Origin: a virus
Lineage: Duplodnaviria; Heunggongvirae; Uroviricota; Caudoviricetes
Virus record (IMG/VR): IMGVR_UViG_3300028603_000003
Reading direction: 5' to 3' (one strand)
Length of the DNA: 64,000 nt
In this document: positions 1 to 64,000 of the stretch, piece by piece
How the letters are laid out: each line of letters begins with the position of its first letter
Numbering within the stretch: the stretch's first letter is position 1
Notes under the pieces: model-generated
What the model was told of the DNA's origin: nothing
The model's database searches: none
The model's input: only the letters and a program-made list of their open reading frames with translations
Made by a program: the position numbers and the translations under genes

Positions 1-2
1 AC

Positions 3-875
3 CTAAAGGAAGACGGTATGCGGGTCAATGTTACTGTCAAGGGGAAAACCGTAACTTTCGTTTCTCGTTCTGGAAAGCCAATCGAAACCCACGGAGTTCT
101 AGATGAACATTTTATCCGACTGGCAACTGCCGAATATCGAGAAGATGGAACTTCGCACGTATTGGATATTACCTTTGATGGGGAGCTTCTTGTTGTTGAC
201 GACGACGGCCTATTCATGCCTCGCAAGGCTGGCAACGGAATTTGCAACAAGGCAATCAAAGGAACAATTACCAAAGCAGAAGCAAGTAGGTTTCGGGTTT
301 CTTTGTGGGACGCCGTTTCAACCGAATATCTAGAATCCGAGATTTTCAATTTGCCGCTCAAGAAGCGTGAAGAAGTTTTGACTGAACTTTATAAGCAGTA
401 CGCTTCTGGCACTGTAGGCAATGCTCTTATCAGTCTGACTGATTACCAGTATGTCAACTCTTATGAAGAAGCAGAGAAAATTTTTAACGATTATTTGGAG
501 TTGGGGAAAGAGGGGGTTATTCTAAAAGACCCGAATTCCCCATGGGAGGCCAAACGATCAAATAGCTTCATCAAGATGAAAGCCGAGAAGACTTGTGAAC
601 TGCGGGTTACAGGTACTTTGGAAGGAACTGGGAAATACCGAGGGATGCTAGGCGCATTGACCTGTGAAACAGAGTGTGGTAAACTTGTTACAAGTGTCGG
701 ATCGGGATTTTCTGACTCTCAAAGAAAAGTTACGTGGGAGCTTGGATCAATCATTGAGGTAAAGTATAATGAAGTGATTCAGGATAAGAGCGGAAACTAT
801 TCTTTGTTTTTGCCGATCTTTCATAAGATTCGACTAGACAAGACTGTCGCTAATACTTTCGAGGAACTTTCGTGA
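3..875 (+). CDS. ATP-dependent DNA ligase, C-terminal part (5' end lies upstream of window)
   Basis: Open to window edge. Contains ligase motifs (FDGELLVVDD motif III-like; ILKDPNSPWEAKRSNSFIKMK motif V KxK). Overall resemblance to the T4 gp30 C-terminal half. No KxDG motif in the visible part, so truncated. Confidence 0.8.
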   Translation, partial: LKEDGMRVNVTVKGKTVTFVSRSGKPIETHGVLDEHFIRLATAEYREDGTSHVLDITFDGELLVVDDDGLFMPRKAGNGICNKAIKGTITKAEASRFRVSLWDAVSTEYLESEIFNLPLKKREEVLTELYKQYASGTVGNALISLTDYQYVNSYEEAEKIFNDYLELGKEGVILKDPNSPWEAKRSNSFIKMKAEKTCELRVTGTLEGTGKYRGMLGALTCETECGKLVTSVGSGFSDSQRKVTWELGSIIEVKYNEVIQDKSGNYSLFLPIFHKIRLDKTVANTFEELS

Positions 876-1055
876 TTGTAATTAAAACAGATTCTGGTTA
901 TATGCTACAGCACAAGGGAATGGAGGTGGAAGTTAATCGACATTCCCATGTTCGAGATGCTTTCGTTTGCAAGGCTCTAGACGAGTTGCGAAAAACAATA
1001 GAAGAGCTTCAGGCTACTATTAATGCCAGTGTTGATAAAATCTAGGAATCTTTAA

Positions 1056-1298
1056 ATGAATAAGCTTCTTATTTCTGCATCCATCCTTCTTAGTGTTTCT
1101 GCTTGCTCTCCAGAGTTATCAGGAAACACCGTAAATCGAGCGATATCCTTGTGTGAATCTAAGGGTGGCGTGTACGCACTGTTTGCGCCGCAACTATTCT
1201 TTGCAGGTTTCGAACTAGAAAAAATTTATACGGTCGAGTGTTCTAACGGAGAATCCCTTTCTTTGTATGGGCCTTACCTAAAACAAATTGGAGATTAA
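1056..1298 (+). CDS. small putative lipoprotein
   Basis: N-terminal signal peptide ending in lipobox-like LSVSAC. Confidence 0.35.
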   Translation: MNKLLISASILLSVSACSPELSGNTVNRAISLCESKGGVYALFAPQLFFAGFELEKIYTVECSNGESLSLYGPYLKQIGD

Positions 1299-1299
1299 T

Positions 1300-1743
1300 A
1301 TGGCTAAGCCTGTTAGTTGTGGAGTGTTGATTATCAACGAGGAAGGAGAAATTCTCGTTGGCCTTTCAACCGGAAACAACAAATACGACATTCCGAAAGG
1401 TCAACTAGAAGAAGGTGAGCGACACATAGATGCTGCGATCAGAGAGTGTAAGGAAGAAACTGGCCTCACATTCGGGGAGAATGATTTGACTTTCTTGGGT
1501 TATTTCAATTATTCTAGGTACAAAGACCTAGTTCTCTATATGGCTACGATCCGGTCCACTTCAATTCAAGTAGAAGAGTTGGTTTGCGAGTCAACATTTA
1601 AAACCAAAGACGGAAAAGAATATCCTGAACTAAGCTCTTTCAAGTGGATGCCTCCCGAAGAATACCAAACGCACATGTTCGCAAGCATGCAAAAAGTTTT
1701 ACAAACAGTGTTCGAAGAAAGTATCTGGAGAGTATATGGCTGA
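1300..1743 (+). CDS. Nudix hydrolase
   Basis: Nudix box GQLEEGERHIDAAIRECKEETGL. RBS ggaga upstream of ATG 1300. Confidence 0.85.
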   Translation: MAKPVSCGVLIINEEGEILVGLSTGNNKYDIPKGQLEEGERHIDAAIRECKEETGLTFGENDLTFLGYFNYSRYKDLVLYMATIRSTSIQVEELVCESTFKTKDGKEYPELSSFKWMPPEEYQTHMFASMQKVLQTVFEESIWRVYG

Positions 1744-2038
1744 TGGTGCGATAAATAAAACCCAAAGCTGCAAACAGTCTAGAGATCAGAAGGCTTACGA
1801 TTTTGGGTATCGCGACGGATACTGTGCTGGTTGGGAAGATGGATTTGACTACACCTGTCACGACTGCGGAAATTCCTGCGACACAGATGAACCAACAGAA
1901 TCAGAGGTTGAATTCTACTGTAGACTTTTTGAACTAATTCAATCGGGAAATGTCAAACAACTTCACACAGAATTAACAGAAAAGATTCAGGATGTGACAG
2001 GAAAGACTATTACCAATTGGAAAATTATAGGAGAGTAA
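1736..2038 (+). CDS. hypothetical Cys-rich protein
   Basis: CAGWEDGFDYTCHDCGNSCD cysteine cluster. ATG overlaps upstream stop. Confidence 0.4.
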   Translation: MADGAINKTQSCKQSRDQKAYDFGYRDGYCAGWEDGFDYTCHDCGNSCDTDEPTESEVEFYCRLFELIQSGNVKQLHTELTEKIQDVTGKTITNWKIIGE

Positions 2039-2166
2039 ATTGATTGTTTTGAAGAACACCTTGAGTGACGAATATCTTTACTGTCAAGAGTTCGTCTGCG
2101 CAAAAGAAATTGACGAGCAAAAGTTTTGTGTGGCGTATCTGGACAAAGGACTGACCCGACCCACAC

Positions 2167-2460
2167 TTGTTAACATGGAATATTGGAAGCCGAAAAAGAA
2201 TGCTAAGCCAAAGTAAAGAAGACATCAATGAGCGGTTTCTAACAGCTTCAAAGTTTGAAATGATTATAGATAAGATGGTGTTCGAGTCAGACTATACATA
2301 TGTCGAAGCCATTCTAGAATACTGTGAAGAAAACTCGCTGGACCCAGAGGACACCGTAAAGTATATTAACTCTAACCTGAAGAAGAAGATTGAAGTAGAG
2401 GCAATAACACAAAACTATTTGCCCAGAAAATCAACTCTTCAATTTGAATTGGAAGAATAA
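2167..2460 (+). CDS. hypothetical protein (occupies the gene 33/dsbA position upstream of gene 59)
   Basis: ORF only. Positional analogy to the T4 rnh-dsbA-33-59-32 cluster. No motif recognised. Confidence 0.3.
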   Translation: MLTWNIGSRKRMLSQSKEDINERFLTASKFEMIIDKMVFESDYTYVEAILEYCEENSLDPEDTVKYINSNLKKKIEVEAITQNYLPRKSTLQFELEE

Positions 2461-2662
2461 AATGCCTAGAAAAGTCGAAGTGCTTAGCAACGGAGTATTG
2501 GGTTCTGGTGATTGGGTAATCATTAAAATTGATAACGAAGTGGTGTACGAAGGCCATCAACTCGATCTTACAACTGCACTTGACATTTTCAAATTTCTTA
2601 ACGGAGATGAAGAGGTTATCAGGATTGACCTGACAGATGAAGAAATGGAGAAATACGGTTGA
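2444..2662 (+). CDS. hypothetical small protein
   Basis: ORF with start-stop overlaps typical of a T4-type operon. Confidence 0.3.
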   Translation: MNWKNKMPRKVEVLSNGVLGSGDWVIIKIDNEVVYEGHQLDLTTALDIFKFLNGDEEVIRIDLTDEEMEKYG

Positions 2663-3255
2663 ATGCTTATAAAGCATACAAATACTATATCGCCCTCAAA
2701 AATCATTTCACCACTTGGCATTACGATGCCTTTAAGTACAATCTAAAGTCCAGTGCAACTCAAGAATCTTTTGTGCGTCGCAATGACTGTATGCGGTTTG
2801 AGTCCATATCTAACAGGTATGGCGAACAGGTAGGACACTACTTCGTCGCAAATTTTGTTGAAAGATTCGAAGAGTTTCTGTATGATCCTAATAAGTCAGA
2901 CAGAATTTACCAAGACTGGCTTAAGCGTAAGACAATGAAAAACTCACTGGTACAACGAGAGATTTTAGATTTGCCCTACGCTAAATTTGGCGATATCATA
3001 AAAGTCGGCAATCAAACGCCGACCCTTCTAAAAGAATATCTTGTAAAGAACATATCTCCCGAGACTCTAGTAATACTTGACTCTCACTTCCACTTTCTAG
3101 ATAATTGGAAATCGACCATCACCCGAGATACAGTGTGGGATTCTGTTGGTCTAGTTCTTTGCAAGTATCGAAGTTTTGTGTCATTTGACAAAGACACTCT
3201 AACCCAAATAATCAACTCAAAGTTTTATCAGGAGCACTCTGAATATCATGTCTAA
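2659..3255 (+). CDS. 59: gp59 helicase-loading protein
   Basis: Alignable blocks with T4 gp59 (KYYIALKNHF..YDAFKYN; FVANFV; ETLVILDSHFHFLDNW). Sits immediately upstream of the gene 32 homolog, as in T4. Confidence 0.65.
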   Translation: MNAYKAYKYYIALKNHFTTWHYDAFKYNLKSSATQESFVRRNDCMRFESISNRYGEQVGHYFVANFVERFEEFLYDPNKSDRIYQDWLKRKTMKNSLVQREILDLPYAKFGDIIKVGNQTPTLLKEYLVKNISPETLVILDSHFHFLDNWKSTITRDTVWDSVGLVLCKYRSFVSFDKDTLTQIINSKFYQEHSEYHV

Positions 3256-3442
3256 ATTCATGCGTAAACAGCGAGAGTCACGGTTCGATGATTTCGACGG
3301 ACGCACTCGAAAGGTCGCGGGAAAAGGCAAGTCTACACGCATTCTAAATAGTTACGTTCTTGATGAAGACTATACAGAAAGCTTCGAGGAATTTGATGTC
3401 GAATTAGATTATGAGTATCTATACAAAGACACATCACACTAA
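3248..3442 (+). CDS. hypothetical small protein
   Basis: ORF overlapping the gp59 stop. Confidence 0.3.
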   Translation: MSKFMRKQRESRFDDFDGRTRKVAGKGKSTRILNSYVLDEDYTESFEEFDVELDYEYLYKDTSH

Positions 3443-3469
3443 ACACAAATCATACAAAGGAAAATATAA

Positions 3470-4420
3470 ATGGCAAATACATCAGCATTCGCACACCTAC
3501 TAGCAGCAGTTCAAAAAGAATCATCAGGCAAGAAGGATTACACCGACGATACCTTCTACAAGCTTGACCCTGACGCAGCCGGTAACACAGCAGCAGTAAT
3601 CCGCTTTCTACCTGCAACGTCGGACGACCAGCTACCATTCGTAAAATACTGGTCCTATTCTTTCCAAAACCCTGCAAACAAGCGTTGGTTTATCGAAAAT
3701 TGTCCTTCTTCTATTGGTCTTGAAAGTCCAGTTATGGAGTTCAACGGAATTCTGTGGAACGAAGTTGGTACAGAAGAAGCAAAGAATCAAGCACGTCGCC
3801 AGCGTCGTACCCTAAACTACGTCGCAAACATTCTGGTTGTAAACGACCCCAAGCATCCAGAAAAGAACGGCAAGGTTTTCAAGTTCCGTTTTGGCAAGAA
3901 GATTTTCGACAAGATTGCAGAGAAGGTTCAAGGAAACGATCTTGACGCTCCAGTCAACGTTTTCGATCTTGTTGAAGGTTGCAACTTCAAGCTTCGCATG
4001 AAGAAGATCGCTGTATCGGGACAGAAGCCTCAAGCAAACTACGATAGTTCAGAGTGGGATGTTACTTCTGCGGTTGTCAAGAGTGCGGACGAAGCCAAGG
4101 CAATCATGGCTCAAGCTCACGATCTACAATATCTTGTAGATGCAAAGAACTACAAGAGCTATGACGACCTTAAGAAGCGCCTTGAGTACGTTCTTGGTGC
4201 TACTCAACAGTCAAGCGGTGTTAGCGATCTGGCTACAGCAGTTGCCCCAACAGTTTCGAATCAGGTTGCGGCAGAAGAGTCAAAGGTGACTAGCGGAATT
4301 CCGAAGACATTTGATGAAGACGTTCCAGCAACACCAAAGCAAGAACGCAAGCCAATCATTACTATCGACGATGATGACGATGATGACGCTGCATACTTCG
4401 CAAAGCTAGCTAGCGCATAA
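3470..4420 (+). CDS. 32: gp32 single-stranded DNA-binding protein
   Basis: Conserved blocks with T4 gp32 (AAVIRFLP, YVANILVV.DP..PE..GKVFKFRFGKKI.DKI, CNFKLRMKK). Acidic C-terminal tail DDDDDDD. Confidence 0.9.
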   Translation: MANTSAFAHLLAAVQKESSGKKDYTDDTFYKLDPDAAGNTAAVIRFLPATSDDQLPFVKYWSYSFQNPANKRWFIENCPSSIGLESPVMEFNGILWNEVGTEEAKNQARRQRRTLNYVANILVVNDPKHPEKNGKVFKFRFGKKIFDKIAEKVQGNDLDAPVNVFDLVEGCNFKLRMKKIAVSGQKPQANYDSSEWDVTSAVVKSADEAKAIMAQAHDLQYLVDAKNYKSYDDLKKRLEYVLGATQQSSGVSDLATAVAPTVSNQVAAEESKVTSGIPKTFDEDVPATPKQERKPIITIDDDDDDDAAYFAKLASA

Positions 4421-4440
4421 AATCGCTAACAAGCATTCAA

Positions 4441-4464
4441 GCCCGCCACAAGCGGGCTTTTTAC
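4441..4464 (+). terminator. rho-independent terminator after gene 32
   Basis: GC hairpin gcccgccacaagcgggc followed by ttttt. Confidence 0.6.
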
Positions 4465-4466
4465 TT

Positions 4467-4495
4467 TTGATATCCTGCTAATCAGTTGATATACT
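4467..4495 (+). promoter_or_regulatory. sigma70-like promoter (TTGATA-N17-TATACT)
   Basis: Hexamers with a 17-nt spacer upstream of rnh. Confidence 0.45.
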
Positions 4496-4529
4496 GTAAT
4501 GATGCTAATGACAACACAAAGGAAAAATA

Positions 4530-5441
4530 ATGATTGGAATTGACTTTTCATCCTTCGCCATAAACACGATCACCGGAAACCTAGAAGAGAAAGACTTGGA
4601 CGGCAATGCCGACTCTCTGCCACTAATTCGTCGCGTAATCCTCACTAGCCTATTGTCGATAAAGGCAAAGTATAAAGCAAAGTTCGGCAACGAGATTGTG
4701 TTTGCAGTTGACAATAAGACTAAACCATATTGGAGAAAGTCTGTCAACCCCTATTACAAAGGAACCCGAAAAGAATCTAGAGAAAAGTCAAAGTACGACT
4801 GGTCTTACATCTTTGATTGTATGTCAACAGTTAAGGCTGAGCTTATCGAAAACTTCCCATACAAGGTTATTGAAGTAGAAGGCGCAGAAGCCGACGATGT
4901 GATCGCGGTGTTGCTGCGGTATGTCCAAGAGAATAGAAAGGTCAGAGAAGGGCTTATAGAGTCTCCAGAGCCATTTCTGATTGTGTCAGCAGATGGGGAC
5001 TACGTTCAACTACACAAGTTTGAGGGAGTTGAACAATATTCTCCTAAAAAGGGTTCGCTGATTACCGTGAAGTCCGTTAAGGAAGTCAACGAGAGTCTTC
5101 TAACAAAGATCATCAAGGGGGATGCAGGCGACGGTATTTGCAACATTCTTTCCGCACCTAACTGCTTGGTTGACAAAATTAGGCAAAAGGCTGTATCTAC
5201 TGAAAAGTTCCTAAACCCACTTCTGGAAAATTCTGACCACTCTTGGCTGACAGAAGAACAACAAGAGCGGATGCGCATAAATAGAATACTGATTGACTTT
5301 GACTACATCCCACAGGACATCCGAGATGGAATCGTAGAGGCTTACAACAGCTACGTGGTCAAGGGATCAAAAACAAAAGTTTTCGACTATCTAATTAAAA
5401 ATAGATTGAAAGTTTTATTCACTCGTGTAGACGAGTTTTAA
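4530..5441 (+). CDS. rnh: RNase H / 5'-3' exonuclease (FEN family)
   Basis: Resembles T4 RNase H: conserved acidic clusters (VFAVDNK, GAEADDVIA, VSADGDYVQL) and an H3TH-like region (IKGDAGDGI). Confidence 0.8.
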   Translation: MIGIDFSSFAINTITGNLEEKDLDGNADSLPLIRRVILTSLLSIKAKYKAKFGNEIVFAVDNKTKPYWRKSVNPYYKGTRKESREKSKYDWSYIFDCMSTVKAELIENFPYKVIEVEGAEADDVIAVLLRYVQENRKVREGLIESPEPFLIVSADGDYVQLHKFEGVEQYSPKKGSLITVKSVKEVNESLLTKIIKGDAGDGICNILSAPNCLVDKIRQKAVSTEKFLNPLLENSDHSWLTEEQQERMRINRILIDFDYIPQDIRDGIVEAYNSYVVKGSKTKVFDYLIKNRLKVLFTRVDEF

Positions 5442-5456
5442 CCATGAGGAAATACA

Positions 5457-6047
5457 ATGCGTAAATTAGTCTCAGAACTTCTAGAAGAAGTTGGAAAGTC
5501 AGAGGATAAAGTTGCAGCGATTAAGGCAGCAGCAACACAAAACCCTGCAATCGTCGATGTCATTAAAGTTGCCTTCGATCCTGACTGGGAGTTCAATCTA
5601 TCTCCGAGCTACCCTGACAAGTTTAAATTAGATAGGACAACTCCAGCGGGATTGTCCATCACCGAACTCATCAAGGATCGTAAGAAGCTTCAAATTTTTC
5701 GAAAATTTGGTCCGTATGCAACACTAGACCAATCTCGACGGGAAACAATTTTCTTGACTTTCTTGGAAAGTCTTCACTACTCGGAAGCTGAAGTTCTAGT
5801 GTTTGCGAAGGATCGTGCTCTCGAAGAGCTTTACCCTTGGCTCAACCGAGACTTCTACAATGTTCTTTTTGGTATTACTGAACCTAAGAAGGTCGAGGTG
5901 GTAGAGAAAAAGGAAGAACCCAAAAGTGAATCTCAAGAAGTTTCTGAAAAGCCTACTGAAAAAGTTGAAGAGGTGAAAAGTGAAAATAGCGAACCTGTTG
6001 AAAAGCCTAAGCGGCGCGGAAGACCCAAAAAGTCTGATAGCAAGTAA
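5457..6047 (+). CDS. hypothetical protein with K/E-rich tail ending in an AT-hook-like RGRPKK
   Basis: ORF. C-terminal low-complexity basic/acidic tail. Its central domain is paralogous to the next ORF. Confidence 0.5.
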   Translation: MRKLVSELLEEVGKSEDKVAAIKAAATQNPAIVDVIKVAFDPDWEFNLSPSYPDKFKLDRTTPAGLSITELIKDRKKLQIFRKFGPYATLDQSRRETIFLTFLESLHYSEAEVLVFAKDRALEELYPWLNRDFYNVLFGITEPKKVEVVEKKEEPKSESQEVSEKPTEKVEEVKSENSEPVEKPKRRGRPKKSDSK

Positions 6048-6357
6048 CAAGGTTCTGCAAACTCTTATCGAATACAACTTCGCAAAAGAAAAACCATTTG
6101 ACCTACCCGAAGGCTATCCTGAAGGTAGGTCTTTGTTTTTGAACGAAACGAATCTTATGCAAGAAGCCAGAAGGCTCTACATCTTCACGAAGTCGGGGCA
6201 CCCGACTTTGAAGAAAGTTCGCAGAGAGCAATTGTTCGTAGAGATGTGCGAAGGCTTTTCGAAAGAAGAAGCAGAAATCTTGATTGCAGTCAAAGACCAA
6301 AAGTTGCATGAATTGTATCCGATTTTAGAACAATTGTATTCTAAAGAAGAACAATAA
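5980..6357 (+). CDS. hypothetical protein, paralog of the preceding ORF's domain
   Basis: Alignment: EAEVLVFAKDRALEELYPWL vs EAEILIAVKDQKLHELYPIL. Overlaps the upstream ORF by about 68 nt in another frame. Confidence 0.4.
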   Translation: MKIANLLKSLSGAEDPKSLIASNKVLQTLIEYNFAKEKPFDLPEGYPEGRSLFLNETNLMQEARRLYIFTKSGHPTLKKVRREQLFVEMCEGFSKEEAEILIAVKDQKLHELYPILEQLYSKEEQ

Positions 6358-6392
6358 ATAGTAAATCTGTATATAACTGTTTTGGAATTGAC

Positions 6393-8264
6393 ATGACATT
6401 TAAGAAATTTTTTAAAGAATCCGTAGAAGACTTGCAAGAGGTTTCCCAGTCTCCAGCAAGTCTTGAAGCATTTTTGAACTCTCCTGAAGCAGAGGGCATG
6501 AGATTTGGCTTCGAGGCTGAAGTAATCATGACTGGGTTCGACGATGATAATGACTATGATGAGTCAGAGATTGTAGACGAAGATATTGGTAGGACAGAAT
6601 CTTTAAATGATGTTACGACTTTCTTTGACATCAGGCCCAGTGCCAGAAGTTACATGACCTTAGAAAGTGACTTCTACGAATGGCTTGGCGAAAAAGAATC
6701 TGAGTATACAGAAAACTATATCAGTGATAATCTAACAGACCGAGCAGAAGAATTGTTTAGCAAATTGTCTGCTGAAGAGCAAGAAGAATCTGATGTAGAA
6801 GACTTTCTCGACGACGCTAGAAGTGAATTAGAATCCGAAGCAGAAGAAGATTTTTCCTACAATGATGATTACGGATTTTATGAATTTTGTCAAGCAATGG
6901 GATATAGAACTTATTATGACTTGTCAAACGCATACGGGTTTGATTGGCCCGACGATAGATACGAAAGTTCTTCTTCGGAATATGACGAAGACACTGGATA
7001 TTCTCTAGACAGAGCGGAAGAAGTCGCCTCTGAATTAGAAGATGCATTAGACATTAGTGTAAAGGCATATAACAGTTACCATGGCGGACAACTCGGCGCA
7101 CACTCAGAGTTGTGGAGAATTGAGCCTGATGGCTCTCTGGAGACAAAAGACCCCGAGTCAGAAGCTGGAATGGAGATCATAACTCCAGACGGAGGTTTGC
7201 CGCTCAAAGAAGGCATCACTGCGATGCAACAACTATTTTCTTGGCTCAGAGCTAAGCGAGCCTACACCTCAGAAGACGCGACAACAGGACTTCACATCAA
7301 TCTTTCAATTCCTGACCAATACAAGAAGACGATTGACTATGTAAAGCTAGTGCTTTTCTCTGGTGACGAGTATGTTCTTCAACAGTTTGATAGAGTCGGT
7401 GGATACAACGACGAGTCTGCACGAGAAATCAGAAGGGCGATTGAAAGAGGAAACGTAGAAGAGGCTCTCGGGCTTATGCGGAAAGGGCTTTCCACTGCGG
7501 CTTCTACTTCTCTGATTGCAAGCAACAAAGAAAGATCGGTAACTGTAAACAAGAAAAATAACTATGTTGAATTCAGAGTGGTAGGAAACGACTATTTGAA
7601 TATGGGAGAAGTTGTCAGACTCGCAGTTCTTAGATTCGCCAGAGCGTTGACAATTGCCGCTGACCCAGAAGCATACAAAGAAGAATACGCCAAGAAACTT
7701 TACAAGGTTATAACAAATGTTTCTGGTGAGATGTTGGAAGGTCTTAATCCAGACGTGGTAAAGATGTTTGCACAAACCTTGAGTCAACTTTCTTATGGCC
7801 CACCAACGAGAGAAACCGCGCAAGGCATTGCGAACCTAAAGGCCAGACTTCTACAAACTAGAATGACTCGTAAGTCTGATACCCCAAAGTTGCCTGACCG
7901 AAAAAATGAAAGAGGCAGCACCGAAAGTCAATTCAAGGCGGAAGCTTTGTTAAACGCAAAGGCGTTGGAACTGTTCTTGAATTACAGAAAACAAACTTAT
8001 GGGGAAGATAACTCCAAGCTAAATGCATATTTGTTTTCGCTGAAGAGAGCAGACTTTAGACAAATAGCCGCAGCCTTCTCTGTTTTTTGGGAAGACGTTG
8101 ACGATTTCGGAAAGAATGTTTTGGCAGTTTTCAGCCCGATTCCGGTAATAGAAAAAGAAAAGCCGGAACTTATTGGCAGGACAGCAGGATCACCATTTTT
8201 CATTGAACTTAAACCAGAGAAAAAGAAGATTTTCCTTGCCAATGTTATCCAGAATTACTCTTAA
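6393..8264 (+). CDS. large acidic protein with putative amidoligase-like (GS/GCS-type carboxylate-amine ligase) C-terminal domain; paralog 1
   Basis: N-terminal GFEAEV motif, a long D/E-rich insert, and TGLHINLS. The C-terminal roughly 250 aa is clearly paralogous to ORF 15501..16820 (IAADPEAYKEEYAKKLYK in both). Family call from memory of the amidoligase GxExE/TGxH pattern, unverified. Confidence 0.4.
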   Translation: MTFKKFFKESVEDLQEVSQSPASLEAFLNSPEAEGMRFGFEAEVIMTGFDDDNDYDESEIVDEDIGRTESLNDVTTFFDIRPSARSYMTLESDFYEWLGEKESEYTENYISDNLTDRAEELFSKLSAEEQEESDVEDFLDDARSELESEAEEDFSYNDDYGFYEFCQAMGYRTYYDLSNAYGFDWPDDRYESSSSEYDEDTGYSLDRAEEVASELEDALDISVKAYNSYHGGQLGAHSELWRIEPDGSLETKDPESEAGMEIITPDGGLPLKEGITAMQQLFSWLRAKRAYTSEDATTGLHINLSIPDQYKKTIDYVKLVLFSGDEYVLQQFDRVGGYNDESAREIRRAIERGNVEEALGLMRKGLSTAASTSLIASNKERSVTVNKKNNYVEFRVVGNDYLNMGEVVRLAVLRFARALTIAADPEAYKEEYAKKLYKVITNVSGEMLEGLNPDVVKMFAQTLSQLSYGPPTRETAQGIANLKARLLQTRMTRKSDTPKLPDRKNERGSTESQFKAEALLNAKALELFLNYRKQTYGEDNSKLNAYLFSLKRADFRQIAAAFSVFWEDVDDFGKNVLAVFSPIPVIEKEKPELIGRTAGSPFFIELKPEKKKIFLANVIQNYS

Positions 8265-8273
8265 GGAATTGTT

Positions 8274-9416
8274 ATGAGTTTCAAAAATTTTGTTTTAACT
8301 GAAGCCAAGAAAGAGAAGTTCGGGCATATCGAACACCTTGAGGACTTCATCATCGAAGAGGGTTTGGAAGGGTTTACACTTCTGAAGAAAGCCTTGGATG
8401 GGGTCATTGACTTTTGTAACGGGAAGCCGACAGATGTTGTGGTGAGTCAGAAGATTGATGGCTCACCTAACATCACATTTGGAGTTAACGCAGAAGGTAA
8501 ATTTTGGGTGGGAACCAAATCTCTATTCAACAAGAAGACCCCAAAGATTAACTATACTCCAGAAGACATAAACCGAAATCACGAATCTCCGGGGCTGAAT
8601 AAAAAACTTAACGTTGCTCTCAGATACCTACCAATGATTCGTGCTAAAGGAATTGTTTCCGCTGATATACTATTCACCGAAGACGACATCAAACAGCAGA
8701 CGATAGACAACAAGAAGATGTTGACCTTCAAAGCAAACACTCTTGTATATGCCGCTGAAGTTGGAACTGACATCGCAAGAAAGATTTCTGTTGCTAAGAT
8801 TGGAATCGCGGTGCACACAAAGTTTGAAGGTGATCATCCTCAAAACTTTAAAGCACAATACAACCCTGCAATTTCATTCACCCCACATCAAGCAGTGTTT
8901 GTTGTAAATCCCTATGATGTGACCGTCGCCCCATTCAATCAACAAGAAATGCAAGAGTTGGAAAGATTGGGTAGCATGCAAGTTGACCCAAAAATCTTTG
9001 ACATCATAAGAGAAACAAAGAATGCCCAGATGTTCAAAAAGTATACCAATCAGTTAGTAAGAAACGGACAGATAGAAACTGATCCAAAGTCTTTCTATAC
9101 TGGATTGAAACAGTTCTTCGAAGTAAACGATAACAGAATCTTCAGACACTTTGACGACGAATTGCTGAGTCTTTGTGAAGCATACCTTAACATCATCAAG
9201 ATAAAGAAGATGATTCTGAATCACCTAAGAGACACCGAAGCATTGCGGGCTTTTGTCAAGGATGGCGACTCTTTGGTTCCAGTTAGCGGAGAAGGATTTG
9301 TCGTAGTAGTTGACAATCTACCCATAAAACTAATTGACAGATCGGTCTTTAGCAAAGCAAACTTTACACAAGAAAAGCCTTGGGATCAGCAACCACAACA
9401 AGGAATACCACAGTGA
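8274..9416 (+). CDS. putative nucleotidyltransferase-superfamily polynucleotide ligase-like protein
   Basis: Lysine-adenylation-like motif VVSQKIDGSPNITFG (KxDG). No reliable further alignment to T4 Rnl1/Rnl2 or DNA ligase. Confidence 0.35.
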   Translation: MSFKNFVLTEAKKEKFGHIEHLEDFIIEEGLEGFTLLKKALDGVIDFCNGKPTDVVVSQKIDGSPNITFGVNAEGKFWVGTKSLFNKKTPKINYTPEDINRNHESPGLNKKLNVALRYLPMIRAKGIVSADILFTEDDIKQQTIDNKKMLTFKANTLVYAAEVGTDIARKISVAKIGIAVHTKFEGDHPQNFKAQYNPAISFTPHQAVFVVNPYDVTVAPFNQQEMQELERLGSMQVDPKIFDIIRETKNAQMFKKYTNQLVRNGQIETDPKSFYTGLKQFFEVNDNRIFRHFDDELLSLCEAYLNIIKIKKMILNHLRDTEALRAFVKDGDSLVPVSGEGFVVVVDNLPIKLIDRSVFSKANFTQEKPWDQQPQQGIPQ

Positions 9417-10408
9417 TCACACAAAAACTAAAACAAGACATTGTAGCGATTCTAGAAAACAAATTTGAAGAAGACGTTAGCGTTAGAAAGGTCGCAGTAG
9501 AAAAGTCTGACCAACTGATGAAGAAATTCGATACTCCCGAAGGAACCTATTGGTTTTATCAGAAAAGGAATCTTAGGTCTAACGACAAAGACAAGATTTA
9601 CTACTTGTTGGATAATCGTGGAAATTCTATTAAGACTTGGAAGAACTCCGATCTAGACTCTATAAAGAACGATTTGAAGAAGCTTCTTCGTTTGTCTGAA
9701 GAGGTCTTGGACGAAGACTTTCGCAGTATGGCTATCGGTGCAGCCGGTCTTGGTCTTGGGGCAATCGGTGCCTATCAAATGATGGACAAAGAACCTCCGA
9801 AAGAACCGACACCGCAAGTAAGGCAGGTTCAGCAAGGGGATATCAAGAAGCCGGAACTCAAAGCCCCTGTAGCCAAGAAAAATGTGCTATCTGGAGCAAT
9901 TGATTCTCTGTCTGAGATGGAGAAATACTTCGTAAAGAAAGCAATTCAAAACGGGATCGAAGGCGTCGAGCTAGTGGCGTTCTTGGCACAAGTCGCCCAC
10001 GAGACAGGAAATTTTTCTTCTATGGTTGAACAAGGTCCGAAGAAATACTTTAGAAGATACGAACCAAAATGGAATCCTCAAACCGCCAAGATTCTCGGCA
10101 ACGTCAAACCCGGAGATGGTGAAAGATTTAAAGGAAGATCATTTGTTCAACTAACGGGTAGAGATAACTACCGAAGAGCGGGACAAGCACTTGGACTTCC
10201 ACTAGAACAAAAGCCACATCTATTAGAGAATCCTTCAGTTGGATTCAAGGCTTCTTTGTGGTATTGGAACACTAGAGTTAAATCTAAGACAAACAACTTC
10301 GAAGATATTGAACAAGTCACCAAACTAATCAACGGTGGGTTGAACGGGTTGGAAGATAGAAAGCGAAAATTCGAAAAGTACCTGTCACTACTAGAACCTT
10401 CTAAGTAG
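9380..10408 (+). CDS. glycoside hydrolase family 19 endolysin (chitinase-like lysozyme)
   Basis: GH19 catalytic signatures FLAQVAHETGNF and GRSFVQLTGRDNYRRAGQALGL...KASLWYW. N-terminal hydrophobic stretch MAIGAAGLGLGAIGAY. The true start may be internal. Confidence 0.75.
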   Translation: MGSATTTRNTTVITQKLKQDIVAILENKFEEDVSVRKVAVEKSDQLMKKFDTPEGTYWFYQKRNLRSNDKDKIYYLLDNRGNSIKTWKNSDLDSIKNDLKKLLRLSEEVLDEDFRSMAIGAAGLGLGAIGAYQMMDKEPPKEPTPQVRQVQQGDIKKPELKAPVAKKNVLSGAIDSLSEMEKYFVKKAIQNGIEGVELVAFLAQVAHETGNFSSMVEQGPKKYFRRYEPKWNPQTAKILGNVKPGDGERFKGRSFVQLTGRDNYRRAGQALGLPLEQKPHLLENPSVGFKASLWYWNTRVKSKTNNFEDIEQVTKLINGGLNGLEDRKRKFEKYLSLLEPSK

Positions 10409-10445
10409 TTGTTAATGTTAACAACAAATTTATCGATAGACAAAA

Positions 10446-12860
10446 ATGAAGAATTTCAAATCCCTGCTTTCAGAACTAAGCAATAATGCACCAAAAGAAG
10501 CTGTGTTCACCTTTGGAAGATTCCAAGGTCTGACTATCGGCCACGAAAAGCTTTTGGACTCTCTATTCGCACAACCGGGCGATCACTTTGTTTTTATATC
10601 CCAGACAAAGGATGATCAGAAAAACCCACTGACGGCAGAGGATAAGAAGAAGTTTCTTGTTGCTGCATACCCAGAAAACAAAAAGTCTTTCTCCATCGAG
10701 TATAGGACTCCCTTTGACGCGCTACAGTCTTTGATTGAAAGGGGCTACACTAAAATCAAGATGATCGTCGGCGAAGATCGAGTAGAGACTTTTAAATCAT
10801 CTTTCGACGGATTCGATTTTCCTGTCGAAGTTAAATCCGCTGGCGATAGATCAGAAGACGGAAGCAAAGTTGAACAGGCAAACGGACAGGCGATTCGCGA
10901 TCTGGCGCGTGCTGGAGCACTAAAGGATTTCAATAACCTTGCAATGTCAAAGCTAGACTCTGACAAGAAGCTAGCGATGTTCAACGAAATCAGAAAGGCT
11001 TACGGAAAAGATTCTGTAAAGATTTCAAAGGCAGAGCAGGTAAGAGAGGATTACGTTGCCGGAAAGATTTTTAATCTTGGGGATTATGTCTCAGAGGGAA
11101 CAGAACAATTCAAGATCATAGATAGAGGGTCTAACTATGTGAGGGTTGTAAACCGTGAAGGTAGGGTTTCTAGAAAGTGGCTAACAGACATCGAACCTCA
11201 CCGGCCAGCAGAGAAAACCTTCGCAGAATCGTTTAAACCCGCTTCGAAGGACTCAGTCTTCACCGTTAATGGCTACACACCAAAGTTCCACTCAAAGGCT
11301 CCTGTGCGGGCTTTTGAGAAGTCTATGGACGTGCAAGACCAGTATGCATTGTTGGAAGCGGTAAAGGAAACCGAAAAGCTGTTCAATTCCCTATCGCTCA
11401 AAGAAATGTATTCTGCATTCCAAAGATCAGGAGAGTTTTTGGAGAAGCTTGGTGTGGTTGAACTACATGAATATCGGAAGAGTTTTGAAACTGATATTGC
11501 CAAAAAACTGATCGAAAACGTTTCTTCAATTGGCGAAGTCTTCGATCACGACAAAGAAAAAATTGTGCAGTTCTTCGCAGACTTGGTTGGTGTAAATAAA
11601 AACCTAACTTTGGAATCAACAATCCAAAGATGCGTCAACAAAATTAATAACTGCGTTCTAAGCGAAGCAGAAAAATCTGTGTTTGTGCAGATCATTGACC
11701 TATTGATTTCGGAAGGCTTTGAGTTTGATTTCTACAGCCTAAAGTTTATTCGAGAGTGCTCAGTAGAAGAGGGAACCGACAGAGACTTGTTGTTGTTTGC
11801 GGATCAACTCATCGAGGGCATGACATTCGAAGACATTGTCCCCCTGTACGAAGAGAAAGACTTTGTAATCATTACCGAAGCATTTGGTAGGAAGACTGTA
11901 AAGGTTGAACAGCCACTAGACGACAGAAAGATTCAGCGCAAGGCTAAACAGATCGCAGTTCAATACATGAAGCAAAGGAAGTCTAGAAAAGCCGTTGACC
12001 AGTTGACGACTGCTGAGAAAAAGAAGATTGAAGAAATCGTCGGACAGAAGGGATCAATCCTGACAATGATTTCTAAGAAGCTTGGAAAGAAGATTAGAAA
12101 GATCGAAGCCGAAAGACTTCTGCCACCAGAACCTGTCACGCCACAAGAGCTAGTAAAGGAAGAAGCTGGTGAAGAGTACGTCGGTATCCACTATGGCAAG
12201 ACTCCGGGTGTAGGCTCTCTGTCTGGAAGTATGTGGGGCACAGGGGCCAAGGGCGCAGAGAAGGAAAGAGTTATGAACTCTTCTGACAAACGGCTGCGCA
12301 AAAGGGTCTACTTCTATCTTCAACAAACTCCCAACACACTACCAAAGCCAGAGGCAGAGGTAAGTGGAGTTCACGTATATAGAGCAAAGCTGAATAACAT
12401 CTATGATGCTACAAACGATCCAGAAGGAATTTTGAAAAGACGCAAACCCGGAACAGATTTGGAGACTGCAATTCTAGACGCGGGATACGACGGCTATCTA
12501 AACAGAGAGTTCATGGGTGGCGCGATTGTTGTTTTGAATAAGGACAAAGTAGATGTTGATTACCTCGGAACAAGAAGTGAAGCGCAGGAGAAGGTTGGAC
12601 CTATTACAGCACCTAACCAAGAAATCAGAAACTCAGGAATCAAAAAGTCAAACACTCCAGCAATCATCGACTTCAGACAAACAAGAGATGGATTCGAATC
12701 TGGATTGCTCAAAGGCGACGAATCACTATTCTTGATTAAGAACAAGAAAGAGATGGCTGAAAGATTCCCTTCATATGACATGAGAATGGGTAGAGCATTC
12801 TTCTCAAACGAGACTGAAAAGGATGAGTTTGTAGAATGGTACAGAAAAATAAATGGCTAG
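10446..12860 (+). CDS. 804-aa protein with N-terminal HIGH-motif nucleotidyltransferase (NMN/cytidylyl-transferase-like) domain and an uncharacterised 600-aa extension
   Basis: FTFGRFQGLTIGHEKLL matches the G-x-F-x-x-x-H-x-G-H signature of NMNAT/CTP-transferase-fold enzymes. No motif recognised in the remainder. Confidence 0.5.
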   Translation: MKNFKSLLSELSNNAPKEAVFTFGRFQGLTIGHEKLLDSLFAQPGDHFVFISQTKDDQKNPLTAEDKKKFLVAAYPENKKSFSIEYRTPFDALQSLIERGYTKIKMIVGEDRVETFKSSFDGFDFPVEVKSAGDRSEDGSKVEQANGQAIRDLARAGALKDFNNLAMSKLDSDKKLAMFNEIRKAYGKDSVKISKAEQVREDYVAGKIFNLGDYVSEGTEQFKIIDRGSNYVRVVNREGRVSRKWLTDIEPHRPAEKTFAESFKPASKDSVFTVNGYTPKFHSKAPVRAFEKSMDVQDQYALLEAVKETEKLFNSLSLKEMYSAFQRSGEFLEKLGVVELHEYRKSFETDIAKKLIENVSSIGEVFDHDKEKIVQFFADLVGVNKNLTLESTIQRCVNKINNCVLSEAEKSVFVQIIDLLISEGFEFDFYSLKFIRECSVEEGTDRDLLLFADQLIEGMTFEDIVPLYEEKDFVIITEAFGRKTVKVEQPLDDRKIQRKAKQIAVQYMKQRKSRKAVDQLTTAEKKKIEEIVGQKGSILTMISKKLGKKIRKIEAERLLPPEPVTPQELVKEEAGEEYVGIHYGKTPGVGSLSGSMWGTGAKGAEKERVMNSSDKRLRKRVYFYLQQTPNTLPKPEAEVSGVHVYRAKLNNIYDATNDPEGILKRRKPGTDLETAILDAGYDGYLNREFMGGAIVVLNKDKVDVDYLGTRSEAQEKVGPITAPNQEIRNSGIKKSNTPAIIDFRQTRDGFESGLLKGDESLFLIKNKKEMAERFPSYDMRMGRAFFSNETEKDEFVEWYRKING

Positions 12861-13698
12861 AAAGTTAATCGAAAAAACATGCGCAGAGTGTGGGAGCCTG
12901 TACTCTACTAGATTAAAAACGGAGTGCTGCTCAAAATCTTGTGCTAATAGAAAGTCTGCGAGAGATAGGAAACTTACAATCGATCCTGACAGTGGCTTAA
13001 CTCTGACAGAGCTTTATCATAAAAGATCAGTAGAATCTTTGCGAGAGACATATTATGGGAGCGAATCTCACAAGAATGCTGCAAGACAAAATATTTTAAA
13101 AATGGACAGAGCAGAGGCAACAGCCAAGGCGACAGAAACTAAATCCAAGGTGGATGAAGACGGGTTAACCTTGGCACAAAAGTCCACCCAAAAAGCTATA
13201 AAAACTAAAATAGCTAATGGCATGATAGTATGCGCAGAACAAGTAGAACCATTCTATAAATACACAAGAGAAGTAAGGGTCATGACAGAGAGAAACCTAA
13301 AGAGTTGGTCTGTGGATAGACTCGAACAGCGAGGCAGGCACACGTATCATGCAGACCACATCTATAGCATCTTTGATGGCTACCACAACAATGTGCCACC
13401 AGAAGTAATAGCCAATATTAAAAACATTAGGTTAATACCTGCTAAAGAAAATTTGCAAAAACAATCAAGAAGTGACATTAGTTTGATGGAGTTGTACAAG
13501 TTAGTTAACCAAAACTTTAACGAAACTGAAAATTTGGCTGAAGAACGGAAAGTTATTAAAGCTGCGCCTCACAGCCTTAATGGGAAGTCTTCGTGTAATG
13601 TGTGTGGTAAAATAACCAACCACGGAAACATAAAGAGATGGCACAATGAAAATTGCAGATTCTGGTCTTCACCAAAAGTTTCAGACTTAACAAAATAA
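12853..13698 (+). CDS. HNH endonuclease-like protein (free-standing homing endonuclease candidate)
   Basis: N-terminal Cys cluster CAECG...CCSKSC and HNH-like HADHIYSI...N...IRLIPAKEN. Confidence 0.5.
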   Translation: MARKLIEKTCAECGSLYSTRLKTECCSKSCANRKSARDRKLTIDPDSGLTLTELYHKRSVESLRETYYGSESHKNAARQNILKMDRAEATAKATETKSKVDEDGLTLAQKSTQKAIKTKIANGMIVCAEQVEPFYKYTREVRVMTERNLKSWSVDRLEQRGRHTYHADHIYSIFDGYHNNVPPEVIANIKNIRLIPAKENLQKQSRSDISLMELYKLVNQNFNETENLAEERKVIKAAPHSLNGKSSCNVCGKITNHGNIKRWHNENCRFWSSPKVSDLTK

Positions 13699-13713
13699 CA
13701 AGGATATCAAAAT

Positions 13714-15417
13714 ATGCTTATTCAGATTCTAGAAGAAGCAATGTCACACGAAGACATTCAAACTTGGGCAGAACTCCAATCATACGCTGGTTATGATGTG
13801 GAACTGACCATTAACGAAGATGTGGCTACTGTGGTCTTGGAGAGCAAGGGGGAGAAACAAAAAGTCCTTGCCAAGATCGAGAAGCCTCTCGAAGACGGGA
13901 AGACCCCTGAAGAGAAGAAAAAGAAAATCAAAGCAACTACTGTTGCTGACGAGGAAGGGTTAAAGGACATCGAAGTTAACGTTATCGGTTCACACTACAT
14001 TTACAACCACGGCAAGAAGCCAGCAGGTAATGGTAAGTGGGCTTTCGGTGTTGGCTCTCGCGAACCAAAAGACCTTTTGTTCTTTGATGGTGCCTATTCA
14101 CAAGTTTCCAAGCAAGCAGTCGAAGCTGCAAAGAAGAAAGCCAAAAAAGAAGGTAAGACTGCGGTTAAACTCTATGTCATGGAATCCAACGTTCCTTCCA
14201 TGGAAGTCGATTACAATATCTCAAAGACAGGCAAGCTAGTCGAGTGCAAGCTAAGTGTTGACGGAAAGTCTTCTGTAATTTCTGGGTTGAGCGAATCTGC
14301 TGTGGAAAAGAAGGCTCTAGAGTTAATCGAGAAAGTCGAAATTGAATTCTTGGAAGAGCGCAGTCTAACAAAGAAAGAAACAAAGAAAAAGGAAAAAGTC
14401 GTGAAGGGAATCAAGAAATCAGCAAAAGACATGAAGGCCCGTTACGGAAAAGATTGGAAGTCTGTAGCATATGGCGCAGCAACAAACATTGCCAAGAAGA
14501 GCAAACTAAAAGAGTCCTGTGACACAGAAAAAGAAGAACTTGAAGAAGCAAAAGAAAGAATCTTCAAGCTTTACTTCTTCGACAAAGACGAGCCACAAGA
14601 TGTCAGATCAGTCGAGGTTAGAGCAGAAAACCGCAAGGACGCGATGGACTATGTCTATTACAAGTTTGGTCCAGTCAGAATCCAGAGAGTTCAAGTTCTA
14701 GATGAAGCTGAAAATCCAGATGGTGTATTGATTGCTGAGCAAGTACAAACATTCGAAATTGAGTACGAAATGCAAAGCAACGACGGCACATCTAAGGGAA
14801 CCACAAAGTACAAAGCTCTGAGTGCTGGTGAGGCCCGGACAAGATTCCTAAAAGATAATCAAGGCAAGAGAGTTACTATTCGTAACGTTAGGCCCGCAAA
14901 GCCGGGTTTGAATGAGGCCGCAGGAGTTGCTATGGACGTTCATGACGTTGCAAAGCTTATTATGAGAGAAGCTTTGAAGTTTGCAAATGAAAGACTGTCA
15001 CAGAAACAAGACGACGAGTTTGATCGGGATACTGAACTAGAAGACGGCGTCAACGACTACCTTGACTTGGTTATGCATCATCTAGAAGACAACCGAGTAG
15101 AGTTGACCAGCCCAGAAGCAATCAAGTCTTACCTTGGCGAAGACTATGAATCTGGACAGTACGGGTCAAGTAAAGATGAAGTAATCGATAACCTAATTTC
15201 GAAATACCTAGATGGTGAAGAATCAGAAGAACTTCGCATTGCACTGTCAGACGCTTTCGAAGCTGGAGCAGAACTTGGAACAGGCTCGGAGCAAGAGTCC
15301 GAATGGGAATCTGAAGACATCGAAGAACTTGAAGATGAACCTAAAGAGAAGAAGGTTTCAGAGTCAACAGTCTCTATCTACGCCAAGCTAATTTCTCAAA
15401 ACAAAGCTAACATGTAA
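13714..15417 (+). CDS. hypothetical K/E-rich 567-aa protein with acidic C-terminus
   Basis: ORF with low-complexity charged regions. No motif recognised. Confidence 0.5.
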   Translation: MLIQILEEAMSHEDIQTWAELQSYAGYDVELTINEDVATVVLESKGEKQKVLAKIEKPLEDGKTPEEKKKKIKATTVADEEGLKDIEVNVIGSHYIYNHGKKPAGNGKWAFGVGSREPKDLLFFDGAYSQVSKQAVEAAKKKAKKEGKTAVKLYVMESNVPSMEVDYNISKTGKLVECKLSVDGKSSVISGLSESAVEKKALELIEKVEIEFLEERSLTKKETKKKEKVVKGIKKSAKDMKARYGKDWKSVAYGAATNIAKKSKLKESCDTEKEELEEAKERIFKLYFFDKDEPQDVRSVEVRAENRKDAMDYVYYKFGPVRIQRVQVLDEAENPDGVLIAEQVQTFEIEYEMQSNDGTSKGTTKYKALSAGEARTRFLKDNQGKRVTIRNVRPAKPGLNEAAGVAMDVHDVAKLIMREALKFANERLSQKQDDEFDRDTELEDGVNDYLDLVMHHLEDNRVELTSPEAIKSYLGEDYESGQYGSSKDEVIDNLISKYLDGEESEELRIALSDAFEAGAELGTGSEQESEWESEDIEELEDEPKEKKVSESTVSIYAKLISQNKANM

Positions 15418-15435
15418 TGTTTGCTGGCATGACGA

Positions 15436-15464
15436 AAATGGGGCCACTGGCCCCATTTTGTTTG
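15436..15464 (+). terminator. rho-independent terminator
   Basis: aaaatggggccactggccccatttt hairpin followed by a T-run. Confidence 0.55.
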
Positions 15465-15469
15465 AGAAG

Positions 15470-15477
15470 TATAAATA
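15470..15477 (+). promoter_or_regulatory. T4-type late promoter box TATAAATA
   Basis: Exact TATAAATA about 24 nt upstream of ATG 15501. Confidence 0.4.
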
Positions 15478-15500
15478 TTAGTAAAAGGAAGGGTATCTAA

Positions 15501-16820
15501 ATGCGCGTGGTAAATGAAGTAAAAATGTCTCCGTCCGTTTTCTCTAAAGGTCTAGTTACCGCTGGAGACAAGGGAGTTCTTATCGGATTTGAGTTTGAGG
15601 TTGGAGTTCCTTTGGATAACCAAGATGAACTCAACATTACCTCTTCTCGATGGACATATCTAAAAAGTATCCAAGAATTTCTGTCGTGGATCAAGGCTTC
15701 CGCAGACAGCGTAAGCGAGGACGTTGAGTTCGAAATCTCCGACGATTACACAAAGTGGGCCAAACAAAAGACAAAAGACTTTTTGGAGTCTCTTAGTGAA
15801 GATGGTTTGGACAAGCTAACATCTTTGTACGATGAAGTCTATGACAAACACTCATTGGTCAATATGACAAAGTTCGTAACATTGGGTGCGTCTACTGAAC
15901 TTCAAGCTAGACTGGCTGACTTTCTTGAGCTTAGTGAGTATGAAGAAACTGACGACTACCTTCTATTCATGGATCACATTGACGAAGTTACTAGATCGAA
16001 GCTAAACTCATTTGTTTCCGATTCCTATGGAAACATTGCTGGACTGTTTAAGAAATTTGGATTGAAATATTCGCCACAAGAAAAAGACGTTGACGATAGG
16101 TATCACTTGATTAAGAATTCTGTTAGGGATGTGACTCAAGCCGAGATTGCCAAGACACAAGTTCACGTCATTGACATCGCAAAGACAATTACAAAGAACC
16201 TCACAGACTGGTATATCGAACCAGACACAACGATTAGGCCGGACGACAAATTCAATTATACTGGAGCAGAAGTTGTCAGTCCTCCGCTTAAACCAAATGA
16301 AGCCATGGCAGCACTTGATTCATTCTATGCAGCATCCAAAAAACATGGATGGGTAACAAACAAATCAACCGGACTACACATCAACGTTTCTATTCCAGCC
16401 AAGATTGATGTTTTAAAGCTAACACTATTTTTGGGTGACAAGTATGTGTTGAAGTCATTTGGTAGAGAAGGTTCTGCGATGGCTCGCTCTGTTCTAGATG
16501 ATCTAGAGAAGGGAGCAGCGTTAGATAGCATTGTTGGTCTGACACCGGATAATATCAAGCGTCTTTCTCTGTCGGCAAAATACTTCGCAGATAACCACTA
16601 CGCATCTATTAGCTACGAAACAAACGTAGACACATTGAAAAAGAACAAGTATATCTCTTTCAGGCATGCTGGAGGGGACTACTTAAACGAGATGCAGAAG
16701 ATTAGAGATACGATTGGTAGGTTCGTTACAGCCATGATTATCGCTGCCGATCCAAATGCTTACAAAGAAGAGTACATGAAGAAACTTTATAAACTCGCAT
16801 CACCAAAGTCCGCTGAATAA
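15501..16820 (+). CDS. putative amidoligase-like protein, paralog 2
   Basis: GFEFEV, TGLHINVS and IAADPNAYKEEYMKKLYK motifs shared with ORF 6393..8264. Confidence 0.4.
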   Translation: MRVVNEVKMSPSVFSKGLVTAGDKGVLIGFEFEVGVPLDNQDELNITSSRWTYLKSIQEFLSWIKASADSVSEDVEFEISDDYTKWAKQKTKDFLESLSEDGLDKLTSLYDEVYDKHSLVNMTKFVTLGASTELQARLADFLELSEYEETDDYLLFMDHIDEVTRSKLNSFVSDSYGNIAGLFKKFGLKYSPQEKDVDDRYHLIKNSVRDVTQAEIAKTQVHVIDIAKTITKNLTDWYIEPDTTIRPDDKFNYTGAEVVSPPLKPNEAMAALDSFYAASKKHGWVTNKSTGLHINVSIPAKIDVLKLTLFLGDKYVLKSFGREGSAMARSVLDDLEKGAALDSIVGLTPDNIKRLSLSAKYFADNHYASISYETNVDTLKKNKYISFRHAGGDYLNEMQKIRDTIGRFVTAMIIAADPNAYKEEYMKKLYKLASPKSAE

Positions 16821-16866
16821 TTTTACCTAAATAGGTATAAACAAACCTTTTATAACAGGATACAAA

Positions 16867-17547
16867 ATGGATCGTCAAACACAAACCAGAGTATACGACG
16901 CGATTGCTCAGGTTCTGACCAATCAAGGCAGAATCAAAGAAGCAGTAGAAAGCGTGGTGTCAGAGAGAACTGACAAGTCAGGTCGTGACCTCTCTCAAGT
17001 AGAGTCAATGGAACGCTGGCTAAAGCCACTTAAAGAGCTTCTAGAAAGTTCGGTGTCGCCTAACGCTAAGCAACAGTTCATTCGTGAATACACAATGTGG
17101 GTTCGCTCTTTCGGACAGTTCTACTCAGCAGCAATCAAATCAAACCCCGGACTCGCAGAAGTATTCGGCACACTTGAAGATGCATTCAACATCCAAGTGA
17201 AAATCCAAAATGGAAAGACCACGAAGAACGCAAAGGATGTCAGAAAAGAATCTGTGATCAAGGAAGCAGAAGGCGACTCAGACGAGTTTGTTGACACTTT
17301 CATTGACATGATTCAAAAGATTCCTAGCTCTTCATTGAAGTCTCGTTTTGCATATCAGTTCGAGCGTTGGAAAAGAGAAAACCCAACTGAGGTTGCTCAA
17401 CTCGAAAGAAACTCACCCACTATTAATTCTTTCCTAGATAAAATTCTAACTACCATTAACCCAGATATCGACCAAGATGTTGCGGACACTGAAGTTCCTG
17501 CTGACGAAGTCGATGCAAATTCAGAAGTGCAAAACAAAGGAGTATAA
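16867..17547 (+). CDS. hypothetical protein
   Basis: ORF only. Confidence 0.45.
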   Translation: MDRQTQTRVYDAIAQVLTNQGRIKEAVESVVSERTDKSGRDLSQVESMERWLKPLKELLESSVSPNAKQQFIREYTMWVRSFGQFYSAAIKSNPGLAEVFGTLEDAFNIQVKIQNGKTTKNAKDVRKESVIKEAEGDSDEFVDTFIDMIQKIPSSSLKSRFAYQFERWKRENPTEVAQLERNSPTINSFLDKILTTINPDIDQDVADTEVPADEVDANSEVQNKGV

Positions 17548-17552
17548 CAAAA

Positions 17553-18056
17553 ATGTCAGCATGGACAAGAACCACACCCCCAACATGGTTTAGCACCGCA
17601 GTTGTCGGAAAAATGGGATGGGAAAATCCCACTACCGGAGAACTTTTGGTAGCAATCTCAAACCTACAAGCAAAGAACGCAGACGAAGTTGATCCAGTAA
17701 CAATCGTTGCAGTTACAGCAAATAACGAGCCTCTAGTTACTGGCGATTCACTGGTTGTAGTTGTACAGTTCAGCGAAGCAGTTGCCGTAATTGGAAGCCC
17801 AGAAATCGCTTTGACTGTTGGTGCAGAATCTCGGGTACTACAATTTGACTCTGCCAATTCTACGGCAACCCATGTCGCATTTAGCTACACTGTAGTTGAA
17901 GATGACGTAGCTGCGGCAGGGACAATTTCTGTGGACACTTCGATTGATCTCACAAACGGTGGAGTGTATGACATTCTTCCGGGCGGAGCACTAAGCCCAG
18001 TTGCGGCACCAATCACTTTCGTCGCACCCACAACGGCCCTAGTTTCTTTTAACTAA
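17553..18056 (+). CDS. hypothetical T/S/V-rich beta-type protein
   Basis: ORF with composition typical of Ig-like/structural accessory domains. Confidence 0.4.
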   Translation: MSAWTRTTPPTWFSTAVVGKMGWENPTTGELLVAISNLQAKNADEVDPVTIVAVTANNEPLVTGDSLVVVVQFSEAVAVIGSPEIALTVGAESRVLQFDSANSTATHVAFSYTVVEDDVAAAGTISVDTSIDLTNGGVYDILPGGALSPVAAPITFVAPTTALVSFN

Positions 18057-18070
18057 AATAAGAGTTTATA

Positions 18071-18532
18071 ATGTCTGGTCAGGTAAAATTTTCTTCAATG
18101 CCAGTGGCCCTATCCGTAAATGCGTCGGATAGGGTTCCACTACTCGTTCCTACAAGCAGCCATCAGAATCAAACAATCACAATTGAAAATTTGTTTGATG
18201 CTGTATCTGTGCCTGTAAGATTTACTGGACCTTTTGTTCATCAACAGGCACCAGACATTGTAAATTCAACTTCTGTTATTTCTCCAACTAGCAAATATGT
18301 TAGTTTGGAAAACTCAAGCGCGGCAGCGATCAATGTTAATCTAACTTCCGGCGTCGAAGGTCAAGAGGTTACATTCATTGCAAAGACTTTGACTTCTGAT
18401 GTTTACGTTTTTCCGGTTCAAAAAATTGGCTTCACTTCAATCAGATTTGCGTCTGTTGGCGCAACCGCAACACTAATATTCATTGGCTCGAATTGGGTAG
18501 TAAAGTCATATTACAATGCGATCATTAGTTGA
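18071..18532 (+). CDS. hypothetical S/T/V-rich protein
   Basis: ORF only. Confidence 0.4.
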   Translation: MSGQVKFSSMPVALSVNASDRVPLLVPTSSHQNQTITIENLFDAVSVPVRFTGPFVHQQAPDIVNSTSVISPTSKYVSLENSSAAAINVNLTSGVEGQEVTFIAKTLTSDVYVFPVQKIGFTSIRFASVGATATLIFIGSNWVVKSYYNAIIS

Positions 18533-18878
18533 TTATTACGATTCGGAATCCTACGTCGAGTTAGCCAAATTGGCATATGAGAGTCCCGAAACAAAAACAA
18601 TTGATGAATTTGTAGAAGACTTTTCTAGGTTTAAGTATGTCAAGAGGCTCATAAATAGGTATACAGAAACAGGAGAAGTCAAGGTTCAATTGATTTTGAA
18701 TCATTTGATTTTGATTTTCAATGTATTCCAAAAGGACGCTGCGGTTTATATATTAGTTGACAACAACAAAGAATCTGGACAAAAGGCACTAAAAACTTTT
18801 CTTTATTTTCTAAATCAGGTTGAAGTTTGCTACTCCGAACTGGACGACAAAATACTAAAAGAGTTAAACTCAATATGA
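18516..18878 (+). CDS. hypothetical protein
   Basis: ORF overlapping the upstream stop. Confidence 0.4.
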   Translation: MRSLVDYYDSESYVELAKLAYESPETKTIDEFVEDFSRFKYVKRLINRYTETGEVKVQLILNHLILIFNVFQKDAAVYILVDNNKESGQKALKTFLYFLNQVEVCYSELDDKILKELNSI

Positions 18879-19079
18879 GCACTAAAGATAATCTTGAAGA
18901 AGATGGCGAAGGCGGCGTTCCGACAGTCACAACATCTGCTATAGATTCTTCAACTCCGAGAATATACAAGAAAGATGCTAAACGATACAAAAGAAAAACG
19001 AAGCAGGCTTTCAAGGATTTCTACAAGGCTTCTAAAGGTAGCTAACTACTTCTTTGACCGATTAGCAGAAGCGAGCACA

Positions 19080-19268
19080 ATGCGAGCGATTGTTGTGTTG
19101 GGCGCAACAGCCGCAGGTTACACTTTAGACCAAGCCAACATAGAGCATTACATTGTAGTGGGAATTCTTGTGGCACAAACAATCGCTCTGTTGATACCAG
19201 ACAAAGTAGAAACCCACCACAAGGAAACGAAAGATGTTGATTCCGACTCTGGCATTGATAAAGAGTAA
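19080..19268 (+). CDS. small membrane protein (holin-like candidate)
   Basis: 63 aa with two hydrophobic segments, immediately upstream of the spanin pair. Start chosen at an internal Met of track ORF 18975..19268. Confidence 0.25.
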   Translation: MRAIVVLGATAAGYTLDQANIEHYIVVGILVAQTIALLIPDKVETHHKETKDVDSDSGIDKE

Positions 19269-19680
19269 CGCAAAGATATTTTTGACTCTTGCTGTAGTTG
19301 TGGGTATAGTTGGCAGTACAATGAAACTCACTCACGACTACACCAAAAACAAAGTTTCTAAAGTCTACATTGAAGAAATAGCCACTCTTAAAGAACTAGA
19401 AAACGAAAGAATCCGAGAACTAAACAAGAACTTGTTCGCGCAAATGCAAGCCAACAATATTCTTGTTAAAGAAAAACAAGAGTTTACGGTCAAAAATAAA
19501 AACTTACAGAAAGAACTGACTAGAGAAAGAGAGAAGCTTAAAAATGATTCGGAAAATTCTAAGTGGCTTTCTACTCCTATTCCCCCTGCTATCATTGACT
19601 GGTTGCAGTCTAGTGGAACCCAAACCAGAGATTCAAACGATAGTGATCAAACAGTATCCTCCCGAGGAACTTCTGAATGA
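19234..19680 (+). CDS. i-spanin (Rz-like)
   Basis: N-terminal TM helix IFLTLAVVVGIVGST, then a long coiled-coil periplasmic domain. Overlaps the downstream lipoprotein ORF in another frame. Confidence 0.5.
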   Translation: MLIPTLALIKSNAKIFLTLAVVVGIVGSTMKLTHDYTKNKVSKVYIEEIATLKELENERIRELNKNLFAQMQANNILVKEKQEFTVKNKNLQKELTREREKLKNDSENSKWLSTPIPPAIIDWLQSSGTQTRDSNDSDQTVSSRGTSE

Positions 19681-19834
19681 TTGTGTCGCGGAAGAAGTAG
19701 AATATTCAACAAATGAAAGTCTTTTGATTCAGAAACAAAACTTAGAGTCCGCTCTAGCACTCTGCAACCAAGATAAATTACTAATAAGAAAATGGAAAGA
19801 AGATGCACCAATCTCACCACAGAATTTCAGATGA
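19544..19834 (+). CDS. o-spanin (Rz1-like outer-membrane lipoprotein)
   Basis: Signal peptide plus lipobox LSLTGC, Pro-rich mature part. Start lies inside the i-spanin gene (overlapped architecture). Confidence 0.5.
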   Translation: MIRKILSGFLLLFPLLSLTGCSLVEPKPEIQTIVIKQYPPEELLNDCVAEEVEYSTNESLLIQKQNLESALALCNQDKLLIRKWKEDAPISPQNFR

Positions 19835-20210
19835 AGATGTAGTACACTCTATAGAACAAATGCTAGCAAGTGAGTCTGATCCAGAAACTCGAATGAGATT
19901 GTTGGTTCTTTATCGCATATCCGTTCTTCTAGTTGACACCATACACATCACACAGCTTACTCGAACAGAAGTAAAAGACCTCCAAACCGAAGTGTCTACT
20001 CACATCAAAGAACAAGAGCATATGGCTAACAGGATTCTTGGTGGGGCAAAGGTTATCGCAGTGGTGTTCTTGGCAATTCAAGGCGTGTTTGGCTACGTCG
20101 CCACAAAGGTGCTAGAGCAACACCAACAAAATACAATAGAAATTCACAAACTTGTTGACAACGTAAAGAAACTAGAGACAGAATTTTATACCATCAAAAA
20201 TAGCCGGTAA
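19803..20210 (+). CDS. hypothetical protein with C-terminal hydrophobic segment
   Basis: ORF. VIAVVFLAIQGVFGYV looks like a TM segment. Confidence 0.3.
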   Translation: MHQSHHRISDEDVVHSIEQMLASESDPETRMRLLVLYRISVLLVDTIHITQLTRTEVKDLQTEVSTHIKEQEHMANRILGGAKVIAVVFLAIQGVFGYVATKVLEQHQQNTIEIHKLVDNVKKLETEFYTIKNSR

Positions 20211-20228
20211 TAACAAAAACAAAAAATT

Positions 20229-20275
20229 TTGACTCTTCTTAGAGGGAGTGTGTAGAATATACACATTCCCTTTTT
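20229..20275 (+). promoter_or_regulatory. sigma70-like promoter (TTGACT..TAGAAT) overlapping a hairpin plus T-run
   Basis: TTGACT-N18-TAGAAT. Imperfect inverted repeat gggagtgtgt/acacattccc followed by tttttcttttt. Precedes the primase gene. Confidence 0.4.
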
Positions 20276-20279
20276 CTTT

Positions 20280-21314
20280 TTGGCGGTAGACTTTACTATG
20301 TTGTTCATTGATAAAAAATATGTAAGCATAATCTCTTCCAAGTTCGACGGATTCAAATGGAAGTCTTCGGATGTTGCCAACTGTCGATGCCCTCTTTGTG
20401 GAGACTCCAAAACCAAGAAGACCAAGAAAAGAGGCTATTGGTATCCTCGTGGAGACTCCTACTGGTACTCGTGCCACAATTGCGGACAGAACCAATCCCT
20501 CAGAAACTTTCTGAAGAGTTTTGACTATCCAACTTACGAAGATTATAATTTAGAGACATATAAAGAATCTTCTGGCTTCTATACTCAAAAGCCCCAAGAG
20601 CAGAAAGCGCACACCCCCCCAGAACTAATGGCATCTGCCCTAGCCCAATCAAAAATTTCCCCATACATAAACACCAAAAAGCTCTTGTCTCTCAGGGAAG
20701 ATCACCCCGCATATCAGTACGTGATCAGTAGAAAGATTCCGATTGACAGGCTAGCAGAATTCTACTATACACCAAAGTTTTTTAAGTGGGCTTCGGAGTG
20801 GAAAGAACAGTTCGAAGATATAAAACACGACCACCCAAGATTGATCATTCCCTTTAGGGACAAGTTAGGCAACGACATTGGGTTTTCTGCCAGATGTTTC
20901 GGCGATGAGCCAAACAAATACATAATGATCAAATTTGATTCTGACAGCACGGACAGGTTACAATATGGACTAGATCGAGTAAATCTATCAGATACGGTTT
21001 ATTGTGTTGAAGGTCCAGTAGATTCGATGTTTGTCAATAACTGTGTAGCCTCTTGTAATGCTGCACTTCATACAGTTGACATCGCAGACATCTTGATATA
21101 TGACAATCAACCAAGAAACAAAGAAGTGGTTGACATGATTAGTCGAGGCATTGATTCTGGCAAGGGTGTAGTCATATGGCCTGAGAGCTTCAAATACAAA
21201 GACATTAATCAAGCAGTTGTGTCTGGCGAAGAAGACATTCAAACACTGATAGACGAAAACACTTACTATGGTCTTGAGCTTAAGCTTAAATTTACACAAT
21301 GGAAAAAACTTTAG
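20280..21314 (+). CDS. 61: DNA primase gp61
   Basis: N-terminal zinc ribbon CRCPLCGDSKTKKTKKRGYWY...CHNC, very similar to T4 gp61 (CPVCGDSKTDQNKARGWYY). Toprim-like VYCVEGPVDSMF. TTG at 20280 or ATG at 20298. Confidence 0.85.
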   Translation: MAVDFTMLFIDKKYVSIISSKFDGFKWKSSDVANCRCPLCGDSKTKKTKKRGYWYPRGDSYWYSCHNCGQNQSLRNFLKSFDYPTYEDYNLETYKESSGFYTQKPQEQKAHTPPELMASALAQSKISPYINTKKLLSLREDHPAYQYVISRKIPIDRLAEFYYTPKFFKWASEWKEQFEDIKHDHPRLIIPFRDKLGNDIGFSARCFGDEPNKYIMIKFDSDSTDRLQYGLDRVNLSDTVYCVEGPVDSMFVNNCVASCNAALHTVDIADILIYDNQPRNKEVVDMISRGIDSGKGVVIWPESFKYKDINQAVVSGEEDIQTLIDENTYYGLELKLKFTQWKKL

Positions 21315-21322
21315 GAGAAAGA

Positions 21323-22237
21323 ATGGCAAACCCAACAGCAAAAATTCTAGCAGATAGCATTTCACCACAAGGAAAGCGAATCACGACTTTTGAAATTACA
21401 CTTCCCAAATGCCTTCTAGCAGAATACAACACACACGCACTAGTTGCTCGAAACTTTTCAAGCGCCCGAGCAATCCCCGTTAACAGAAACGTAGAGATTG
21501 AATCTTTCTATCCTATCAGGTGGGGAAAGAATCAGGCGGGGATGGTTGCAAAGGATGAGGACATCGATGATGTAACTGCCGCTCAAGACATTTGGTCGCA
21601 GGCAATCGAGTCTGCAAAGCAATACTCCAAGGCGCTGAATGAACTCCAACTACACAAGCAGTGGAGCAATCGCCTAAACGACTGGCACACCATGGCGAAG
21701 GGTGTGACAACAGCAACCGAATTCGAAAACTTCTTCTGGCTTCGAGATGCAGAGGACGCACAACCCGAAATTGCTGAGTTGGCTCGTCAGATGAAGAATC
21801 TCCGGGAAGAAAATGAACCTACGCTGTTGTATCCCGGTGAATGGCATCTTCCATACATCACAACATATCGAGGCGAGTATTGTGAATGGTCAGACTACAT
21901 TGACCCTCTAAGTGGAGAGTCGCTGTCACTAGAAACCGCCAGAACCGTTTCTATGGCCCGTTGTGCAGCAGTATCATACCGAACAGAAGATATCGGCTTG
22001 GAGAAGGCACAGGACATTTATACAAAGCTTTTCAGCGGTCAGAAGGTACACGCTTCACCCGCAATGCACCAAGCAACTCCAATGGAAGACTTGCCAACAA
22101 TCACAAAGAAGCTAGAGTATATGTTCGAAACCGAAGGGGTAACTCACCTAGATCGTTTTGGGGCACTGTGGTCTGGCAATCTTCAAGGCTGGATTCAATA
22201 TCGACAACTTCTACCTAATCACTACAAGCGAGGCTAA
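21323..22237 (+). CDS. hypothetical protein with weak ThyX-like motif remnant
   Basis: Strong RBS aggagaaaga before ATG 21323. TFEITLPK...YNTHALVARNFSSARA aligns loosely to the ThyX RHR-x7-S-x-RY region (Ser and second Arg kept, both RHR arginines replaced). Speculative. Confidence 0.3.
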   Translation: MANPTAKILADSISPQGKRITTFEITLPKCLLAEYNTHALVARNFSSARAIPVNRNVEIESFYPIRWGKNQAGMVAKDEDIDDVTAAQDIWSQAIESAKQYSKALNELQLHKQWSNRLNDWHTMAKGVTTATEFENFFWLRDAEDAQPEIAELARQMKNLREENEPTLLYPGEWHLPYITTYRGEYCEWSDYIDPLSGESLSLETARTVSMARCAAVSYRTEDIGLEKAQDIYTKLFSGQKVHASPAMHQATPMEDLPTITKKLEYMFETEGVTHLDRFGALWSGNLQGWIQYRQLLPNHYKRG

Positions 22238-22238
22238 C

Positions 22239-22499
22239 ATGAAAGAAGATTTGCAAAGCCCTCTAGACCTTAGATACACTGTGTTCAAGCATTCTGATCT
22301 TGAGTGTCTGACTGATACTGAATATCAAATTTTGCTGACTCTTTATGACAAAGTCAACGAGCACCGAGCGGCAAACAACAAGCGCCCCTTATTTGGGGTG
22401 TTTGTTAATCGGGATTGGGGTTGCTTTGACGATGTTGCAAAAATTTTAACCAAATACATTAATGAACAAGAAGGAAGTAAGAATGACAAAGCCAGTTAA
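22239..22499 (+). CDS. hypothetical protein
   Basis: ORF only. Confidence 0.35.
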   Translation: MKEDLQSPLDLRYTVFKHSDLECLTDTEYQILLTLYDKVNEHRAANNKRPLFGVFVNRDWGCFDDVAKILTKYINEQEGSKNDKAS

Positions 22500-22884
22500 C
22501 TCTCTAAACTGTGGTAGCTCTGTATGGGACTTCATGCAGGCATGTGCCCAACAAACAAACGATGTTCCTACCGAGTGTTGGGAGTCTCAAGGATTCTCAA
22601 TCTACAAGAAGCTGGTAGAAGAAGAGTTTGACGAAGTTATGGAAGCGATTGAGAACAGGGACATTAAGAATCTAACTCAAGAGCTAGTTGACCTGATCGT
22701 GGTTTCTCTTGGTCTAGCACACACAATGGGGCTTCCCATGCAAGCAATGTGGGATGAAGTTGCGCGAGCTAATGCATCGAAGGTCGATCCGGTAACTGGA
22801 AAGGTTACTCGTCGAGAAGACGGCAAGATTCTTAAAGGTCCATCATTTGTTCCTGTTAGTTTGGATAGAGTCTTCGAAAAGTAA
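22483..22884 (+). CDS. MazG-like nucleoside triphosphate pyrophosphohydrolase
   Basis: EEFDEVMEAIEN and ELVDLIVVSLGLAH motifs (EExxE/D metal-binding helix pair) typical of MazG/HisE-like all-alpha NTP-PPases. T4 gp56 dCTPase belongs to this fold. Confidence 0.65.
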   Translation: MTKPVNSLNCGSSVWDFMQACAQQTNDVPTECWESQGFSIYKKLVEEEFDEVMEAIENRDIKNLTQELVDLIVVSLGLAHTMGLPMQAMWDEVARANASKVDPVTGKVTRREDGKILKGPSFVPVSLDRVFEK

Positions 22885-22905
22885 AAATAAAACGACTAAA
22901 TACTA

Positions 22906-22936
22906 ATCCCGACTTGTAGCTTGGTCGGGATTTTCA
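22906..22936 (+). terminator. rho-independent terminator
   Basis: atcccgac..gtcgggat hairpin followed by tttt. Confidence 0.5.
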
Positions 22937-22958
22937 TTAATAACATTCGAGGAAAGAA

Positions 22959-25900
22959 ATGAGCGTTATCCCATTGCAGGAAACCTCCCAAGAAATTTGG
23001 GAGAAAAAGTATAGGCTATTAGATGATCATCGTAACCCAGTTGACAAGGACATTTCAGACACATACGACCGAGTAGCTTCTGCGCTGGCAAAGGTAGAAT
23101 CAGACTACGAATATTGGAAAGAACAATTCAAATACGCTTTAGAGAATGGGGCAACTCCTGCTGGCCGCATTCTGTCTAACGCAGGAGCAGAACAGTACAA
23201 GCCCGCAACCAGCTTGATTAACTGTTTGGCAGGTGACACTCCAGTTGTTACTCGCAGCGGCATCTTACCAATCAGAGAACTTGTCGGTAAGGATGTGGAG
23301 ATTCTTAATGGTAACGGACAATGGACAGTTGCACCATTCAAAAGCTTTGGAGAGCAAGAAACATTCAAAGTAACTCTTCGTTGGGGAGACAATAAGCTAA
23401 CAAAGACTGAAATTTTTGCAACAAAGGACCATCGTTGGTTTCTAAGTGATGGTCGAGTTGTGACCACTGAATTTTGGATGACTGGCGGACTTTCGAACAA
23501 GACAAGAACAATCCCACATTTATTCATCCCCAAAGAGAAATTTGTACAAAGCGAATGGGATTCCGGTTTTATCCATGGCCTTGTCTATGGGGACGGTTCT
23601 GACATTTCTACTCCTAACACATATTACTTGAACCTTTGTGGTGAAAAGCAAGAACTAGTTGGCAAAGTAAAAAGCATTCTTGGACTGTCGCCTTCCGTCT
23701 ATGAGGAATCACAAACCTCTCGGTTCACTCTTAAGAGCGAGGCTAATCTAAAAGAAGTCCCTTATGACTACACTTACAGTTATTTGCGGGGCTTCATCGC
23801 GGGGGTTTTAGCCACAGACGGCAGCGTAACCAAAAACAGCAAAGGCTGTTATATTGCGCTTTATGGAAAGAAAGAGCTAGTAGACTTTATTCTTGGCAAT
23901 TCGATATATTGTGGTATCATGCCAACTCATTCTCGCAAGAGCGCGGGGCGAGGTCAGATCACAAATTTTGGTATTCGAAAACAAGACCTTTGGATGGTAG
24001 CACTGCACCCAACTACAATTGAAGAGTCAGACATTATTAGAACAGCACACTCTGCCAATTTCAAGAAGACTGTTAACGGTGAAGCTAAAGTTAACAAGTG
24101 GACAGTGGAAAGCGTGTCGCTTGATCCTGTAGTGCAAGAAGTTTTTTGTTGCCACGAATACGAAACCACAGCATTCGCAATTGCTAATGGTATGAAGACC
24201 GGACAGTGCACGGTATCCGAAATCATCGAAGATTCGATGTATGGAATTCTGCATTCTACGCTTCAATCTGGCCTCACATTGAAGGCGGGCTGCGGCATTG
24301 GATACGAGTTTTCAACCCTACGCCCAAAAGATGCATTCGTTCGCGGTGCGGGGGCAACCACTTCTGGCCCCCTGCCTTTTATGGATATCTTCGACAAGAC
24401 TTGCTTTACAGTAAGCAGTGCGGGCGGACGTAGGGGTGCGCAAATGGCGACGTTTGCCGTGTGGCACCCCGACGTAGAAGATTTCATCAAGGCTAAACGG
24501 GAAGATGGAAGACTTCGACAGTTTAACATGTCTCTACTAATTGATGACGAGTTCATGGAAGCAGTCAAGAACAAGTCAGAGTATAAGCTAGTATTTCCAG
24601 TAAAGAAGACAGAAATTGATTCGGGTCTGGTTACTGGCGAGCTAGTTAAGAAGAAGCTTTTCTGGCAAAAAGAGTATTGTCTATCTCAAGACTATATCAT
24701 CGATGATAACGATCTTATCACATGCATGGTGTACAAGACTGTAAATGCGGGCGACCTATGGTCAACCATCATGCAGTCAACATATGACTTCTCTGAACCC
24801 GGATTCCTTTTGATTGACCGAATCAACGAGCTAAACAATAACTGGTTCTGCGAAAAGATTCGAGCTACAAATCCGTGTGGTTAAATTTACCAGCCTCACG
24901 TTAAAAACTCTGTGAATTCAGGGGAACGCTAGAACAGCCAATCCTGAGCCAAGCCAAGTCGGCGACGATTTGGAAGGTGCAACGACTAGGACATACGAAC
25001 TCTACGAGTTTATGAAGTCTATAGGATCAAGTGATCCGAAGCGCAGAGAACAACATAAATTATGTTGTTATGATATAGTCTGGACTGCATAGGAATATGC
25101 AGAAGTGTAAGATGCGATTCTGCCATAGGAGAATTATGAGAGAATGCGCATCATGTAAAGAGAGCATTCCCATAGAGGAATTTACTTGGAGAGGCGGAGG
25201 TAGAAAGGGTTTGCAATCTACTTGTAAATTCTGCACCTTAGAAAGATTAAGAGAACATCGAGCGTACACTAGACGACTCGTTGGAAGATGGAAACTTAGG
25301 AAAGGGTGTAGTAGGTGTGGGTTCAAGGCTGAGCATTCTTGCCAGCTAGACTTAGACCATATAGACCCAACAACAAAAAATAGTAAGTGTAACGGAAGAG
25401 CGTTTGAACCTTCTTGGAGTGTAAAGAGGATCAAAGAAGAGTTATCTAAATGTGTCGTTCTATGTAAGAACTGCCATGCTCTCAAAACTTACGAAAACAA
25501 AGACTATCTATAAACTTAATCGCATCTTACACTGGCCGGGATTAACGAACCCGGTTGAACATAACGGAACAACCTTTGCCCCCAGAGGGGTCGTGTCTAC
25601 TTGGAAGCGTAAACGTCGCATTTTTCGTTGACAATCCATTTACCCCACAAGCTTCTTTTAATTGGGAAAAGTATAAGAAGGTCGTCAGAATTTTCACCCG
25701 GATGCTTGACAACGTTGTCGAGTTTAATGGGCTTCCACTTGAAGGGCAGCGAAAAGAAATTGAAAGAAAGCGCAGGCACGGCATGGGAATTCTCGGAGTC
25801 GGCAGCGCATTCTCTCTGTTGGGCATTCGTTATGGGAGCAAAGAGTCAGTAGAGCTTGTATCAGAGTGGATGAAGGTCATGGCTGTGACTGGATTTGAAG

Positions 25901-26658
25901 TTGGTATCGAGTTGGCTAAAGAAAAGGGTTGCGCACCAATCTTTAACGAATTCACAGAGATTGACGGAAACTTAGAGAGCAACAAAACTTTGTGGGCCAA
26001 CGGCAAGTACATGCAAAGAATTTGGGAAGTTGCTCCACATCTGAAGGCACAGGCAATTCAACATGGTTGCAGATTTACGCACCACACTTCAATTGCTCCA
26101 ACAGGGACTATTTCGCTGTCAGTCAACAACAATGTGAGCAATGGAATTGAACCTTCTTTCTCTTTGAAATACACCAGAAACGTTATCGAGCAAGGCAAGA
26201 AAACAAAGAGAGCGGTTGATGTTTATAGCTACGAGCTTTTGTTGTATAAACACATTACAGGCTCTGACGAAGCGCCAGATTACTTCAGCACCTCGGACAC
26301 TGTAAAAACCTACGAGCACGTTGACATTCAGGCGGCAGCACAATATTGGTGTGATAGCAGCATTAGCAAGACAATCAACGTGCCCTCCGACATTCCGTTC
26401 GAAGAGTTCAAAGAAGTTTACATTTATGCTTATGAAAAAGGACTGAAGGGTGCCACCACATTCAGGTTTAACCCTGCCGCATTCCAAGGCGTACTTGTAA
26501 AGGAAGATGACTTGGCTAAGACCGAGTATGTTTTCCGGCTGGAAGATGGCTCAGAAGTTGTGGCTAAGGGTAACGATTCAATCGTTTATGACGGAGAGGA
26601 ACACACCGCAGCGAACTTGTTCGATGCGATTAAGGAAGGCTACTATGGCAAGTTTTAA
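22959..26658 (+). CDS. ribonucleotide reductase catalytic subunit, interrupted by an intein (23223..24206) and a group I intron (24882..25566). Exon 1 is 22959..24881 and exon 2 is 25567..26658
   Basis: RNR motifs ILSNAG...SLIN-C, GCGIGYEFSTLRPK, SGPLPFMDIFD, GGRRGAQMATFAVWHPDVEDFI. NPCG at the exon 1 end and EQPLPPEGSCLLGSVNV at the exon 2 start together rebuild the canonical NPCGE...CNLGS[LI]N motif. Class (I versus II) is not resolved. No ATP cone. Confidence 0.85.
23223..24206 (+). mobile_element. intein with LAGLIDADG homing-endonuclease domain inside the RNR gene
   Basis: Starts CLAGDTPVV (block A) and has a TKDH block B. Two LAGLIDADG motifs: GFIHGLVYGDGSD and YLRGFIAGVLATDGSV. Ends ..AFAIANGMKTGQ, followed by +1 Cys. 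Host sequence resumes CTVSEIIEDSM. Confidence 0.75.
24882..25566 (+). mobile_element. group I intron in the RNR gene, carrying an HNH endonuclease ORF
   Basis: Exon 1 ends in U directly after NPCG, followed by an in-frame TAA. Exon 2 starts with GAA (Glu) right after a G at 25566. No RBS or ATG for exon 2. The intron sits in the most conserved codon string. Confidence 0.7.
25097..25513 (+). CDS. intron-encoded HNH homing endonuclease
   Basis: Multiple CxxC pairs plus an HNH core (DLDHIDP...N...CKNCH). Confidence 0.7.
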   Translation: MQKCKMRFCHRRIMRECASCKESIPIEEFTWRGGGRKGLQSTCKFCTLERLREHRAYTRRLVGRWKLRKGCSRCGFKAEHSCQLDLDHIDPTTKNSKCNGRAFEPSWSVKRIKEELSKCVVLCKNCHALKTYENKDYL

Positions 26659-27250
26659 TATTACCAAAAAGATCGTTTCAGTTCATCTAGGAGAGGGCGA
26701 AAAGCCCTCTTCAAAAGACTTTGATGGAGTCATCGTAACCGATGTCAAGCTACCGACAGACGCTCAAGCAAGACTTAAAACATTGAAGGCAGAGGGCAAA
26801 AAGTGGTATCTTACGGTTGCCTATCATCCAGATTCAGAATTGCCCTTTGCGATGTTCTGCCACACCAACCACAAAGAGAAGGGAGCACAAACTTCTGACG
26901 CTGTCACAAGGCTAGTAGCACTGGCTAGGTCAAGCGGAATTTTGGAAGAACACGTCAAGGGTCTTGAAGATAAGATTGACCAAGACAACAACGTGTCGAA
27001 GCTTACCCGAGTAATCAGCATGCTTCTTCGCCACCGAGTCAAGATCGCAAACATTGTAAGAGAGCTTGACAAAATGGAAGACATCTATGTTGGGTCATTT
27101 TTGTTTCAAATCAAGAAGTTTCTATCACAATACATCAAGGACGGCGAAGCTGTAGAGGGCGCGAAGTGTTCTGAATGTGGTAGCACAAACGTTGTATTCT
27201 CTGAGGGATGCAATCGATGTAATGATTGCGGCAGTTCGAAATGCGGGTGA
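26646..27250 (+). CDS. hypothetical protein with C-terminal C4 zinc ribbon
   Basis: RBS aggaagg before ATG 26646. C-terminus CSECGSTNVVFSEGCNRCNDCGSSKCG. The same frame is open further upstream (track ORF begins 26507), overlapping the RNR 3' end. Confidence 0.45.
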
Positions 27251-27253
27251 TAC

Positions 27254-27676
27254 ATGCCCACACTTCGTGAACTAGACCAATGCTACATGGCAGTCGCCCT
27301 CGGCCACGCCAAGCTAAGCAAAGCCAAACGGAAACAGGTTGGGGCTTGCTTGGTGACTTCGAGTGGCATTATAATCCCCGGCTATAACGGAACTCCGAGC
27401 GGGAGTTCGAACGAGTGCGAAGAGTTGATCGACGGGGTTCTTGTAACAAAGCCTGAAGTGATACACGCGGAACTCAACTGTATCTTGAAAGCTGCGCGAG
27501 AAGGGGTTAGTGTTGTTGGCAGTAGGCTATATGTTACACTGTCACCATGTAAGCCATGCGCGGCAATGATCGTGCAGGCAGGAGTCAAAGAAGTCGCCTA
27601 TCTTCAAACCTACAGGTGCACAGGTGGCCTGTCCCTGCTTGTTGATGCTGGAGTTGAAGTCAGGCAGATTGTTTGA
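27254..27676 (+). CDS. cd: dCMP deaminase
   Basis: Zinc-binding cytidine/dCMP deaminase motifs HAELNCI and SPCKPCAAMI. Confidence 0.85.
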   Translation: MPTLRELDQCYMAVALGHAKLSKAKRKQVGACLVTSSGIIIPGYNGTPSGSSNECEELIDGVLVTKPEVIHAELNCILKAAREGVSVVGSRLYVTLSPCKPCAAMIVQAGVKEVAYLQTYRCTGGLSLLVDAGVEVRQIV

Positions 27677-27685
27677 AAATTCTCA

Positions 27686-27723
27686 AAAAGGGGCTTGACG
27701 GCCCCTTTTTCTTTTGGTACAAT
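27686..27723 (+). promoter_or_regulatory. PeSL-like cassette copy 1: terminator-type hairpin whose loop carries the -35 (TTGACG), then a 17-nt spacer and TACAAT
   Basis: aaaaaggggcTTGACGgccccttttttcttttggTACAAT. Identical core at 38796, 44834, 55579 and 59739. Confidence 0.6.
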
Positions 27724-28445
27724 ACTCAAAAATCAAACAGGGAACCAAAAACACGAAAGCGCCGAAACAAATGGTTGATGTGGTTAAGGGATTCCCGAGA
27801 TGCCATCGGACGCCGCAGCGCCGCAGCAGCGGAAGTAACGTTTGTTCTTAGTTAATCTTTTTGGTGGAAGAAAATGCAAGAGAAAAAGTTACATGTTTCT
27901 GACGTGCAACAGTTGTTGCACTTCAACAACAAGTACAACCAGATTAGGAAGTATGTTATGCTTCTGACTCCAAATGGCCCAATGTACTTTCAGCAGAGAT
28001 GGTATGGACAATGAGCGAGCAATCGTGTCTGAGCATTCCTGAAGTGGTTATCGCCGCGATCTTCAAGCGGCACTCCAAAGACTATAACAAAATCAAGAAC
28101 CGCTTTGGTGGGATGACTTCTTTCTACGGAGTCAACTACACTTCCCTCTTGGATTTTTTGGACTCTGAGGGAATTCAATACAAAATTTTTGACGGCTATG
28201 CGGAAACCATTGACTTTAATGGGTGATTGAGATGTTAACTCTGAATAAGATCAACTCCATCGCAAGGGCCAGAAATCCACACTTCTCTTTGTATAAGGGA
28301 GAGGGATACTTCTACCTTGTCTTTGACGACGGAGTTAGGTTCGAAACTTTATCAGTCTGCGTCTATAGAATAAATCACTTGACACTTGAGCAATGGCAAG
28401 ATAGAATAACCGAACTTGAAGACTTGATCAAATCCTGAATTTATT

Positions 28446-28886
28446 ATGCTAGTCTATCGAATTGAAAATGCTTCTGGTGGTGGTATGTATCGCCCAGACG
28501 GACTTTCTTCCTACACTTGTCCATTGGAAGAAATCATGGATGAGTTCCCCGACCCTCACATGTATGAAGAAGCTCTGAGTAATATTTTGGGGCGGGACGA
28601 ATATGACTACAGTTCTATACACGTTTCCCCTGCTGATGACTTTCCGAGGGAAGTTTGGCGATACCTACCTTGCACCGTTCAGTGGGAGTACAGTTTCGCC
28701 TTTCCGACAATTGTCTCACTTCTTTCTTGGGTTTATCTGAAGGAATGGAGAGAAGAGCTTCATCGCAGGGGATTTAAAGTTTCGGTGTATGAAGCGGAAG
28801 CAATCGTTTCGGATTCTGGCGCTCAAGCAATCTTCAAGAAGAAGCACTCCAAGAAAGTTGGTGAGATTTCTTTACTTGAAGTTTAA
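28446..28886 (+). CDS. hypothetical protein
   Basis: ORF only. Three ORFs under 90 aa at 27999..28438 are not listed separately. Confidence 0.4.
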   Translation: MLVYRIENASGGGMYRPDGLSSYTCPLEEIMDEFPDPHMYEEALSNILGRDEYDYSSIHVSPADDFPREVWRYLPCTVQWEYSFAFPTIVSLLSWVYLKEWREELHRRGFKVSVYEAEAIVSDSGAQAIFKKKHSKKVGEISLLEV

Positions 28887-28921
28887 AGTGTTGGATAACT
28901 TAAAATCAATGGGAGTTTGAC

Positions 28922-29230
28922 ATGCCTGTAGGTCCAGAAGTAACGCAAGAAATTGACAAAGCTTGGTTGAATTATGCTTTCGAAGAAATTGACAGAAAGC
29001 TAAAAAGCACAAAGTGGGTTTCCGAACACAGGATGGAATCTATTGATGGAAAAACCCAATGTTGGAAATTCTTGCTGGCCCGAGCCGGGGTTTCTAGCTC
29101 GACAATCGCAGAGCTAGCAGTAGCGTACAAAAAAGTTGGTTGGACTGAGGTACTAACTGAAGTTGTTGAAGAGTCTGGTCGTCCACCTACAGTCTCGGTT
29201 ATTCTTAAATTTGTGGAAAACAAGGAATGA
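28922..29230 (+). CDS. hypothetical protein
   Basis: ORF only. Confidence 0.35.
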   Translation: MPVGPEVTQEIDKAWLNYAFEEIDRKLKSTKWVSEHRMESIDGKTQCWKFLLARAGVSSSTIAELAVAYKKVGWTEVLTEVVEESGRPPTVSVILKFVENKE

Positions 29231-29475
29231 AAATGAAAAACCCTTTGTCTAAACTTACTCTTTGGCTTAAGCGAGACACTACTAGATGGTTCGAACTATT
29301 CTGCTATTTTTGGGTAGCGGGTTGTTTTGTGCTTCTCGCTTACTATAGGCCGGATGTTGTGATTGCGATGCTTTTTTCCGTCATGACCTGTGCTTCTATC
29401 GGAGTTGTATTCTTCAAAGTTATGAAGTATTTGGACTCTAGGATTGGCTCTTCAAAGGGGAGTGAAACGAAATGA
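29227..29475 (+). CDS. small membrane protein
   Basis: Two hydrophobic segments. Confidence 0.35.
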   Translation: MKMKNPLSKLTLWLKRDTTRWFELFCYFWVAGCFVLLAYYRPDVVIAMLFSVMTCASIGVVFFKVMKYLDSRIGSSKGSETK

Positions 29476-29897
29476 ATCTATTTGCTAGTAGCACACCAGA
29501 GTTTATCGATCTTTCCAGAAAGTTCACTGAGCTAAAGATTGAAAACGCAAGGCTGAATGTCGAACTAAAAGAAGAGCGAGAGAAGCACAAGTATGCCGAG
29601 TATGCCGCTCTCGCTGCCGAAGCAGAAGCACGAGATGTGGACACTCTAAACGAGTTACTGAGACAGGCTTACGAAGAATTAGATCACATCAAACAGGTAG
29701 AATTTCCTAGACGAGTCGAGCTTGTCGCAAAAGGCTGGCGGGAAAAGGTATCTAGACTTGAATCCGAACTCGAAGAACTCAAAAAATTGAATCTAGAAGG
29801 CAATACCAAGGTAAGCTGTGTGGTTGAACCTGCATTCGAGTTTAAGTATACCAGAAACATTCTCGAACAGGAGATGAGCAAATACCATGAAGACTGA
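29472..29897 (+). CDS. hypothetical coiled-coil protein
   Basis: ORF with heptad-like charged repeats. Confidence 0.4.
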   Translation: MNLFASSTPEFIDLSRKFTELKIENARLNVELKEEREKHKYAEYAALAAEAEARDVDTLNELLRQAYEELDHIKQVEFPRRVELVAKGWREKVSRLESELEELKKLNLEGNTKVSCVVEPAFEFKYTRNILEQEMSKYHED

Positions 29898-30258
29898 AGA
29901 ACTCGTTTATAACGCAATGTGCAAAGCTTTTAACCTAGGCCAAAGGAATCGGGAATTGTCTTCTTCAGAAGACTTTACTTGGAAAAAGGCAGACGAACTC
30001 ATAGACGAGTTCATTAAGCTTGCAGAAAACACAAAAAAACTGGTTAGCTCCCAAGAAGAAAAACAAGAACCGCAGATTGCTTTGTCTGGTCGGAAATTTT
30101 CTCTTTCGAAAACCGGAGATTTCATCCAAGACGAAAAGTTTGACTTCGACGCTGGCTTTAAGCTTAGCGGAGATTTCGTGTCCGAAGAACAACAGCGAGC
30201 GTATGCCAATATGATTGTCGATGCTCTAAACGAAGCTGCCAAGGGGGCCGCAAAATGA
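29887..30258 (+). CDS. hypothetical protein
   Basis: ORF only. Confidence 0.4.
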   Translation: MKTEELVYNAMCKAFNLGQRNRELSSSEDFTWKKADELIDEFIKLAENTKKLVSSQEEKQEPQIALSGRKFSLSKTGDFIQDEKFDFDAGFKLSGDFVSEEQQRAYANMIVDALNEAAKGAAK

Positions 30259-30518
30259 AAGTAGTTGTCAATAAAGAAGATTGTTTTAAGCCCGTCACGT
30301 TCAACATCACCTGCGAAACTCCAGAAGAGTTGTTTGCACTTTGGTACAGGTTTAACCTCCATTACAATAAGGTGATTTCTAATTCTAAATTTTCTACCAC
30401 AAGGCAGGGAAGGGTTCCAACCGGAATTATAGATGACCGCGTCCCTAATACCTACCCCGTCTTTGATGCCATTAATGAGGTTGTTTGCGAATATTTGGAA
30501 AGTCTTGAGGATAATTGA
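30255..30518 (+). CDS. hypothetical protein
   Basis: ORF only. Confidence 0.35.
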   Translation: MKVVVNKEDCFKPVTFNITCETPEELFALWYRFNLHYNKVISNSKFSTTRQGRVPTGIIDDRVPNTYPVFDAINEVVCEYLESLEDN

Positions 30519-30521
30519 ACT

Positions 30522-30764
30522 ATGGAAAATCAATCAAACAATATCAAAAAAGAAATCGTGCAGACCGCTCTCAATCTGTTAGAATATGATGATGCGTTTC
30601 CCCAAGTTGGTATGGGGATGAACTATCGAACCGCAGTCTTCGAGGCCATTAAAGTCGTCAAGTCACAGGCACTAACATTTGGCTTGACACTTGAAGTGGA
30701 TTCTACTATAATTGACTCTGCTGTGAACGAAGTAGCTGAACAACGATCATACAGAATTCGATAA
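30522..30764 (+). CDS. hypothetical protein
   Basis: ORF only. Confidence 0.35.
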   Translation: MENQSNNIKKEIVQTALNLLEYDDAFPQVGMGMNYRTAVFEAIKVVKSQALTFGLTLEVDSTIIDSAVNEVAEQRSYRIR

Positions 30765-30783
30765 TAAACGCACAGGAGCAGTC

Positions 30784-31050
30784 ATGGACACCAAGCTGAA
30801 TCACGCACAAGTCAAGCGAGAAGTAATCGAAGACTTGATCAAAGTTTTCGAGGCTTCTGGGGTTGAATACACTTGCAGGGCAGTTTTCGTTTCTGTGGTG
30901 CGCCCAAAAGCGAACTACTACGCCCACACCCTGTGGGCTGCTGGCTACACATTCAGCAGGTCCAGTTATTTTCCAGTAACTGCGGCACGAGACAACTTTG
31001 CGAGTTGGGCGGCGAACGAATACCATGAGAGGTACTTTAACTTTAAATGA
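30784..31050 (+). CDS. hypothetical protein
   Basis: ORF only. Confidence 0.35.
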   Translation: MDTKLNHAQVKREVIEDLIKVFEASGVEYTCRAVFVSVVRPKANYYAHTLWAAGYTFSRSSYFPVTAARDNFASWAANEYHERYFNFK

Positions 31051-31268
31051 AGTCTCTCTCCATTTGGATTGTCGTCATCTTGGCCGCGTCATATGCTGTC
31101 GGCTACTTCTTCGAGCGACAGATTAACGATTCACAAAAATATTGTGAATCTTATGGTGGTAAGCTGGAGAAGACTCGCAGAGGATATGTTTGTCTCCGCG
31201 AAGACGGAACAGAAATTGACATTTGGACAAAGCCGAGTCATAATATTTGGAGTGTAATTAATGGATAA
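31047..31268 (+). CDS. small protein with N-terminal TM/signal segment
   Basis: N-terminus SLSIWIVVILAASYAVGYFF. Confidence 0.35.
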   Translation: MKSLSIWIVVILAASYAVGYFFERQINDSQKYCESYGGKLEKTRRGYVCLREDGTEIDIWTKPSHNIWSVING

Positions 31269-31411
31269 TCAAACAAAAGAAATCATTGCCCAACTTCGCG
31301 AACAGTTCAAAAAGGAAGTTTCAGCTAAAAACTCTTGGGGCAAGAACGAAGTCCTTGTCATGTACGACAAGGTTGTTGCGGATGTGCTAATCTCTCGGCT
31401 CGGACAGTAAA

Positions 31412-31951
31412 ATGGCAGAAACCTTCATCATTTCTGACACGCACTGGGGCCACGCCAACTCTCTAACTTTTAAGAAGTCAGACGGATCGCCGCTGCGAGA
31501 CTTCGCTTCTGTGCAAGAAATGGACGAGCACATGGTCCAGTGTTGGAACTCTGTTGTACGTCCACAAGACAAAGTCATCCATCTTGGGGATGTGGTGATT
31601 AACAAGAAGTATCTGGAGATTCTTCGTCGTCTGAACGGAAAGAAGAAGCTTATCATGGGAAACCATGACATCTTCGACATGAAGTATTATACCGAACACT
31701 TCTACGAGATGAAGGCTTATCGAGTATTTGACAAGCACATCATGAGCCACATTCCGGTCCACAAGTCTTCCATCGGTCGATTTGTAGCAAACGTTCACGG
31801 ACACACTCACTCGGAGAAGGTTCTACTCGAAGACGGCACCGTCGATCCGTATTACATTTCGATGTGTGTTGAGCAAAAGCACGTCAACTACACTCCGGTT
31901 CCTTGGTATCGGGTAAAAGAAATTCTAAAGGCTCGGGGGATTTATGACTGA
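31412..31951 (+). CDS. calcineurin-like metallophosphoesterase (YfcE/MJ0936-like)
   Basis: Metal-binding motifs ISDTHWGH, HLGDVV, GNHD, GHTH. Confidence 0.7.
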   Translation: MAETFIISDTHWGHANSLTFKKSDGSPLRDFASVQEMDEHMVQCWNSVVRPQDKVIHLGDVVINKKYLEILRRLNGKKKLIMGNHDIFDMKYYTEHFYEMKAYRVFDKHIMSHIPVHKSSIGRFVANVHGHTHSEKVLLEDGTVDPYYISMCVEQKHVNYTPVPWYRVKEILKARGIYD

Positions 31952-32162
31952 AGCGTTTGAAGACCTTAAACAAAAGGTCGCCAAGAAAGTCAAGCTAATC
32001 CAGAAGCACAAAGAAGAGCTTAGCAAGCTGTACGCTAAGTGTACGCACGAAGAGACATACAAGAAAGAGTGGTATTTTGCGGAGGACGGTTACAACAGCT
32101 ATACAACTATTGACACTAAGTGTGTTGTATGTGATAAAGTTCTACAGTCTGTAGACAGGTGA
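31944..32162 (+). CDS. hypothetical protein with CxxC pair
   Basis: ORF only. Confidence 0.3.
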   Translation: MTEAFEDLKQKVAKKVKLIQKHKEELSKLYAKCTHEETYKKEWYFAEDGYNSYTTIDTKCVVCDKVLQSVDR

Positions 32163-32172
32163 TTCCGCATAG

Positions 32173-32382
32173 ATGACAATTATTCGACTCTTCCACGATG
32201 TTGCCAACTTTGACGAACTCTTAGACACGATGCCCGAAGAAACCTTGACTGAGTTTAAGGACATGTGGTTTAATGATCTTCGGGATTATGAGCACGAGAC
32301 AGACGAAAGTTTTAAGGACTCTGCCAACAATATCCTTTCTTATTTCGGAAGTTGTTGGCAGAGTCCTCGAATTTTCTTATGA
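32173..32382 (+). CDS. hypothetical acidic small protein
   Basis: ORF only. Confidence 0.3.
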   Translation: MTIIRLFHDVANFDELLDTMPEETLTEFKDMWFNDLRDYEHETDESFKDSANNILSYFGSCWQSPRIFL

Positions 32383-32432
32383 CCATAAACTAGACGCATT
32401 TGTCTGGCTTTGTCAATATGTTGGGACAGACT

Positions 32433-32888
32433 TCATTGATTAAAAAGAAACTCCCTAAACTCTGCGATGTCTTGTTTGCCGAGCGCCCAGTTCTTGTAAA
32501 TTTTACTTCTAATATTGGAATTTAAAAAATCTTCGGACTCTAGTGCGCCATAAAAGTATAACGCGAACTCTTCACAGTAAAGCAAGCTTGACTTAGAGTA
32601 ACAAAAATTTAGAATCTCTCTGGTAAAATTTTGTGTCCCTCCGTCTTCGGCAATCATTTCCTTGATTGTGGGTGACGAAGACCAATAGGTTTTCCAGTCA
32701 GATTCTTTTTTTATTTTCTTCTTTACACCCTTCACCGTCTTGGTTCCGGCAGCTTGAAGTAGCTTCTTGCCAATGTATCTCTTTCCAGTTGGCTTGTGCA
32801 CGATCAGATAGATGAAGCCTAGAGCTTCGCGGTGCTTTTCTGGGATGTCTTCTAGAGTGTTGATTTCTTGATCTTTGTATTTCCACAT
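32433..32888 (-). CDS. GIY-YIG domain protein (free-standing homing endonuclease candidate)
   Basis: GFIYLIVHKPTGKRYIGKK matches GIY-x10-YIG. It is the only convincing minus-strand gene in a + strand block, as expected for an HE insertion. Confidence 0.5.
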   Translation of the reverse strand: MWKYKDQEINTLEDIPEKHREALGFIYLIVHKPTGKRYIGKKLLQAAGTKTVKGVKKKIKKESDWKTYWSSSPTIKEMIAEDGGTQNFTREILNFCYSKSSLLYCEEFALYFYGALESEDFLNSNIRSKIYKNWALGKQDIAEFREFLFNQ

Positions 32889-32896
32889 GTTATAAT
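32868..32896 (+). promoter_or_regulatory. sigma70-like promoter TTGATC-N17-TATAAT for the downstream + strand genes
   Basis: Lies inside the 5' end of the minus-strand GIY-YIG gene. Confidence 0.4.
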
Positions 32897-32929
32897 GTAC
32901 CTCAAGTTAGATGATTGGAGAAACTATTT

Positions 32930-33190
32930 ATGAAGCTGGTAGACGTGAATGAGCACACCCTGCGAGATGTTGGAGTCAAACAATGTTTCGAATGGGTAAA
33001 GACTGGAAAGTGGAAGTTTGTGCATTATCTACAATGGCTTAAGGCTAAAGGCATCAATAGTGATAGGGACGTGTTTTTCGGGAGAACTTTAATTCACACC
33101 CCGAACGCGGCACTATCCTACGAGCGAATCAAAGTTGGGTTGTGGGGCACTCGACAGTTCACTATTTGGCTCAATCAAAAGTTTTTCTGA
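32930..33190 (+). CDS. hypothetical protein
   Basis: ORF with ATG 32930. Confidence 0.35.
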   Translation: MKLVDVNEHTLRDVGVKQCFEWVKTGKWKFVHYLQWLKAKGINSDRDVFFGRTLIHTPNAALSYERIKVGLWGTRQFTIWLNQKFF

Positions 33191-33200
33191 GGATATAGAA

Positions 33201-33407
33201 ATGGAATTCGTAAAGGTTGTTGTGACTTCGAAGAATCATCTTGAAGCAAAAGATCGAAAGAAGATTATTAACTTCCTCAATCGAGAGATTTCTTATCCTT
33301 GGGGGATTAAGTTTCAAGTTGGTGTACCTCGGGTTGAGATAAGCGAACATCCAAATCTTTCAAATGAATCGACCGAGCGTTTCCTAGACATTCTCCATGG
33401 AATCTAA
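33201..33407 (+). CDS. hypothetical protein
   Basis: RBS gaggatatagaa before ATG. Confidence 0.35.
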   Translation: MEFVKVVVTSKNHLEAKDRKKIINFLNREISYPWGIKFQVGVPRVEISEHPNLSNESTERFLDILHGI

Positions 33408-33606
33408 TCTTAGTTCAACAAAGCCGAAGTTGTATAGGGTCGGCACAGTACACATCGGCCAAACAGAATTTCTTGAATCAGACGTTGTGGTTGGGTACAA
33501 TATCAGTGATGCCATAACACAGGCAGGAAAGCTATTCGAACTCGGCCACGACAAAACATTCATGGCTGAACAATTACTATGGAGTTACAATGTCAGAATT
33601 TTTTAA
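33397..33606 (+). CDS. hypothetical protein
   Basis: ORF only. Confidence 0.3.
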   Translation: MESNLSSTKPKLYRVGTVHIGQTEFLESDVVVGYNISDAITQAGKLFELGHDKTFMAEQLLWSYNVRIF

Positions 33607-33925
33607 GAGCGATTACAACGAAACAAAGAAGGCGCAGTTTGAACGAGATGTGGACGCGGTTCTAAAGGACATTGGCGATCTTCTTAAGAAGAAGAACGCT
33701 TCTTATGGTGACAGTGTTCTTGACCCTGTCCGAATCTTCTCTAAGGCTAGTCCAACAGAGCAGCTAAGGGTCAGAATTGACGATAAGCTATCGCGACTTG
33801 CTCGTGGAGAACCGGGGCTTATCAAGGAAGACGTTGTTAAAGACCTGATTGGGTATCTGATTATCGACCAGATTGCTGCACTCAGAGCGGTCAGAGCGGA
33901 AAAAGGTTGGAATCCAGCAGGCTAA
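33590..33925 (+). CDS. hypothetical protein (occupies the rpbA position upstream of gene 45)
   Basis: ORF. Positional analogy only. Confidence 0.35.
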   Translation: MSEFFKSDYNETKKAQFERDVDAVLKDIGDLLKKKNASYGDSVLDPVRIFSKASPTEQLRVRIDDKLSRLARGEPGLIKEDVVKDLIGYLIIDQIAALRAVRAEKGWNPAG

Positions 33926-33942
33926 CAAAAAAGGAATACATT

Positions 33943-34674
33943 ATGAATCTATCGCAACAAACAACACAGCTACTAAAAAACTTCTCACACATCAACTCAA
34001 ATCTGATTGTCAAGGCGGGTAATCAGCTTCGCACAATTTCCGTGACAAAGGAAACTTTTGTCAAGGCTACACTACCCGAAGAGTTTGAACGAGACTTCCA
34101 GATTTATGACCTCAACGAATTTCTCGGGGTCATGTCGATGTTTGATTCTCCCGACATCCAATTCTTCAACAATTACCTTACAGTTTCTAAGGGTAATGCT
34201 GCTGTTAAGTATCACTATGGCGACCTTGACGTTTTCCGCCCGGACCCAAGCAAGACCGACATCTATAAGCTGAATGTCAAGATGCCTGCGCCAGAAGTGC
34301 AGTTCGTACTAACACAAAACGATTTACAGGCTCTACAACGGGCTTGTAACCTTCTCAAGCTACCGAGCATCGTATTCGAGGCGAAGGGCGACGGCAAGGT
34401 CTGTGCTCGCGTCCTAGACCCCAATTCTCCGCTATCTAACAACTATTCGGTTGAACTGGACTGCGTGCATTATAACAAGTTCCAGTTTATCTATGCTGTG
34501 GAAAATCTTCGCCTAATTCCGGGGGAGTACAAGGTAAGTCTGTCTTCTCACAAGATCAGCCTCTTTGAGCTTCAAGGCGTTGACGGCTACGTGGTGGAAT
34601 ACTACATTGCCCCCCACATGGATTCTACCTACGATGCAGATTCCGAAGCTGAAGAAGATGACCCTCCATTCTAA
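33943..34674 (+). CDS. 45: gp45 sliding clamp
   Basis: TTQLLKNFSHINSNLIVKAG and IYDLNEFLGVMS align to T4 gp45 TTALLKNFATINSGI and IYDLNGFLGILS. Acidic C-terminal tail. Confidence 0.85.
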   Translation: MNLSQQTTQLLKNFSHINSNLIVKAGNQLRTISVTKETFVKATLPEEFERDFQIYDLNEFLGVMSMFDSPDIQFFNNYLTVSKGNAAVKYHYGDLDVFRPDPSKTDIYKLNVKMPAPEVQFVLTQNDLQALQRACNLLKLPSIVFEAKGDGKVCARVLDPNSPLSNNYSVELDCVHYNKFQFIYAVENLRLIPGEYKVSLSSHKISLFELQGVDGYVVEYYIAPHMDSTYDADSEAEEDDPPF

Positions 34675-34916
34675 AAACAAAAGTAAGATTGTTACTAGCT
34701 ACACTGTTTGCAAACCAATCCCCGGAATTTGCAAACAGTGGGCAGTGTGGATTCATGTTGAAAGTGCAGAAGGTGGGGAGTATTCTTCACCCTTAATCTA
34801 CCTACAACGACCAAAGTGGTTCACAGACGACGAAGAGTGGGAGAAGGTTTGCAACAGCGTGCATGTGGAGAACATTACTCGCGACATGCTTAGAAATATT
34901 TGACTGCGCACCCAAA

Positions 34917-34956
34917 GGGATGTTACCTTTTATAACTGAGGGTGGCATCCCTTTTC
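34917..34956 (+). terminator. hairpin plus T-run between genes 45 and 44
   Basis: gggatg-N23-catccc followed by ttttcaattt. Confidence 0.4.
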
Positions 34957-34975
34957 AATTTGATGGAGAAAATTT

Positions 34976-35929
34976 ATGACTGATGTAAGCGTTAACCTTA
35001 AAGAATTCTTGTGGTTTCAGAAGTATCGCCCAAACAAGGTAAAAGAAACAATTCTTCCCGATAACATCAAGACCGCATTCCAAGGATTTGTTGATCAGGA
35101 TCGAGTACCAAATCTGATTCTGAATGGCTCTCGTGGTATCGGCAAGACTACAATTGCTATTGCGATGTGTGAAGAAGTCGGCGCAGATTACCTATTCATC
35201 AATGCTTCAGAAGACTCTGGCATCGACACGATCCGAACCACGATTCGGAACTTTGCTTCTTCCTATTCTATCTCCAAGTCACAGAAGGTAATCATCCTAG
35301 ACGAAGCAGACGGACTAAGTCCAAACGCGCAGGGCGCACTTAAGTCGAGCATTGAGGAATTTTCCAAGTCCTGTTCGTTCATCTTTACTTGCAATCTTTT
35401 AAACAAAATCATCGAACCAATTCAATCGCGGTGCTCTGTGATCGACTTCAAGATTGCCCCTTCAGAGAAACCAAAACTGGCAGGTGAATTCTATAAGCGT
35501 TGCTGTCAGATTCTGAAGCTAGAAGAAGTTAGCTTTAACAAGACTGTGGTTGCAGAGGTTGTCACCAAGCACTTCCCCGACTTTCGACGAGTCCTTAACG
35601 AACTTCAGCGGTATTCTATTGGCAAGGTGCTAGACGTTGGTGTGCTCGCAAATCTTGAAGATGAAAAGTTTGCAGAGCTAATTTCTGCGCTGAAGGAAAA
35701 GCGTTTCAACGATGTTCGCAAATGGGTGGCTAACAACTCTGACATCGATTCAGACACTCTCTATCGAGAGCTATATGACAAGTCAGCAGAAGTTTGTCAA
35801 CCACAATCAATCCCAGAACTGGTGATGGTGATCGCAGACTATGCTTACAAATCGGCATTTGTTATCGACAAGGAAATCAACACCATGGCTTGTATGACTG
35901 AACTAATGCTAAAGGTAAATTGGAAATGA
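34976..35929 (+). CDS. 44: gp44 clamp-loader large subunit (AAA+)
   Basis: Walker A LILNGSRGIGKTTIA, Walker B VIILDEADG, and an SRC/sensor region. Confidence 0.85.
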   Translation: MTDVSVNLKEFLWFQKYRPNKVKETILPDNIKTAFQGFVDQDRVPNLILNGSRGIGKTTIAIAMCEEVGADYLFINASEDSGIDTIRTTIRNFASSYSISKSQKVIILDEADGLSPNAQGALKSSIEEFSKSCSFIFTCNLLNKIIEPIQSRCSVIDFKIAPSEKPKLAGEFYKRCCQILKLEEVSFNKTVVAEVVTKHFPDFRRVLNELQRYSIGKVLDVGVLANLEDEKFAELISALKEKRFNDVRKWVANNSDIDSDTLYRELYDKSAEVCQPQSIPELVMVIADYAYKSAFVIDKEINTMACMTELMLKVNWK

Positions 35930-36153
35930 AGCCCGCCAATTGTCCTCTGTGTGGACACCACATGGAATTCGACTACCATGGAACTGCACTGGAAATCTAC
36001 GGAAATGTTTATCAGAGCGTGATTCTTGAGTGCTCGAACGACAAGTGTGAAACAAGTTTTGGTGCTTCCACTGACCTGACCGTGTTCGAAATAACAGAGT
36101 CTCAGATTGTATCCGCTTGGAATTTGATTGTGAACGGGGTAAATTGGAAATGA
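35926..36153 (+). CDS. small zinc-ribbon protein inserted between gene 44 and downstream genes
   Basis: CPLCGHH...C..DKC. Bracketed by the 17-nt direct repeat ggtaaattggaaatgaa (35914 and 36138). Both copies supply the VNWK-stop of one gene and the ATG of the next. Confidence 0.45.
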   Translation: MKPANCPLCGHHMEFDYHGTALEIYGNVYQSVILECSNDKCETSFGASTDLTVFEITESQIVSAWNLIVNGVNWK

Positions 36154-36476
36154 ACAAAGAAGATATTAAGCTTTTGAAGAAGGCTGCTAATGCTGCTGGT
36201 CTAGAAGTAATTGGCTATAGTGCAAAGACGGGGCTTCGGGTTCGAGCAAAGGAAAGTGAAACCGGGTACAAATGGAATCCACTAAAAAACTTGGGTGATG
36301 CTTTATGGTTGGCTATTACACTTGAGATGGACTTGGACCTAAGCATTGCAATGCAACCAGAAGCCGACGTTTCCGCCGCTGTTTACTACGAAGATACCGT
36401 TAGCATTGACTGTGAAGGCGACCCCTACTCTGCAACATGTAGAGCAATTGTTATGGCTGCTGCCTCTACAGTGTGA
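36150..36476 (+). CDS. hypothetical protein
   Basis: ATG inside the second repeat copy. Confidence 0.4.
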   Translation: MNKEDIKLLKKAANAAGLEVIGYSAKTGLRVRAKESETGYKWNPLKNLGDALWLAITLEMDLDLSIAMQPEADVSAAVYYEDTVSIDCEGDPYSATCRAIVMAAASTV

Positions 36477-36482
36477 AGAAAA

Positions 36483-36668
36483 ATGATGACTCATGAAGAA
36501 CTACTTGACTCGGAAATAGATAAGGCAATAGACAGTCTGCCAGAAGACATCGAAGCGATGTACGCAATGTTCGGAGACAGGCTTCCAAATCCAAATCAAT
36601 ACCCGAGATGCTTTCAACACTACGCTAAGCTTTACTTACATATGAAAAGGTTGAAGAATGAAATTTAA
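36483..36668 (+). CDS. hypothetical small protein
   Basis: ORF only. Confidence 0.3.
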   Translation: MMTHEELLDSEIDKAIDSLPEDIEAMYAMFGDRLPNPNQYPRCFQHYAKLYLHMKRLKNEI

Positions 36669-37452
36669 ACTAGTAGAATCTGGCAATCCATACACCAAAC
36701 AACTTTCCTTTGGCATTCGCAGTCTAGACGAAGAAAGAGGATTCAATCAAATTTGGTTGTACCTTTTTAATAGATTCTGGTACTGGAATATCGACAAGCA
36801 AATTGTCAAATCTCAGAAGAAGTGGGTTGACACTTCGCATTACGAATGGGCCACCAAGGACGAAAATGGAAAGTCTGGATACACAGACTATATTCAAGTA
36901 GAGTATAGCATTGCAATTCGAAACGACAGTATTTCTTTGCAATGTGGACCAAAGTTAGATTGTTGGCCGAACAAATATTCAAAGTACATCAGCTTTCCGT
37001 GGAAGGATGCCCGGACAACTTCTGTCACGTTCTTTGAATACAACCCAAAAACCAAGGAACTAAAGACGTTTAAGCGACTAGGAGAAGAAAAGACTCCCAT
37101 TCTCGAAATCATGGAAATAGAAAAGGAAGTTCCAAAGTTTAAGATTGCTTTTAATGATTACGACGGAACAGAGGTTGTAGCAACATGCTACGTCCAAGAG
37201 CGTAGATGGAAGTACGGTGTGAGGTGGACAAAGTTTCTTGGGCTGTTCCAAAAAGAAAACGTCCGCAGAGTTGTCTACTTCAGGTTCGACAAGGAAACCG
37301 GAACTGAAAAGGGTAGCTGGAAGGGCGGAACTCTTGGGTCTGGGTGTGACTTAGAAATTGGACAAGACCCCTTCGAGGCGTTTAAAATCTACGCTGCATC
37401 CAATAGCCATGACAAGCGACCTTTCACCAATGTAAGACTTCTAGAGGAATAA
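36658..37452 (+). CDS. hypothetical W-rich protein
   Basis: ORF only. Confidence 0.45.
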   Translation: MKFKLVESGNPYTKQLSFGIRSLDEERGFNQIWLYLFNRFWYWNIDKQIVKSQKKWVDTSHYEWATKDENGKSGYTDYIQVEYSIAIRNDSISLQCGPKLDCWPNKYSKYISFPWKDARTTSVTFFEYNPKTKELKTFKRLGEEKTPILEIMEIEKEVPKFKIAFNDYDGTEVVATCYVQERRWKYGVRWTKFLGLFQKENVRRVVYFRFDKETGTEKGSWKGGTLGSGCDLEIGQDPFEAFKIYAASNSHDKRPFTNVRLLEE

Positions 37453-37455
37453 TCC

Positions 37456-37851
37456 GTGAGCGAAAATCAAAAATCAAGTCCCTTCGATTATGTAAGAGCG
37501 ATCAGGACCAAGAAAGGGACTTGGTCTGATTTCGACTCTAAGCAATACATCCCTTACATTGTGAACCGCGCACTGTCATTTGACATGCAGAGTTTGTTTC
37601 ATGCAAATGAAATGAACAAACAAACGGTCTTGCCGCACAAGGCGCAGTTCGAATTCTATCTAAATAGTGTCAGCAAACTTAGCGGATACAGTCCTTGGAT
37701 CAAGGCAGAGAAGGTAGAAAACATTCAATACGTCAAGTCCTTTTATGATGTGTCCACTGAGAAAGCTAAGGAAATCTTGAATCTTCTTAGCGAGGATCAG
37801 GTTGATTATATAAAAACAAAAGTGACGAACAAGGACACAAAAAATGAATGA
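37456..37851 (+). CDS. 62: clamp-loader small subunit gp62 (divergent)
   Basis: GTG start with gagga RBS. Blocks KQYIPYIVNRALSF and SGYSPWIK align to T4 gp62 KDYSKFMVENALSQF and GKRYGKWAK. Directly upstream of regA, as in T4. Confidence 0.45.
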   Translation: MSENQKSSPFDYVRAIRTKKGTWSDFDSKQYIPYIVNRALSFDMQSLFHANEMNKQTVLPHKAQFEFYLNSVSKLSGYSPWIKAEKVENIQYVKSFYDVSTEKAKEILNLLSEDQVDYIKTKVTNKDTKNE

Positions 37852-38248
37852 AGATGTATTTAAAGGATATGGCATTGAAGTTGAACTAACCGATCCTGAT
37901 GACTTTCTAATCCTAAGAGAAACCCTTACTCGAATTGGAATCCCTAGCTCCACAGAGAAGAAGCTTACACAGTCTTGCCACCTGCTACACAAACGAGGCA
38001 GATATGCCATCATGCACTTTAAAGAGATGTTTGGCATCGATGGCAAGAAAGCCACTATTGAGGAAGACGACCTCCTAAGACGAAACACGGTGGCATTTCT
38101 TCTTGAAGACTGGGGGCTGTGCAAAATTTTAAATCCTGTTTCAATCAAAAACCGACTCGAACTTTCAAAAATCAAGATTGTGCCATACGAGGACAAAAAG
38201 AGTTGGGAACTGGTTCCCAAGTATCATTTCGGTACAGGTAAAAAGTAA
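37844..38248 (+). CDS. regA: translational repressor RegA
   Basis: Extensive identity to T4 RegA (DFLILRETLTRIGI, QSCHLLHKRGRYAIMHFKEMFGIDGK, VAFLLEDWGL, WELVPKY). Confidence 0.9.
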   Translation: MNEDVFKGYGIEVELTDPDDFLILRETLTRIGIPSSTEKKLTQSCHLLHKRGRYAIMHFKEMFGIDGKKATIEEDDLLRRNTVAFLLEDWGLCKILNPVSIKNRLELSKIKIVPYEDKKSWELVPKYHFGTGKK

Positions 38249-38324
38249 AAGGCCAAGTTGAAGTGCCTTGGACTTCTAAAACTTCAACAAACTTTACTTG
38301 CTTAATATAAAGGAGTATTATAAA

Positions 38325-38768
38325 ATGACCACACTATTCGATCTACACAAGGCTACCACTCGGGACATCAAGAGCATTTTTGATCACGCCGAGGAACTTC
38401 TTCGCGCTACACAAAAGCAAATGGAAATCAAGTGGCCCCCATACGACATCGTCAAGACAGACGAAAACAAGTATGTAATCCGACTCGCTGTTGCAGGTTT
38501 CGGGGAACAAGACATTGAGATTGATGTTTCTGGCGATGTTCTAACTGTCAAGGCTGATGCGAAGAAGACTGAGACAGACGAAGAAGTAATCTACAAGGGA
38601 ATCGCAAATCGAGGTTTTGTTCGCGCTTGGACACTTAACGACAAGGTTGAGGTCAAGAACGCGACACTCGTTAACGGAATGCTATCAGTTTATCTAGAAA
38701 AGATGAAGGAAATTAATGATAGCTTCAAGGTTCCCATCAACGGGAAACAAACTCTTCTGAACGAGTGA
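38325..38768 (+). CDS. small heat-shock protein (Hsp20/IbpA-like)
   Basis: Aligns with E. coli IbpA: YPPYN..DENHYRIAIAVAGF versus WPPYDIVKTDENKYVIRLAVAGF. ACD motif GIANRGFVRAW. Confidence 0.8.
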   Translation: MTTLFDLHKATTRDIKSIFDHAEELLRATQKQMEIKWPPYDIVKTDENKYVIRLAVAGFGEQDIEIDVSGDVLTVKADAKKTETDEEVIYKGIANRGFVRAWTLNDKVEVKNATLVNGMLSVYLEKMKEINDSFKVPINGKQTLLNE

Positions 38769-38795
38769 TGATCTATCGATAAGGTTCAGGAAATC

Positions 38796-38834
38796 AAAAA
38801 GGGGCTTGACGGCCCCTTTTTCTTTTGGTACAAT
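38796..38834 (+). promoter_or_regulatory. PeSL-like cassette copy 2
   Basis: Identical hairpin/-35/spacer/TACAAT, followed by the cctctaCATCAACT leader. Confidence 0.6.
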
Positions 38835-38864
38835 CCTCTACATCAACTCGCAACTGAAACTGAC

Positions 38865-39128
38865 ATGAACAAAAATCTTAGATTTCACAGTGAAATTTGC
38901 AGCTTCGCAGTGATCACCGCGTATATTGAGGCAGGTCACGGAAAGCGAGCAGCAGCTAAGGCGGGAAGAGTTGTTTCTGGGCTTCTCGTTGCGGCAGCGA
39001 AATCTGGGGAGATTGCTGCAATCCGCAGACACAATCCGGTAACTGGGGCGAGCACCTCCTATGTAATTTCTGAAGAACAAGTAGAAAAAATCCGCGCAGA
39101 AGCAATTGCTCGCGCAGGTCGCAGATAA
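38865..39128 (+). CDS. hypothetical protein
   Basis: First ORF after the promoter cassette. Confidence 0.4.
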   Translation: MNKNLRFHSEICSFAVITAYIEAGHGKRAAAKAGRVVSGLLVAAAKSGEIAAIRRHNPVTGASTSYVISEEQVEKIRAEAIARAGRR

Positions 39129-39151
39129 TAAACCAAAAGGAAATATATATC

Positions 39152-39346
39152 ATGTTTAGCACTATTGTTGCGGTACTAGCCTTTGTTTTCACAACTTTTT
39201 GTTTTTGTGTGTGGCTATACTCTTTTTGTTTTGATCCCAAGATCGAGGCCCATCGCCAGATGGGCATAGATTTTAAAATTAAGTGGAATGTTATTGCACT
39301 CGCCTTTGTTGTTTGGTTTGTCAGCGGCGTTTATCTTTGGGGATGA
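39152..39346 (+). CDS. small membrane protein
   Basis: Two TM-like segments. Confidence 0.35.
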   Translation: MFSTIVAVLAFVFTTFCFCVWLYSFCFDPKIEAHRQMGIDFKIKWNVIALAFVVWFVSGVYLWG

Positions 39347-39348
39347 AA

Positions 39349-39540
39349 ATGTTTGAACGGATTGTGTTTGAAACGGAGCACCACCCCTCAATATCTGTTA
39401 GATTTGATGAGGAATGCCCGATTCCAAATCTCGGAGATTTTGTTGCAATTGGTGAGCGACCAAACCACATTGAGGGAAAGGTCGTTGAGCGAACTTTTCG
39501 CTACGATTACAAGGCAATTTATATCAAACTGGAGGCATAA
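39349..39540 (+). CDS. hypothetical small protein
   Basis: ORF only. Confidence 0.3.
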   Translation: MFERIVFETEHHPSISVRFDEECPIPNLGDFVAIGERPNHIEGKVVERTFRYDYKAIYIKLEA

Positions 39541-39708
39541 TGCTAGAGGTCGATACCAAGAAAGAAGCAATCGAAACCATCAAGAGAATCTGGAAAGAAC
39601 AGGTAGCTCTTGCAAACGACGATCCCAACAGCTATAATGCAGGTGCTCGCGACGTTGCCTTCAAGATCGGCAGCGAACTTTTTGGTGAAGAATTTAATAG
39701 GGGTTGAA

Positions 39709-40155
39709 ATGTCTAAAAATTCTGAAGAACTGGTTTTGGTTGATATCAAGAATTGCCATCGGAAAGAACTCGACTGGGCGTGCGCTATGTGGGTCGAGCC
39801 GGTCCTTGACCCTGAACGGTGCAAGAAGAAGGGACACAAAGTTGTTTATAGTGACTATAGAGGCAAGGGTGGAACGCTTCAAGTTTTTGTAGCTGAGAAG
39901 CGACTCAGCTATGACTTCAGCGTTGGACCACATCGGGCGGTCGAATACGCGAAGCATTTCGGACTAGAGCTTCATATGAATAACGGAATTACCACAGCAG
40001 TGTTTGATGGTGAGACTGTTTTTGTTGGGGCCAGCTTCGGCGAAGTGGTGGCTCGCGCTGCACTTTATGCGTGTGTTCGCCATCGAGGAACTGTGGGTTC
40101 TGTCCTTGTGCCTGAAGGACTTCACCTGATCTGCGAACAGCCCAAGAATGGCTAG
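39709..40155 (+). CDS. hypothetical protein
   Basis: ORF. Alternative longer start at 39610. Confidence 0.4.
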   Translation: MSKNSEELVLVDIKNCHRKELDWACAMWVEPVLDPERCKKKGHKVVYSDYRGKGGTLQVFVAEKRLSYDFSVGPHRAVEYAKHFGLELHMNNGITTAVFDGETVFVGASFGEVVARAALYACVRHRGTVGSVLVPEGLHLICEQPKNG

Positions 40156-40417
40156 ACCTAAAAAGGTTATAGTAGAGGGGTTCGCCCTAGAAGACTTGGT
40201 CAAGAAGCTTCGCCCATTTGCAGTGGAGCCATGGCTAATGGGCTACTTCACTTCGGAAGAAGTTCTGGCCCTGTATGAATACGGTGCGGGCCTTCCTATT
40301 AGCTGGAACATTGAAACCACCAAACTTTTGATTGAACGTGACCCAACTCGTAGAGTCATCTTCTGGTTCAATCCATCAAAACAAATACAGAAGGAATATG
40401 ATGAATCCCTGCGTTAA
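40148..40417 (+). CDS. hypothetical protein
   Basis: ORF only. Confidence 0.35.
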   Translation: MARPKKVIVEGFALEDLVKKLRPFAVEPWLMGYFTSEEVLALYEYGAGLPISWNIETTKLLIERDPTRRVIFWFNPSKQIQKEYDESLR

Positions 40418-40669
40418 GTGCCTGCACTACTCGGAGACAAACGACCCTTATGACAACCGCCGTGTAAACAAGATTTGTATGAGGCCAACAACAAAGACTG
40501 ATCTGGTCACAGGGAAACAATTACCTCAATTTGTCGAGTGTTATACAGAACGCTCTAAGACTTGGGCACTTTTTGGTGGGTGTGGCCCAAGCGGAAAGTT
40601 TTTCGTTAAACGGCCAGTTGTCAAACTAAACCCACCGGGAAAAGAATAAACTACCGGATAGAAAAGTGC

Positions 40670-40698
40670 TTGACAGCGGGGTCGCGTGGGGATATAAT
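40670..40698 (+). promoter_or_regulatory. consensus sigma70 promoter TTGACA-N17-TATAAT
   Basis: Followed by tcactCCATCAACTAcac and a ggag RBS for a 55-aa GTG-start ORF (40731..40895). Confidence 0.5.
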
Positions 40699-40910
40699 TC
40701 ACTCCATCAACTACACAACTGGAGCGAATCGTGACCCAAGACAACACCCATTGGATGTACTATGACAATCAACTGGTGGTGCCCTTTGTTGTGGCTGACG
40801 ATGGAACTCTGGTTGCAACCCACTGGGAACAATTCGCAACCTTCTTCAACAACGAATTCGAAACCATTTCTGCCGGTATTGAATACTGGGCTTAATCAAA
40901 AGGAAATATT

Positions 40911-41285
40911 ATGCTGATCACTGCCAATTTTATTGACGCCATCAAAGTAAAATTCAAGAAACCGATCTGCGAAGAAGACTTTCCTGAAAAGGGAATGAAG
41001 GCTTGGCTTGTGGATGTTGAATGGGATCAAAAATGCGAATGCTATAAGCTTTACTTTGATTTCTCCGAGTTCGAGGAACACAACGCAAAGTATTTTAAGG
41101 CGGACTATCACCCCAATGTTCACACGCAAGAACTCGGACTCAAAACTGGGCGAAAGAAATTCACCGCAATCGAGGCTGGATGTTACAATCCGAAGTATGA
41201 CGTGTATTTCTCATTCGAAGGTCTGGTTACTCGGGATGACGAGGCATTCAAGCGAGAAATTCTGGCTTACTTGCAAGTGGTGTAA
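40911..41285 (+). CDS. hypothetical protein
   Basis: ORF only. Confidence 0.4.
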   Translation: MLITANFIDAIKVKFKKPICEEDFPEKGMKAWLVDVEWDQKCECYKLYFDFSEFEEHNAKYFKADYHPNVHTQELGLKTGRKKFTAIEAGCYNPKYDVYFSFEGLVTRDDEAFKREILAYLQVV

Positions 41286-41291
41286 AAGCCA

Positions 41292-41320
41292 TTGACAACA
41301 AGCCTGAGTAGAGATACAAT
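41292..41320 (+). promoter_or_regulatory. sigma70 promoter TTGACA-N17-TACAAT
   Basis: Hexamers and spacer. Confidence 0.5.
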
Positions 41321-41350
41321 AGCGACATCTTAACTTGACTCGAAAACAAA

Positions 41351-41893
41351 ATGAACCGCCAACAAATCATCGCTGAAGTTCAAAGCCTGTTCGAAAAAGT
41401 TACTGCCCGTCGAGAGTTTGCAGACATGCAGTTCCCGAATATTGTCTTCGAGGTTGACACTCCGAGGATTTTTGGTCGCGCTTTTCTTTCCAGTAACAAA
41501 CTGGACTTTAACGAAAAAGTCGCGTCCGTTAGTGGGCAAGACTACGTTGACACCGTTCGCCACGAGTTCGCACACCTCATGGTTCAACATGTTTACAAGG
41601 GCAGGAACAAGCAAGCGCACGGCCCCGAGTTTCGCATGATGTGTAGTCTTATCGGATGTTCGGGTAAGACCTACGCAGACATTTCTGAGCTAAAGGGTCA
41701 GATTCAGATTAAGCGAAACAAGGTAACTCGGCTCGCGTTCAAGTGCAATTGTGGGACGCACTACTTTACCAAGCAACAAGGCATCAAGATTCTCGCCTAT
41801 GGTTCAAAGTGCATGTCTTGCAATTCTTCGCCGAAGCATGTAAAATCTGTTGTTGTTGCTTCTAACCATCCTCGATTCCTTAAGGGAGCTTAA
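41351..41893 (+). CDS. SprT-like zinc metalloprotease domain protein
   Basis: HEFAHLMVQH (HExxH), and a C-terminal Cys-rich ribbon CNCGTHY...CMSCN. Confidence 0.6.
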   Translation: MNRQQIIAEVQSLFEKVTARREFADMQFPNIVFEVDTPRIFGRAFLSSNKLDFNEKVASVSGQDYVDTVRHEFAHLMVQHVYKGRNKQAHGPEFRMMCSLIGCSGKTYADISELKGQIQIKRNKVTRLAFKCNCGTHYFTKQQGIKILAYGSKCMSCNSSPKHVKSVVVASNHPRFLKGA

Positions 41894-42031
41894 AATGAAA
41901 TTCGCAATTATTGATTCTCGCACTGGAAAGATTCTCATCAAGTCTGGTTCCGAAGAAATTGTTCGTGAAGCATACAAGGCTTACAGCCAAGGGTGGGGCC
42001 GACTTTCTGGCTACGTCGTTGTGGGGACCAA

Positions 42032-42301
42032 ATGAATAATCAGCGTTATGTTCGCGTGGCTCGCGGAAGAGCAATATACTTTGTACGCGAAGAGTCTTTA
42101 AAGGTGCACAATTCCGGTGCAGATTATTTTGTTCTTCGAATGATCAGCGATTTTGTAGTCGAGGACAATAAACTTTTGAAGTCAAGAATGTCTGTGTTGG
42201 ATATGGTAGATGCCCACATAGAAAGCCACCTAAAATCAGAAGTCATCACCGAAGCACAGTTCGATTCGGAAAAGATCAAAGAACACTATTTGGAGTTTTA
42301 A
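42032..42301 (+). CDS. hypothetical protein
   Basis: ATG overlapping the upstream TGA. Confidence 0.35.
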   Translation: MNNQRYVRVARGRAIYFVREESLKVHNSGADYFVLRMISDFVVEDNKLLKSRMSVLDMVDAHIESHLKSEVITEAQFDSEKIKEHYLEF

Positions 42302-42535
42302 TGGTGTGTTTGGTCATTAACTCACATTTGACTGGTAACTAAAAATGGAATATAGTAGAACCCTAGAGTTTTATGACTCTGACACAGAAGATCGGTTTAG
42401 GGTGGGGCTGAGCGTTATCGAAGGTCAGCGGCTTTTCTTCTTGGAAACCAAAACAGAATCCTGCACAACTTCGTTAAATAAAGCTCAACTTGAAGAACTA
42501 AAAAAGTTTGTAAATAACCTTTGAGGAAAATTTAA

Positions 42536-43417
42536 ATGATGAATATTAAGACCGCACTAGTTACTGTAGCAGCTTCGATTGGCCTTGTCGCTTGTGGGCA
42601 GCAGGTTGAAGTTCCCGCAGCACACGTTGCCAAGATCATGACCAAGGACGGCTATAAGGCCGACACAATCGGTACGTCAAAGTTCCGACTGGACTGGTGT
42701 TGGGCCTATTGCGACAAGCTGGTTCTGCTTGACGCTTCTGACCAGTCAGTCTCTGAGAAGATGGAACTGTTCATGCCACAAGACAAGCTGAACATGAGTT
42801 TTGATCTTCGCCTGACCATGATTGTCAATCCGAAGAAGTACGAAGAACTCTTTGCTCGCATTCCGCCTGTGAATCAAAACGGAGTGGATTTCATTTCTTG
42901 GAACCGCACTTATCAAACTTATGCTCAACAGATCGTCCGTAGCGAGGCCCGAGAGTTCCTGAGTGGCTTCACCATTGCCGAGATTGCTTCGAGTCGAGAA
43001 GCCATCAATGCTCAGCTTAGCGAACGACTGACTAAGAGCATTAACGAAAAGACTCCCTTCCAAGTTCGATATGTTGGTCTGGCTGATATCCAGTATCCAG
43101 AAATCATCGTAAAGGCACAGGAGAATGCGGCGGAGCGACGGGAGCAGATTCAGCAAGAGGAAGCCCAACTAGAAATTTCTCGGGTTCAACTTGAACGCAA
43201 TCTGCAAGAACAGCAACTCCAACGAAAGGTTGATGTAGAGCGAGCACAAGCAGAGGCGGAAGTTGCCCGAATTCAATCCCAGTCGCTTACTCCACAATAC
43301 ATTCGCTACCGCGAACTGCAAATTCTGGAGAAGATGGCTTCGAGTGAGAACAAGATTTTTGTTCCTAGCTCGATGCTAGACTCGGTTGCAGGACAAGTGC
43401 AGGTTGGTCGCCAATAA
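42536..43417 (+). CDS. SPFH/band-7 (prohibitin/HflKC-like) domain lipoprotein
   Basis: Signal peptide plus lipobox LVAC. SPFH-like core, then a long Q/E-rich coiled-coil tail. Confidence 0.55.
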   Translation: MMNIKTALVTVAASIGLVACGQQVEVPAAHVAKIMTKDGYKADTIGTSKFRLDWCWAYCDKLVLLDASDQSVSEKMELFMPQDKLNMSFDLRLTMIVNPKKYEELFARIPPVNQNGVDFISWNRTYQTYAQQIVRSEAREFLSGFTIAEIASSREAINAQLSERLTKSINEKTPFQVRYVGLADIQYPEIIVKAQENAAERREQIQQEEAQLEISRVQLERNLQEQQLQRKVDVERAQAEAEVARIQSQSLTPQYIRYRELQILEKMASSENKIFVPSSMLDSVAGQVQVGRQ

Positions 43418-43460
43418 ATCTTGATGGGAAGGGGGAGGCGAAAGTTTCCCCTTTGTTTAT

Positions 43461-43880
43461 ATGAGCAATCCAAAGTTTTCGATGACTGTTGCAGATGCCA
43501 GTTCAATTCTGAATGCCTGTTGTGGTCAATACTACAAAGATAAAGAAGCAAGAGTGCATGCACGCAGAGAAGAGCTAGTATTGCATTGCTTGAATGATCT
43601 ACAAAACGGGTTCTTTTATCGGTTGAAACGCAAGATTTTCAAACTACCAGAACCAACTCGATTTGATGCGATCATCAAACTACGAAAAACTTATCCCGGA
43701 AATTCGAAAGTTTCTGTCTGGAATTCTGTGTATGACGGAGAGTCCGACAAGGACGAGATTGCCGAGTCGCTTTATTGCTTGGCCTCACTCCACAATAAGT
43801 TGACAGATTCGCCTATCACGTTGTATGATTCCCACTTGTTGTTTTACTTGTTCTACGCTGCATTTGACGGGAGAGATTGA
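43461..43880 (+). CDS. hypothetical protein
   Basis: ORF only. Confidence 0.4.
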   Translation: MSNPKFSMTVADASSILNACCGQYYKDKEARVHARREELVLHCLNDLQNGFFYRLKRKIFKLPEPTRFDAIIKLRKTYPGNSKVSVWNSVYDGESDKDEIAESLYCLASLHNKLTDSPITLYDSHLLFYLFYAAFDGRD

Positions 43881-44158
43881 TGGAAGAGTTTCTTGTTTTG
43901 TGGGCTTTGGGGTTTTTCGCTTGTAACATTTTGGGTTTCTTGTTCGTGTATTTGTCTTGTCGATATAATACAGTTCGACATGGCATGTATGTTTTTTGTT
44001 TCGCTCTTCTTCCGGGAGTAAACCTTGTAGTTGCTCTGTATGCATTGGCGTTTTCGCTAACTATTTTGGCTTCTATTTTTTTGGATGCGTTCGAACGCAA
44101 ATACGAGAAAACTCTAGACCAACCATTGTCCACCCTTTTTAAAAGGAATTCAAAGTGA
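43877..44158 (+). CDS. small membrane protein
   Basis: Three hydrophobic segments. Confidence 0.4.
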   Translation: MMEEFLVLWALGFFACNILGFLFVYLSCRYNTVRHGMYVFCFALLPGVNLVVALYALAFSLTILASIFLDAFERKYEKTLDQPLSTLFKRNSK

Positions 44159-44451
44159 TTAAGCAATATCGCAAAAAGCCTGTTGTGATTGAGGCAGTAA
44201 AATTCGAATACTCCGAAGCGGGCATTAAGGAATTGCAAGATTTCTGTGGTAAGTGTTTGGTCAAGTGGGGAAAGGTTCGCGGATTATCCGCCGTTGGGTG
44301 GGCGCACATCGGCACGCTTGAAGACGGAGATAAGAACTCCTTTCAAGTAGAGCACATTGCGACTGAAGGCGATTACATTGTTAAGGGGGTTTCTGGAGAG
44401 TTTTACGCCTGCAAGCCAGACATCTTCGAAAAAACTTACGAATCAATTTAA
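44155..44451 (+). CDS. hypothetical protein
   Basis: ORF only. Confidence 0.4.
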   Translation: MIKQYRKKPVVIEAVKFEYSEAGIKELQDFCGKCLVKWGKVRGLSAVGWAHIGTLEDGDKNSFQVEHIATEGDYIVKGVSGEFYACKPDIFEKTYESI

Positions 44452-44460
44452 AGGAATCAA

Positions 44461-44830
44461 AATGGAACTACTGATTGCATATGCCACTAACGTTCTGCTT
44501 TCTTGGGGAATCTACTTTGCGGTCGGACTGTGTGCAGTTGCCGTTGTGATGGCAACTGAAAGCGTGACCGCAGATAGTCTAGAAGCAATCGGGCTGAAGA
44601 AGCGAATCTACCAAGTAGTCGGATTCTGGTGGCTGGCTACACTCTTGTTCTGTGCATTCAGCCCTGCCAATACTCCCAAGCGAGAACACCACGACAAGGT
44701 AGAATTGAACCAGAAGATTGAAACCCAGAATCTAACTCGCGAGGCTCCACAAGTAGTTGATCGAACTCGAAAGCCAGAAAAGACTACGGAAGAGCGAAAG
44801 GAAGACTTCAAAGATTTGGTTAAGTATTAA
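44461..44830 (+). CDS. membrane protein
   Basis: Two TM segments. Internal Met of track ORF 44357. Confidence 0.4.
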
Positions 44831-44833
44831 TTT

Positions 44834-44871
44834 AAAAGGGGCTTGACGGCCCCTTTTTCTTTTGATACAAT
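44834..44871 (+). promoter_or_regulatory. PeSL-like cassette copy 3
   Basis: Same hairpin/-35, but -10 is gaTACAAT. Followed by cttcatcgtCAACTAacc. Confidence 0.6.
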
Positions 44872-44905
44872 CTTCATCGTCAACTAACCAAACGGGGAAA
44901 TTTAA

Positions 44906-45202
44906 ATGAGCGGCTACAAATTCAATGTTGGCGACAGAGTGAAATACGTCGGACCCTTTGCATACTGTGAAGAAAACGAATTGGGAACTGTGGTCCGCCT
45001 CGAATTAGGCGGATACCTGCTTGTGCGATGGGACGAAGATGGGTGTACTTGCATGGTCCAGAAAAGAAACGTCGTTAAACAATTTCCAAAACAGAGTCCC
45101 GATGAAATGACTGTCGGTGAATTAAAGAATATTTTGGCACAATACACTGAAGATGTTGGCGTGTCAAAAGCTCTCTCAGAAATTTTTAACCGCACCTATT
45201 GA
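44906..45202 (+). CDS. hypothetical protein
   Basis: ORF downstream of the cassette. Confidence 0.4.
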   Translation: MSGYKFNVGDRVKYVGPFAYCEENELGTVVRLELGGYLLVRWDEDGCTCMVQKRNVVKQFPKQSPDEMTVGELKNILAQYTEDVGVSKALSEIFNRTY

Positions 45203-45227
45203 CTGAAACAAATCTTCAAAGTATAAT
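45199..45227 (+). promoter_or_regulatory. consensus sigma70 promoter TTGACT-N17-TATAAT
   Basis: Followed by tctctCCATCAACTAacc. Confidence 0.55.
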
Positions 45228-45261
45228 TCTCTCCATCAACTAACCAAAAGGAAATACGAAA

Positions 45262-45477
45262 ATGTCCAGCAACATTCCTCTTCGCGACTTTCTGGCCGCA
45301 TCCATCAGCAACAGCGACTTCAACCTTGACGGAGACACCGACCTTGCGGCAGAACTAGTCGGTCGCCCCCTCCCAAGCGGCGCAATCGAACAGATCGAGT
45401 GGGCATTTGAACTAGATGCCAAAATTCGCTACATGCGAGCAGACGCAATGATCCGGGTTTCTCGCTCAACTGATTGA
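45262..45477 (+). CDS. hypothetical small protein
   Basis: ORF only. Confidence 0.35.
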   Translation: MSSNIPLRDFLAASISNSDFNLDGDTDLAAELVGRPLPSGAIEQIEWAFELDAKIRYMRADAMIRVSRSTD

Positions 45478-45502
45478 CAGTCACGAACAATTGCTGTAGA
45501 AT
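45474..45502 (+). promoter_or_regulatory. sigma70 promoter TTGACA-N17-TAGAAT
   Basis: Followed by tcttcaCATCAACTAccc. Confidence 0.5.
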
Positions 45503-45535
45503 TCTTCACATCAACTACCCAATCAAGGAAAGATC

Positions 45536-45919
45536 ATGAAGGCCACCATCTTCCGCGCTGCCCACTACTACGGTGCTTCTACTTACGAGGTTGAACCTGA
45601 AGTGTTTGAATGCCACTACGCTCCTAGCCTGAAGATTGACCCTGACCTTCCTGACGGCGAGTTGTTCGAAGCCTGTCTCCACAGTATGGCTATTCGCGCT
45701 AGTAGCACTGGTCAAATCGCCCACCACAAGGGTTCGATGTCTCGTAACGGAAGTGTTCGTCGCAGTGAACGCGGGTTTGTGACTGTCAAGGGCGACGGCT
45801 GGATTTGCCAGTTTGCTTCTCCCGAAGTTTTGGAACTCGAAAAGAGCTTTTTGAAGTCTGGCGATTATCAGAAGGCGGTCGCCATTCGTGAACCGATTTC
45901 TGTCAGCCATTTCAACTAA
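45536..45919 (+). CDS. hypothetical protein
   Basis: ORF only. Confidence 0.4.
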   Translation: MKATIFRAAHYYGASTYEVEPEVFECHYAPSLKIDPDLPDGELFEACLHSMAIRASSTGQIAHHKGSMSRNGSVRRSERGFVTVKGDGWICQFASPEVLELEKSFLKSGDYQKAVAIREPISVSHFN

Positions 45920-45924
45920 ACCAG

Positions 45925-45953
45925 TTGACAGTTGGTTGAACTAGAAGTATAAT
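45925..45953 (+). promoter_or_regulatory. consensus sigma70 promoter TTGACA-N17-TATAAT
   Basis: Followed by cctcttCATCgACTgac. Confidence 0.55.
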
Positions 45954-45988
45954 CCTCTTCATCGACTGACACCTGAAGGAACGCAAAA

Positions 45989-46408
45989 ATGATCCACCTT
46001 AAACTCGAACAGGACAAAGTTGTTGGAATTCGCACTTCTTGGGATTCCAGCATGAACCCTAAAGAGTGGGTATCTCGTTGGGATTGGACTAGCTACGAGG
46101 AAGTCGAGAATATTGCCAAGCTGGTATCGGAATACTCAGGTCAAAAGTATCTCCCGGTTGATTGTGGAGAACATGTGAGTCCTCGCTTTGACATCGTAAA
46201 GGCTCCGGTTATTGGAGAAGAAGTTAGCCAGTATTTCAACGGGGATAGCTACCCCGAAGGCGTTGTGGTCAAGATTTCTGACAGTTACAAGATTATCACC
46301 ACTTCTACCGGAAAGAAGTTTTATCGTCGCAAACTTACCGGCTCTTGGCTGAGCCATGGTTGGTCCTTGATCTTGGGCCACCACAAAGAACTTAACCCCC
46401 ACTTCTAA
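45989..46408 (+). CDS. hypothetical protein
   Basis: ORF only. Confidence 0.4.
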   Translation: MIHLKLEQDKVVGIRTSWDSSMNPKEWVSRWDWTSYEEVENIAKLVSEYSGQKYLPVDCGEHVSPRFDIVKAPVIGEEVSQYFNGDSYPEGVVVKISDSYKIITTSTGKKFYRRKLTGSWLSHGWSLILGHHKELNPHF

Positions 46409-46420
46409 GGACAAACAATA

Positions 46421-46660
46421 ATGCAAGAAATCATTGTTTACCGCAATCCACTGGAAGCCCAATTTTGGGGAGCATTGTCTTCGGGCCAGTTGTTTCCGAT
46501 TATCATTGGTGTGATTGTGGCTGTGGCTATGGTTGTTATAGCGGAATGGGCATTTGGAAAAATTTTTGGCGTGCATCGTCGTCCGAAGTGGACTAGTAAT
46601 GCTAGTCTGTTCATCGGTGCTTTTGTTGGAATTTTTACTTCTTACTTTATGTGGATTTAA
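46421..46660 (+). CDS. small membrane protein
   Basis: Two TM segments. Confidence 0.4.
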   Translation: MQEIIVYRNPLEAQFWGALSSGQLFPIIIGVIVAVAMVVIAEWAFGKIFGVHRRPKWTSNASLFIGAFVGIFTSYFMWI

Positions 46661-46663
46661 AAC

Positions 46664-47119
46664 ATGATTGAAAATATTGGTCTGTTCATCTACCTTTACA
46701 CGATTCTTGAGAAGCTGATCTTTGCGGGGAGATTTGCGTTTTTCGCGTCCATTGTTGTAGCAGGTTTTACTTTGTTTACTACGGCAATGTTTCTAGATAC
46801 AAACTCTACCGCTTGGAATACAACCCAAGATCAGCGAAACACAAAAGAAGCTGAAATTAAAAACATCAGAAACAAAATCCTTAAAGCGTGTGCTATGTTT
46901 GGTGTAATCGGGGCACTACTAGTCACATTCATCCCCACTCGCGAAGATGCCAAACTAATTGCAGGCGTTGTGATTGGGGTTAACGTCGCCGAGAAAACAA
47001 TCGAGGCTGTCAACAAGTCTGAGCTAGTCGGGAAAGTGCTTGACATCGTTGAGAAAAAGATCGATAATACACTCATCGAACTTGACGCGGAAACCCAAAA
47101 GCTGAAGGAACAAAAGTGA
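46664..47119 (+). CDS. membrane protein
   Basis: Three or four hydrophobic segments. Confidence 0.4.
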   Translation: MIENIGLFIYLYTILEKLIFAGRFAFFASIVVAGFTLFTTAMFLDTNSTAWNTTQDQRNTKEAEIKNIRNKILKACAMFGVIGALLVTFIPTREDAKLIAGVVIGVNVAEKTIEAVNKSELVGKVLDIVEKKIDNTLIELDAETQKLKEQK

Positions 47120-47321
47120 TGGTTTTTGAATTGACTCACCTCTTTTTTAAGAGTGCGCCAGCTAAGACCTTCACCGAAAATAAGGCCCCAGACTGGCTGA
47201 CTTCTGAAAATACAATTCCGGGTTCTACGATGGATTATCGTTGGTTCTGGAAAGATCATGTATGTAAGCTAGAAGTCGGAAAGTTCATCGATACAGATTT
47301 TAACCGAATAAAGAGGATCAA

Positions 47322-47912
47322 ATGAAAGAGAATCTAGGTGAAAAGTTGGCGGAACTGGAAGCGCAACGTGCGGTGATCTGCAATGAAATCGAAAGGCTCG
47401 GTGAACAATCAGAAAGGCTCTATGACGAGATCAGCCTGCTCAAAGACAAAATCTTTGAGCGCGAACTTTCCAAGACCGGCGAGGATAACTGGCCGCTGCT
47501 TCTCAAAGAGCAAAACAGTATGGCCTCTATAAAAGCACTTGACAAGGCTCTCGCCAAATACGAAATGATGTCGTCCGGCTATCGCCACACGACGATGCAG
47601 CGCGTCGTTCAGATCAGCCTGTACAAGTACGCCCCTGATAGCGCCGCGAAGCTCGAAAAGACCTTCGATGGCTTGCAGAAGATTCTACCGCATATCAAAC
47701 CTGTCGATGGTTGGAAGATCATCGACATCCTAGAAAGCACACTTGCTCAGCTTGGCTTTTACACCCTATACATCGGCGAAAAAGACTGCGAGCTTCGCAA
47801 GTGCACCTTCGGAAGCGAGCGGACGATCTTCAAGTCAAAAAGCTTGCGAGAAGTTCTTGAGTATATTCGGAAGAATCATCCTTACGACATTCCCGAAGAC
47901 CGTCGATACTAA
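47322..47912 (+). CDS. hypothetical protein
   Basis: ORF only. Confidence 0.4.
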   Translation: MKENLGEKLAELEAQRAVICNEIERLGEQSERLYDEISLLKDKIFERELSKTGEDNWPLLLKEQNSMASIKALDKALAKYEMMSSGYRHTTMQRVVQISLYKYAPDSAAKLEKTFDGLQKILPHIKPVDGWKIIDILESTLAQLGFYTLYIGEKDCELRKCTFGSERTIFKSKSLREVLEYIRKNHPYDIPEDRRY

Positions 47913-47926
47913 AGAAATCAAACCCA

Positions 47927-47955
47927 TTGACTACAGACCCGAAAAGAGTTATACT
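47927..47955 (+). promoter_or_regulatory. sigma70 promoter TTGACT-N17-TATACT
   Basis: Followed by cttctCCATCAACTAcc. Confidence 0.5.
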
Positions 47956-47990
47956 CTTCTCCATCAACTACCAATCACGAGGAACGAAAA

Positions 47991-48419
47991 ATGAATGATT
48001 CTAACTTTAGTGCAGAGTGCGCCCGTCTTCGACAGCATGCAATGGAAGTTAAGCTTGTGGGCGGATTTATGGAAGTCTCCCCCTCCGATATTGTTTTTCT
48101 GCTAGACAAAATCGAATCTTTGGAGAAAGAACTTGAAGTAGCGCGCAAAAGTATTGTCGAAGAACCCACACCCAAAGTTGACAACCAAGAGACTTTTACT
48201 GCGTGGCTTAGGAATACCGGACAATGCCTAGTTCCTGATCAGGGCAATACGACAATTGAAGTAAGCTTGCGAGATGGTACTGTTCAAAGGGGACGGGCAA
48301 ACGAATTTGATTGGCGCATTATCGGCGACGGAGGGGATATCCTTCACTATCGCGGAACCTTTACAAAGATCAATGTTCTCGCTGACATGGACAACACAAA
48401 CAAGGAAGACAAAAAATGA
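47991..48419 (+). CDS. hypothetical protein
   Basis: ORF only. Confidence 0.4.
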   Translation: MNDSNFSAECARLRQHAMEVKLVGGFMEVSPSDIVFLLDKIESLEKELEVARKSIVEEPTPKVDNQETFTAWLRNTGQCLVPDQGNTTIEVSLRDGTVQRGRANEFDWRIIGDGGDILHYRGTFTKINVLADMDNTNKEDKK

Positions 48420-48865
48420 CCGCCAACGACAACGAAACCAAAATGGAACACCCAAACAAAGACATGATCGTGGCGTGGGCCTCTGGCAAAAAGCTGCAAT
48501 TCAAGCACCCACTGTGGGATAATTGGAAAGATTGGGGCTATGGGTTTGATCGACTCCCCGACCTCCTTGTCCGGGCCGATGGCGCACACGAGTGGCGAGT
48601 GAAGCCGGAAGTAACTTTCTGCGAAGAGCGTGGGTATAAAGTCGGAGATCGATTCTTGGTCGATGCTGGAAGAGACTACGCCCCGTTTCCACCAAAAGAA
48701 GGCGAATGCGCGTTTTCAATGATTGTTGAGCTTTCCCTTGACGATGGCTCTATGGTCCCACAATTCACAATCCTCGTGCCGACCAAACATCGCCGCGCAG
48801 GAGAACGCACTTTTATTCTCCTAAATCACGTGAAAAAGATTGAACTCTTTGGGGAAGAAAAGTGA
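48416..48865 (+). CDS. hypothetical protein
   Basis: ORF only. Confidence 0.4.
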   Translation: MTANDNETKMEHPNKDMIVAWASGKKLQFKHPLWDNWKDWGYGFDRLPDLLVRADGAHEWRVKPEVTFCEERGYKVGDRFLVDAGRDYAPFPPKEGECAFSMIVELSLDDGSMVPQFTILVPTKHRRAGERTFILLNHVKKIELFGEEK

Positions 48866-49530
48866 AAGTTAAAATTGGGAAGCCTGTAAATTGGATCGGC
48901 CCCTATCAGATTGCAGAAACGCTAATGTTTTGGGTAGACAAATATGACTACAAAGATCATCGCGCACACAACTTTGGCAAGTGGCTAGCCACCAATAAAA
49001 ATGGCGAAGACTCTTGGCTAAGCCGTGTTTGTCAGTGGATTCACAACAAGAAGAAGCAGAAGGTCAAGGTAAAGGTTGATCCTTGGGATGTCTGGAGTGT
49101 AGATGATACGCTTTCAATGCTCATTCTACCCGTTCTACTGGCTTATCGGGAAGCCATCAATGGCGGACCCTACGTCGATGACTCGGACGTTCCAGAACAC
49201 CTCAGAGCAAATCTGGGGGAAGACCAGTGCATGTTAGAAAACCCTGACGATAAATGGCATGCTCGATGGGAATGGGTTGTCGATGAAATTATCTGGACAT
49301 TCCAGCAACTCCAACCAGACTACGACTGGGAAGAACAATATCGTTCAGGGGAGATTGACATTGTCTGGAAACCTGTTACAATGGAAGCCGGTGAAGGACA
49401 GTTCTTCAGGATGTGTAAGGGACCGAACGACACCTACACAGCAGATTACGACGCCATCAAGAAGCACCAAGAACGCATCAACAACGGACTCCGACTCTTC
49501 GGAAAATACTATCAAGGACTGTGGATTTAA
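48862..49530 (+). CDS. hypothetical W-rich protein
   Basis: ORF only. Confidence 0.4.
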   Translation: MKVKIGKPVNWIGPYQIAETLMFWVDKYDYKDHRAHNFGKWLATNKNGEDSWLSRVCQWIHNKKKQKVKVKVDPWDVWSVDDTLSMLILPVLLAYREAINGGPYVDDSDVPEHLRANLGEDQCMLENPDDKWHARWEWVVDEIIWTFQQLQPDYDWEEQYRSGEIDIVWKPVTMEAGEGQFFRMCKGPNDTYTADYDAIKKHQERINNGLRLFGKYYQGLWI

Positions 49531-49531
49531 A

Positions 49532-50728
49532 ATGCTGAAAGTTCAAGAATACCTCGTAAACAAATCCAATGAAATCGGGACCAAGCTTGGCGCGCTGGAG
49601 GCACTTAAGCAAGAATTTGGAATCAAGTACCGACTTTACCCTGAAGACTCGATGGTACTTCTTGACTACGATCAGATCAACTCCCCAAAGTCTCACCCGA
49701 TTGTCATCGAGTGCCGATCTCTGATTCTCTGCTGCCATACCTTCGGCGTGGTTTCGCGAAAGTTTGACCGCTTCTTCAACTATGGTGAATGCCCCGAGTA
49801 TTACGAAGACTTCGACTTCTCCAAGGCTCAAGTATTCGAAAAAGTTGACGGATCGCTGATCGGCATTTACTATAACTTCTTCACCGATAAGTGGGAAATC
49901 TCGACTCGCGGAATGGCAAAGGCTGAAGGCCCGCACTCTTTCTATCCTTCTTTCCGTGATTGTGTGCTGGATACTTTCGGGTTCCGCGACGAGGATCACT
50001 TCCAAACAGTGTTTGGTGATCTTAGCCTCCGACACTGGACATACGAAGAAGCAATTGAGTGTGAGCGCATTGACCGCCGATACTACACCTTTGTTTTTGA
50101 GTGCATTGGCCCGAAGAACAAGTGTGTTAAGCGATACGACGACGCAGAAATGGTTTGCCTTGGTGTCATTGAAAATTTTACTGGAAAGACCCTACACAAA
50201 AAAGATATTTACGTTGAGCACATCCTGTCGCGAGACTTTGGACTGTACGTTCGTCTTCCGAAGGTCTATGAAGCTTCGGATGCAGAGTCTATCGTAAAGA
50301 TGGTTTCTGAGTTCAAAGACCTCGATGAAGGTGTGGTGGCTTTTGATCCTGTCTCCAATAAGCGAGTCAAGATCAAGTCGGCGACTTACGTTGCTGCGCA
50401 TAAGCTTCGCGGAAACGATCCTGTGCCCACGAAGAAGAACCTTCTTACTGTTATCTTCGAAGGCGAGGTTGACGAGCTTCTGGCGTATTTTCCAGAGTTC
50501 AAAGAATACGTTTATCCGATTGTGGAAGAGGTAAATAGCACCAAGGCTGAACTGTCTCGAATTTGGGAAGAAGTTCAGAACATCGAAACTCAGAAAGACT
50601 TTGCCCTTGCGGTGAAGAACTTCAAGTTTTCCAATGTTCTTTTCGAGGCTCGAAAGACGCAACAAGCAGTCGAAAAGGTTTTCGAAGGAATGTCCCTCAA
50701 CTATAAGCTAAAGCTTTTTGGAGCTTAA
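49532..50728 (+). CDS. RNA ligase (Rnl family)
   Basis: Motif I EKVDGSLIGIY, compare T4 Rnl1 TKEDGSLVSTY. Size about 398 aa, similar to T4 RnlA. Confidence 0.6.
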   Translation: MLKVQEYLVNKSNEIGTKLGALEALKQEFGIKYRLYPEDSMVLLDYDQINSPKSHPIVIECRSLILCCHTFGVVSRKFDRFFNYGECPEYYEDFDFSKAQVFEKVDGSLIGIYYNFFTDKWEISTRGMAKAEGPHSFYPSFRDCVLDTFGFRDEDHFQTVFGDLSLRHWTYEEAIECERIDRRYYTFVFECIGPKNKCVKRYDDAEMVCLGVIENFTGKTLHKKDIYVEHILSRDFGLYVRLPKVYEASDAESIVKMVSEFKDLDEGVVAFDPVSNKRVKIKSATYVAAHKLRGNDPVPTKKNLLTVIFEGEVDELLAYFPEFKEYVYPIVEEVNSTKAELSRIWEEVQNIETQKDFALAVKNFKFSNVLFEARKTQQAVEKVFEGMSLNYKLKLFGA

Positions 50729-51309
50729 ATGGAACTAAAGCATTGGTCTTGTGTTTACTATCTTAACGGGGAAGAGTACAATATCTGTCTGTTCGGAACA
50801 CGGCTACAGGCAGAGAAAGTCTGTAGCCAGTTCGGCTTCATCATTGAGGGTGAACTGGTTCACTCTGAGTTTATCCCAGACAGCACAGCAGAGCTTATGT
50901 TAAAAATTTTCGGGAGCAAAAAGTGAATATGCCAATTGAGATTGTGAAGATAGTTGTCTCTGCGATCCTCATGTTTTCTTTATTGCTTCTACTAGTGTTC
51001 GCCACTGGTAACACGTTCGGACAAAGATGCTCTGCGCTCGGATATCCCACAGGATCAGAGGAATGGAAAAATTGTATTCAAGAACTTAAAACTGGAAGCA
51101 AAAAGTGAGCATTCTAAATCAAAAGAAGCTTGTCAAATTCGACATCAACAACAAGAAGCACCTCGAAGAAGCTAAGCACTTCTTCGATAATAGTCGATGG
51201 AAAACTTCTTGTCCGTTTGAGGTGGAAGCCGACTACATTAGCATTCCACACATGATCGCAGACAAGCTTGCTGTAGCGTTTCTTAACAACAAACTAAAGG
51301 TAAAGTAAT

Positions 51310-51570
51310 ATGCAAATTCTAAAATTCTATGCCGACTGGTGCGTTCCTTGTCGCCAACTGGAAAAGACAATCGCAGAATCCGAACTTCCGGTGCCAGTTG
51401 AAAGCATCGACGTTGACTCAAGTAGCGATCTTCCCCCAAAGTACAAGGTTCGCGGAGTTCCCACTCTTGTCTTTGTTGACTCTGAAGGTAACGAGATTTC
51501 TCGAAAGGTCGGTAGCATCATGAAGCAAGAGCTTCAGTCTTGGGTGGAAAACTGCCTTAACGCCAACTAA
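51310..51570 (+). CDS. thioredoxin
   Basis: WCVPC active site plus the cis-Pro region GVPTLVF. Confidence 0.8.
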   Translation: MQILKFYADWCVPCRQLEKTIAESELPVPVESIDVDSSSDLPPKYKVRGVPTLVFVDSEGNEISRKVGSIMKQELQSWVENCLNAN

Positions 51571-51598
51571 ATAATTGTTTAACCACAAACTATGAACA

Positions 51599-52075
51599 AT
51601 GAAAAGGAACCTCAAGCAATTAATAATGGTTTGCGCCCTATCAGTTGCAACACACTCTCAAGCAACTGAGCACAACAAGTCCTTGACTTTTTCTGAAAAA
51701 GAAATTGACTGTCTCGCCAGAAACATCTATCATGAGTCTTATGGCGAGCCTCATCAGGGACAGAGAGCGGTAGCCTATGTTACAATCAACAGAGTCCTAA
51801 ACGGTAAATACCCAGACAGCATTTGCGAAGTAGTAAAAGAGCGCAATCAGTTCGAATGGGTCCGAATGGGAAAGTGGAGCGTCAATAACAAGAAAGCGTA
51901 CAAAGACGCTCTCATGATTGCATTCAGTGTCACAATAAACTATGACAAATCCAAAGACCCCACAAAGGGCGCAACGATGTTTCACGCCAAGCACGCAAGG
52001 CCAAAGTGGAATTGGAGAAAGCTGGTCATGACAACAAGAATCGGGAACCACATTTTTTATAAGGAAATTGCATGA
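51599..52075 (+). CDS. SleB/CwlJ-like cell-wall hydrolase with signal peptide
   Basis: Signal peptide, then CLARNIYHESYGEP..GQRAVAYVTINR (Hydrolase_2 signature). Confidence 0.65.
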   Translation: MKRNLKQLIMVCALSVATHSQATEHNKSLTFSEKEIDCLARNIYHESYGEPHQGQRAVAYVTINRVLNGKYPDSICEVVKERNQFEWVRMGKWSVNNKKAYKDALMIAFSVTINYDKSKDPTKGATMFHAKHARPKWNWRKLVMTTRIGNHIFYKEIA

Positions 52076-52836
52076 TTAAACAATTAGAAACCTCTATGAT
52101 CGAAAGCAAGAAAGTCGCAATTCTTGTTGAGCGATTCTTCGGACACGCGGCTAAGCAGAAAGACTTTGAAGGCGTCTATCTAGCTGGCGGCGCAATCTCT
52201 TCAATCTTTTCGGGTCTTGGTGTAAATGATCTAGACTTCTACTGTGAATCTAAGGAAGTAGCTGATCGGTTTGTCGCTTCACTAACAGAAGTCTATGGGT
52301 ACAAGTCGGCATGTACCACGGAAAATGCACAGACATTCTACAAGCACGTTGGCAAGCGCAAGCGAGAAGTTCAAGTGATCACCCGATTCGTCGGATCACC
52401 CGAAGAAATTTTGAATACATTCGACTTCACTTGTGTGATGGGACTGTGGAACTTCAAGGAAGGAAATTTTTATGCACACGAACACTTCCTGCGAGACATT
52501 GCCCGTCGTCGTCTAGTCTATTCGAATAAGAGCCAATATCCAATCTGTGCTTTGTATCGCACCAAGAAGTACGTCGAGCGAGGCTATGAATTTCCCGGCT
52601 CAACATTGGTTGCAATCTCCCTTGCAATTCATAGTCTACAACTCAACACTTACAAAGACTTGAAGGACCAGCTTCTAGGCATCGACACGTCAATGTTCAA
52701 AGAGATCACAGAAAACATGGACCTCGGCAAGAAGTTTGAAGCGGACGAATTTGTTCAAGACTGGTTTGATGTGATGGAGTGTTCTTCCTTTGGTGGCATC
52801 TTCACAGAACTAGACACAAAGTCTGAAGAAGACTAA
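52072..52836 (+). CDS. putative nucleotidyltransferase-fold protein
   Basis: LAGGAISSIFSGLGVNDLDFY resembles a GG...G..DxD Pol-beta/CCA-type head motif. Weak. Confidence 0.3.
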   Translation: MIKQLETSMIESKKVAILVERFFGHAAKQKDFEGVYLAGGAISSIFSGLGVNDLDFYCESKEVADRFVASLTEVYGYKSACTTENAQTFYKHVGKRKREVQVITRFVGSPEEILNTFDFTCVMGLWNFKEGNFYAHEHFLRDIARRRLVYSNKSQYPICALYRTKKYVERGYEFPGSTLVAISLAIHSLQLNTYKDLKDQLLGIDTSMFKEITENMDLGKKFEADEFVQDWFDVMECSSFGGIFTELDTKSEED

Positions 52837-52843
52837 AAACCTG

Positions 52844-52872
52844 TTGACAAGCCTCCGTAGTTTGGATATAAT
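52844..52872 (+). promoter_or_regulatory. consensus sigma70 promoter TTGACA-N17-TATAAT
   Basis: Followed by ttgtCCATCAACTAcgg. Confidence 0.55.
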
Positions 52873-52902
52873 TTGTCCATCAACTACGGAGGCTTTTTCA
52901 AT

Positions 52903-53112
52903 ATGTCCATCAACATCTTCAACACCGAATCGAACTTCAACGGTCTGAAAGACCGGATTCGAAATGAAGCGTTTGCTTCTGAGCACACTCTTTCTGAGTT
53001 CTTCGAAATCCATTACGGTCTGAACTGGGCCGACTATGATGACGACGGGCATCTGCTGGAAATTATTCTTACCGATGCTGCAATGATTGAAGCTTCAAAC
53101 TTCTTCAAGTGA
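52903..53112 (+). CDS. hypothetical small protein
   Basis: ORF only. Confidence 0.35.
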   Translation: MSINIFNTESNFNGLKDRIRNEAFASEHTLSEFFEIHYGLNWADYDDDGHLLEIILTDAAMIEASNFFK

Positions 53113-53113
53113 C

Positions 53114-53419
53114 ATGAGTGTGAGGCTTTATCGGGCCATGTGTGACGAAGAGTTCCAAGATACAATGAAACACAAATCATTGTCTTGGAACTCCAAGTTT
53201 AAATGGTTTGGCACAAAAGACTTTGTCCTGTCCAGAGTCAGAGATGGGAAATTCAACAACTCAAAGTTTGTTCCTGATCGTTACAAAAATCTTCTAGAAT
53301 TCGAAGTCGAAGAAGAAAGCCTGAAACACTTTTCAAAGTGTGGCAATCGAGAATTCATGTTGAATGTGCGCAAGGCACCTCTAGTGAAGATTGTCTCAAT
53401 CAGGGTTCTAAATAGTTGA
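53114..53419 (+). CDS. hypothetical protein
   Basis: ORF only. Confidence 0.35.
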   Translation: MSVRLYRAMCDEEFQDTMKHKSLSWNSKFKWFGTKDFVLSRVRDGKFNNSKFVPDRYKNLLEFEVEEESLKHFSKCGNREFMLNVRKAPLVKIVSIRVLNS

Positions 53420-53420
53420 A

Positions 53421-54860
53421 TTGTCTAAAAACAACGGAACAATAAAAATGCAATTCAAAGATTTCATTAGTGAAGCAAGACGCAATCCAGACCAGAATCC
53501 AAAGATTCCTGTGATTCAACAATTGAAGAAAATCTTCAAGGACAACTATGAGTACGACGATCCCAAAGATGTTGTAAGGGAAGGCCACGACGATCTATAC
53601 TTTGTCTCCATGACCAAAGTGGACAAGCTTGGCATCAATCCAACCTCAAAGTATAACACTCCACTGGGAATCTATGCATATCCATTGTCATACGTTCTAT
53701 ATCAAGTTGAACTGAGAAACGATTCTGAAGGAACAGAAACTTTAAAGAGTTTGCCGTTTGCTGGAGGAAGCCCATTCGCAAACGTATTCAAGACTGACTA
53801 CAACAGAAACCTTGTCTGCCTGAACAAAGAAAACTTTGATTCTGTTACTTTCAACCACTATGTTCGGAAAGTTGGCAACTTCCTTGCACGCTTCAGAATC
53901 GCACAAATGGAAAAGCGTTTCGTCGATAAGATGGACGACGAGAAGCGAGAAATCTATTGGAAGAATTCTGTTGACATGGTCGAAGAATGGGCGGATAAAT
54001 CAGAAGGCAGTGCCAGAGTTCAAACTTGGGGAGGAAGATTCTGGTACGTCACAATGAAAGCTGCCATCATGATGGCAATGTCTTCTGGCAAAGAGCAGAA
54101 GGAAGGCAAGGTCTCTCCAGATTCTTTGCTTTGGAATAAGCTATTCCGAGAGATTGGGATTGATGGTGTAGTTGATTATGGTGAAGGCATCATTCACAGC
54201 GCAGAGCCAACTCAAGCCGTGTTCTTCTCCAAAGAACCAATTGAAGTTGTCGCAAGGTTTGACAACAAAGATTACAAGCCATCTGATGCTGCGGCTGCGA
54301 AAATTTTAGGCAAAGCAAATGAATACGTTATTGTTGGGTTGCTCTACGATGACCAGAAAAAGGCTGAACGAGGGGCCAATCTTTTCAAATCATTTTTCAA
54401 GAAAGATTTGGGAGAGCAGTTTAAGTCTTCCGGGTTTTCTATTATGCGGAATTTCGGGTTCATATACAATGTAATAGGAAACATTTTAAATAAAGTGTAC
54501 GAAGAGGCAGTGCCTTCCCCAAAGCAAAGCAAAAAGGCGGTTGACTTGATTCAGAAGTCGATGGGCCTAGCAAATATAAAGCAGCTAGATCAGGAGTATA
54601 TCAAAAATACTGTATACGTTAGCCCATTTGTCAAGGTTTTCCCTCTACTACAGTTCGCCTCGGACGAGAATCTAGAAAAGCTAGTGAGAGAAAATCTTAC
54701 TACTATTTTTGACGAAGTTGGCAACTCGCCAGAAATCGAGGATGCAGTTAAAGCTCTGCCTAGAGTTTGGCAAGCAATTGTAGATGTGGTAGAGTATAAG
54801 AAGGGCAAAGGAAACTTTGAAGCAACATTCGACAAATATAGGCACTGGAAACATGATTAA
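53421..54860 (+). CDS. hypothetical 470-aa protein with CTS-like N-terminus
   Basis: TTG at 53421 or ATG at 53448. From ATG 53448 it begins MQFKDFISEA, matching the shared N-terminal motif. Confidence 0.45.
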   Translation: MSKNNGTIKMQFKDFISEARRNPDQNPKIPVIQQLKKIFKDNYEYDDPKDVVREGHDDLYFVSMTKVDKLGINPTSKYNTPLGIYAYPLSYVLYQVELRNDSEGTETLKSLPFAGGSPFANVFKTDYNRNLVCLNKENFDSVTFNHYVRKVGNFLARFRIAQMEKRFVDKMDDEKREIYWKNSVDMVEEWADKSEGSARVQTWGGRFWYVTMKAAIMMAMSSGKEQKEGKVSPDSLLWNKLFREIGIDGVVDYGEGIIHSAEPTQAVFFSKEPIEVVARFDNKDYKPSDAAAAKILGKANEYVIVGLLYDDQKKAERGANLFKSFFKKDLGEQFKSSGFSIMRNFGFIYNVIGNILNKVYEEAVPSPKQSKKAVDLIQKSMGLANIKQLDQEYIKNTVYVSPFVKVFPLLQFASDENLEKLVRENLTTIFDEVGNSPEIEDAVKALPRVWQAIVDVVEYKKGKGNFEATFDKYRHWKHD

Positions 54861-55046
54861 AGACTTCTTGATTTATCTTCTGACTCGTGATAGTATGAGA
54901 GCAAGTGTTGTAGCAATCAACGTCGGACAAGACATGAGCGCGAAAGACTTGCGAGGGATAGCTGATTACTACTCGGGTCTAGCAGACAACCGAGAGTATA
55001 AAGAATCTATTTCTGCTTATTATCAATAAACAAAAGGAATTTTATT

Positions 55047-55577
55047 ATGAGCAAACTAACTACAGCAGGAACCCAAATCACTAAAGACCTTTACCTTTCA
55101 CACATGGGGGACAAAGCGGCTGTGCTGAATGCGGGGACTTGGGAATTTACTACAGTAGATGTTTTCTATGATGTGGAAAACGATGGCGCAAATGTTGATG
55201 AAGTTCTAAAGGCGTATTTTGATCTGACTGGTCGAGGGGCAGAAATGCCATCTGGCGAGCCTGTAGTTCGATACGACCGCATCACACGTTTCAACCCTGT
55301 GACCCGAAAGGTTATGAACTCGGTTCTAACTGTTGCTGCGAACATCAACTATGCAGAAATGACTATGACTTTTGGTTGGTCCGTGTGTTCACCACAAGAC
55401 AACTTTTGCAAGGAAGTTGGACGAGAGCAGGCGATTTCTAGGCTGAACTCTGAAGATGCAGTAACTATCCCATACAATGCCGGAATGTCAATTCGCGACA
55501 ACATCTATTGCCGACGCGATGAAAATGAGGGTGTGTGGAATCGAGGGTTGACTCGACATCTAAACGGACAGTTTTAA
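55047..55577 (+). CDS. hypothetical protein
   Basis: ORF only. Confidence 0.4.
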   Translation: MSKLTTAGTQITKDLYLSHMGDKAAVLNAGTWEFTTVDVFYDVENDGANVDEVLKAYFDLTGRGAEMPSGEPVVRYDRITRFNPVTRKVMNSVLTVAANINYAEMTMTFGWSVCSPQDNFCKEVGREQAISRLNSEDAVTIPYNAGMSIRDNIYCRRDENEGVWNRGLTRHLNGQF

Positions 55578-55578
55578 A

Positions 55579-55616
55579 GAAAGGGGCTTGACGGCCCCTT
55601 TTTCTTTTGGTAAGAT
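55579..55616 (+). promoter_or_regulatory. PeSL-like cassette copy 4 (-10 TAAGAT)
   Basis: Same hairpin/-35/spacer, but the -10 differs and there is no CATCAACT leader. Confidence 0.55.
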
Positions 55617-55639
55617 ATGGGATAAAATAGGAGATAACA

Positions 55640-56689
55640 ATGGGTGGAAACGCGCTAAATTTTGAGACTCGCAGGATTGAGTCTCAAAAGGAATTTTACA
55701 ATCTATACGAAAAGATTGTAAAGAAGCTTTCGAAAATTGGCATTTACGGGTGTCTGATTCCATTCTATGCATCCAAAGAATCTTTTGGTGACATGGACAT
55801 TCTAGTTAACAAGGGACTAAACTTTCCTGATAATTGGACTGATAAGGTTGTGTCTGCGTTCAATCCAAAGTCAACATTCAAAAACGGAAGCTGCTTTTCT
55901 TTCGACTTCGAAGACTTCCAGATTGACCTGATCCTTTCCCCTAGCGAAGAGTTTTCTTATAGCTACAACTACTTTGCATACAACGACCTCGGAAACTTTA
56001 TCGGTAGGACTGCGCATCGTCTGGGATTCAAGCACGGCCACGATGGTTTGTGGTATACTCTGCGAGATGAAGAAAATCCAGACCGAGTTGTAAAAGAAAT
56101 TCTGGTAACTAGAGATTATTCTGATGCTCTAGAATTTCTAGGATTCCTATATTTGAGAGGACTTCCAAAGTTTAAAACTCCAGAAGATATTTTCGAGTTT
56201 GCTGCTTCTTCAAAGTATTTTGATCCTAAACAATTTCTTCTTGTCAACCGATCATATGCGGCAAGAGTACGAGACAAGAAGCGCAAGATGTACAACGGCA
56301 TGCTAGAATGGATTAGAGGTCGTTGGCCCGATTTGAAAGACGATGACGCCCCAGAACCCGTTGACAAGGGAGAACACCTCCAGAGGGCTTTTAAACAATT
56401 CCCTGAGTTCGAAAATGCATACAACGAAGCCTACGCACAACACCAACACACAAAAGCCCTCAAACAAAAGTTTAATGGTGAGTTTGTTGCTTTGATGTTC
56501 AACGAGAAGCCGACAGGCAAGGAACTGGGCAACATTATGAAAGAGCTTCGAGAAAAGATCGAGAGGTACAATCTAGAGCAACTTATTATTGACATTGACG
56601 AAGCGCAGTGCTATAATCTGTTTTATAATGTCCTTTTGAAAAATAACAGTTACAGAGAAAGAGACTTTCTAAACTCTCTGGAGTGCTGA
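55640..56689 (+). CDS. putative nucleotidyltransferase-fold (Pol-beta superfamily) protein
   Basis: YASKESFGDMDILV ([GA]S-x-GD-x-D) and a downstream DFQIDLIL third acidic strand. Weak. Confidence 0.35.
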   Translation: MGGNALNFETRRIESQKEFYNLYEKIVKKLSKIGIYGCLIPFYASKESFGDMDILVNKGLNFPDNWTDKVVSAFNPKSTFKNGSCFSFDFEDFQIDLILSPSEEFSYSYNYFAYNDLGNFIGRTAHRLGFKHGHDGLWYTLRDEENPDRVVKEILVTRDYSDALEFLGFLYLRGLPKFKTPEDIFEFAASSKYFDPKQFLLVNRSYAARVRDKKRKMYNGMLEWIRGRWPDLKDDDAPEPVDKGEHLQRAFKQFPEFENAYNEAYAQHQHTKALKQKFNGEFVALMFNEKPTGKELGNIMKELREKIERYNLEQLIIDIDEAQCYNLFYNVLLKNNSYRERDFLNSLEC

Positions 56690-56691
56690 TC

Positions 56692-57027
56692 ATGTACCAT
56701 AAGAAGTACAAAACTGACAAAGGTAGGAAGTTTGGAGTTCAACGAACAAAGTCTGACGCTCGTCACTGGTGGTACGAGTGCATGGAATTTTTTGGGTGGT
56801 GCGCGACTCTGAGGCAAAAGAAACCCAGAACAGATAATCCTGTTAGAATAAAGTTCCGAGGCAGAGAAAATTGTGATATAGTATTTGTCGGGTACGACTC
56901 TGAACGAAACTGGAAACACAAAAGGTTTATCGTTGAACGATACGCAGATTCAAAGTCAACGAAGGTTAGAAGTAAAAAGTTTCTATACAAAGTTGGTTGG
57001 CGAAAAGCAGCTTACGGAGAATATTGA
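56692..57027 (+). CDS. hypothetical basic protein
   Basis: ORF only. Confidence 0.35.
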   Translation: MYHKKYKTDKGRKFGVQRTKSDARHWWYECMEFFGWCATLRQKKPRTDNPVRIKFRGRENCDIVFVGYDSERNWKHKRFIVERYADSKSTKVRSKKFLYKVGWRKAAYGEY

Positions 57028-57380
57028 TGTTGGATTGTATCAATGAGATTAATGTTCTTGCTGCTAAGTCACAAGAAACTCTAACAGCACTATACAAAAA
57101 GCAATCATCTATTGACGCGGAGATCAATGATCTGTATCATGTGATCGAGTACGTTTCTGTCTCTGCCGTTGAGATGGTAAAGATTTACAATCGACTAAAG
57201 AAGAAGCTAGCAGAACGGCGACAGGTAAAAGACGACATTTCTTTGGCTATGAGCTTCACACAAAAGCTTGGAGATGTAGCCAACTTAGCGAATGACGCTG
57301 CAAAGCGAGCGGAAAACAGAAAGCAAAAGTATAAGCAAGAGTCAAACATTTCTTACCAAAAAATTAAAAGGGAACTTTAA
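57027..57380 (+). CDS. hypothetical coiled-coil protein
   Basis: ORF only. Confidence 0.35.
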   Translation: MLDCINEINVLAAKSQETLTALYKKQSSIDAEINDLYHVIEYVSVSAVEMVKIYNRLKKKLAERRQVKDDISLAMSFTQKLGDVANLANDAAKRAENRKQKYKQESNISYQKIKREL

Positions 57381-57381
57381 T

Positions 57382-57633
57382 ATGAAGACTTGCATCATTT
57401 TCGAAGAAATTCCAGAAAACACTTTATTCTACATTTTGGATGGGGACTATTCACATTTGAATGGGGTGTTCATCAATCTTGTCTCTGCAAACAAAGATCA
57501 TCAGGATGAACTGTGCGACCTTATATATAACGAACAGGGCTACTACAGACAACTAAGTTGTGATTTGCAACAAATTCGCGATGCACTTCTGAATCCCGAG
57601 AACAAGCTTATCATGTGTGGTATGTATCTTTGA
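57382..57633 (+). CDS. hypothetical protein
   Basis: ORF only. Confidence 0.3.
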   Translation: MKTCIIFEEIPENTLFYILDGDYSHLNGVFINLVSANKDHQDELCDLIYNEQGYYRQLSCDLQQIRDALLNPENKLIMCGMYL

Positions 57634-57643
57634 GGAAGAAAGG

Positions 57644-57949
57644 ATGACTCGAATCCACCACATAGCTATTGAGGCTAAGAACATCCAAGAGAGTGTGAAG
57701 TATTACACCGAAAACTTTTCGTGTGTGGTTAAGTACCAAGACGAAACTTGGGCACTGCTTGGCTTTGAAAATGTTGACCTTGCATTGGTAACTCCCGGTC
57801 AGCACGACCCTCACATTGGGTTTGAGTGTAAGCTAGTGACTTGCTCTCACGAAGGTTGGAAAACTCACCGTGATGGTGTAGAATACATCTACAAGAAAGA
57901 CCCTAGCGAAAACACAGTTGAACTTCTAAATTATTGGAGCCTGTATTAA
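57644..57949 (+). CDS. glyoxalase/VOC-family protein
   Basis: HHIAIEAKN at the N-terminus (metal-binding His) and a later HIGFE. Confidence 0.5.
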   Translation: MTRIHHIAIEAKNIQESVKYYTENFSCVVKYQDETWALLGFENVDLALVTPGQHDPHIGFECKLVTCSHEGWKTHRDGVEYIYKKDPSENTVELLNYWSLY

Positions 57950-58350
57950 TGAAATACATTAAAAACAAAGCTGAACTTTCTATCCGAGATGCTGACACAA
58001 ACAAAGTTCTTCTGAAGCTCAATTCGGCTCTAGTGGAACAACGTAAACTTTCCACGGCCAATGTCATTGAGATTCTAGACCTTCATGCTGAGCGTCTTGG
58101 CCTTCTGGAAGATATGAGTTCTTGTGATCCTACGAATACCGTTGAGAAGCTTGTTCTTCGCAGGCTTGCTGAAGAACACCGAGACATCCAATTCAAGCTA
58201 CAAGAAGCGTGGGGCTTCGAGAAAAACCACCTCTATCACGATTGGTTCGAAGTTCCCTACTGCACCTGTCCGAAAGAAGATAATCGAGAGCGGAAGGGAA
58301 CCTCCTATCAGATCATCAATCTGGGCTGTCCGATTCACGGCGAACTGTAA
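57949..58350 (+). CDS. hypothetical protein with CxxC...C..H cluster
   Basis: ORF only. Confidence 0.35.
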   Translation: MKYIKNKAELSIRDADTNKVLLKLNSALVEQRKLSTANVIEILDLHAERLGLLEDMSSCDPTNTVEKLVLRRLAEEHRDIQFKLQEAWGFEKNHLYHDWFEVPYCTCPKEDNRERKGTSYQIINLGCPIHGEL

Positions 58351-58370
58351 CCAAACTAGGATAAATAAAA

Positions 58371-58676
58371 ATGAAACTAAAGCTTTTGGCCCTTGGCCTA
58401 GCAACAACACTGTCTCTTTCAGCTAACGCTTTGGAGTTTGCCACTATCCAAATGGACAATGGGTCTTATGTGATCCTGACAGACATTAAATGTCCGTATG
58501 GCAAAACATCTGAGCCGAAGTTTGGGTATGTAGTGAAAAACACAAACGATTACGTTGACAATGTTTGTTGGATGGTAGTTCAAGATCGAATTCTTGTTGT
58601 TACCCGCCAAGGCGAATATCAAGACTATCCGGTTGAAGTCACCAAGCCTATCGGAGACAACAAGCCAAAACTATAA
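58371..58676 (+). CDS. secreted small protein
   Basis: Signal peptide LLALGLATTLSLSANA. Confidence 0.4.
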   Translation: MKLKLLALGLATTLSLSANALEFATIQMDNGSYVILTDIKCPYGKTSEPKFGYVVKNTNDYVDNVCWMVVQDRILVVTRQGEYQDYPVEVTKPIGDNKPKL

Positions 58677-58685
58677 AGGAAACAC

Positions 58686-59447
58686 ATGGCAATCGATTTA
58701 GACATAGATTCAATCACCAGCGTCGGCGATCTTTCTTCTGCCATTAGCTCGACCCTAAGCCCTCAGATTTCAAGCTTCTCGGAAGAAGTATCTGGCGGAT
58801 TGGGGGAGCTTGTCATGGGAGCAGGAGGAAATTGCGACATATTTGGTGGCGCAATGGGGATGGCTAGAAGTGCCTCCGAAGGATTCAGAAGCAATTTTAA
58901 AGAATTAACCAAGAACGTTCAAGGGGCATTCGCAACTGTTGCAACTTTGGCTGGAACAATGATCAAAGCGGTTTCAGGTACACTTGGGCTAGTGCAACAA
59001 AAGCTATCAGAATTTTCCGCGTGGCTATCAACACAAGCAGAATCTGTGCTAAACTCAGCTAAGAGTGTTTTGAACTCTCTAAAGTCTGTTGTAAATAGTT
59101 CTTTCTCCGCAGTGGCCTCTGCTATGGCTTCGTGCATTTCTTTCCTACCAGAAATAAAAAACAAGATGCTTGAAGCTGTGTCTGCCATTCCAGTTAGAAG
59201 TTGCTCTCCCATTGCTGGAGCAATCGGAAACATTGGTTTTGGTGCAGGCATTGATTCTGTTGTTAGTCTTGTGACTGAACCGAATGTTGGAAAATTTTCG
59301 GAAATTGCCTTGAGTGGTTTGACTGGAAGTTTGGAAGGAATTTATACTTCAGTCAACGACATCGTCGGCGACATTCCAGACCCAAACAACACTAACAGCC
59401 AATTGTCGTCTATCATGGCGAACATTGACTCGTTGATGGGAGCTTGA
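58686..59447 (+). CDS. hypothetical Ser/Ala/Gly-rich repetitive protein
   Basis: SVLNSAKSVLNSLKSVVNS repeats. Confidence 0.4.
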   Translation: MAIDLDIDSITSVGDLSSAISSTLSPQISSFSEEVSGGLGELVMGAGGNCDIFGGAMGMARSASEGFRSNFKELTKNVQGAFATVATLAGTMIKAVSGTLGLVQQKLSEFSAWLSTQAESVLNSAKSVLNSLKSVVNSSFSAVASAMASCISFLPEIKNKMLEAVSAIPVRSCSPIAGAIGNIGFGAGIDSVVSLVTEPNVGKFSEIALSGLTGSLEGIYTSVNDIVGDIPDPNNTNSQLSSIMANIDSLMGA

Positions 59448-59448
59448 C

Positions 59449-59739
59449 GTGCGAGGCATAGCTAGACTCGGGGACGCCACACAAGGAATCTGCTACTGTC
59501 ATGACAGTCCGATAAATGTAAGCGGAAAGATCATAACAGCTTCAGAGGATCACTTTACTAACGGCAGAGGGACCGCCAGACTTGGAGACTTGGTCATGGC
59601 TGATTGTGGTCACACTGGAAGAATCATTTCCGCCAAAGAAAATGAATTTGTCAACGGACGTGGAGTGGCTAGACTAGCAGATCAGTTTGAAGGATGTTAC
59701 AAAGGAAAAATAATTTCTGCATCAGAGGACACATTTTAA
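59449..59739 (+). CDS. PAAR-repeat protein (gp5.4-like spike tip)
   Basis: Three repeats of ARLGD / GRGTARLGD / GRGVARLAD, about 96 aa like T4 gp5.4. GTG start. Confidence 0.6.
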   Translation: MRGIARLGDATQGICYCHDSPINVSGKIITASEDHFTNGRGTARLGDLVMADCGHTGRIISAKENEFVNGRGVARLADQFEGCYKGKIISASEDTF

Positions 59740-59776
59740 AAAGGGGCTTGACGGCCCCTTTTTCTTTTGGTACAAT
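59739..59776 (+). promoter_or_regulatory. PeSL-like cassette copy 5
   Basis: Identical to copy 2 and followed by cctctCCATCAACTAgac. Coordinates approximate (plus or minus 1). Confidence 0.6.
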
Positions 59777-59811
59777 CCTCTCCATCAACTAGACAAACGA
59801 GGAAACACAAA

Positions 59812-60081
59812 ATGAATCGCAACATCAACTCCAAGTATTCTCGCATGGACGATGACATTCGCATGAATGTGTCTGATCGCATTAATTGTACTGGCTGGCA
59901 CGTCCTTGCGCGCAACATCGAGCTTCGTCCTGAATTTGGGATGTTCGATTTTAGTGTCGTTCCCCTCGACGCTCCCGACTCAATTTCTGCTGGAGCCAGC
60001 CGCAAAGGTGGAGTTTATGTCGGGTACAAGCCCACCGGGCAGCATCTCAACCGCGAATTTAGTTTTAACCGGAGGTTTTAA
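59812..60081 (+). CDS. hypothetical protein
   Basis: First ORF after cassette copy 5. Confidence 0.4.
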   Translation: MNRNINSKYSRMDDDIRMNVSDRINCTGWHVLARNIELRPEFGMFDFSVVPLDAPDSISAGASRKGGVYVGYKPTGQHLNREFSFNRRF

Positions 60082-60269
60082 TGTACAAGTATTTTGACTT
60101 TAAGTGTGGCGAGTGCGAACACGAATTCGAACGAATGGTGAAGGGCGATTCTTTGCCGAAGTATTGCCCTGAGTGTGGAGCAGAAAAGGTTGTGAAGGTT
60201 CCCTCTCGGGCTGGAGCTTTGAAGTTCAAGGGAATCGCAGCAACATCAACTATGCGAATCGAGGACTAA
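60081..60269 (+). CDS. FmdB-like zinc-ribbon protein
   Basis: FKCGECEHEFE...CPECG. Confidence 0.45.
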   Translation: MYKYFDFKCGECEHEFERMVKGDSLPKYCPECGAEKVVKVPSRAGALKFKGIAATSTMRIED

Positions 60270-60272
60270 AGT

Positions 60273-60581
60273 ATGCCTTACTTTTTTGTTTTAATTGGCG
60301 TTTTCGTGACCTTCTTTGGGATTGATTCTCCCAACACGGGCGGTCAAGGGCATCTTTATGTTGTCACATTGCAAATTCTCGCAATATTCTATCTCGTCTG
60401 TGCAACCTACTTTGTAGTCTACGATTTTCATTTGGATGCGACTTTTGCTTCCGAAACTCAGATTTTCCACCAATACCTTGAAGAATCTCAAGAAGCAACA
60501 GACAAAGAAGATTTTGAACGCTGTGCTGTGTTAGCAGAAGCATACGATAAATTTGCGATTAGCCGAGGGAGGATGTTTTGA
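60273..60581 (+). CDS. membrane protein
   Basis: Two TM segments. Confidence 0.35.
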   Translation: MPYFFVLIGVFVTFFGIDSPNTGGQGHLYVVTLQILAIFYLVCATYFVVYDFHLDATFASETQIFHQYLEESQEATDKEDFERCAVLAEAYDKFAISRGRMF

Positions 60582-60916
60582 TGTTCAAACTTTTTGAGAA
60601 GTTGGCAAATCGCCTCAACAAAAATACGCCAGAAGAATTCGGCGTGTCTTATTCGCCACCGGAAAAATCGAGAGTATACACTCTCAAAGAATTTTTGGTT
60701 GTTCTGCGAAACGGAGAAAAGATTACAGTATTTTCTCATTGCTTTGACGTGCAGTATGGAAAAAAGCAAGATGTCATGTTTTGGCTTGTTGATAAGCATG
60801 GCTTTCGAGATATTGGGGTTGCGTACTTCCGCCTAGATGATGTACACTACATCCTAGATGAAGGCATGCGCGAAGCTTACACTGTAAACGAAAAGGACGA
60901 AGAAAATGCTGGTTGA
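60578..60916 (+). CDS. hypothetical protein
   Basis: ORF only. Confidence 0.35.
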   Translation: MMFKLFEKLANRLNKNTPEEFGVSYSPPEKSRVYTLKEFLVVLRNGEKITVFSHCFDVQYGKKQDVMFWLVDKHGFRDIGVAYFRLDDVHYILDEGMREAYTVNEKDEENAG

Positions 60917-61226
60917 TCTGTTTGGCACGAACGACCGTGGAACGGTAAAGGAATACGACGGGCTGGCGTTTGACATTACTGAAGACGGTCTGTATGCGCT
61001 CTCAGCCGAGATTGTGGTGCTGGCTGAAGAGTACAACATCTTCCGAATTTATGTCTGGCTTGACGATGGAGAATCTGTTAACCTGTCGCTGGTAGAAAAA
61101 GTCAAGGACATTGTTTTGGAGGAATGCGACAAGCCTCTTGATGTCATGATCGTTCCGAGCGGAGAAGATTTCGCACCCGAAGAAAAATACATTGTCGAAG
61201 ATAAAAAACTTGTGAAGGTGTATTGA
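60906..61226 (+). CDS. hypothetical acidic protein
   Basis: ORF only. Confidence 0.35.
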   Translation: MLVDLFGTNDRGTVKEYDGLAFDITEDGLYALSAEIVVLAEEYNIFRIYVWLDDGESVNLSLVEKVKDIVLEECDKPLDVMIVPSGEDFAPEEKYIVEDKKLVKVY

Positions 61227-61251
61227 CAGGTCTGGTGATACAAGATACAAT
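61223..61251 (+). promoter_or_regulatory. sigma70 promoter TTGACA-N17-TACAAT
   Basis: Hexamers and spacer. Confidence 0.5.
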
Positions 61252-61277
61252 ACAGCCTAACTTGATCGGAGATTAAC

Positions 61278-61556
61278 ATGGCAAAGAAAATCACTGTAGA
61301 CGAAATCAAGGCTTACATGAAAAACCTTGGCTACGTTGAAGATCGATATGGCAATCTCCGCAAAGAGGCTGGCGGAAAGATTTACCGATTCAAATTCCAA
61401 GATATCAGTGTTCGTTTCGAGCATGGATATCACTCTGAGATTGACGGCAAGCTGAAGTGGGTCAAGGTTGGTGGTGACTACTTCAAAAACATTCGCTGGC
61501 ACGAAGACGGTCGCTTGATCATCGGCAGCAAGATTTTTCGAAAAGGGGCAGCGTGA
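61278..61556 (+). CDS. hypothetical protein
   Basis: ORF only. Confidence 0.35.
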   Translation: MAKKITVDEIKAYMKNLGYVEDRYGNLRKEAGGKIYRFKFQDISVRFEHGYHSEIDGKLKWVKVGGDYFKNIRWHEDGRLIIGSKIFRKGAA

Positions 61557-61756
61557 TGGATAAAGTTTCTTTGGCTCAGAGTTTGGGGCTTGAATATTGC
61601 GGATACGAGACAAATTATCGAGAGTTCGATTTTCACGGAGAAAAGATTAAAGTTTTTGAATGGCAAGCAGAAACCATTTCCGAAGCTTTTGAGTTTGCTT
61701 CTGAACGGGTTTTAGAAGCTCTTGTTAACTCCATCAAACAAAATCTTAAGGGATAA
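61553..61756 (+). CDS. hypothetical protein
   Basis: ORF only. Confidence 0.3.
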   Translation: MMDKVSLAQSLGLEYCGYETNYREFDFHGEKIKVFEWQAETISEAFEFASERVLEALVNSIKQNLKG

Positions 61757-61760
61757 CATT

Positions 61761-62108
61761 ATGGCTCTGTCTTACGCAAAGAAGCGGGAAAAACTTCAAG
61801 ACTTCATGTGGTCTACGAAGAAAGAATACCACAAGCCGAAAGTTCTCGGCAGTCTTTGTCTGACTTACGATGTACTTGGGAGTCACCGCACTGCCATCCG
61901 TAGCTTGGATGGCGAAACACACATCTATCTGATTCATTGGGAAAAGCATCGCCCCAAGTTCAAACAAAAGAAATGCAAGGACGGAAAGACTGTAAGCAAG
62001 CGCATCAAGGACGGCTATTGGGTCATGAAGACCTACCGATTCCCTCGCGACCGCGTGCTGTCGTGCAAACAACACACCCGACACTTTGACATTGTTTTGA
62101 AGTATTGA
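61761..62108 (+). CDS. hypothetical basic protein
   Basis: ORF only. Confidence 0.35.
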   Translation: MALSYAKKREKLQDFMWSTKKEYHKPKVLGSLCLTYDVLGSHRTAIRSLDGETHIYLIHWEKHRPKFKQKKCKDGKTVSKRIKDGYWVMKTYRFPRDRVLSCKQHTRHFDIVLKY

Positions 62109-62117
62109 CACAAACTA

Positions 62118-62671
62118 TGAACATCAAAAAAGAAGTTTCTGCCGCAATGGACATGATTCGAGTGGAACATCTTGGAGTGTTCCCAGAAATTATGGTGGAA
62201 GAAGCCAAGGAATTAGTTCAACTTCATGAAAAAAGAGCAGAAGGATTGCGCGCAATCGCTGGACCTCTTAAAAAGTTCAGAAAGACTTTTGTGCGGGCAT
62301 TGGCTTCTTCCTCCGAAAAAACTAAGCATAGACGGAAGCTCGAAGCGAGCAGAGTAGCACGTCGCGCACATGGTCTAGATGCCTATTCAGAATATTGCAC
62401 AGCAACATACAATGTCAGTAAGTTCAGAGACATTGGAAAACTCATTTCTCTGCGCCAATCTGGAATGCTAGAATTGATGTTACACAAAAATTTCGATGAA
62501 GTTTATTCTTTGATGACGCTTCTTCGAAAACAAAAAGTGGGCGACTTCGAAGGCAGACAAAATCCAGATATGGAGCGACTATACAGAAAGTTTAATTTTA
62601 ACATTGTTGGTGACGAATATTTGCTTGAGGTTCTAGCCAAGCAACTTCAACTCTTATCAAAAAGTCGTTGA
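62118..62671 (+). CDS. hypothetical protein
   Basis: ORF only. Confidence 0.4.
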
Positions 62672-62696
62672 CTGCTATTGGAAGTTGCGTTATAAT
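62668..62696 (+). promoter_or_regulatory. consensus sigma70 promoter TTGACT-N17-TATAAT
   Basis: Followed by cctttCCATCAgtTAacg. Confidence 0.5.
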
Positions 62697-62731
62697 CCTT
62701 TCCATCAGTTAACGACTTAGAGGTACTTGTG

Positions 62732-63523
62732 ATGAATGGCGACATGGAACTCAAGAACGTTTTTATCTCTACGGGTGAAAAGTTCGGATTCTACACTCTT
62801 CGCGGAACCTATCTCGTGAAGATTTGCTGGAAAGGCGAAACTCGGATCATCCAGAAAGATTACTTCTTTCGCAATCTTTCGACTGACAAGGCGAAAGCAG
62901 AAACCCTCGCCCAAGAATACGCCGAACACTATGGCGTCCCTTTTGTGGGCAACGCAGACTTTACGCTCGAAGAGATTCAGCGCCGCAAGGCAGAAGAGGA
63001 TCGGGAGCACAAAGAACGCATCGAGCGTCTTGTTCGGGAAGCTGAAGAGCGGGCCAAAGAAGAATACGCTCGTGTCGTCCAAGAGGGCGTGTTTGTTACC
63101 GGAAAGTATCTTGGCATGACCCCTTCGGAGGTTGATGTCGTTAATCGCAAGTATCTTTTCTGGGCCGCTGAGCAGTTCATCGAAGGGCTGCACGCCAACA
63201 AGTTTAACGTCAACTGTGCACTGGCAAAGAAGTATCTTGAAGAAAACAACATCCAACCTAGCGATTTCGTTGGTGTAGAGGGAGAACAAATTGAACTGAC
63301 CTTGACTCTGCGCGAAGCTTACTGGACTCGCGGCCAGTTTCCTTCTATTCAGTTCCTTTGCTTTGACGAGAACGGAAATGACGTTTGCTTCTTCTCTACG
63401 GCAAAGGGATTCAAAGCCTTGAAGAACGGTGAGAAGTTTTCCATCCGTGGCTTGGTGAAGCAGCACTACACCAACTGGAAAGGTGAGAAGTCCACCACGA
63501 TCAACAAACCTAAGATGATTTGA
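62732..63523 (+). CDS. hypothetical protein
   Basis: + strand ORF directly after the promoter. Preferred over the antisense ORF 62717..63466. Confidence 0.45.
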   Translation: MNGDMELKNVFISTGEKFGFYTLRGTYLVKICWKGETRIIQKDYFFRNLSTDKAKAETLAQEYAEHYGVPFVGNADFTLEEIQRRKAEEDREHKERIERLVREAEERAKEEYARVVQEGVFVTGKYLGMTPSEVDVVNRKYLFWAAEQFIEGLHANKFNVNCALAKKYLEENNIQPSDFVGVEGEQIELTLTLREAYWTRGQFPSIQFLCFDENGNDVCFFSTAKGFKALKNGEKFSIRGLVKQHYTNWKGEKSTTINKPKMI

Positions 63524-63530
63524 GGAAAAT

Positions 63531-63797
63531 ATGGAAAACGAAAATATGCGGGATGTGGTACTGGAGTCTAGCTACAACTCATACGACTCTGGAACTGGAG
63601 TCGAAGCTTCTATCGGCGATCCGGTCGAAATTTTAAATGTGAATTCAGATCAACTCCAAGGAAAGCGAGGGTTTATTGTGGGGTGGGCAACCTCCGACAA
63701 GTACATTGCAATTGTGTTGTTTGATTCTAAGTTAGAGTCTGGAGAGCTAGCGGTATGCGTCCCTGTACCTTGTTTGAGGCTGCTGGTTCAACCATGA
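63531..63797 (+). CDS. hypothetical protein
   Basis: ORF only. Confidence 0.35.
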   Translation: MENENMRDVVLESSYNSYDSGTGVEASIGDPVEILNVNSDQLQGKRGFIVGWATSDKYIAIVLFDSKLESGELAVCVPVPCLRLLVQP

Positions 63798-64000
63798 AGA
63801 CATACTATCGACTTCGAGATTACTATACGAACTATGGAACAACCATAGAACTAGAAAAGTTTTATGTGGTAAAAGAAACTCCTTGCGGAGTATGGGTCAA
63901 AAGTCAATATGCACCACAGTGGTACAGCTACGAAGATTTGAAGAAACACCGTTATCTGAAGTGGGTGCACAACACCGCAACAAAAAAGCACTGCTATCCA
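63792..64000 (+). CDS. hypothetical protein, 3' end outside window
   Basis: ATG overlaps the upstream TGA. Open to the window end. Confidence 0.3.

Follow-up and report, generated by a model that had tools for sequence, protein, structure and literature searches.

Described inteins with related features

Inteins that end in Gln are uncommon overall but have been documented in a few cases, and the cyclisation of step 3 is possible for Gln and Asp (PMC4031507). The reductase intein of Chilo iridescent virus (CIV) has a Gln end and splices better with this native residue than with Asn, as summarised in PMC4031507 (citing Amitai et al. 2004). Its host, however, is a virus of eukaryotes, and it is likened to the intein presented here by description only. 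The DNA polymerase II (PolII) inteins of Pyrococcus abyssi, P. horikoshii, and Methanoculleus marisnigri combine a C-terminal Gln with a +1 Cys and perform step 3 by cyclising this Gln to an aminoglutarimide (PMC8175363, PMC4031507). In contrast to the present case, they are archaeal mini-inteins that keep the penultimate and block F His. With Gln all 3 are slow, as reported for the P. abyssi and M. marisnigri inteins (PMC4031507), and their splicing depends on redox state and temperature. The Pho PolII intein 5bkh is matched by our family profile only with E = 0.1.

As for the penultimate position, Gly is native to the gp51 (RDF) intein of mycobacteriophage Bethlehem, a class 1 phage intein that also contains a LAGLIDADG nuclease. 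Its splicing goes to completion, whereas replacing this Gly by His slows the reaction and lets precursor accumulate (PMC5050341). This intein, however, has an Asn end and resides in another host protein.

Class 3 inteins (MP-Be DnaB, Msm/Mch DnaB-1, Dra Snf2, and AceL NrdHF), for which a phage origin has been proposed, share Trp B:12, Cys F:4, and Thr G:5 with the intein under study (PMC2807308, PMC7891396). Among them, AceL NrdHF lacks both the F:13 and the G:6 His and yet splices in minutes (PMC7891396). Class 3 is defined by the absence of an N-terminal Cys together with a Cys at C2:4 (PMC7891396), and the +1 residue is almost always Ser or Thr, with one known exception, Bvi IcmO (PMC5222942). 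Class 3 inteins have no Cys or Ser at position 1, whereas the family described below always has Cys1 and a +1 Cys.

The best sequence matches of the family HINT profile are the class 1 inteins gp41-1 and DnaE (Npu/Ssp), with E-values from 1e-9 to 2e-8, and gp41-1 also has a native Thr at G:5 (ILTHN). These inteins are, however, mini or split, lack a nuclease, have Asp at F:4, and end in Asn. An intein of the same family is found at the same N/C site (a slash marks the point of insertion) in the reductase of Thermobifida phage P318 (MK240575, AZU97367.1). It is 32% identical over the full length, ends in VLTGQ/C, and contains TPDHEW and VFCC motifs; it differs in belonging to a cultured actinophage and in having His at F:13 (ETHTM). 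In the P318 record the reductase CDS is the sole feature over the intein.

Host reductase gene and intein boundaries

The window, i.e., the whole stretch of 64,000 nucleotides analysed here (Caudoviricetes, IMG/VR record IMGVR_UViG_3300028603_000003), carries a reductase gene with the following features.

22959..23222, plus strand: N-extein, the first 88 residues of a class II-type (NrdJ-like) ribonucleotide reductase by sequence motifs, ending in KPATSLIN; Pfam Ribonuc_red_lgN at residues 7-78
23223..24206, plus strand: intein of 328 aa from Cys1 (TGT) to Gln328 (CAG), in which a LAGLIDADG homing endonuclease is nested in a HINT splicing domain
24201-24203, 24204-24206, and 24207-24209, plus strand: junction codons of Gly327 (GGA), Gln328 (CAG), and the +1 Cys (TGC)
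24207..24209, plus strand: +1 Cys (TGC), the first C-extein residue and the conserved N-C-x-V cysteine of ribonucleotide reductases
24207..24881, plus strand: exon 1 part of the C-extein, from CTVSEII to ATNPCG, reductase barrel domain; Pfam Ribonuc_red_lgC, residues 417-641, E = 3e-52
24882..25566, plus strand: group I intron outside the intein, splitting NPCG/EQPLPP; Rfam RF00028, 79.2 bits at 24857..25102
25097..25513, plus strand: HNH homing endonuclease ORF inside the intron, 138 aa; PHROG 2255, E = 6.5e-28
25567..26658, plus strand: reductase exon 2, from EQPLPPEGSC to the stop codon; Pfam Ribonuc_red_lgC profile positions 213-522; collinear with contig L003

According to its sequence motifs, the host protein is classed as a phage class II-type (NrdJ-like) ribonucleotide reductase: it has both lgN and lgC domains, LIN-C-TV, and TNPCG/EQPLPP (the NPCGE thiyl-radical motif), and among PDB entries it best matches T. 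maritima NrdJ (1xje). Intein-free relatives have the +1 Cys in the contexts LFNCFVMG (phage RcIroh), LFNCYVMG (S-ESS1), and SLINCTVS (contigs L008-L014). The group I intron is missing from L003, which is 94-96% identical; T is the last nucleotide of the 5' exon and G that of the intron. A megablast of the reductase gene DNA against the phage collection gave no match, which shows that this collection does not include the phage.

The segment 24150..24215 (frame 1, plus strand) lies within ORF 22959..24884 and translates to CHEYETTAFAIANGMKTGQCTV. Its in-frame reading, CHEYETTAFAIANGMKTGQ/CTV, covers the C-terminal end of the 328-residue intein. In 8 related viral contigs without the insert (58-77% amino acid identity) SLIN/CTVS is uninterrupted (empty-site sequence ACCAGCTTGATTAAC/TGCACGGTATCC), and the spliced extein aligns in a single piece to intein-free phage reductases. 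Because the empty-site relatives run from SLIN directly into CTVS, the intein boundaries are exact and leave no room for a His-Asn end; indeed, no His-Asn is present in the sequence around the C-terminal junction. The first-pass annotation had described an intein with Gly-Gln in place of the terminal His-Asn and a +1 Cys after block G. Both points are borne out by Gly327-Gln328, the empty-site boundaries, and the TGC codon at 24207-24209, and the alternative boundary ending in His-Asn, which it had named as the finding that would speak against it, was looked for and is excluded by the empty-site alleles. A search of the window with the family HINT profile did not find a second intein.

Conserved motifs and predicted structure

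The intein contains the following motifs.

23223..23261, plus strand: block A, CLAGDTPVVTRSG, with Cys1 as the expected first nucleophile
23409..23450, plus strand: block B, EIFATKDHRWFLSD, with Thr67 (B:7), His70 (B:10), and Trp72 (B:12)
23565..23600, plus strand: first LAGLIDADG motif, GFIHGLVYGDGS, with Asp124 (GLVYGD124G)
23781..23825, plus strand: second LAGLIDADG motif, YLRGFIAGVLATDGS, with Asp199 (GVLATD199G)
24135..24182, plus strand: block F, QEVFCCHEYETTAFAI, with Cys309 (F:4), His311 (F:6), Thr316 (F:13), and Phe318 (F:15)
24186..24206, plus strand: block G, NGMKTGQ, with Thr326 (G:5), Gly327 (G:6), and Gln328 (G:7)

Comparison with 8 homologues reveals invariant residues in every block. 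Those of block A (C1, L2, G4, and T6) fall in a segment that aligns to CLSYETEILT of the Npu DnaE intein, and those of block B (A66, T67, H70, and W72) in one that aligns to its ATKDHKF, the invariant T67-K-D-H70 providing the Thr-x-x-His typical of inteins and lying on TKDH. In block F, the invariant residues are E306, V307, C309, and F318. Cys309 occupies F:4, where most inteins have Asp, and Thr316 stands at F:13, which therefore lacks His. T326 and G327 of block G are invariant, as is the +1 Cys, and TGQ/C is identical in 4 independent homologues (98%, 76%, 74%, and 63% identity). His311 (F:6) and Lys325 (G:4) are, according to a clade comparison, specific to the Gln clade. Counting Cys310, 4 cysteines are located at the active site (Cys1, Cys309, Cys310, and the +1 Cys).

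Aligned to solved inteins, the family HINT profile places VyC over VYD of the DnaE inteins and iLTGN over ILTHN of gp41-1, so that in block F the family Cys falls on the Asp of VYD. Block G has neither the penultimate His nor the terminal Asn of inteins, and Gly327 and Gln328 stand in their place. Since Gly and Gln are each documented and tolerated variants (PMC4031507, PMC5050341), the Gly-Gln end is compatible with intein membership.

The AlphaFold2 model of the intein (pLDDT 89.7) has the HINT fold. Foldseek reports PI-SceI (E = 6e-12), TliVMA, and PI-PfuI as its best matches, followed by mini-inteins (about 1e-4). The nuclease part is likewise supported by this similarity to PI-SceI and PI-PfuI and by 2 LAGLIDADG motifs whose acidic residues are both invariant, together with V121, Y122, G123, and G125 in the first motif and A197 and G200 in the second. 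The Pfam LAGLIDADG_3 match at ORF residues 275-303 scores 19.9 bits, which is below the 22.5-bit cut-off.

Frequency of Gly-Gln ends in the intein family

By sequence the intein belongs to a large family that resides mostly in ribonucleotide reductases. The search profile, built from 7 sequences of which 4 end in Gln, retrieves 4009 representatives at E <= 1e-3, and 1021 when the threshold is tightened to E <= 1e-30. The sequence signature of the family consists of Cys1, Thr-x-x-His-x-Trp in block B, Cys at F:4, a C-terminal Thr-Gly-(Asn/Gln), and a +1 Cys. Every aligned family domain that spans the respective position has Cys1 (208 of 208) and the +1 Cys (187 of 187).

Residue tallies refer only to the 150 best-scoring proteins, which contain 164 full-length domains. 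In this set block G ends in TGN (97 domains), TGQ (17), or THN (10), and the penultimate Gly is the consensus, being present in about three quarters of the members. Terminal Gln is found in 25 of the 164 domains (15%), including 13 of 70 at the same reductase site and 8 of 15 at NP/C, and the Gln-ending members are distributed over N/C, NP/C, and /CNL sites. The first-pass annotation regarded a Gln end without the penultimate His as rare, which remains true of Gln across inteins generally (PMC4031507) but does not hold within the family, given the proportions above. Because the Gly-Gln end is common in its own family, the window intein appears as an ordinary member of it.

The Gln-ending members group into persistent clades, and a crude tree implies at least about 9 switches between Asn and Gln. 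A codon switch between Asn and Gln takes 2 nucleotide changes via a Lys or His codon, and among the 192 family domains that extend to the terminal position none has Lys or His there. No consistent compensating position was found among residues co-varying with Gln across the family. The strongest co-variation is the loss of Phe at F:15, a signal confounded by shared ancestry and alignment shifts and not seen in the clade of the window intein. A cluster look-up of 10 Gln-ending family proteins returned metagenomic entries only.

Taken alone, the window intein is an ordinary mobile intein of a phage nucleotide-metabolism gene. The family, which is very large, mostly metagenomic, and mostly reductase-borne, has Gly-Asn and Gly-Gln rather than His-Asn as its usual endings. 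With its repeated Asn/Gln interchange, it represents a natural data set on substitutes for the penultimate and block F histidines and is also suited to asking how an active site adapts to Gln cyclisation. It may further serve protein engineering as a source of inteins that end in Gln and have Cys at F:4. Annotation rules that demand a His-Asn end would overlook such elements, e.g., the one in Thermobifida phage P318.

Selection and mobility

Of the differences that separate the intein from contig L003, 21 are synonymous and 8 non-synonymous, which corresponds to a dN/dS of 0.10, equal for the HINT and nuclease parts. For the extein dN/dS is 0.017, and none of the 26 differences in the flanking extein is non-synonymous. 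Synonymous divergence is lower in the intein than in the extein (0.10 vs 0.23, Fisher p = 7e-4), and relatives differ in whether they carry the intein. This lower divergence and patchy presence suggest that the intein has recently been mobile. Combined with the intact homing endonuclease, they speak for a selfish mobile element and against a domesticated regulator.

Probable splicing pathway

The analysis establishes where the intein begins and ends, its fold, the family it belongs to, its conservation, and the purifying selection on it, whereas splicing and its chemical steps are inferred. The element is probably a functional, mobile intein of 328 aa inserted immediately before the N-C-x-V active-site cysteine of the reductase, and class 1 is its most likely pathway. 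In step 1 a thioester would form at Cys1, and in step 2 the +1 Cys would take over the N-extein. Step 3 would consist in cyclisation of the terminal Gln to a glutarimide (Asn would give a succinimide), freeing the intein, after which an S-to-N acyl shift (step 4) would remake the peptide bond and yield SLIN-CTVS. All 3 residues usual for step 3 are missing from the window intein (Asn G:7, His G:6, and His F:13, where Thr316 is found), and efficient C-terminal cleavage would thus depend on helper residues. The penultimate His appears to be dispensable in the family, its role having presumably passed to other residues, for which His311 (F:6) and Lys325 (G:4) are candidates. Cys F:4, Trp B:12, and Thr G:5 count against a plain class 1 assignment and would be compatible with a mixed pathway or one of class 3 type.

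Splicing may instead be slow or conditional. The Gly-Gln end together with Cys1, Cys309, Cys310, and the +1 Cys would then respond to redox state or temperature and act as a switch on reductase activity, which sharpens an idea of the first-pass annotation for which the data give no support and published cases differ. Its description of the reductase as an essential enzyme was an assumption; phage reductases are auxiliary genes and in principle dispensable. Step 3 of the Pab and Mma PolII inteins is indeed slowed by Gln, and splicing of the Pab intein requires reduction of a Cys1-Cys+1 disulfide (PMC4031507, PMC8175363). In addition, a class 3 DnaB intein with Cys F:4 is described in PMC6195587 as an oxidative stress sensor, and the +1 Cys here is the conserved N-C-x-V reductase cysteine. 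The CIV reductase intein, however, is better with Gln than with Asn according to PMC4031507, and splicing was faster with the native penultimate Gly of a phage intein than with His (PMC5050341). The selfish-element profile (intact nuclease, sporadic distribution, and synonymous divergence below that of the host gene) and the close relatives that function without the intein also speak against a switch, and we consider regulated splicing unlikely.

Somewhat less likely still is a class 3-type or hybrid pathway, in which Cys309 (F:4), backed by Trp72 and Thr326, would attack the N-terminal junction and give rise to a branched intermediate at block F before the N-extein passes to the +1 Cys, with Cys1 dispensable or redundant. 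The W72/C309/T326 triplet is invariant in the 8 homologues and present in 143 of the 164 full-length family domains of the 150 best-scoring proteins. It defines class 3, and 3 triplet-bearing Ser1/Cys1 inteins were already remarked on in 2009 (PMC2807308). Moreover, the best PDB sequence match of the family profile is the triplet-engineered gp41-1 variant 6riz (1.2e-9, compared with 4.1e-6 for native gp41-1). The profile alignment to DnaE and gp41-1 confirms the register of the triplet. Against this, position 1 is an invariant Cys, where class 3 has no Cys, Ser, or Thr, and its conservation in 208 of 208 family domains is as expected for a nucleophile in use. The +1 residue is Cys in all covering family domains, as opposed to the Ser/Thr of nearly all class 3 inteins (PMC5222942). 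Msm DnaB (6bs8), a class 3 intein, is matched by the family profile only with E = 0.15, compared with about 1e-9 for DnaE and gp41-1 of class 1, and by sequence the family is much nearer to class 1 than to class 3; Foldseek scores of the window intein model against the 2 classes are similar. Finally, Cys is the second commonest F:4 residue across inteins (PMC4031507), those of class 1 that carry it are polyphyletic (PMC3196547), and grafting the triplet onto gp41-1 gave no class 3 splicing (PMC7664689).

It is improbable, albeit conceivable, that reductase inteins combining Cys1, the triplet, Thr-Gly-(Asn/Gln), and Cys+1 could form a mechanistically distinct group, with a role for the F:4 Cys and tuning in the Gln clade. 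The F:4 Cys might then be a second nucleophile, a relay, or, placed between Cys1 and the +1 active-site Cys of the reductase, a redox gate, and glutarimide release in the Gln clade might be tuned by His311 and Lys325, leading to regulated maturation of the phage reductase.

That the intein is degenerate and does not splice, the reductase gene being inactive or rescued by host enzymes, is very unlikely. Asn G:7, His G:6, and His F:13 are indeed absent, phage reductases can in principle be dispensed with, and another non-splicing intein relic is on record (PMC3196547). However, dN/dS values of 0.10 for the intein and 0.017 for the extein, with 0 of 26 non-synonymous differences in the flanking extein, contradict such decay, as do the remaining catalytic positions, which are invariant, the TGQ shared by homologues at 63-98% identity, and the several long-lived Gln-ending clades at different sites.

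A true C-terminal boundary elsewhere, ending in His-Asn or another Asn such as Asn322 (AFAIAN), whose presence 6 residues upstream is all that speaks for it, is ruled out by the empty-site alleles, which leave zero extra residues between SLIN and CTVS; in addition, Asn322 is followed by Gly, which is no nucleophile, and block G aligns on ILTHN of gp41-1 with Gln over the terminal Asn. The sole leftover ambiguity of the boundaries is trivial and consists in a shift by a single Cys, IN/C...Q/C vs INC/L...QC/T, the latter of which would require an intein with Leu as its first residue.

Boundaries and fold of the intein

Translation of 24150..24215 (frame 1, + strand) gives CHEYETTAFAIANGMKTGQCTV, a segment within ORF 22959..24884 (641 aa). 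Pfam places the all-alpha domain of ribonucleotide reductases at residues 7-78 of this ORF and the barrel domain from residue 417 on; among solved structures, the B12-dependent reductase of Thermotoga maritima is the best relative. Between ORF residues 89 and 416 lies an insertion of 328 residues (CLAGDTPV...NGMKTGQ, DNA 23223..24206), directly followed by a Cys codon (TGC, 24207-24209). The first-pass annotation, which described an intein ending in Gly-Gln before a +1 Cys, is thus accurate.

The element is a complete intein. Its AlphaFold2 model (seven homologues as input) has a mean pLDDT of 89.7 and a pTM of 0.88, and the best full-length Foldseek matches in the PDB are PI-SceI, the TliVMA intein, and PI-PfuI (E = 6e-12 to 7e-10), with the HINT part matched by mini-inteins of class 1 and class 3 alike. 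The two LAGLIDADG motifs, GLVYGD124G and GVLATD199G, do not vary among the homologues. In the six-frame translation of the window, the family HINT profile detects no intein besides this one.

Viral contigs were scanned at the protein level with the conceptually spliced exon-1 product, which intein-free relatives at 58-77% identity match without interruption. Across the predicted junction (vertical bar), 7 contigs (L008-L014) read ...(S/A)(L/T)IN|CTVS... and another (L015) reads ...SLVN|CTTG...; the more distant intein-free reductases of Rhodobacter phage RcIroh and Synechococcus virus S-ESS1 have LFN-CFVMG and LFN-CYVMG, respectively. Since no residues are left over on either side, a boundary ending in His-Asn is impossible, and alignment to these relatives yielded none. 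A boundary at Asn322 is ruled out by the same intein-free alleles. The sole ambiguity is a trivial one-residue Cys shift, for which block A homology (CLxGDT) favours Cys1. At +1 stands the reductase's conserved N-C-x-V cysteine, which would correspond to Cys134, a member of the redox-active pair in T. maritima NrdJ.

Distribution of the Gly-Gln ending

A word-indexed search for intein homologues returned seven proteins. In four of them, which share 98, 76, 74, and 63% identity with the intein, the host protein is the same reductase and the insertion site is unchanged; all four terminate in ...GMKTGQ|C. The other 3, a TSCPD-domain protein, an archaeal reductase, and an unnamed protein, end in TGN|C (identity 27-37% by BLASTP, 30-38% in the alignment). 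Invariant in all 8 sequences are C1, T67, H70, W72, E306, V307, C309, F318, T326, G327, and the +1 Cys.

When 1.84 billion representatives were searched exhaustively with the profile, 4009 matched at E <= 1e-3, of which 1021 reached E <= 1e-30; the family is very large, mostly metagenomic, and mostly found in ribonucleotide reductases, with many proteins carrying 2-6 such inteins. Re-aligning the best 150 proteins and the first seven to the profile gave 249 domain hits (164 full length), a sample from the top of the ranking, drawn with a search profile in which 4 of the 7 sequences end in Gln. Cys1 and the +1 Cys are present in all domains covering those positions. The last three residues of the full-length domains are TGN in 97, TGQ in 17, and THN in 10, with TKN, SGN, TSN, TAQ, and others in small numbers; thus, penultimate Gly is the norm of the family. 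Terminal Gln occurs in 25/164 (15%). The claimed rarity of the ending is real among inteins generally, but within its own family the ending is typical, so that the annotation's interpretation is partly supported.

By insertion site, Gln is found in 13/70 domains at the N|C site used here, 8/15 at the thiyl-cysteine site NP|C(G/A)E (about half of the sampled members), 3/3 at |CNL, and 1/76 elsewhere. Fitch parsimony on a crude neighbour-joining tree requires a minimum of 9 Asn/Gln changes. The nearest neighbour of most Gln inteins also ends in Gln, which shows persistent clades rather than isolated mutants. A change from Asn (AAY) to Gln (CAR) takes two nucleotide substitutions, via Lys or His codons, and neither residue occurs at G:7 in the 192 family domains covering it.

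Sequenced phages also carry the family. Thermobifida phage P318 (MK240575, CDS AZU97367.1) has a member at the same N|C site, HLFN|CVSGDTPV...TPDHEW...VFCCTEMETHTM...VLTGQ|CWHSG, and the anaerobic reductase NrdD of Morganella phage MP1 (KX078569) has one ending in TGN|C. In the records shown, the reductase CDS is the only feature over each intein.

Class and probable splicing mechanism

A HINT-only profile (A3) of 27 diverse family members was matched to solved chains.

Matches of profile A3
gp41-1 engineered with F65W and D107C (6riz), E = 1.2e-9
DnaE inteins, E = 2e-9 to 2e-8
native gp41-1, E = 4e-6
class 3 M. smegmatis DnaB intein (6bs8), E = 0.15

In these alignments the family Cys falls opposite the Asp of VYD (F:4), and Thr-Gly-Asn lines up with the gp41-1 residues Thr-His-Asn, which confirms W72 as B:12, C309 as F:4, T326 as G:5, G327 as G:6, and Q328 as G:7. 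In this register the family therefore carries the Trp/Cys/Thr triplet that defines class 3 inteins (PMC2807308), all three residues occurring together in 143/164 full-length domains. A class 3-like or hybrid pathway, to which the triplet points, is nevertheless a minority reading: class 3 inteins are without an N-terminal nucleophile (PMC7891396) and typically carry Ser or Thr at +1 (PMC5222942), whereas this family has Cys1 and a +1 Cys and is closer in sequence to class 1. Among inteins overall, only one residue is more common than Cys at F:4 (PMC4031507), and polyphyly has been reported for class 1 inteins that have Cys at this position (PMC3196547). Because of these features the intein would be filed as class 1-type with Cys at F:4. 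The family-level combination of Thr-Gly-Asn/Gln, Cys1, and the class 3 triplet is worth keeping.

In the class 1-type pathway, the likely one here, Cys1 would form the thioester, the N-extein would move onto the +1 Cys, Gln328 would cyclize to aminoglutarimide, releasing the intein, and an S-to-N shift would yield ...SLIN-CTVS.... The third step can use Gln or Asp instead of Asn; in the CIV reductase intein, where terminal Gln is likewise native, it splices better than Asn, and in the Pab and Mma PolII inteins Gln is slower (PMC4031507, PMC8175363). Mycobacteriophage class 1 inteins show poor conservation of the penultimate His, and in the Bethlehem gp51 intein, where Gly is native as here, splicing is complete and a Gly-to-His change slows it (PMC5050341). 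The present intein has no His at G:6 or at F:13 (Thr316), a condition shared by the AceL NrdHF intein, which splices within minutes (PMC7891396). The slow or conditional splicing previously proposed from the Gly-Gln ending is therefore unsupported, yet it may occur.

The nearest Asn-ending relatives from the same host lineage (~40% identity) have VFCCEEPET(H/Q/N)SF..GLLTGN|C, and the Gln clade has VFCCHEYETTAFAIANGMKTGQ|C. By this comparison, His311 (F:6) and Lys325 (G:4) are clade-specific and would be candidate, if speculative, helpers.

Reductase neighbourhood and mobility

The reductase probably belongs to a nucleotide-metabolism and replication cluster (20280..27676, +), with the ThyX, MazG, and deaminase assignments taken from Pfam marks on syntenic genes of contig L003 and of L004.

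20280..21314, +, putative primase-like ORF (appearance of its sequence only)
21299..22237, +, ThyX-like ORF (syntenic Pfam marks)
22462..22884, +, MazG-like ORF (syntenic Pfam marks)
24882..25566, +, group I intron, 685 nt (Rfam RF00028, 79.2 bits, core 24857..25102)
25097..25513, +, HNH homing endonuclease ORF inside the intron (PHROG 2255, E = 6.5e-28)
26645..27250, +, TSCPD / Cys-rich domain ORF, 201 aa, separate from the barrel ORF
27254..27676, +, dCMP deaminase-like ORF (syntenic Pfam marks)

There are no tRNA genes in the window and no near-identical record of it in the phage collection. A C-terminal TSCPD / Cys-rich domain is a usual part of class II reductases; here its ORF and the barrel ORF (stop 26658) share their junction over 14 nt, an arrangement also found in L003, and the choice is between a split NrdJ and a frameshift site. 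A TSCPD protein found elsewhere (P0005) contains an intein of the same family ending in TGN|C.

The group I intron interrupts the thiyl-radical motif of the reductase, TNPCG|EQPLPP, with T at the 5' exon end and G at the intron end. Its stacking with the intein in one reductase gene, set beside a different intron-like insertion in L003, is also worth keeping. The intron is missing from contig L003 (Logan SRR18336522), which is 94-96% identical to the window at the DNA level over the reductase region.

Compared with L003, the intein has 21 synonymous and 8 non-synonymous differences (dN/dS = 0.10, equal for the HINT and nuclease parts), and the extein has a dN/dS of 0.017. Intein dS (0.10, 23223..24206) is about half that of the whole extein (0.23; segments 22959..23222, 24207..24881, and 25567..26655; Fisher p = 7e-4), which suggests that the sharing of the intein copy by homing postdates the divergence of the host gene. 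Together with the patchy presence in relatives, the low dS is consistent with an element that has homed recently.

The L003 intein is 98% identical to that of the window in amino acids, yet the same gene carries a different intervening sequence, absent from the window.

L003 7480..8338, intervening sequence, 859 nt, after ...SSAGGRRG (window 24437/24438)
L003 7662..8285, LAGLIDADG_2 ORF within it

With an intein and two alternative intron-like insertions, the one reductase gene is thus a mosaic. Three homologues (P0001, P0002, and P0004) also stop at GGRRG, and P0003 continues beyond it into other sequence; the L003 insertion may thus occur in these as well.

What the first reader, a model, noticed from the sequence alone, without database searches (positions are those of the whole stretch)
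27686..59776. Five identical hairpin-promoter cassettes (PeSL-like) scattered through the early region
The 38-nt core aaaaaggggcTTGACGgcccctttttcttttggTACAAT occurs at about 27686, 38796, 44834, 55579 and 59739. It is a terminator-type hairpin whose loop and 3' stem contain a -35 hexamer. A 17-nt spacer built of the hairpin's own T-run follows, then a -10. Each cassette therefore terminates upstream transcription and re-initiates. This resembles the 'promoter-early stem-loop' modules proposed to mediate modular gene shuffling in T4-type genomes. Identical copies give substrates for homologous recombination.
Basis: partly seen in the sequence, partly recalled or inferred. Interest (0 to 1): 0.6.

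Follow-up and report, generated by a model that had tools for sequence, protein, structure and literature searches.

The report
Combined terminator-promoter cassettes in T4-like phage
Five near-identical 39-base cassettes in an uncultured T4-like phage each pack a transcription stop hairpin and a restart promoter into one intergenic gap; this matches an already described element (PeSL), and related phages differ by gene swaps that begin at two of the cassettes.

Summary
There are five copies on the + strand (27685, 38796, 44833, 55578, 59738). Three are identical over 39 nt, two differ at 2-3 positions, and all share a 30-nt invariant core. None is expected by chance. Each fills the gap between a stop codon and the next gene. 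Each forms a 10-11 bp hairpin whose loop is the -35 hexamer TTGACG. The 3' arm plus T-run form the 17-nt spacer, followed by a TGn-extended -10.

The window is a divergent T4-like phage (gp45/gp44 clamp proteins, RegA, RNR, RnlA). The elements fit the published PeSL definition (Arbiol 2010, Comeau 2014), subclass "stem-loop overlapping -35".

New comparative support:
- Relatives keep the hairpin through compensatory stem changes.
- A -10 sits at the right spacing in 9 of 15 unrelated contexts found by the hairpin alone.
- Homology with relatives breaks just after the -10 (27685) or in the leader (38796).
- One relative carries a chimeric promoter formed by recombination between two neighbouring promoter-leader repeats, which removes one ORF.

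Three cassettes show no breakpoint. Promoter and terminator activity are inferred, not measured.

Verdict: new members of a known kind, modest interest.

The parts
27685..27723 (+). Cassette 1. A5-GGGGC / TTGACG loop (-35) / GCCCC-T5 hairpin, T-run spacer, TGgTACAAT. It starts 8 nt after the stop of the dCMP deaminase gene (27254-27676). It lacks the CCATCAACTA leader, and about 150 nt separate it from the next called gene.
   Evidence: Homology with relative L001 ends at 27727, just after the -10: 2144 bp in the window against 242 bp in L001.
38796..38848 (+). Cassette 2 with leader CCTCTACATCAACT. It lies after the Hsp20 gene (38298-38768) and before ORF 38865-39128.
   Evidence: L088/L089 (Hsp20 83% aa) carry the cassette with loop TTGACT but lack ORF 38865-39128. 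That breakpoint falls at 38848, inside the leader. Distant relative L055 has a hairpin-promoter with stem GGCAC/GTGCC after its Hsp20 homolog.
44833..44885 (+). Cassette 3 (TAAAAGGGGC..., TGaTACAAT) with leader CTTCATCGTCAACTA. It starts 2 nt after the stop of ORF 44357-44830 and precedes ORF 44906-45202.
   Evidence: It is conserved in L071 with both flanks collinear, so there is no breakpoint here.
55578..55616 (+). Cassette 4 (AGAAAGGGGC..., -10 TAAGAT, no CATCAACTA leader). It starts directly after the stop of ORF 55047-55577. The downstream gene is 55640-56689, preceded by the SD sequence AGGAG.
   Evidence: L057 (about 72% nt identity) has a cassette at the same site with a compensated stem (GGGGGC/GCCCCC), -10 TAGAAT and a 17-nt spacer kept.
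59738..59790 (+). Cassette 5 with leader CCTCTCCATCAACTA. It overlaps the stop codon of the PAAR-motif gene (59449-59739). The downstream ORF starts at 59812.
   Evidence: It is conserved at the same site in L078 (87% nt, flanks collinear) and L057.
45199..45516 (+). Two hairpin-less promoters, P45199 (TTGACT-17-TATAAT) and P45474 (TTGACA-17-TAGAAT). They share the CATCAACTA leader and flank ORF 45262-45477.
   Evidence: L071 has one chimeric promoter: the left part matches P45199 and the right part matches the P45474 leader. The crossover lies inside CATCAACTA(A/C)CC and the ORF is absent.
20229..20290 (+). Same class, different geometry. TTGACT-18-TAGAAT with a 14-bp hairpin (20241-20274) whose loop holds the -10, followed by TTTTTCTTTTT.
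   Evidence: MFE -21.3 kcal/mol for the folded 81-nt stretch, z -3.4
52844..52900 (+). Same class, different geometry. A 12/12 consensus promoter whose spacer and leader form a long hairpin enclosing the -10, followed by TTTTT.
   Evidence: MFE -35.8 kcal/mol for the folded 76-nt stretch, z -9.2
4439..4495 (+). Same class, different geometry. The terminator hairpin AAGCCCGC...GCGGGCTT with its T-run lies immediately upstream of TTGATA-17-TATACT.

Best explanation
Each cassette is a composite intrinsic terminator and sigma70-type early promoter of a T4-like phage, that is, a PeSL of the 'stem-loop overlapping the -35' type.

How it works:
- RNA polymerase arriving from the upstream gene transcribes AAAAAGGGGC-UUGACG-GCCCCUUUUUCUUUU. 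This folds into a G+C-rich hairpin followed by a U-tract, and the polymerase terminates.
- On the duplex DNA the same bases read as an A-tract at -45 to -41 (UP-like), a -35 TTGACG (the loop), a 17-bp spacer (3' arm plus T-run) and a TGn-extended -10.
- Host sigma70 holoenzyme therefore re-initiates about 7 nt after the -10. Its own transcript lacks the hairpin.
- The cassettes insulate successive early transcription units.

Second role: the cassettes, and the CATCAACTA leader shared with other early promoters, are 30-60 nt of near-identical DNA in otherwise unrelated intergenic contexts. They serve as crossover points for homologous recombination that inserts, deletes or replaces gene modules.

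Shown here: sequence anatomy, structural conservation, co-occurrence of the -10, and breakpoints in relatives. Inferred: actual termination, initiation, and the recombination mechanism.
For: 1. Non-random copies. Five same-strand copies against 0 expected. All lie between a stop codon and the next start.

2. Terminator features. The stem has 10-11 bp with 5 G-C pairs and a 4-nt loop, then 9 T in 10 nt. The 56-nt stretches around the hairpin fold at -16 to -21 kcal/mol. These five are the best-scoring terminator-like sites in both scans covering 27-64 kb; 43429 matches them on pair counts, and no other + strand site has 5 G-C pairs in more than 7 pairs.

3. Selection on pairing.
- The L057 orthologous site has stem GGGGGC/GCCCCC.
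- L055, at the syntenic site after its Hsp20 homolog, has GGCAC/GTGCC.
- L076 and L082 have GGGGG/CCCCC.
- On alignment A3, 3 pairs change on both sides and no cell is unpaired among the five G-C pairs.

4. Promoter features. All five read TTGACG-17-TA(C/A)(A/G)AT with TGn. Among 15 distinct contexts outside the window clade, found only by the 21-mer hairpin, 9 have TAnnnT at 16-18 nt. The background rate is 5.2% and the binomial tail is 1e-8. Three of the five cassettes share the CATCAACT leader with consensus TTGACA-17-TATAAT promoters.

5. Recombination.
- Homology with L001 ends at 27727.
- L088/L089 lack ORF 38865-39128, with the junction in the leader.
- L002 diverges from L059 and from L066 within the leader.
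- L071 carries a chimeric P45199/P45474 promoter and lacks ORF 45262-45477.

6. Published precedent. PeSL promoter and terminator activity and mini-circles were demonstrated in RB49/phi1 (PMC2839356). They were extended to T4/PST and KVP40/nt-1 (PMC4122927).
Against: - There are no transcript data, so termination and initiation are not shown.
- Copy 55578 has a weak -10 (TAAGAT). Copy 27685 lacks the common leader and sits about 150 nt from the next called gene.
- Three cassettes (44833, 55578, 59738) show no breakpoint in the available relatives.
- Other indels in the same comparisons lie at plain gene boundaries with no cassette. Indel ends are expected in intergenic DNA anyway, so enrichment at cassettes is only suggestive.
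- Crossovers map just after the -10 or in the leader, not in the hairpin.
- The five copies are 4-11 kb apart, unlike the dense PeSL arrays of RB49.
- Most rows in the covariation alignment were found by exact hairpin match, so their invariance is by construction. Only four rows (L055, L076b, L082b, L088) and the L057 site at 763 (not in the alignment) are informative.
Confidence: 0.78

Rival explanations
1. The elements are plain intrinsic terminators. The TTGACG loop and the downstream TACAAT resemble a promoter only by accident, or through copying of one ancestral terminator.
For: The hairpin plus T-run is a textbook terminator. Some contexts with the same hairpin have no -10: L056, L068 and the L058 family. 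Similar hairpins at 15436 and 43429 have no promoter.
Against: - The -10 occurs at 16-18 nt in 9 of 15 independent contexts against a 5% background.
- All five copies have a TGn extended -10.
- In diverged orthologous cassettes the spacer stays 17 nt and the -10 stays TAnnnT while other bases change (L055, L057).
- The leader is shared with 12/12 consensus promoters.
Confidence: 0.07
2. The elements are promoters whose inverted repeat GGGGC/GCCCC around the -35 is an operator for a dimeric phage or host protein that switches early transcription off. Alternatively it is a cruciform sensor. In either case it is not a terminator.
For: The palindrome is centred on the -35. Arbiol et al. speculated that the GGGG...CCCC motif might bind a protein.
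Against: - Stem sequence changes with compensation (GGCAC/GTGCC, GGGGG/CCCCC, GGGGGC/GCCCCC). This keeps pairing but changes the bases a protein would read.
- A sigma70 spacer has no need for the conserved T-run.
- The hairpins sit directly after stop codons.
- The same hairpin occurs in unrelated phage and bacterial contigs that would not share a regulator.
Confidence: 0.07
3. The elements are selfish or site-specific mobile elements. The hairpin would be a structure-specific recombination site, comparable to an integron attC site, used by a dedicated recombinase to move single-gene cassettes. Regulation would be secondary.
For: Copies are identical in non-homologous contexts. Gene-sized indels start at cassettes. 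L076 and L082 each carry two cassettes 340-370 nt apart. The exact 21-mer occurs in many lineages.
Against: - Junctions lie in the -10-to-leader segment, not at the hairpin.
- One junction is between two promoters that have no hairpin.
- There are no target-site duplications.
- No recombinase gene was seen next to the cassettes in the proteins scanned; flanking genes are ORFans, Hsp20, a PAAR-motif protein and a deaminase. Not all neighbouring ORFs were scanned.
- The exact hairpin also occurs in bacterial contigs (gyrA, sufB) and in a family A DNA polymerase (PolA-type) phage contig. That fits convergence in a small sequence space: a 5-bp G/C stem plus a TTGACG loop.
Confidence: 0.05

Closest known systems
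PeSL (promoter-early stem-loop) cassettes of coliphages RB49/phi1 (Arbiol et al. 2010, PMC2839356)
   Same: - Intergenic position, between the stop codon and the SD/ATG of the next gene.
- Near-consensus sigma70 promoter plus a G-run/C-run stem-loop.
- One described subclass has the stem-loop overlapping the -35.
- Multiple near-identical copies in regions of small ORFans.
- Indels between close relatives begin at the element.
- A chimeric element is left after loss of a single ORF (RB49 ORF192 versus window ORF 45262-45477 in L071).
- Crossovers lie between the -10 and the ATG.
   Different: - Here one geometry (-35 exactly in the loop) is repeated five times almost verbatim, whereas RB49 has a mix of stems.
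- The copies are 4-11 kb apart, not in dense arrays. The dense array at 44.8-48 kb consists mostly of hairpin-less promoters with the shared leader.
- Activity and mini-circles have not been tested here.
- The host and phage are uncultured.
PeSLs of Vibrio phages nt-1/KVP40 (Comeau et al. 2014, PMC4122927)
   Same: The stem consensus A3-4 G3-loop-C3 T3-4 closely resembles A5 G4 C-loop-G C4 T5. The -35 is TTGYVH with N17 spacing. These PeSLs were reported as highly conserved and associated with ORFan indels.
   Different: In the legend for the PST figure, to which the nt-1 legend refers, the stem-loops lie just upstream of the promoter. Here the -35 is inside the loop. I did not examine the nt-1 sequences themselves.
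Hairpin-promoters of SP18/VR7/JS98-type T4-like coliphages (e.g. pEC-M719-6WT.2, between gene 41 and dmd)
   Same: AAAAAGGGGCT-TAC-AGCCCCTTTTT carries cTTACA in or at the loop, with 17 nt to TATAAT, followed by ATCAACTAC 6 nt after the -10.
   Different: - The -35 is of the T-even type (TTTACA/TGTACA).
- There is only 80-84% similarity over 50-57 nt, and it is not clear whether this reflects homology or convergence.
- These sites are not annotated as PeSLs in the record.
Canonical bidirectional intrinsic terminators
   Same: A G+C-rich stem is flanked by an A-tract and a T-tract, and both strands fold equally well.
   Different: An ordinary terminator carries no promoter. Here a -35 sits in the loop and a -10 lies 17 nt downstream.

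Membership tests
PeSL (Arbiol 2010 / Comeau 2014) | Sigma70-like early promoter: -35 and -10 hexamers about 17 nt apart. | tested here: met
   TTGACG-17-TACAAT in four copies and TAAGAT in one. All five have TGn before the -10.
PeSL (Arbiol 2010 / Comeau 2014) | Stable stem-loop, often G-run/C-run, within or next to the promoter. Five positions are allowed, including overlap of the -35. | tested here: met
   The stem is 10-11 bp with 5 G-C pairs and the loop is the -35. The surrounding 56-nt stretches fold at -16 to -21 kcal/mol. The definition was read.
PeSL (Arbiol 2010 / Comeau 2014) | Intergenic position: stop codon of the upstream gene on the 5' side and SD plus start codon of the next gene on the 3' side, same strand as the genes. 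| tested here: met
   The hairpin starts 0-27 nt after the stop codon (at 59738 it overlaps it) in all five. The start codon lies 23-35 nt after the -10 in four copies. Copy 27685 is about 150 nt from the next called gene.
PeSL (Arbiol 2010 / Comeau 2014) | Repeated, well-conserved copies concentrated in hyperplastic regions rich in small ORFans of a T4-type genome. | tested here: met
   - The genome is T4-like: gp45/gp44 clamp proteins, RegA, RNR, RnlA.
- There are five copies in 27-60 kb and none in 1-27 kb.
- Downstream genes have no known function.
- Spacing is 4-11 kb, wider than in RB49.
PeSL (Arbiol 2010 / Comeau 2014) | Association with insertions, deletions or replacements between closely related genomes, including chimeric elements. 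| tested here: met
   Met at 27685 (L001), at 38796 (L088/L089), in L002 versus L059/L066, and for the P45199/P45474 chimera in L071. Not seen at 44833, 55578 or 59738.
PeSL (Arbiol 2010 / Comeau 2014) | Demonstrated promoter and terminator activity (lacZ fusions). | not testable with these tools
   This needs cloning or transcript mapping.
PeSL (Arbiol 2010 / Comeau 2014) | Formation of mini-circles by recombination between neighbouring elements. | not testable with these tools
   This needs inverse PCR or read-level analysis of infected cells or metagenomes.
Rho-independent terminator | G+C-rich stem, 3-8 nt loop, U-tract directly after the stem, and pairing kept in evolution. | tested here: met
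   Compensatory changes are seen in L055, L057 and L076/L082.
Rfam RNA families | Match to any curated family at the cassette positions. | tested here: not met
   The only hit in the window is a group I intron at 24857-25102.

The most novel reading that the evidence does not exclude
The hairpin-in-promoter cassette plus the fixed initial transcribed sequence (A)TCAACTA would be an ancient functional module shared by distant T4-like lineages, namely this uncultured clade and SP18/VR7-type coliphages. The leader would have its own function, for example a 5'-end signal for a phage factor or for capping or stability. The cassettes would act as dedicated linkers of an integron-like system of single-gene mini-circles, rather than as passive homology.
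Probability: 0.08. Interest if true: 0.75.

Novelty: new member of a known kind. Interest (0 to 1): 0.3.

Why it matters
- It extends the PeSL model from three cultured pairs of T4-like phages to an uncultured environmental clade.
- It adds evidence the original papers lacked. Relatives keep the stem through compensatory changes. A -10 co-occurs with the hairpin in contexts that were found by the hairpin alone.
- It supplies a clean natural example of a chimeric promoter left by loss of one ORF.
- Practically, it marks transcription-unit boundaries and likely recombination joints for annotating such phage genomes.
- The cassette is a 39-bp part that would both insulate and restart transcription, if the inferred activities hold.
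- It does not reveal a new kind of system.

Tried and rejected
- Megablast of 8 kb of the window, and tblastn of the 567-aa ORF, against cultured phages gave no match. Identification came from gp44 at 55% aa identity or less.
- The search for related loci with the PAAR-motif protein found no relatives. With Hsp20 it found mostly cyanophage-type contexts without the cassette; only L088/L089 were informative.
- The permissive viral scan TTGACG-N5-TTTTTCTTTTG returned mostly coding-sequence coincidences. Only L001, L002, L054 and L055 were hairpins.
- The first look-up of encoding contigs failed because the ORF was taken from a TTG start.
- I considered that the exact 21-mer shared across lineages shows horizontal mobility. 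I rejected this as unproven because the hairpin also occurs in bacterial contigs (gyrA, sufB) and in a PolA-type phage contig. Closer relatives also show stem variants, which fits convergence.
- I considered that the L058 family keeps a cassette after its Hsp20 homolog. It does not.
- A literature search for the leader sequence found nothing relevant.
- The ATCAACTAC leader occurs at multiple places per genome only in SP18/VR7/TH44-type coliphages. In T4 only the SD-proximal part of the query matched.

Full report
**Observation.** The quoted core, which is 39 nt rather than 38, matches five places on the + strand: 27685, 38796, 44833, 55578 and 59738. Shuffled sequence gives 0.00 expected matches. 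The 16-nt hairpin GGGGCTTGACGGCCCC occurs exactly five times. Three copies are identical. Copy 44833 has two mismatches, and copy 55578 has three, including a weaker -10 (TAAGAT). Alignment with flanks shows a 30-nt invariant core and unrelated sequence upstream. Exact tracts shared between copies are 30-44 nt. "Five identical" is therefore slightly overstated, but the repeat is real and far beyond chance.

**Anatomy.** RNAfold gives a 10-11 bp stem (A-U pairs plus five G-C pairs). A T.G pair closes the TGAC tetraloop, so the -35 hexamer TTGACG is the loop. The 3' arm GCCCC and the run TTTTTCTTTTGG make the 17-nt spacer. TGn precedes the -10 in all five copies. The opposite strand folds equally well, as in a bidirectional terminator.

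In every copy the hairpin begins within 27 nt after the stop codon of a + strand gene, and in copy 59738 it overlaps the stop:
- dCMP deaminase (27254-27676)
- Hsp20 (38298-38768)
- an ORFan (44357-44830)
- an ORFan (55047-55577)
- a PAAR-motif protein (59449-59739)

In four copies the next start codon lies 23-35 nt after the -10. In both scans covering 27-64 kb these five are the best-scoring terminator-like sites. 43429 matches them on pair counts, and no other + strand site has five G-C pairs in more than 7 pairs.

**Genome context.** The window has no close relative among cultured phages. It encodes gp45, gp44 (55% aa to Stenotrophomonas phage DLP_6 and to cyanophages), the small clamp-loader subunit (Pfam Phage_clamp_A), RegA, ribonucleotide reductase and RnlA. 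Almost all genes are on one strand. It is a divergent T4-like phage. Nearly identical contigs exist in public metagenomes.

**A wider promoter family.** The + strand carries many consensus sigma70 promoters. About ten share a conserved stretch after the -10, yCTCTCCATCAACTA. These include three of the five cassettes (38796, 44833 as a variant, 59738) and hairpless promoters at 40670, 45199, 45474, 45925, 47927, 52844 and 62668. Other composite terminator/promoter geometries are also present:
- a hairpin with the -10 in its loop at 20229-20290
- a long hairpin enclosing the -10 at 52844-52900
- a terminator abutting a promoter at 4439-4495

This matches the range of geometries described for PeSLs.

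**Evidence that the hairpin matters.** In L057, a relative with about 72% nt identity, the site orthologous to 55578 carries AAAGGGGGC-TTGAC-GCCCCCTTT. It has an extra G compensated by G->C in the 3' arm, with the 17-nt spacer and a TAGAAT -10 kept. In L055 the gene order small clamp-loader subunit, RegA, Hsp20 matches the window at 37-50% aa identity. There the Hsp20 homolog is followed by AAAGGCAC-TTGACG-GTGCCTTTTTCTTTTGG-TATACT, which has two compensated pairs. L076 and L082 have GGGGG/CCCCC variants. Counting on alignment A3 gives three pairs changed on both sides and no unpaired cell in the five G-C pairs. Most rows of that alignment were retrieved by exact hairpin match, so only these variants carry information.

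**Evidence that the promoter matters.** A metagenome scan with the 21-mer AGGGGCTTGACGGCCCCTTTT, which does not include the -10, returned 32 loci. Outside the window's own clade they give 15 distinct contexts. Nine of these have TAnnnT 16-18 nt after TTGACG, against a background of 5.2% (binomial tail 1e-8). These contigs include T4-like phages (gp32, T4-type terminase), a family A DNA polymerase (PolA-type) phage contig, and bacterial contigs carrying gyrA or sufB. The design therefore recurs widely. The exact identity of the hairpin is better explained by a small sequence space than by mobility.

**Evidence for recombination at the cassettes.**
- L001 (84-94% nt identity to 26011-33888) is collinear up to 27727, four bases after the -10 of cassette 1. 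It then has 242 bp with one small ORF where the window has 2144 bp with about eight ORFs. The L001 cassette carries the common leader, which the window copy lacks.
- L088/L089 keep cassette 2 but lack ORF 38865-39128. The junction lies inside the leader, after CATCAACT.
- L002 shares its upstream gene with L059 and L066, and diverges from each within the leader.
- L071 has a single chimeric promoter. Its left part is identical to P45199 and its right part to the P45474 leader, and ORF 45262-45477 is missing. The crossover lies in the shared CATCAACTA(A/C)CC. This reproduces the RB49 ORF192/phi1 case.

Against over-reading: cassettes 3, 4 and 5 are flanked by collinear sequence in L071, L057 and L078. 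Several other indels end at plain gene boundaries.

**Comparison with the literature.** Arbiol et al. 2010 define PeSLs, show promoter and terminator activity, and demonstrate mini-circles. Comeau et al. 2014 extend them to T4/PST and KVP40/nt-1, the latter with A3-4G3-loop-C3T3-4 stems. All sequence-level defining features are met here. The experimental features cannot be tested with these tools. BLAST also finds the same design in SP18/VR7-type coliphages. There it is followed by ATCAACTAC at 5-9 promoters per genome, whereas in T4 only the SD-proximal part of the query matched.

**Verdict.** These are new members of a known kind. The added value is comparative evidence for both functions and for module exchange in an uncultured clade. 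Interest is modest (0.3).

Noticed in passing
window 38835-38848, 40699-40715, 44872-44887, 45228-45244, 45503-45519, 45954-45968, 47956-47972, 52873-52888, 59777-59791, 62697-62710: A conserved stretch, yCTCTCCATCAACTA, starts right after the -10 of about ten early promoters, so the transcript probably begins at AUCAACUA. TAnnnT-N7-ATCAACT occurs 6 times against 0.16 expected. SP18/VR7-type coliphages have ATCAACTAC 6 nt after the -10 at 5-9 promoters per genome, whereas in T4 only the SD-proximal part of the query matched. Its function is unknown, and no paper was found by sequence search.
   Followed up: partly
window 20229-20290; 52844-52900; 4439-4495: There are three more composite terminator/promoter elements with other geometries: the -10 inside the hairpin loop, a long hairpin enclosing the -10 and leader (-35.8 kcal/mol), and a terminator abutting a promoter.
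   Followed up: partly
window 24857-25102 (and ORF 25097-25513): A group I intron (Rfam RF00028, 79 bits) lies between the two ribonucleotide reductase ORFs (22959-24884 and 25555-26658). A 138-aa ORF follows it and may be a homing endonuclease.
   Followed up: no
window 32433-32888 (- strand): This is the only called minus-strand gene in the stretch covered by L122/L123, and it encodes a SegE-type GIY-YIG homing endonuclease. An indel relative to L001 lies right beside it (32453-32505 in the window against 408 bp in L001).
   Followed up: no
window 36658-37452: An Acb3-like (CBASS inhibitor) gene lies in the clamp-loader/RegA gene cluster (Pfam PF25187, E 1e-32).
   Followed up: no
L056-L087 (metagenome loci): The exact 21-mer hairpin AGGGGCTTGACGGCCCCTTTT occurs in 32 metagenome stretches. 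These include T4-like phages, a PolA-type phage contig and bacterial contigs (gyrA, sufB). Most have a -10 at 17 nt, so a -35 in a terminator loop is a recurrent design.
   Followed up: partly
L076 (rc) 1112 and 1452; L082 (rc) 614 and 987: These unrelated contigs each carry two hairpin cassettes 340-370 nt apart, with GGGGC and GGGGG stems and their own shared leader GGGGTCAGAAACAACA.
   Followed up: no
L071 about 1840-1845, against window 45536-45538: At the chimeric promoter in L071 the downstream gene has ACG where the window has its ATG start codon. This could be a sequencing error, a non-canonical start, or an inactivated gene.
   Followed up: no
window 43429-43454, against L071 about 455-480: A plain terminator hairpin at an indel boundary has different inner stem and loop bases in the relative (GGGGGAGGCGAAAGTTTCCCC against GGGGGAATCTTTCGCCCCCC). 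Whether pairing is kept was not checked.
   Followed up: no
L126 (Vibrio phage Kuja, Ackermannviridae) 605-655: AAAAAGGGGCT-TGTCAC-AGCCCCTTTTT has TTGTCA in the loop and TACTAT 17 nt downstream. The same design therefore occurs in a non-T4 phage family, at three places in that genome.
   Followed up: no

What the first reader, a model, noticed from the sequence alone, without database searches (positions are those of the whole stretch)
38835..62715. Conserved CCATCAACTA leader immediately downstream of many -10 boxes
At least nine promoters are followed, 3-6 nt after the -10, by (t)CTCCATCAACTA(cc) or a close variant. They lie at about 38841, 40703, 44875, 45232, 45507, 45957, 47959, 52876 and 59780, with a degenerate form at 62700. 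Its position at about +1 to +15 of the transcript is not needed for sigma70 recognition. Candidate roles: an operator for a phage or host repressor that shuts early promoters off, a processing or stability signal, or an anti-termination signal.
Basis: seen in the sequence. Interest (0 to 1): 0.55.

Follow-up and report, generated by a model that had tools for sequence, protein, structure and literature searches.

The report
Conserved start-site block of phage early promoters
Ten strong host-type promoters in a gene-shuffling region of an uncultured T4-like phage share a 9-base block (CATCAACTA) at the predicted transcription start, and it marks the point where small gene cassettes have been swapped between related phages; this is a new example of a known kind of mobile promoter cassette.

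Summary
Ten consensus sigma70-type promoters on the + strand (38.8-62.7 kb) carry CATCAACTA or a variant with at most 2 changes, 5-6 nt after the -10. No other site in the window has this arrangement. The block is as conserved as the -35 and -10 hexamers (pairwise identity 0.85), while spacers and flanks are near random (0.35). Whole-cassette duplication therefore does not explain it. By the usual spacing rule the A of CATC is +1, so every early mRNA would begin AUCAACUA, about 25 nt before a small ORFan. The leaders are unstructured.

The window is part of a 164.6-kb metagenomic T4-like genome with the gp62-regA-hsp20 order of cyanomyoviruses. Six of the ten promoters overlap stem-loops. Homology breakpoints with close relatives cluster in the promoter-leader intervals (9 of 36, 1.5 expected), including a clean crossover inside the motif. 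This matches the PeSL mobile regulatory cassettes of T4-type phages.

RB49, KVP40 and S-RSM4 share the CATC(A/G)A start. The full 9-mer recurs at the same position in at least 90 phage sequence clusters in IMG/VR, against 7-19 for controls.

The operator, stability and anti-termination readings have no direct support. Anti-termination is disfavoured.

The parts
38796..38867 (+). Cassette 1. Terminator-like stem-loop 38796-38821 with the -35 (38806-38811) in its loop; -10 at 38829-38834; motif CATCAACTC at 38841-38849; ATG at 38865 (87-aa ORFan).
   Evidence: In relatives L474-L479 the homology breaks right after CATCAACT.
40670..40733 (+). Promoter (-35 at 40670, -10 at 40693-40698); motif at 40705-40713; GTG at 40731 (54 aa). 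It belongs to an 883-nt module (40403-41286) that is absent from relative L474.
44834..44908 (+). Cassette 2. Stem-loop 44834-44857 with the -35 in its loop; -10 at 44866-44871; motif variant CGTCAACTA at 44878-44886; ATG at 44906 (98 aa).
45199..45264 (+). Promoter; -10 at 45222-45227; motif at 45234-45242; ATG at 45262 (71-aa ORFan). This is the left partner of the crossover seen in L425.
45474..45538 (+). Promoter; -10 at 45497-45502; motif at 45509-45517; ATG at 45536 (127 aa). This is the right partner of the crossover seen in L425.
45925..45991 (+). Promoter; -10 at 45948-45953; motif variant CATCGACTG at 45960-45968; ATG at 45989 (139 aa). Short inverted repeats lie around the -35.
47927..47993 (+). 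Promoter; -10 TATACT at 47950-47955, inside a 9-nt inverted repeat (47941-47949 / 47953-47961); motif at 47962-47970; ATG at 47991 (142 aa).
52844..52905 (+). Promoter; -10 at 52867-52872; motif at 52878-52886 (5-nt gap); ATG at 52903 (69 aa). A perfect 14-nt inverted repeat (52849-52862 / 52882-52895) encloses the -10. Its 3' arm holds AACTA plus the ribosome-binding GGAGG and is followed by TTTTT.
59738..59814 (+). Cassette 3. Stem-loop 59738-59763 with the -35 in its loop; -10 at 59771-59776; motif at 59783-59791; ATG at 59812 (89 aa). The same cassette, conserved through to the ATG, precedes unrelated ORFs in L105 and L413.
62668..62731 (+). Promoter; -10 at 62691-62696; degenerate motif CATCAGTTA at 62703-62711; GTG at 62729 (264 aa).
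27686..27727 (+). Fourth copy of the GGGGC-TTGACG-GCCCC-T5 cassette with an intact TACAAT, but followed by ACTCAAAAATCAAAC instead of the motif. In relatives L405 and L474 the same cassette is followed by CCTCTCCATCAACTGGAG and a 71-aa ORF.
55578..55616 (+). Fifth cassette copy whose -10 is degraded (TAAGAT). It appears to act as a terminator only.

Best explanation
The motif is the start-site block of this phage's early-promoter cassettes. Host sigma70-type RNA polymerase binds the near-consensus -35 and -10. The pyrimidine-rich 5-6 nt that follow, plus C-A, place initiation on the A of CATC. The first eight transcribed bases (AUCAACUA) form a G-free, unpaired 5' end that runs into a ribosome-binding site and a small ORF about 25 nt further on. 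(The positions are shown. The start site and the benefit for initiation or escape are inferred.) Because the 21-27 bp from the -10 through the motif are nearly identical at many promoters, they also serve as the homology where promoter-plus-ORF cassettes recombine. This adds, removes or swaps small genes between related phages, as described for PeSL (promoter-early stem-loop) cassettes in T4-type phages. (The junctions are shown. The recombination mechanism is inferred.)
For: 1. Position. The block is locked to the -10 with a 6-nt gap in 9 promoters and a 5-nt gap in 1, whereas its distance to the start codon varies from 24 to 29 nt. The A of CATC is therefore the 7th or 8th base after the -10, with C at -1, which is the usual start rule for bacterial RNA polymerase (established knowledge).
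2. Conservation. The motif is conserved like the hexamers (0.85) while spacers and flanks are near random.
3. Structure. The leaders are unstructured and the motif is unpaired in 9 of 10 predicted folds.
4. Context. The window is a T4-like genome with gp32, RNR, RnlA, gp62, RegA and Hsp20 on a 164,610-bp contig. The motif promoters sit only in a block of ORFans.
5. Stem-loops. Six of the ten promoters overlap stem-loops, with the -35 or the -10 in the loop.
6. Junctions. Relative L425 matches promoter 45199 up to TATAATTCTCTCCATCAACTAACC and then switches to the leader and ORF of promoter 45474, so the 71-aa ORF is missing. L415 carries that same ORF behind an unrelated -35 and spacer, with homology starting at the -10. 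The L474 family breaks right after CATCAACT at 38848 and 4 nt after the -10 at 27727. Overall, 9 of 36 homology breakpoints fall in promoter-leader intervals that cover 4% of the region (1.5 expected, binomial p about 1e-5).
7. Published PeSL work. Crossovers were mapped between the -10 and the ATG, and PeSLs end at the SD and start codon (PMC2839356; PMC4122927).
8. Other T4-type phages. They share the first half of the motif at the same place: RB49 has TATAAT-N5-CATCAA or CATCGA, KVP40 has TATTAT-N5-CATCGAAACGA, and S-RSM4 has TATAAT-N5-CATCAACGA plus a syntenic GGGGAC-TTGACG-GTCCCC cassette after hsp20.
9. Wider distribution. In IMG/VR the 9-mer behind TTGAC-N17-19-TAnAAT gives at least 125 matches in at least 90 clusters. 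The gap is 5 nt in 79 and 6 nt in 27 of them. Three composition-matched controls give 7-19 clusters.
Against: There are no transcript data, so the start site and early timing are inferred from consensus rules and by analogy with T4-type phages. The 3' half (AACTA) is not explained by any known polymerase preference. In an unbiased sample of 137 consensus phage promoters that start with CAT, none has CATCAACTA, so the block is not needed for a strong promoter as such. Four of the ten promoters have no detectable stem-loop. Most breakpoints (27 of 36) lie outside promoters. BLAST ends are approximate and not all events are independent. Clustering of junctions shows use as a crossover site, not selection for that use.
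Confidence: 0.6

Rival explanations
1. RNA-level leader signal. The 5'-terminal AUCAACUA(AC) of each early mRNA is read by the ribosome or protein S1 as a translation enhancer, or by 5'-end-dependent decay enzymes. It would set translation efficiency or lifetime of early messages, independently of transcription initiation.
For: The block is always transcribed, single-stranded and just 5' of the ribosome-binding site. In IMG/VR, 87 of 125 matches are followed by SD..ATG within 30 nt, against 10-36% for controls. Leader-like copies without a promoter precede two ORFs: 60244 CATCAACTA..GAGGA..ATG 60273, and 50695 CCTCAACTA..GGAG..ATG 50729. A second leader type, TTAACTTGA, at promoters 41292, 61223 and 28379 resembles the T7 gene 10 epsilon enhancer UUAACUUUA (from memory).
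Against: The distance to the -10 is fixed while the distance to the SD and ATG varies, which fits an initiation-linked role better. Promoter-less copies are not enriched overall: 2 of 50 ORFs at up to 1 mismatch against about 0.5 expected. The host and its rRNA are unknown, so complementarity could not be tested.
Confidence: 0.18
2. Operator. A phage early protein, or a host protein, binds the duplex CATCAACTA at +1 and blocks initiation. This would give the shut-off of early promoters whose mechanism is still unknown in T4.
For: The block overlaps the start site, a classic operator position. It is present at ten early promoters and absent from eight others. The T4 literature states that early shut-off persists without ModA or AsiA and is unexplained (PMC2988021).
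Against: There is no dyad symmetry or direct repeat around the motif. No DNA-binding protein was recognised among the ORFs searched. The same 9-mer at the same position occurs in at least 90 phage sequence clusters, and its first half occurs in phages of E. coli, Vibrio and Synechococcus. A dedicated binder would therefore have to be equally widespread.
Confidence: 0.1
3. No function of its own. The block is kept uniform only by repeated recombination or gene conversion among promoter cassettes (concerted evolution) and rides along with the -10.
For: Crossovers do occur inside the block. Each phage examined has its own homogenised leader family.
Against: The discriminator between the -10 and the motif is less conserved (0.57) than the motif (0.85), and the spacer is not conserved at all. 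That is not the pattern expected from conversion tracts. Related forms persist at syntenic or analogous promoters in distant T4-type phages.
Confidence: 0.1

Closest known systems
PeSL (promoter-early stem-loop) mobile regulatory cassettes of T4-type phages: RB49/phi1, T4/PST and KVP40/nt-1 (Arbiol et al. 2010, PMC2839356; Comeau et al. 2014, PMC4122927)
   Same: Both have sigma70-like early promoters fused to stem-loops placed over the -35 or the -10. Both end at the SD and start codon of small ORFans and are concentrated in hyperplastic regions. Both show indels between close relatives with crossovers between the -10 and the ATG. The A(n)G(n)-loop-C(n)T(n) stem is like the nt-1/KVP40 type.
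   Different: This lineage is an uncultured marine-type T4-like phage with cyanomyovirus-like gene order, a group in which dense PeSLs have not been described (S-PM2 has few; PMC4503421). Here a discrete 9-nt start-site block is as conserved as the hexamers and is shared by promoters with and without stem-loops. The parts of the PeSL papers that I read do not single out such a block. Mini-circle formation is untested.
Extended consensus of T4-type early promoters (Hinton 2010, PMC2988021; Nolan et al. 2006, PMC1524935)
   Same: Both show extra conserved positions beyond UP, -35, TGn and -10. RB69, RB49 and 44RR prefer C at -3 to -1. RB49 and KVP40 start with N5-CATC(A/G)A.
   Different: Conservation here extends through +8 (AACTA), and the discriminator is 6 nt rather than 5.
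Initial transcribed or downstream sequence regions of very strong coliphage promoters: T5 N25 and relatives, lambda PL (..CATCAG..) and T7 A1 (..CATCGA..). Sequences and the Bujard/Hsu work are quoted from memory.
   Same: A C(-1)A(+1)T start, with a downstream region that influences late steps of initiation and promoter escape rather than binding.
   Different: No published optimum equal to ATCAACTA is known to me, and no effect was measured here.
T7 gene 10 epsilon translational enhancer, UUAACUUUA (from memory)
   Same: A short, unpaired, A/U/C-rich element just 5' of the SD. The window's second leader type, TTAACTTGA, is 8 of 9 identical to it.
   Different: CATCAACTA itself matches poorly. 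The proposed rRNA pairing of epsilon is itself disputed. The host rRNA is unknown.

Membership tests
PeSL mobile regulatory cassettes (T4-type phages) | Sigma70-like early promoter (-35, about 17 nt, -10) | tested here: met
   All ten have TTGACn-17 nt-TAnAAT or TATACT, scoring 10-12 of 12.
PeSL mobile regulatory cassettes (T4-type phages) | Stem-loop (terminator or attenuator) adjacent to or overlapping the promoter | tested here: met
   Met for 6 of 10. The -35 lies in the loop at 38806, 44843 and 59748. The -10 lies in the loop at 52844 (14-nt perfect repeat) and 47927. Short repeats surround the -35 at 45925. None was found at 40670, 45199, 45474 or 62668, which are plain early promoters sharing the same leader.
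PeSL mobile regulatory cassettes (T4-type phages) | 3' end formed by the Shine-Dalgarno sequence and start codon of a small, mostly orphan ORF | tested here: met
   The start codon lies 24-29 nt after the motif start. The ORFs are 54-264 aa and have no or unknown-function PHROG matches.
PeSL mobile regulatory cassettes (T4-type phages) | Located in a hyperplastic region of a T4-like genome | tested here: met
   gp32, RNR, gp62, RegA, Hsp20 and RnlA were identified. All motif promoters lie in the ORFan block at 38.8-62.7 kb.
PeSL mobile regulatory cassettes (T4-type phages) | Indels or replacements between close relatives, with crossover between the -10 and the ATG | tested here: met
   Junctions in L425, L415, L405 and L474. 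Nine of 36 breakpoints fall in promoter-leader intervals against 1.5 expected.
PeSL mobile regulatory cassettes (T4-type phages) | Excised mini-circles formed between flanking cassettes during infection | not testable with these tools
   This needs inverse PCR on infected cells.
Lambda-type nut antitermination site | boxB hairpin and boxA (CGCTCTTTAACAA-like) in the early leader | tested here: not met
   No conserved hairpin. The motif is unpaired and z-scores are mostly at or above 0. By inspection there is no boxA match within the transcribed part.
Sigma70-dependent promoter-proximal pause element | A -10-like TAnnnT hexamer in the first ~20 transcribed bases | tested here: not met
   Direct inspection of the ten leaders listed finds none.
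Repressor operator overlapping +1 | Dyad or repeated half-sites | tested here: not met
   No inverted or direct repeat is centred on the motif.
Repressor operator overlapping +1 | A cognate DNA-binding protein | not tested
   No DNA-binding family was recognised among 30 ORFs scanned against PHROGs. Many ORFans remain unscanned or unassigned.
Epsilon-type translational enhancer | Complementarity to host 16S rRNA and enhancement of translation | not testable with these tools
   The host is unknown. Only the position just 5' of the SD is shown.

The most novel reading that the evidence does not exclude
CATCAACTA(AC) at the first transcribed bases could be a discrete signal shared across phage lineages and read by one conserved factor. 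That factor could be a so-far unrecognised sequence preference of RNA polymerase or the ribosome for early-message 5' ends. It could also be the missing operator for the unexplained shut-off of T4-type early promoters. On this reading the motif is not merely a lineage-specific flavour of start-site consensus. The evidence that leaves this open is its recurrence at a fixed 5-6 nt from the -10 in at least 90 independent phage sequence clusters, against 7-19 for controls, and its absence from an unbiased sample of 137 strong phage promoters.
Probability: 0.15. Interest if true: 0.7.

Novelty: new member of a known kind. Interest (0 to 1): 0.35.

Why it matters
The result shows that early promoters of an uncultured T4-like phage carry a third conserved block, at the start site, that is as constrained as the two classical hexamers. 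The same block marks where gene cassettes are exchanged. This extends the PeSL model of modular shuffling to a marine, cyanomyovirus-like lineage. It also gives a practical marker for early transcription units and cassette boundaries in metagenomic phage genomes. If the block affects initiation, escape, translation or early shut-off, it would be a compact and portable regulatory part. It would also offer a way into the open question of how T4-type early promoters are switched off.

Tried and rejected
- A near-identity search of 8 kb against INPHARED found no match, so no annotated close relative is available.
- An IMG/VR search with the RnlA protein found nothing.
- The bacterial-genome scan with the promoter-plus-motif pattern gave about chance-level hits plus conserved Paenibacillus and Ruminococcus loci in unrelated contexts. 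It said nothing about a host.
- A full-text search for the 9-mer returned only unrelated primer sequences.
- Rfam found no RNA family at the leaders.
- A short-query BLAST of a consensus leader against isolate phages gave scattered single hits. The best one, Vibrio phage 1.121.O, turned out to have its own, different leader families.
- I considered the idea that the motif is a universal optimum for strong phage promoters. I rejected it because 0 of 137 unbiased CAT-start consensus promoters carry it.
- I considered whole-cassette duplication and rejected it.
- I rejected a nut-like antiterminator, a sigma-dependent pause element and an IHF, FNR or DnaA-type site on sequence grounds (and inspection).
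- An NAD-capping preference (consensus HRRASWW, from memory) does not fit TCCATCA.
- Enrichment of promoter-less motif copies upstream of ORFs was not significant.
- The KVP40 region scanned has no consensus -35 promoters. It has only MotA-box-type stem-loop cassettes.

Full report
**1. The observation**

Searching CCATCAACTA with up to one mismatch gives 14 matches against 3.8 expected, and 0 of 100 shuffles reach 14. Listing every TTGACn-16-18 nt-TAnA(A/C)T site shows ten + strand promoters, at 38806, 40670, 44843, 45199, 45474, 45925, 47927, 52844, 59748 and 62668. Each is followed by a pyrimidine-rich 5-6 nt and then CATCAACTA or a variant with 1-2 changes. A window-wide scan for a -10-like hexamer, then 5-6 nt, then the motif with up to 2 mismatches recovers these ten and no other site with a -35. 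Eight further intergenic consensus promoters lack the block, and two more consensus matches lie inside ORFs.

**2. Not a by-product of duplicated cassettes**

Four promoters (27695, 38806, 44843, 59748) and one dead copy (55578) share a near-identical terminator-promoter cassette, AAAAGGGGC-TTGACG-GCCCCTTTTTCTTTTGGTACAAT. The other promoters have unrelated spacers and flanks.

Mean pairwise identity among the nine promoters with the 6-nt gap is:
- -35 hexamer: 0.88
- spacer: 0.35
- -10 hexamer: 0.86
- discriminator: 0.57
- motif: 0.85
- next 12 nt: 0.41
- flanks: 0.34

The values are unchanged when two of the three motif-bearing cassette copies (38806, 44843) are dropped. The block is therefore an independently conserved element on a par with the hexamers.

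**3. Anatomy**

The gap to the -10 is fixed at 6 nt (5 nt once), while the start codon lies 24-29 nt after the motif start. With the usual rule for bacterial RNA polymerase (start 7-8 nt after the -10, pyrimidine at -1, purine at +1; established knowledge), the A of CATC is +1. The core then spans -1 to +8, and every transcript would begin AUCAACUA. The 49-nt leaders fold weakly, with z-scores mostly at or above 0, and the motif is unpaired in 9 of 10 minimum-energy structures. Rfam finds nothing at the leaders.

**4. Genomic setting**

The window belongs to a 164,610-bp metagenomic contig. It has no near match among deposited phages. It encodes the following:
- gp32, 43% identical to cyanomyovirus and Methylophilales-phage proteins
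- RNR and RnlA
- gp62, RegA and Hsp20, in the order found in Synechococcus phage S-RSM4

The motif promoters start right after hsp20 and are confined to a block of small ORFs with no or unknown-function matches.

Six of the ten promoters are entangled with stem-loops:
- The -35 lies in the loop of a G4C/GC4-T5 terminator at 38806, 44843 and 59748.
- The -10 lies in the loop at 52844, inside a perfect 14-nt repeat whose 3' arm holds AACTA plus the SD and is followed by T5.
- The -10 also lies in a loop at 47927.
- Short repeats surround the -35 at 45925.

The arrangements are among the subclasses described for PeSLs.

**5. Relatives and junctions**

Close relatives were recovered by three routes: the cassette sequence (L105, L405), a discriminator-plus-motif pattern in metagenomes (L413, L415, L425), and the RegA cluster (L474-L483).

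- L425 matches promoter 45199 through TATAATTCTCTCCATCAACTAACC and then continues as the leader and ORF of promoter 45474. The 71-aa ORF between them is absent, so the crossover lies inside the shared block.
- L415 carries that ORF behind a different -35, spacer and upstream gene, with homology beginning at the -10. Its next promoter is orthologous to 45474 up to the leader but drives a different ORF.
- In the L474 family the hsp20 cassette is conserved through CCTCTACATCAACT and is then fused to the homologue of ORF 39152. The window has an extra ORF (38865-39128) inserted exactly there.
- The cassette at 27695 is followed 4 nt after its -10 either by the motif plus a 71-aa ORF (L405, L474) or by 2.1 kb of other DNA (the window, L476).
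- An 883-nt module made of promoter 40670 plus two ORFs is present only in the window and ends 6 nt before the -35 of promoter 41292.

Taking all homology-block ends, 9 of 36 distinct breakpoints fall in promoter-leader intervals that make up 4.1% of the compared region (1.5 expected, binomial p about 1e-5). BLAST ends are approximate and the events are not all independent, but the individual junction alignments are unambiguous.

**6. Comparison with known systems**

The PeSL papers describe composite terminator/promoter elements that end at the SD and ATG, lie in hyperplastic regions, and flank indels, with crossovers mapped between the -10 and the ATG. All computationally testable defining features are met here. 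Mini-circle formation cannot be tested.

The first half of the block is shared by other T4-type phages at the same position:
- RB49: TATAAT-N5-CATCAAAA, CATCAAAT, CATCGAAA, CATCAAGA and CATACCAACTAAGG
- KVP40: TATTAT-N5-CATCGAAACGA behind MotA-box stem-loops
- S-RSM4: TATAAT-N5-CATCAACGAAAG upstream of cobS, plus a syntenic GGGGAC-TTGACG-GTCCCC-T6 cassette after hsp20

The literature notes 'additional regions of consensus' in T4 early promoters and a preference for C at -3 to -1. From memory, lambda PL and T7 A1 also start CATC. The finding is therefore a lineage-specific, unusually sharp version of a known feature, set inside a known kind of cassette.

**7. Beyond this lineage**

The gap is 5 nt in 79 and 6 nt in 27 of them, and 87 are followed by SD..ATG within 30 nt. 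Three composition-matched controls gave 28, 11 and 20 matches in 19, 7 and 8 clusters, with flat gap distributions.

At least 22 of the 117 loci share a protein homologue with the window, including gp44, gp62 and RegA in two of them (L019, L115). Several contigs have whole families of CATCAACT(A/G)ACGAAAGG leaders. Yet 0 of 137 unbiased CAT-start consensus promoters carry the 9-mer, so it is one recurrent leader type and not a universal optimum. Whether this reflects a large clade, horizontal spread of cassettes or convergence is unresolved.

**8. Mechanism and rivals**

I commit to the start-site and leader module of PeSL-like early-promoter cassettes, with confidence 0.6. The positions, conservation, lack of structure and junctions are shown. 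The start site, early timing and any benefit for initiation or escape are inferred.

- An RNA-level role in translation or stability (0.18) fits the 5'-of-SD position and two promoter-less copies, but those copies are not statistically enriched.
- An operator for early shut-off (0.10) fits the position and an acknowledged gap in T4 biology. It lacks symmetry and a candidate binder, and it would need an equally widespread protein.
- Pure concerted evolution (0.10) is contradicted by the less conserved discriminator and the unconserved spacer.
- Anti-termination is rejected.

**9. Verdict**

This is a real, well-defined element and a new member of a known kind. Interest is moderate (0.35). The open points are what the AACTA half does and why the exact 9-mer recurs across many phage contigs.

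Noticed in passing
window 24857-25102 (+): A group I intron (Rfam RF00028, 79 bits) lies between the two halves of the ribonucleotide reductase large-subunit reading frame (22959-24884 and 25555-26658).
   Followed up: no
window 41292-41350, 61223-61280, 28379-28440 (+): Three consensus promoters lack CATCAACTA but share another leader core, (C)TTAACTTGA or AACTTGA. It is 8 of 9 identical to the T7 gene 10 epsilon enhancer UUAACUUUA (from memory). The 41292 version is conserved in relatives L474 and L477.
   Followed up: partly
window 60244-60275 and 50695-50731 (+): Leader-like copies with no promoter upstream: CATCAACTATGCGAATCGAGGACTAAAGTATG before ORF 60273, and CCTCAACTA..GGAGCTTAAATG before ORF 50729. 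They may be decayed cassettes or a hint of a promoter-independent role. The enrichment is not significant overall.
   Followed up: partly
window 52903-52917 and 59812-59832 (+): Two ORFs behind motif promoters begin with a near-copy of the motif: ATGTCCATCAACATC and ATGAATCGCAACATCAACTCC. About 0.03 such copies at up to 1 mismatch are expected by chance.
   Followed up: no
window 55578-55616 (+): A fifth copy of the GGGGC-TTGACG-GCCCC cassette has TAAGAT in place of the -10. This is a 'half' cassette of the kind described for degraded PeSLs.
   Followed up: partly
window 32433-32888 (-): This minus-strand ORF is syntenic with a gene of relatives L474-L476 that carries a SegE-type GIY-YIG homing-endonuclease domain (PF19835). 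It is one of the few minus-strand genes in the window.
   Followed up: no
window 36658-37452 (+): The ORF just upstream of gp62 corresponds to a gene of the relatives annotated with PF25187 (Acb3), a family linked to anti-defence functions.
   Followed up: no
L472 (S-RSM4) 26220-26290; L484 (KVP40) 9853-9930 and 24579-24660: Cultured T4-type phages carry analogous composite elements. S-RSM4 has a terminator with the -35 in its loop at the same position after hsp20. KVP40 has stem-loops holding a TTGCTT MotA box, followed by TATTAT-N5-CATCGAAACGA.
   Followed up: partly
L040/L090, L080, L074, L108, L062, L035/L096 (IMG/VR contigs): These phage contigs, which showed no protein homology to the window, each carry several promoters with CATCAACT(A/G)ACGAAAGG-type or TATCAACTA leaders. 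Each contig has its own homogenised discriminator.
   Followed up: partly
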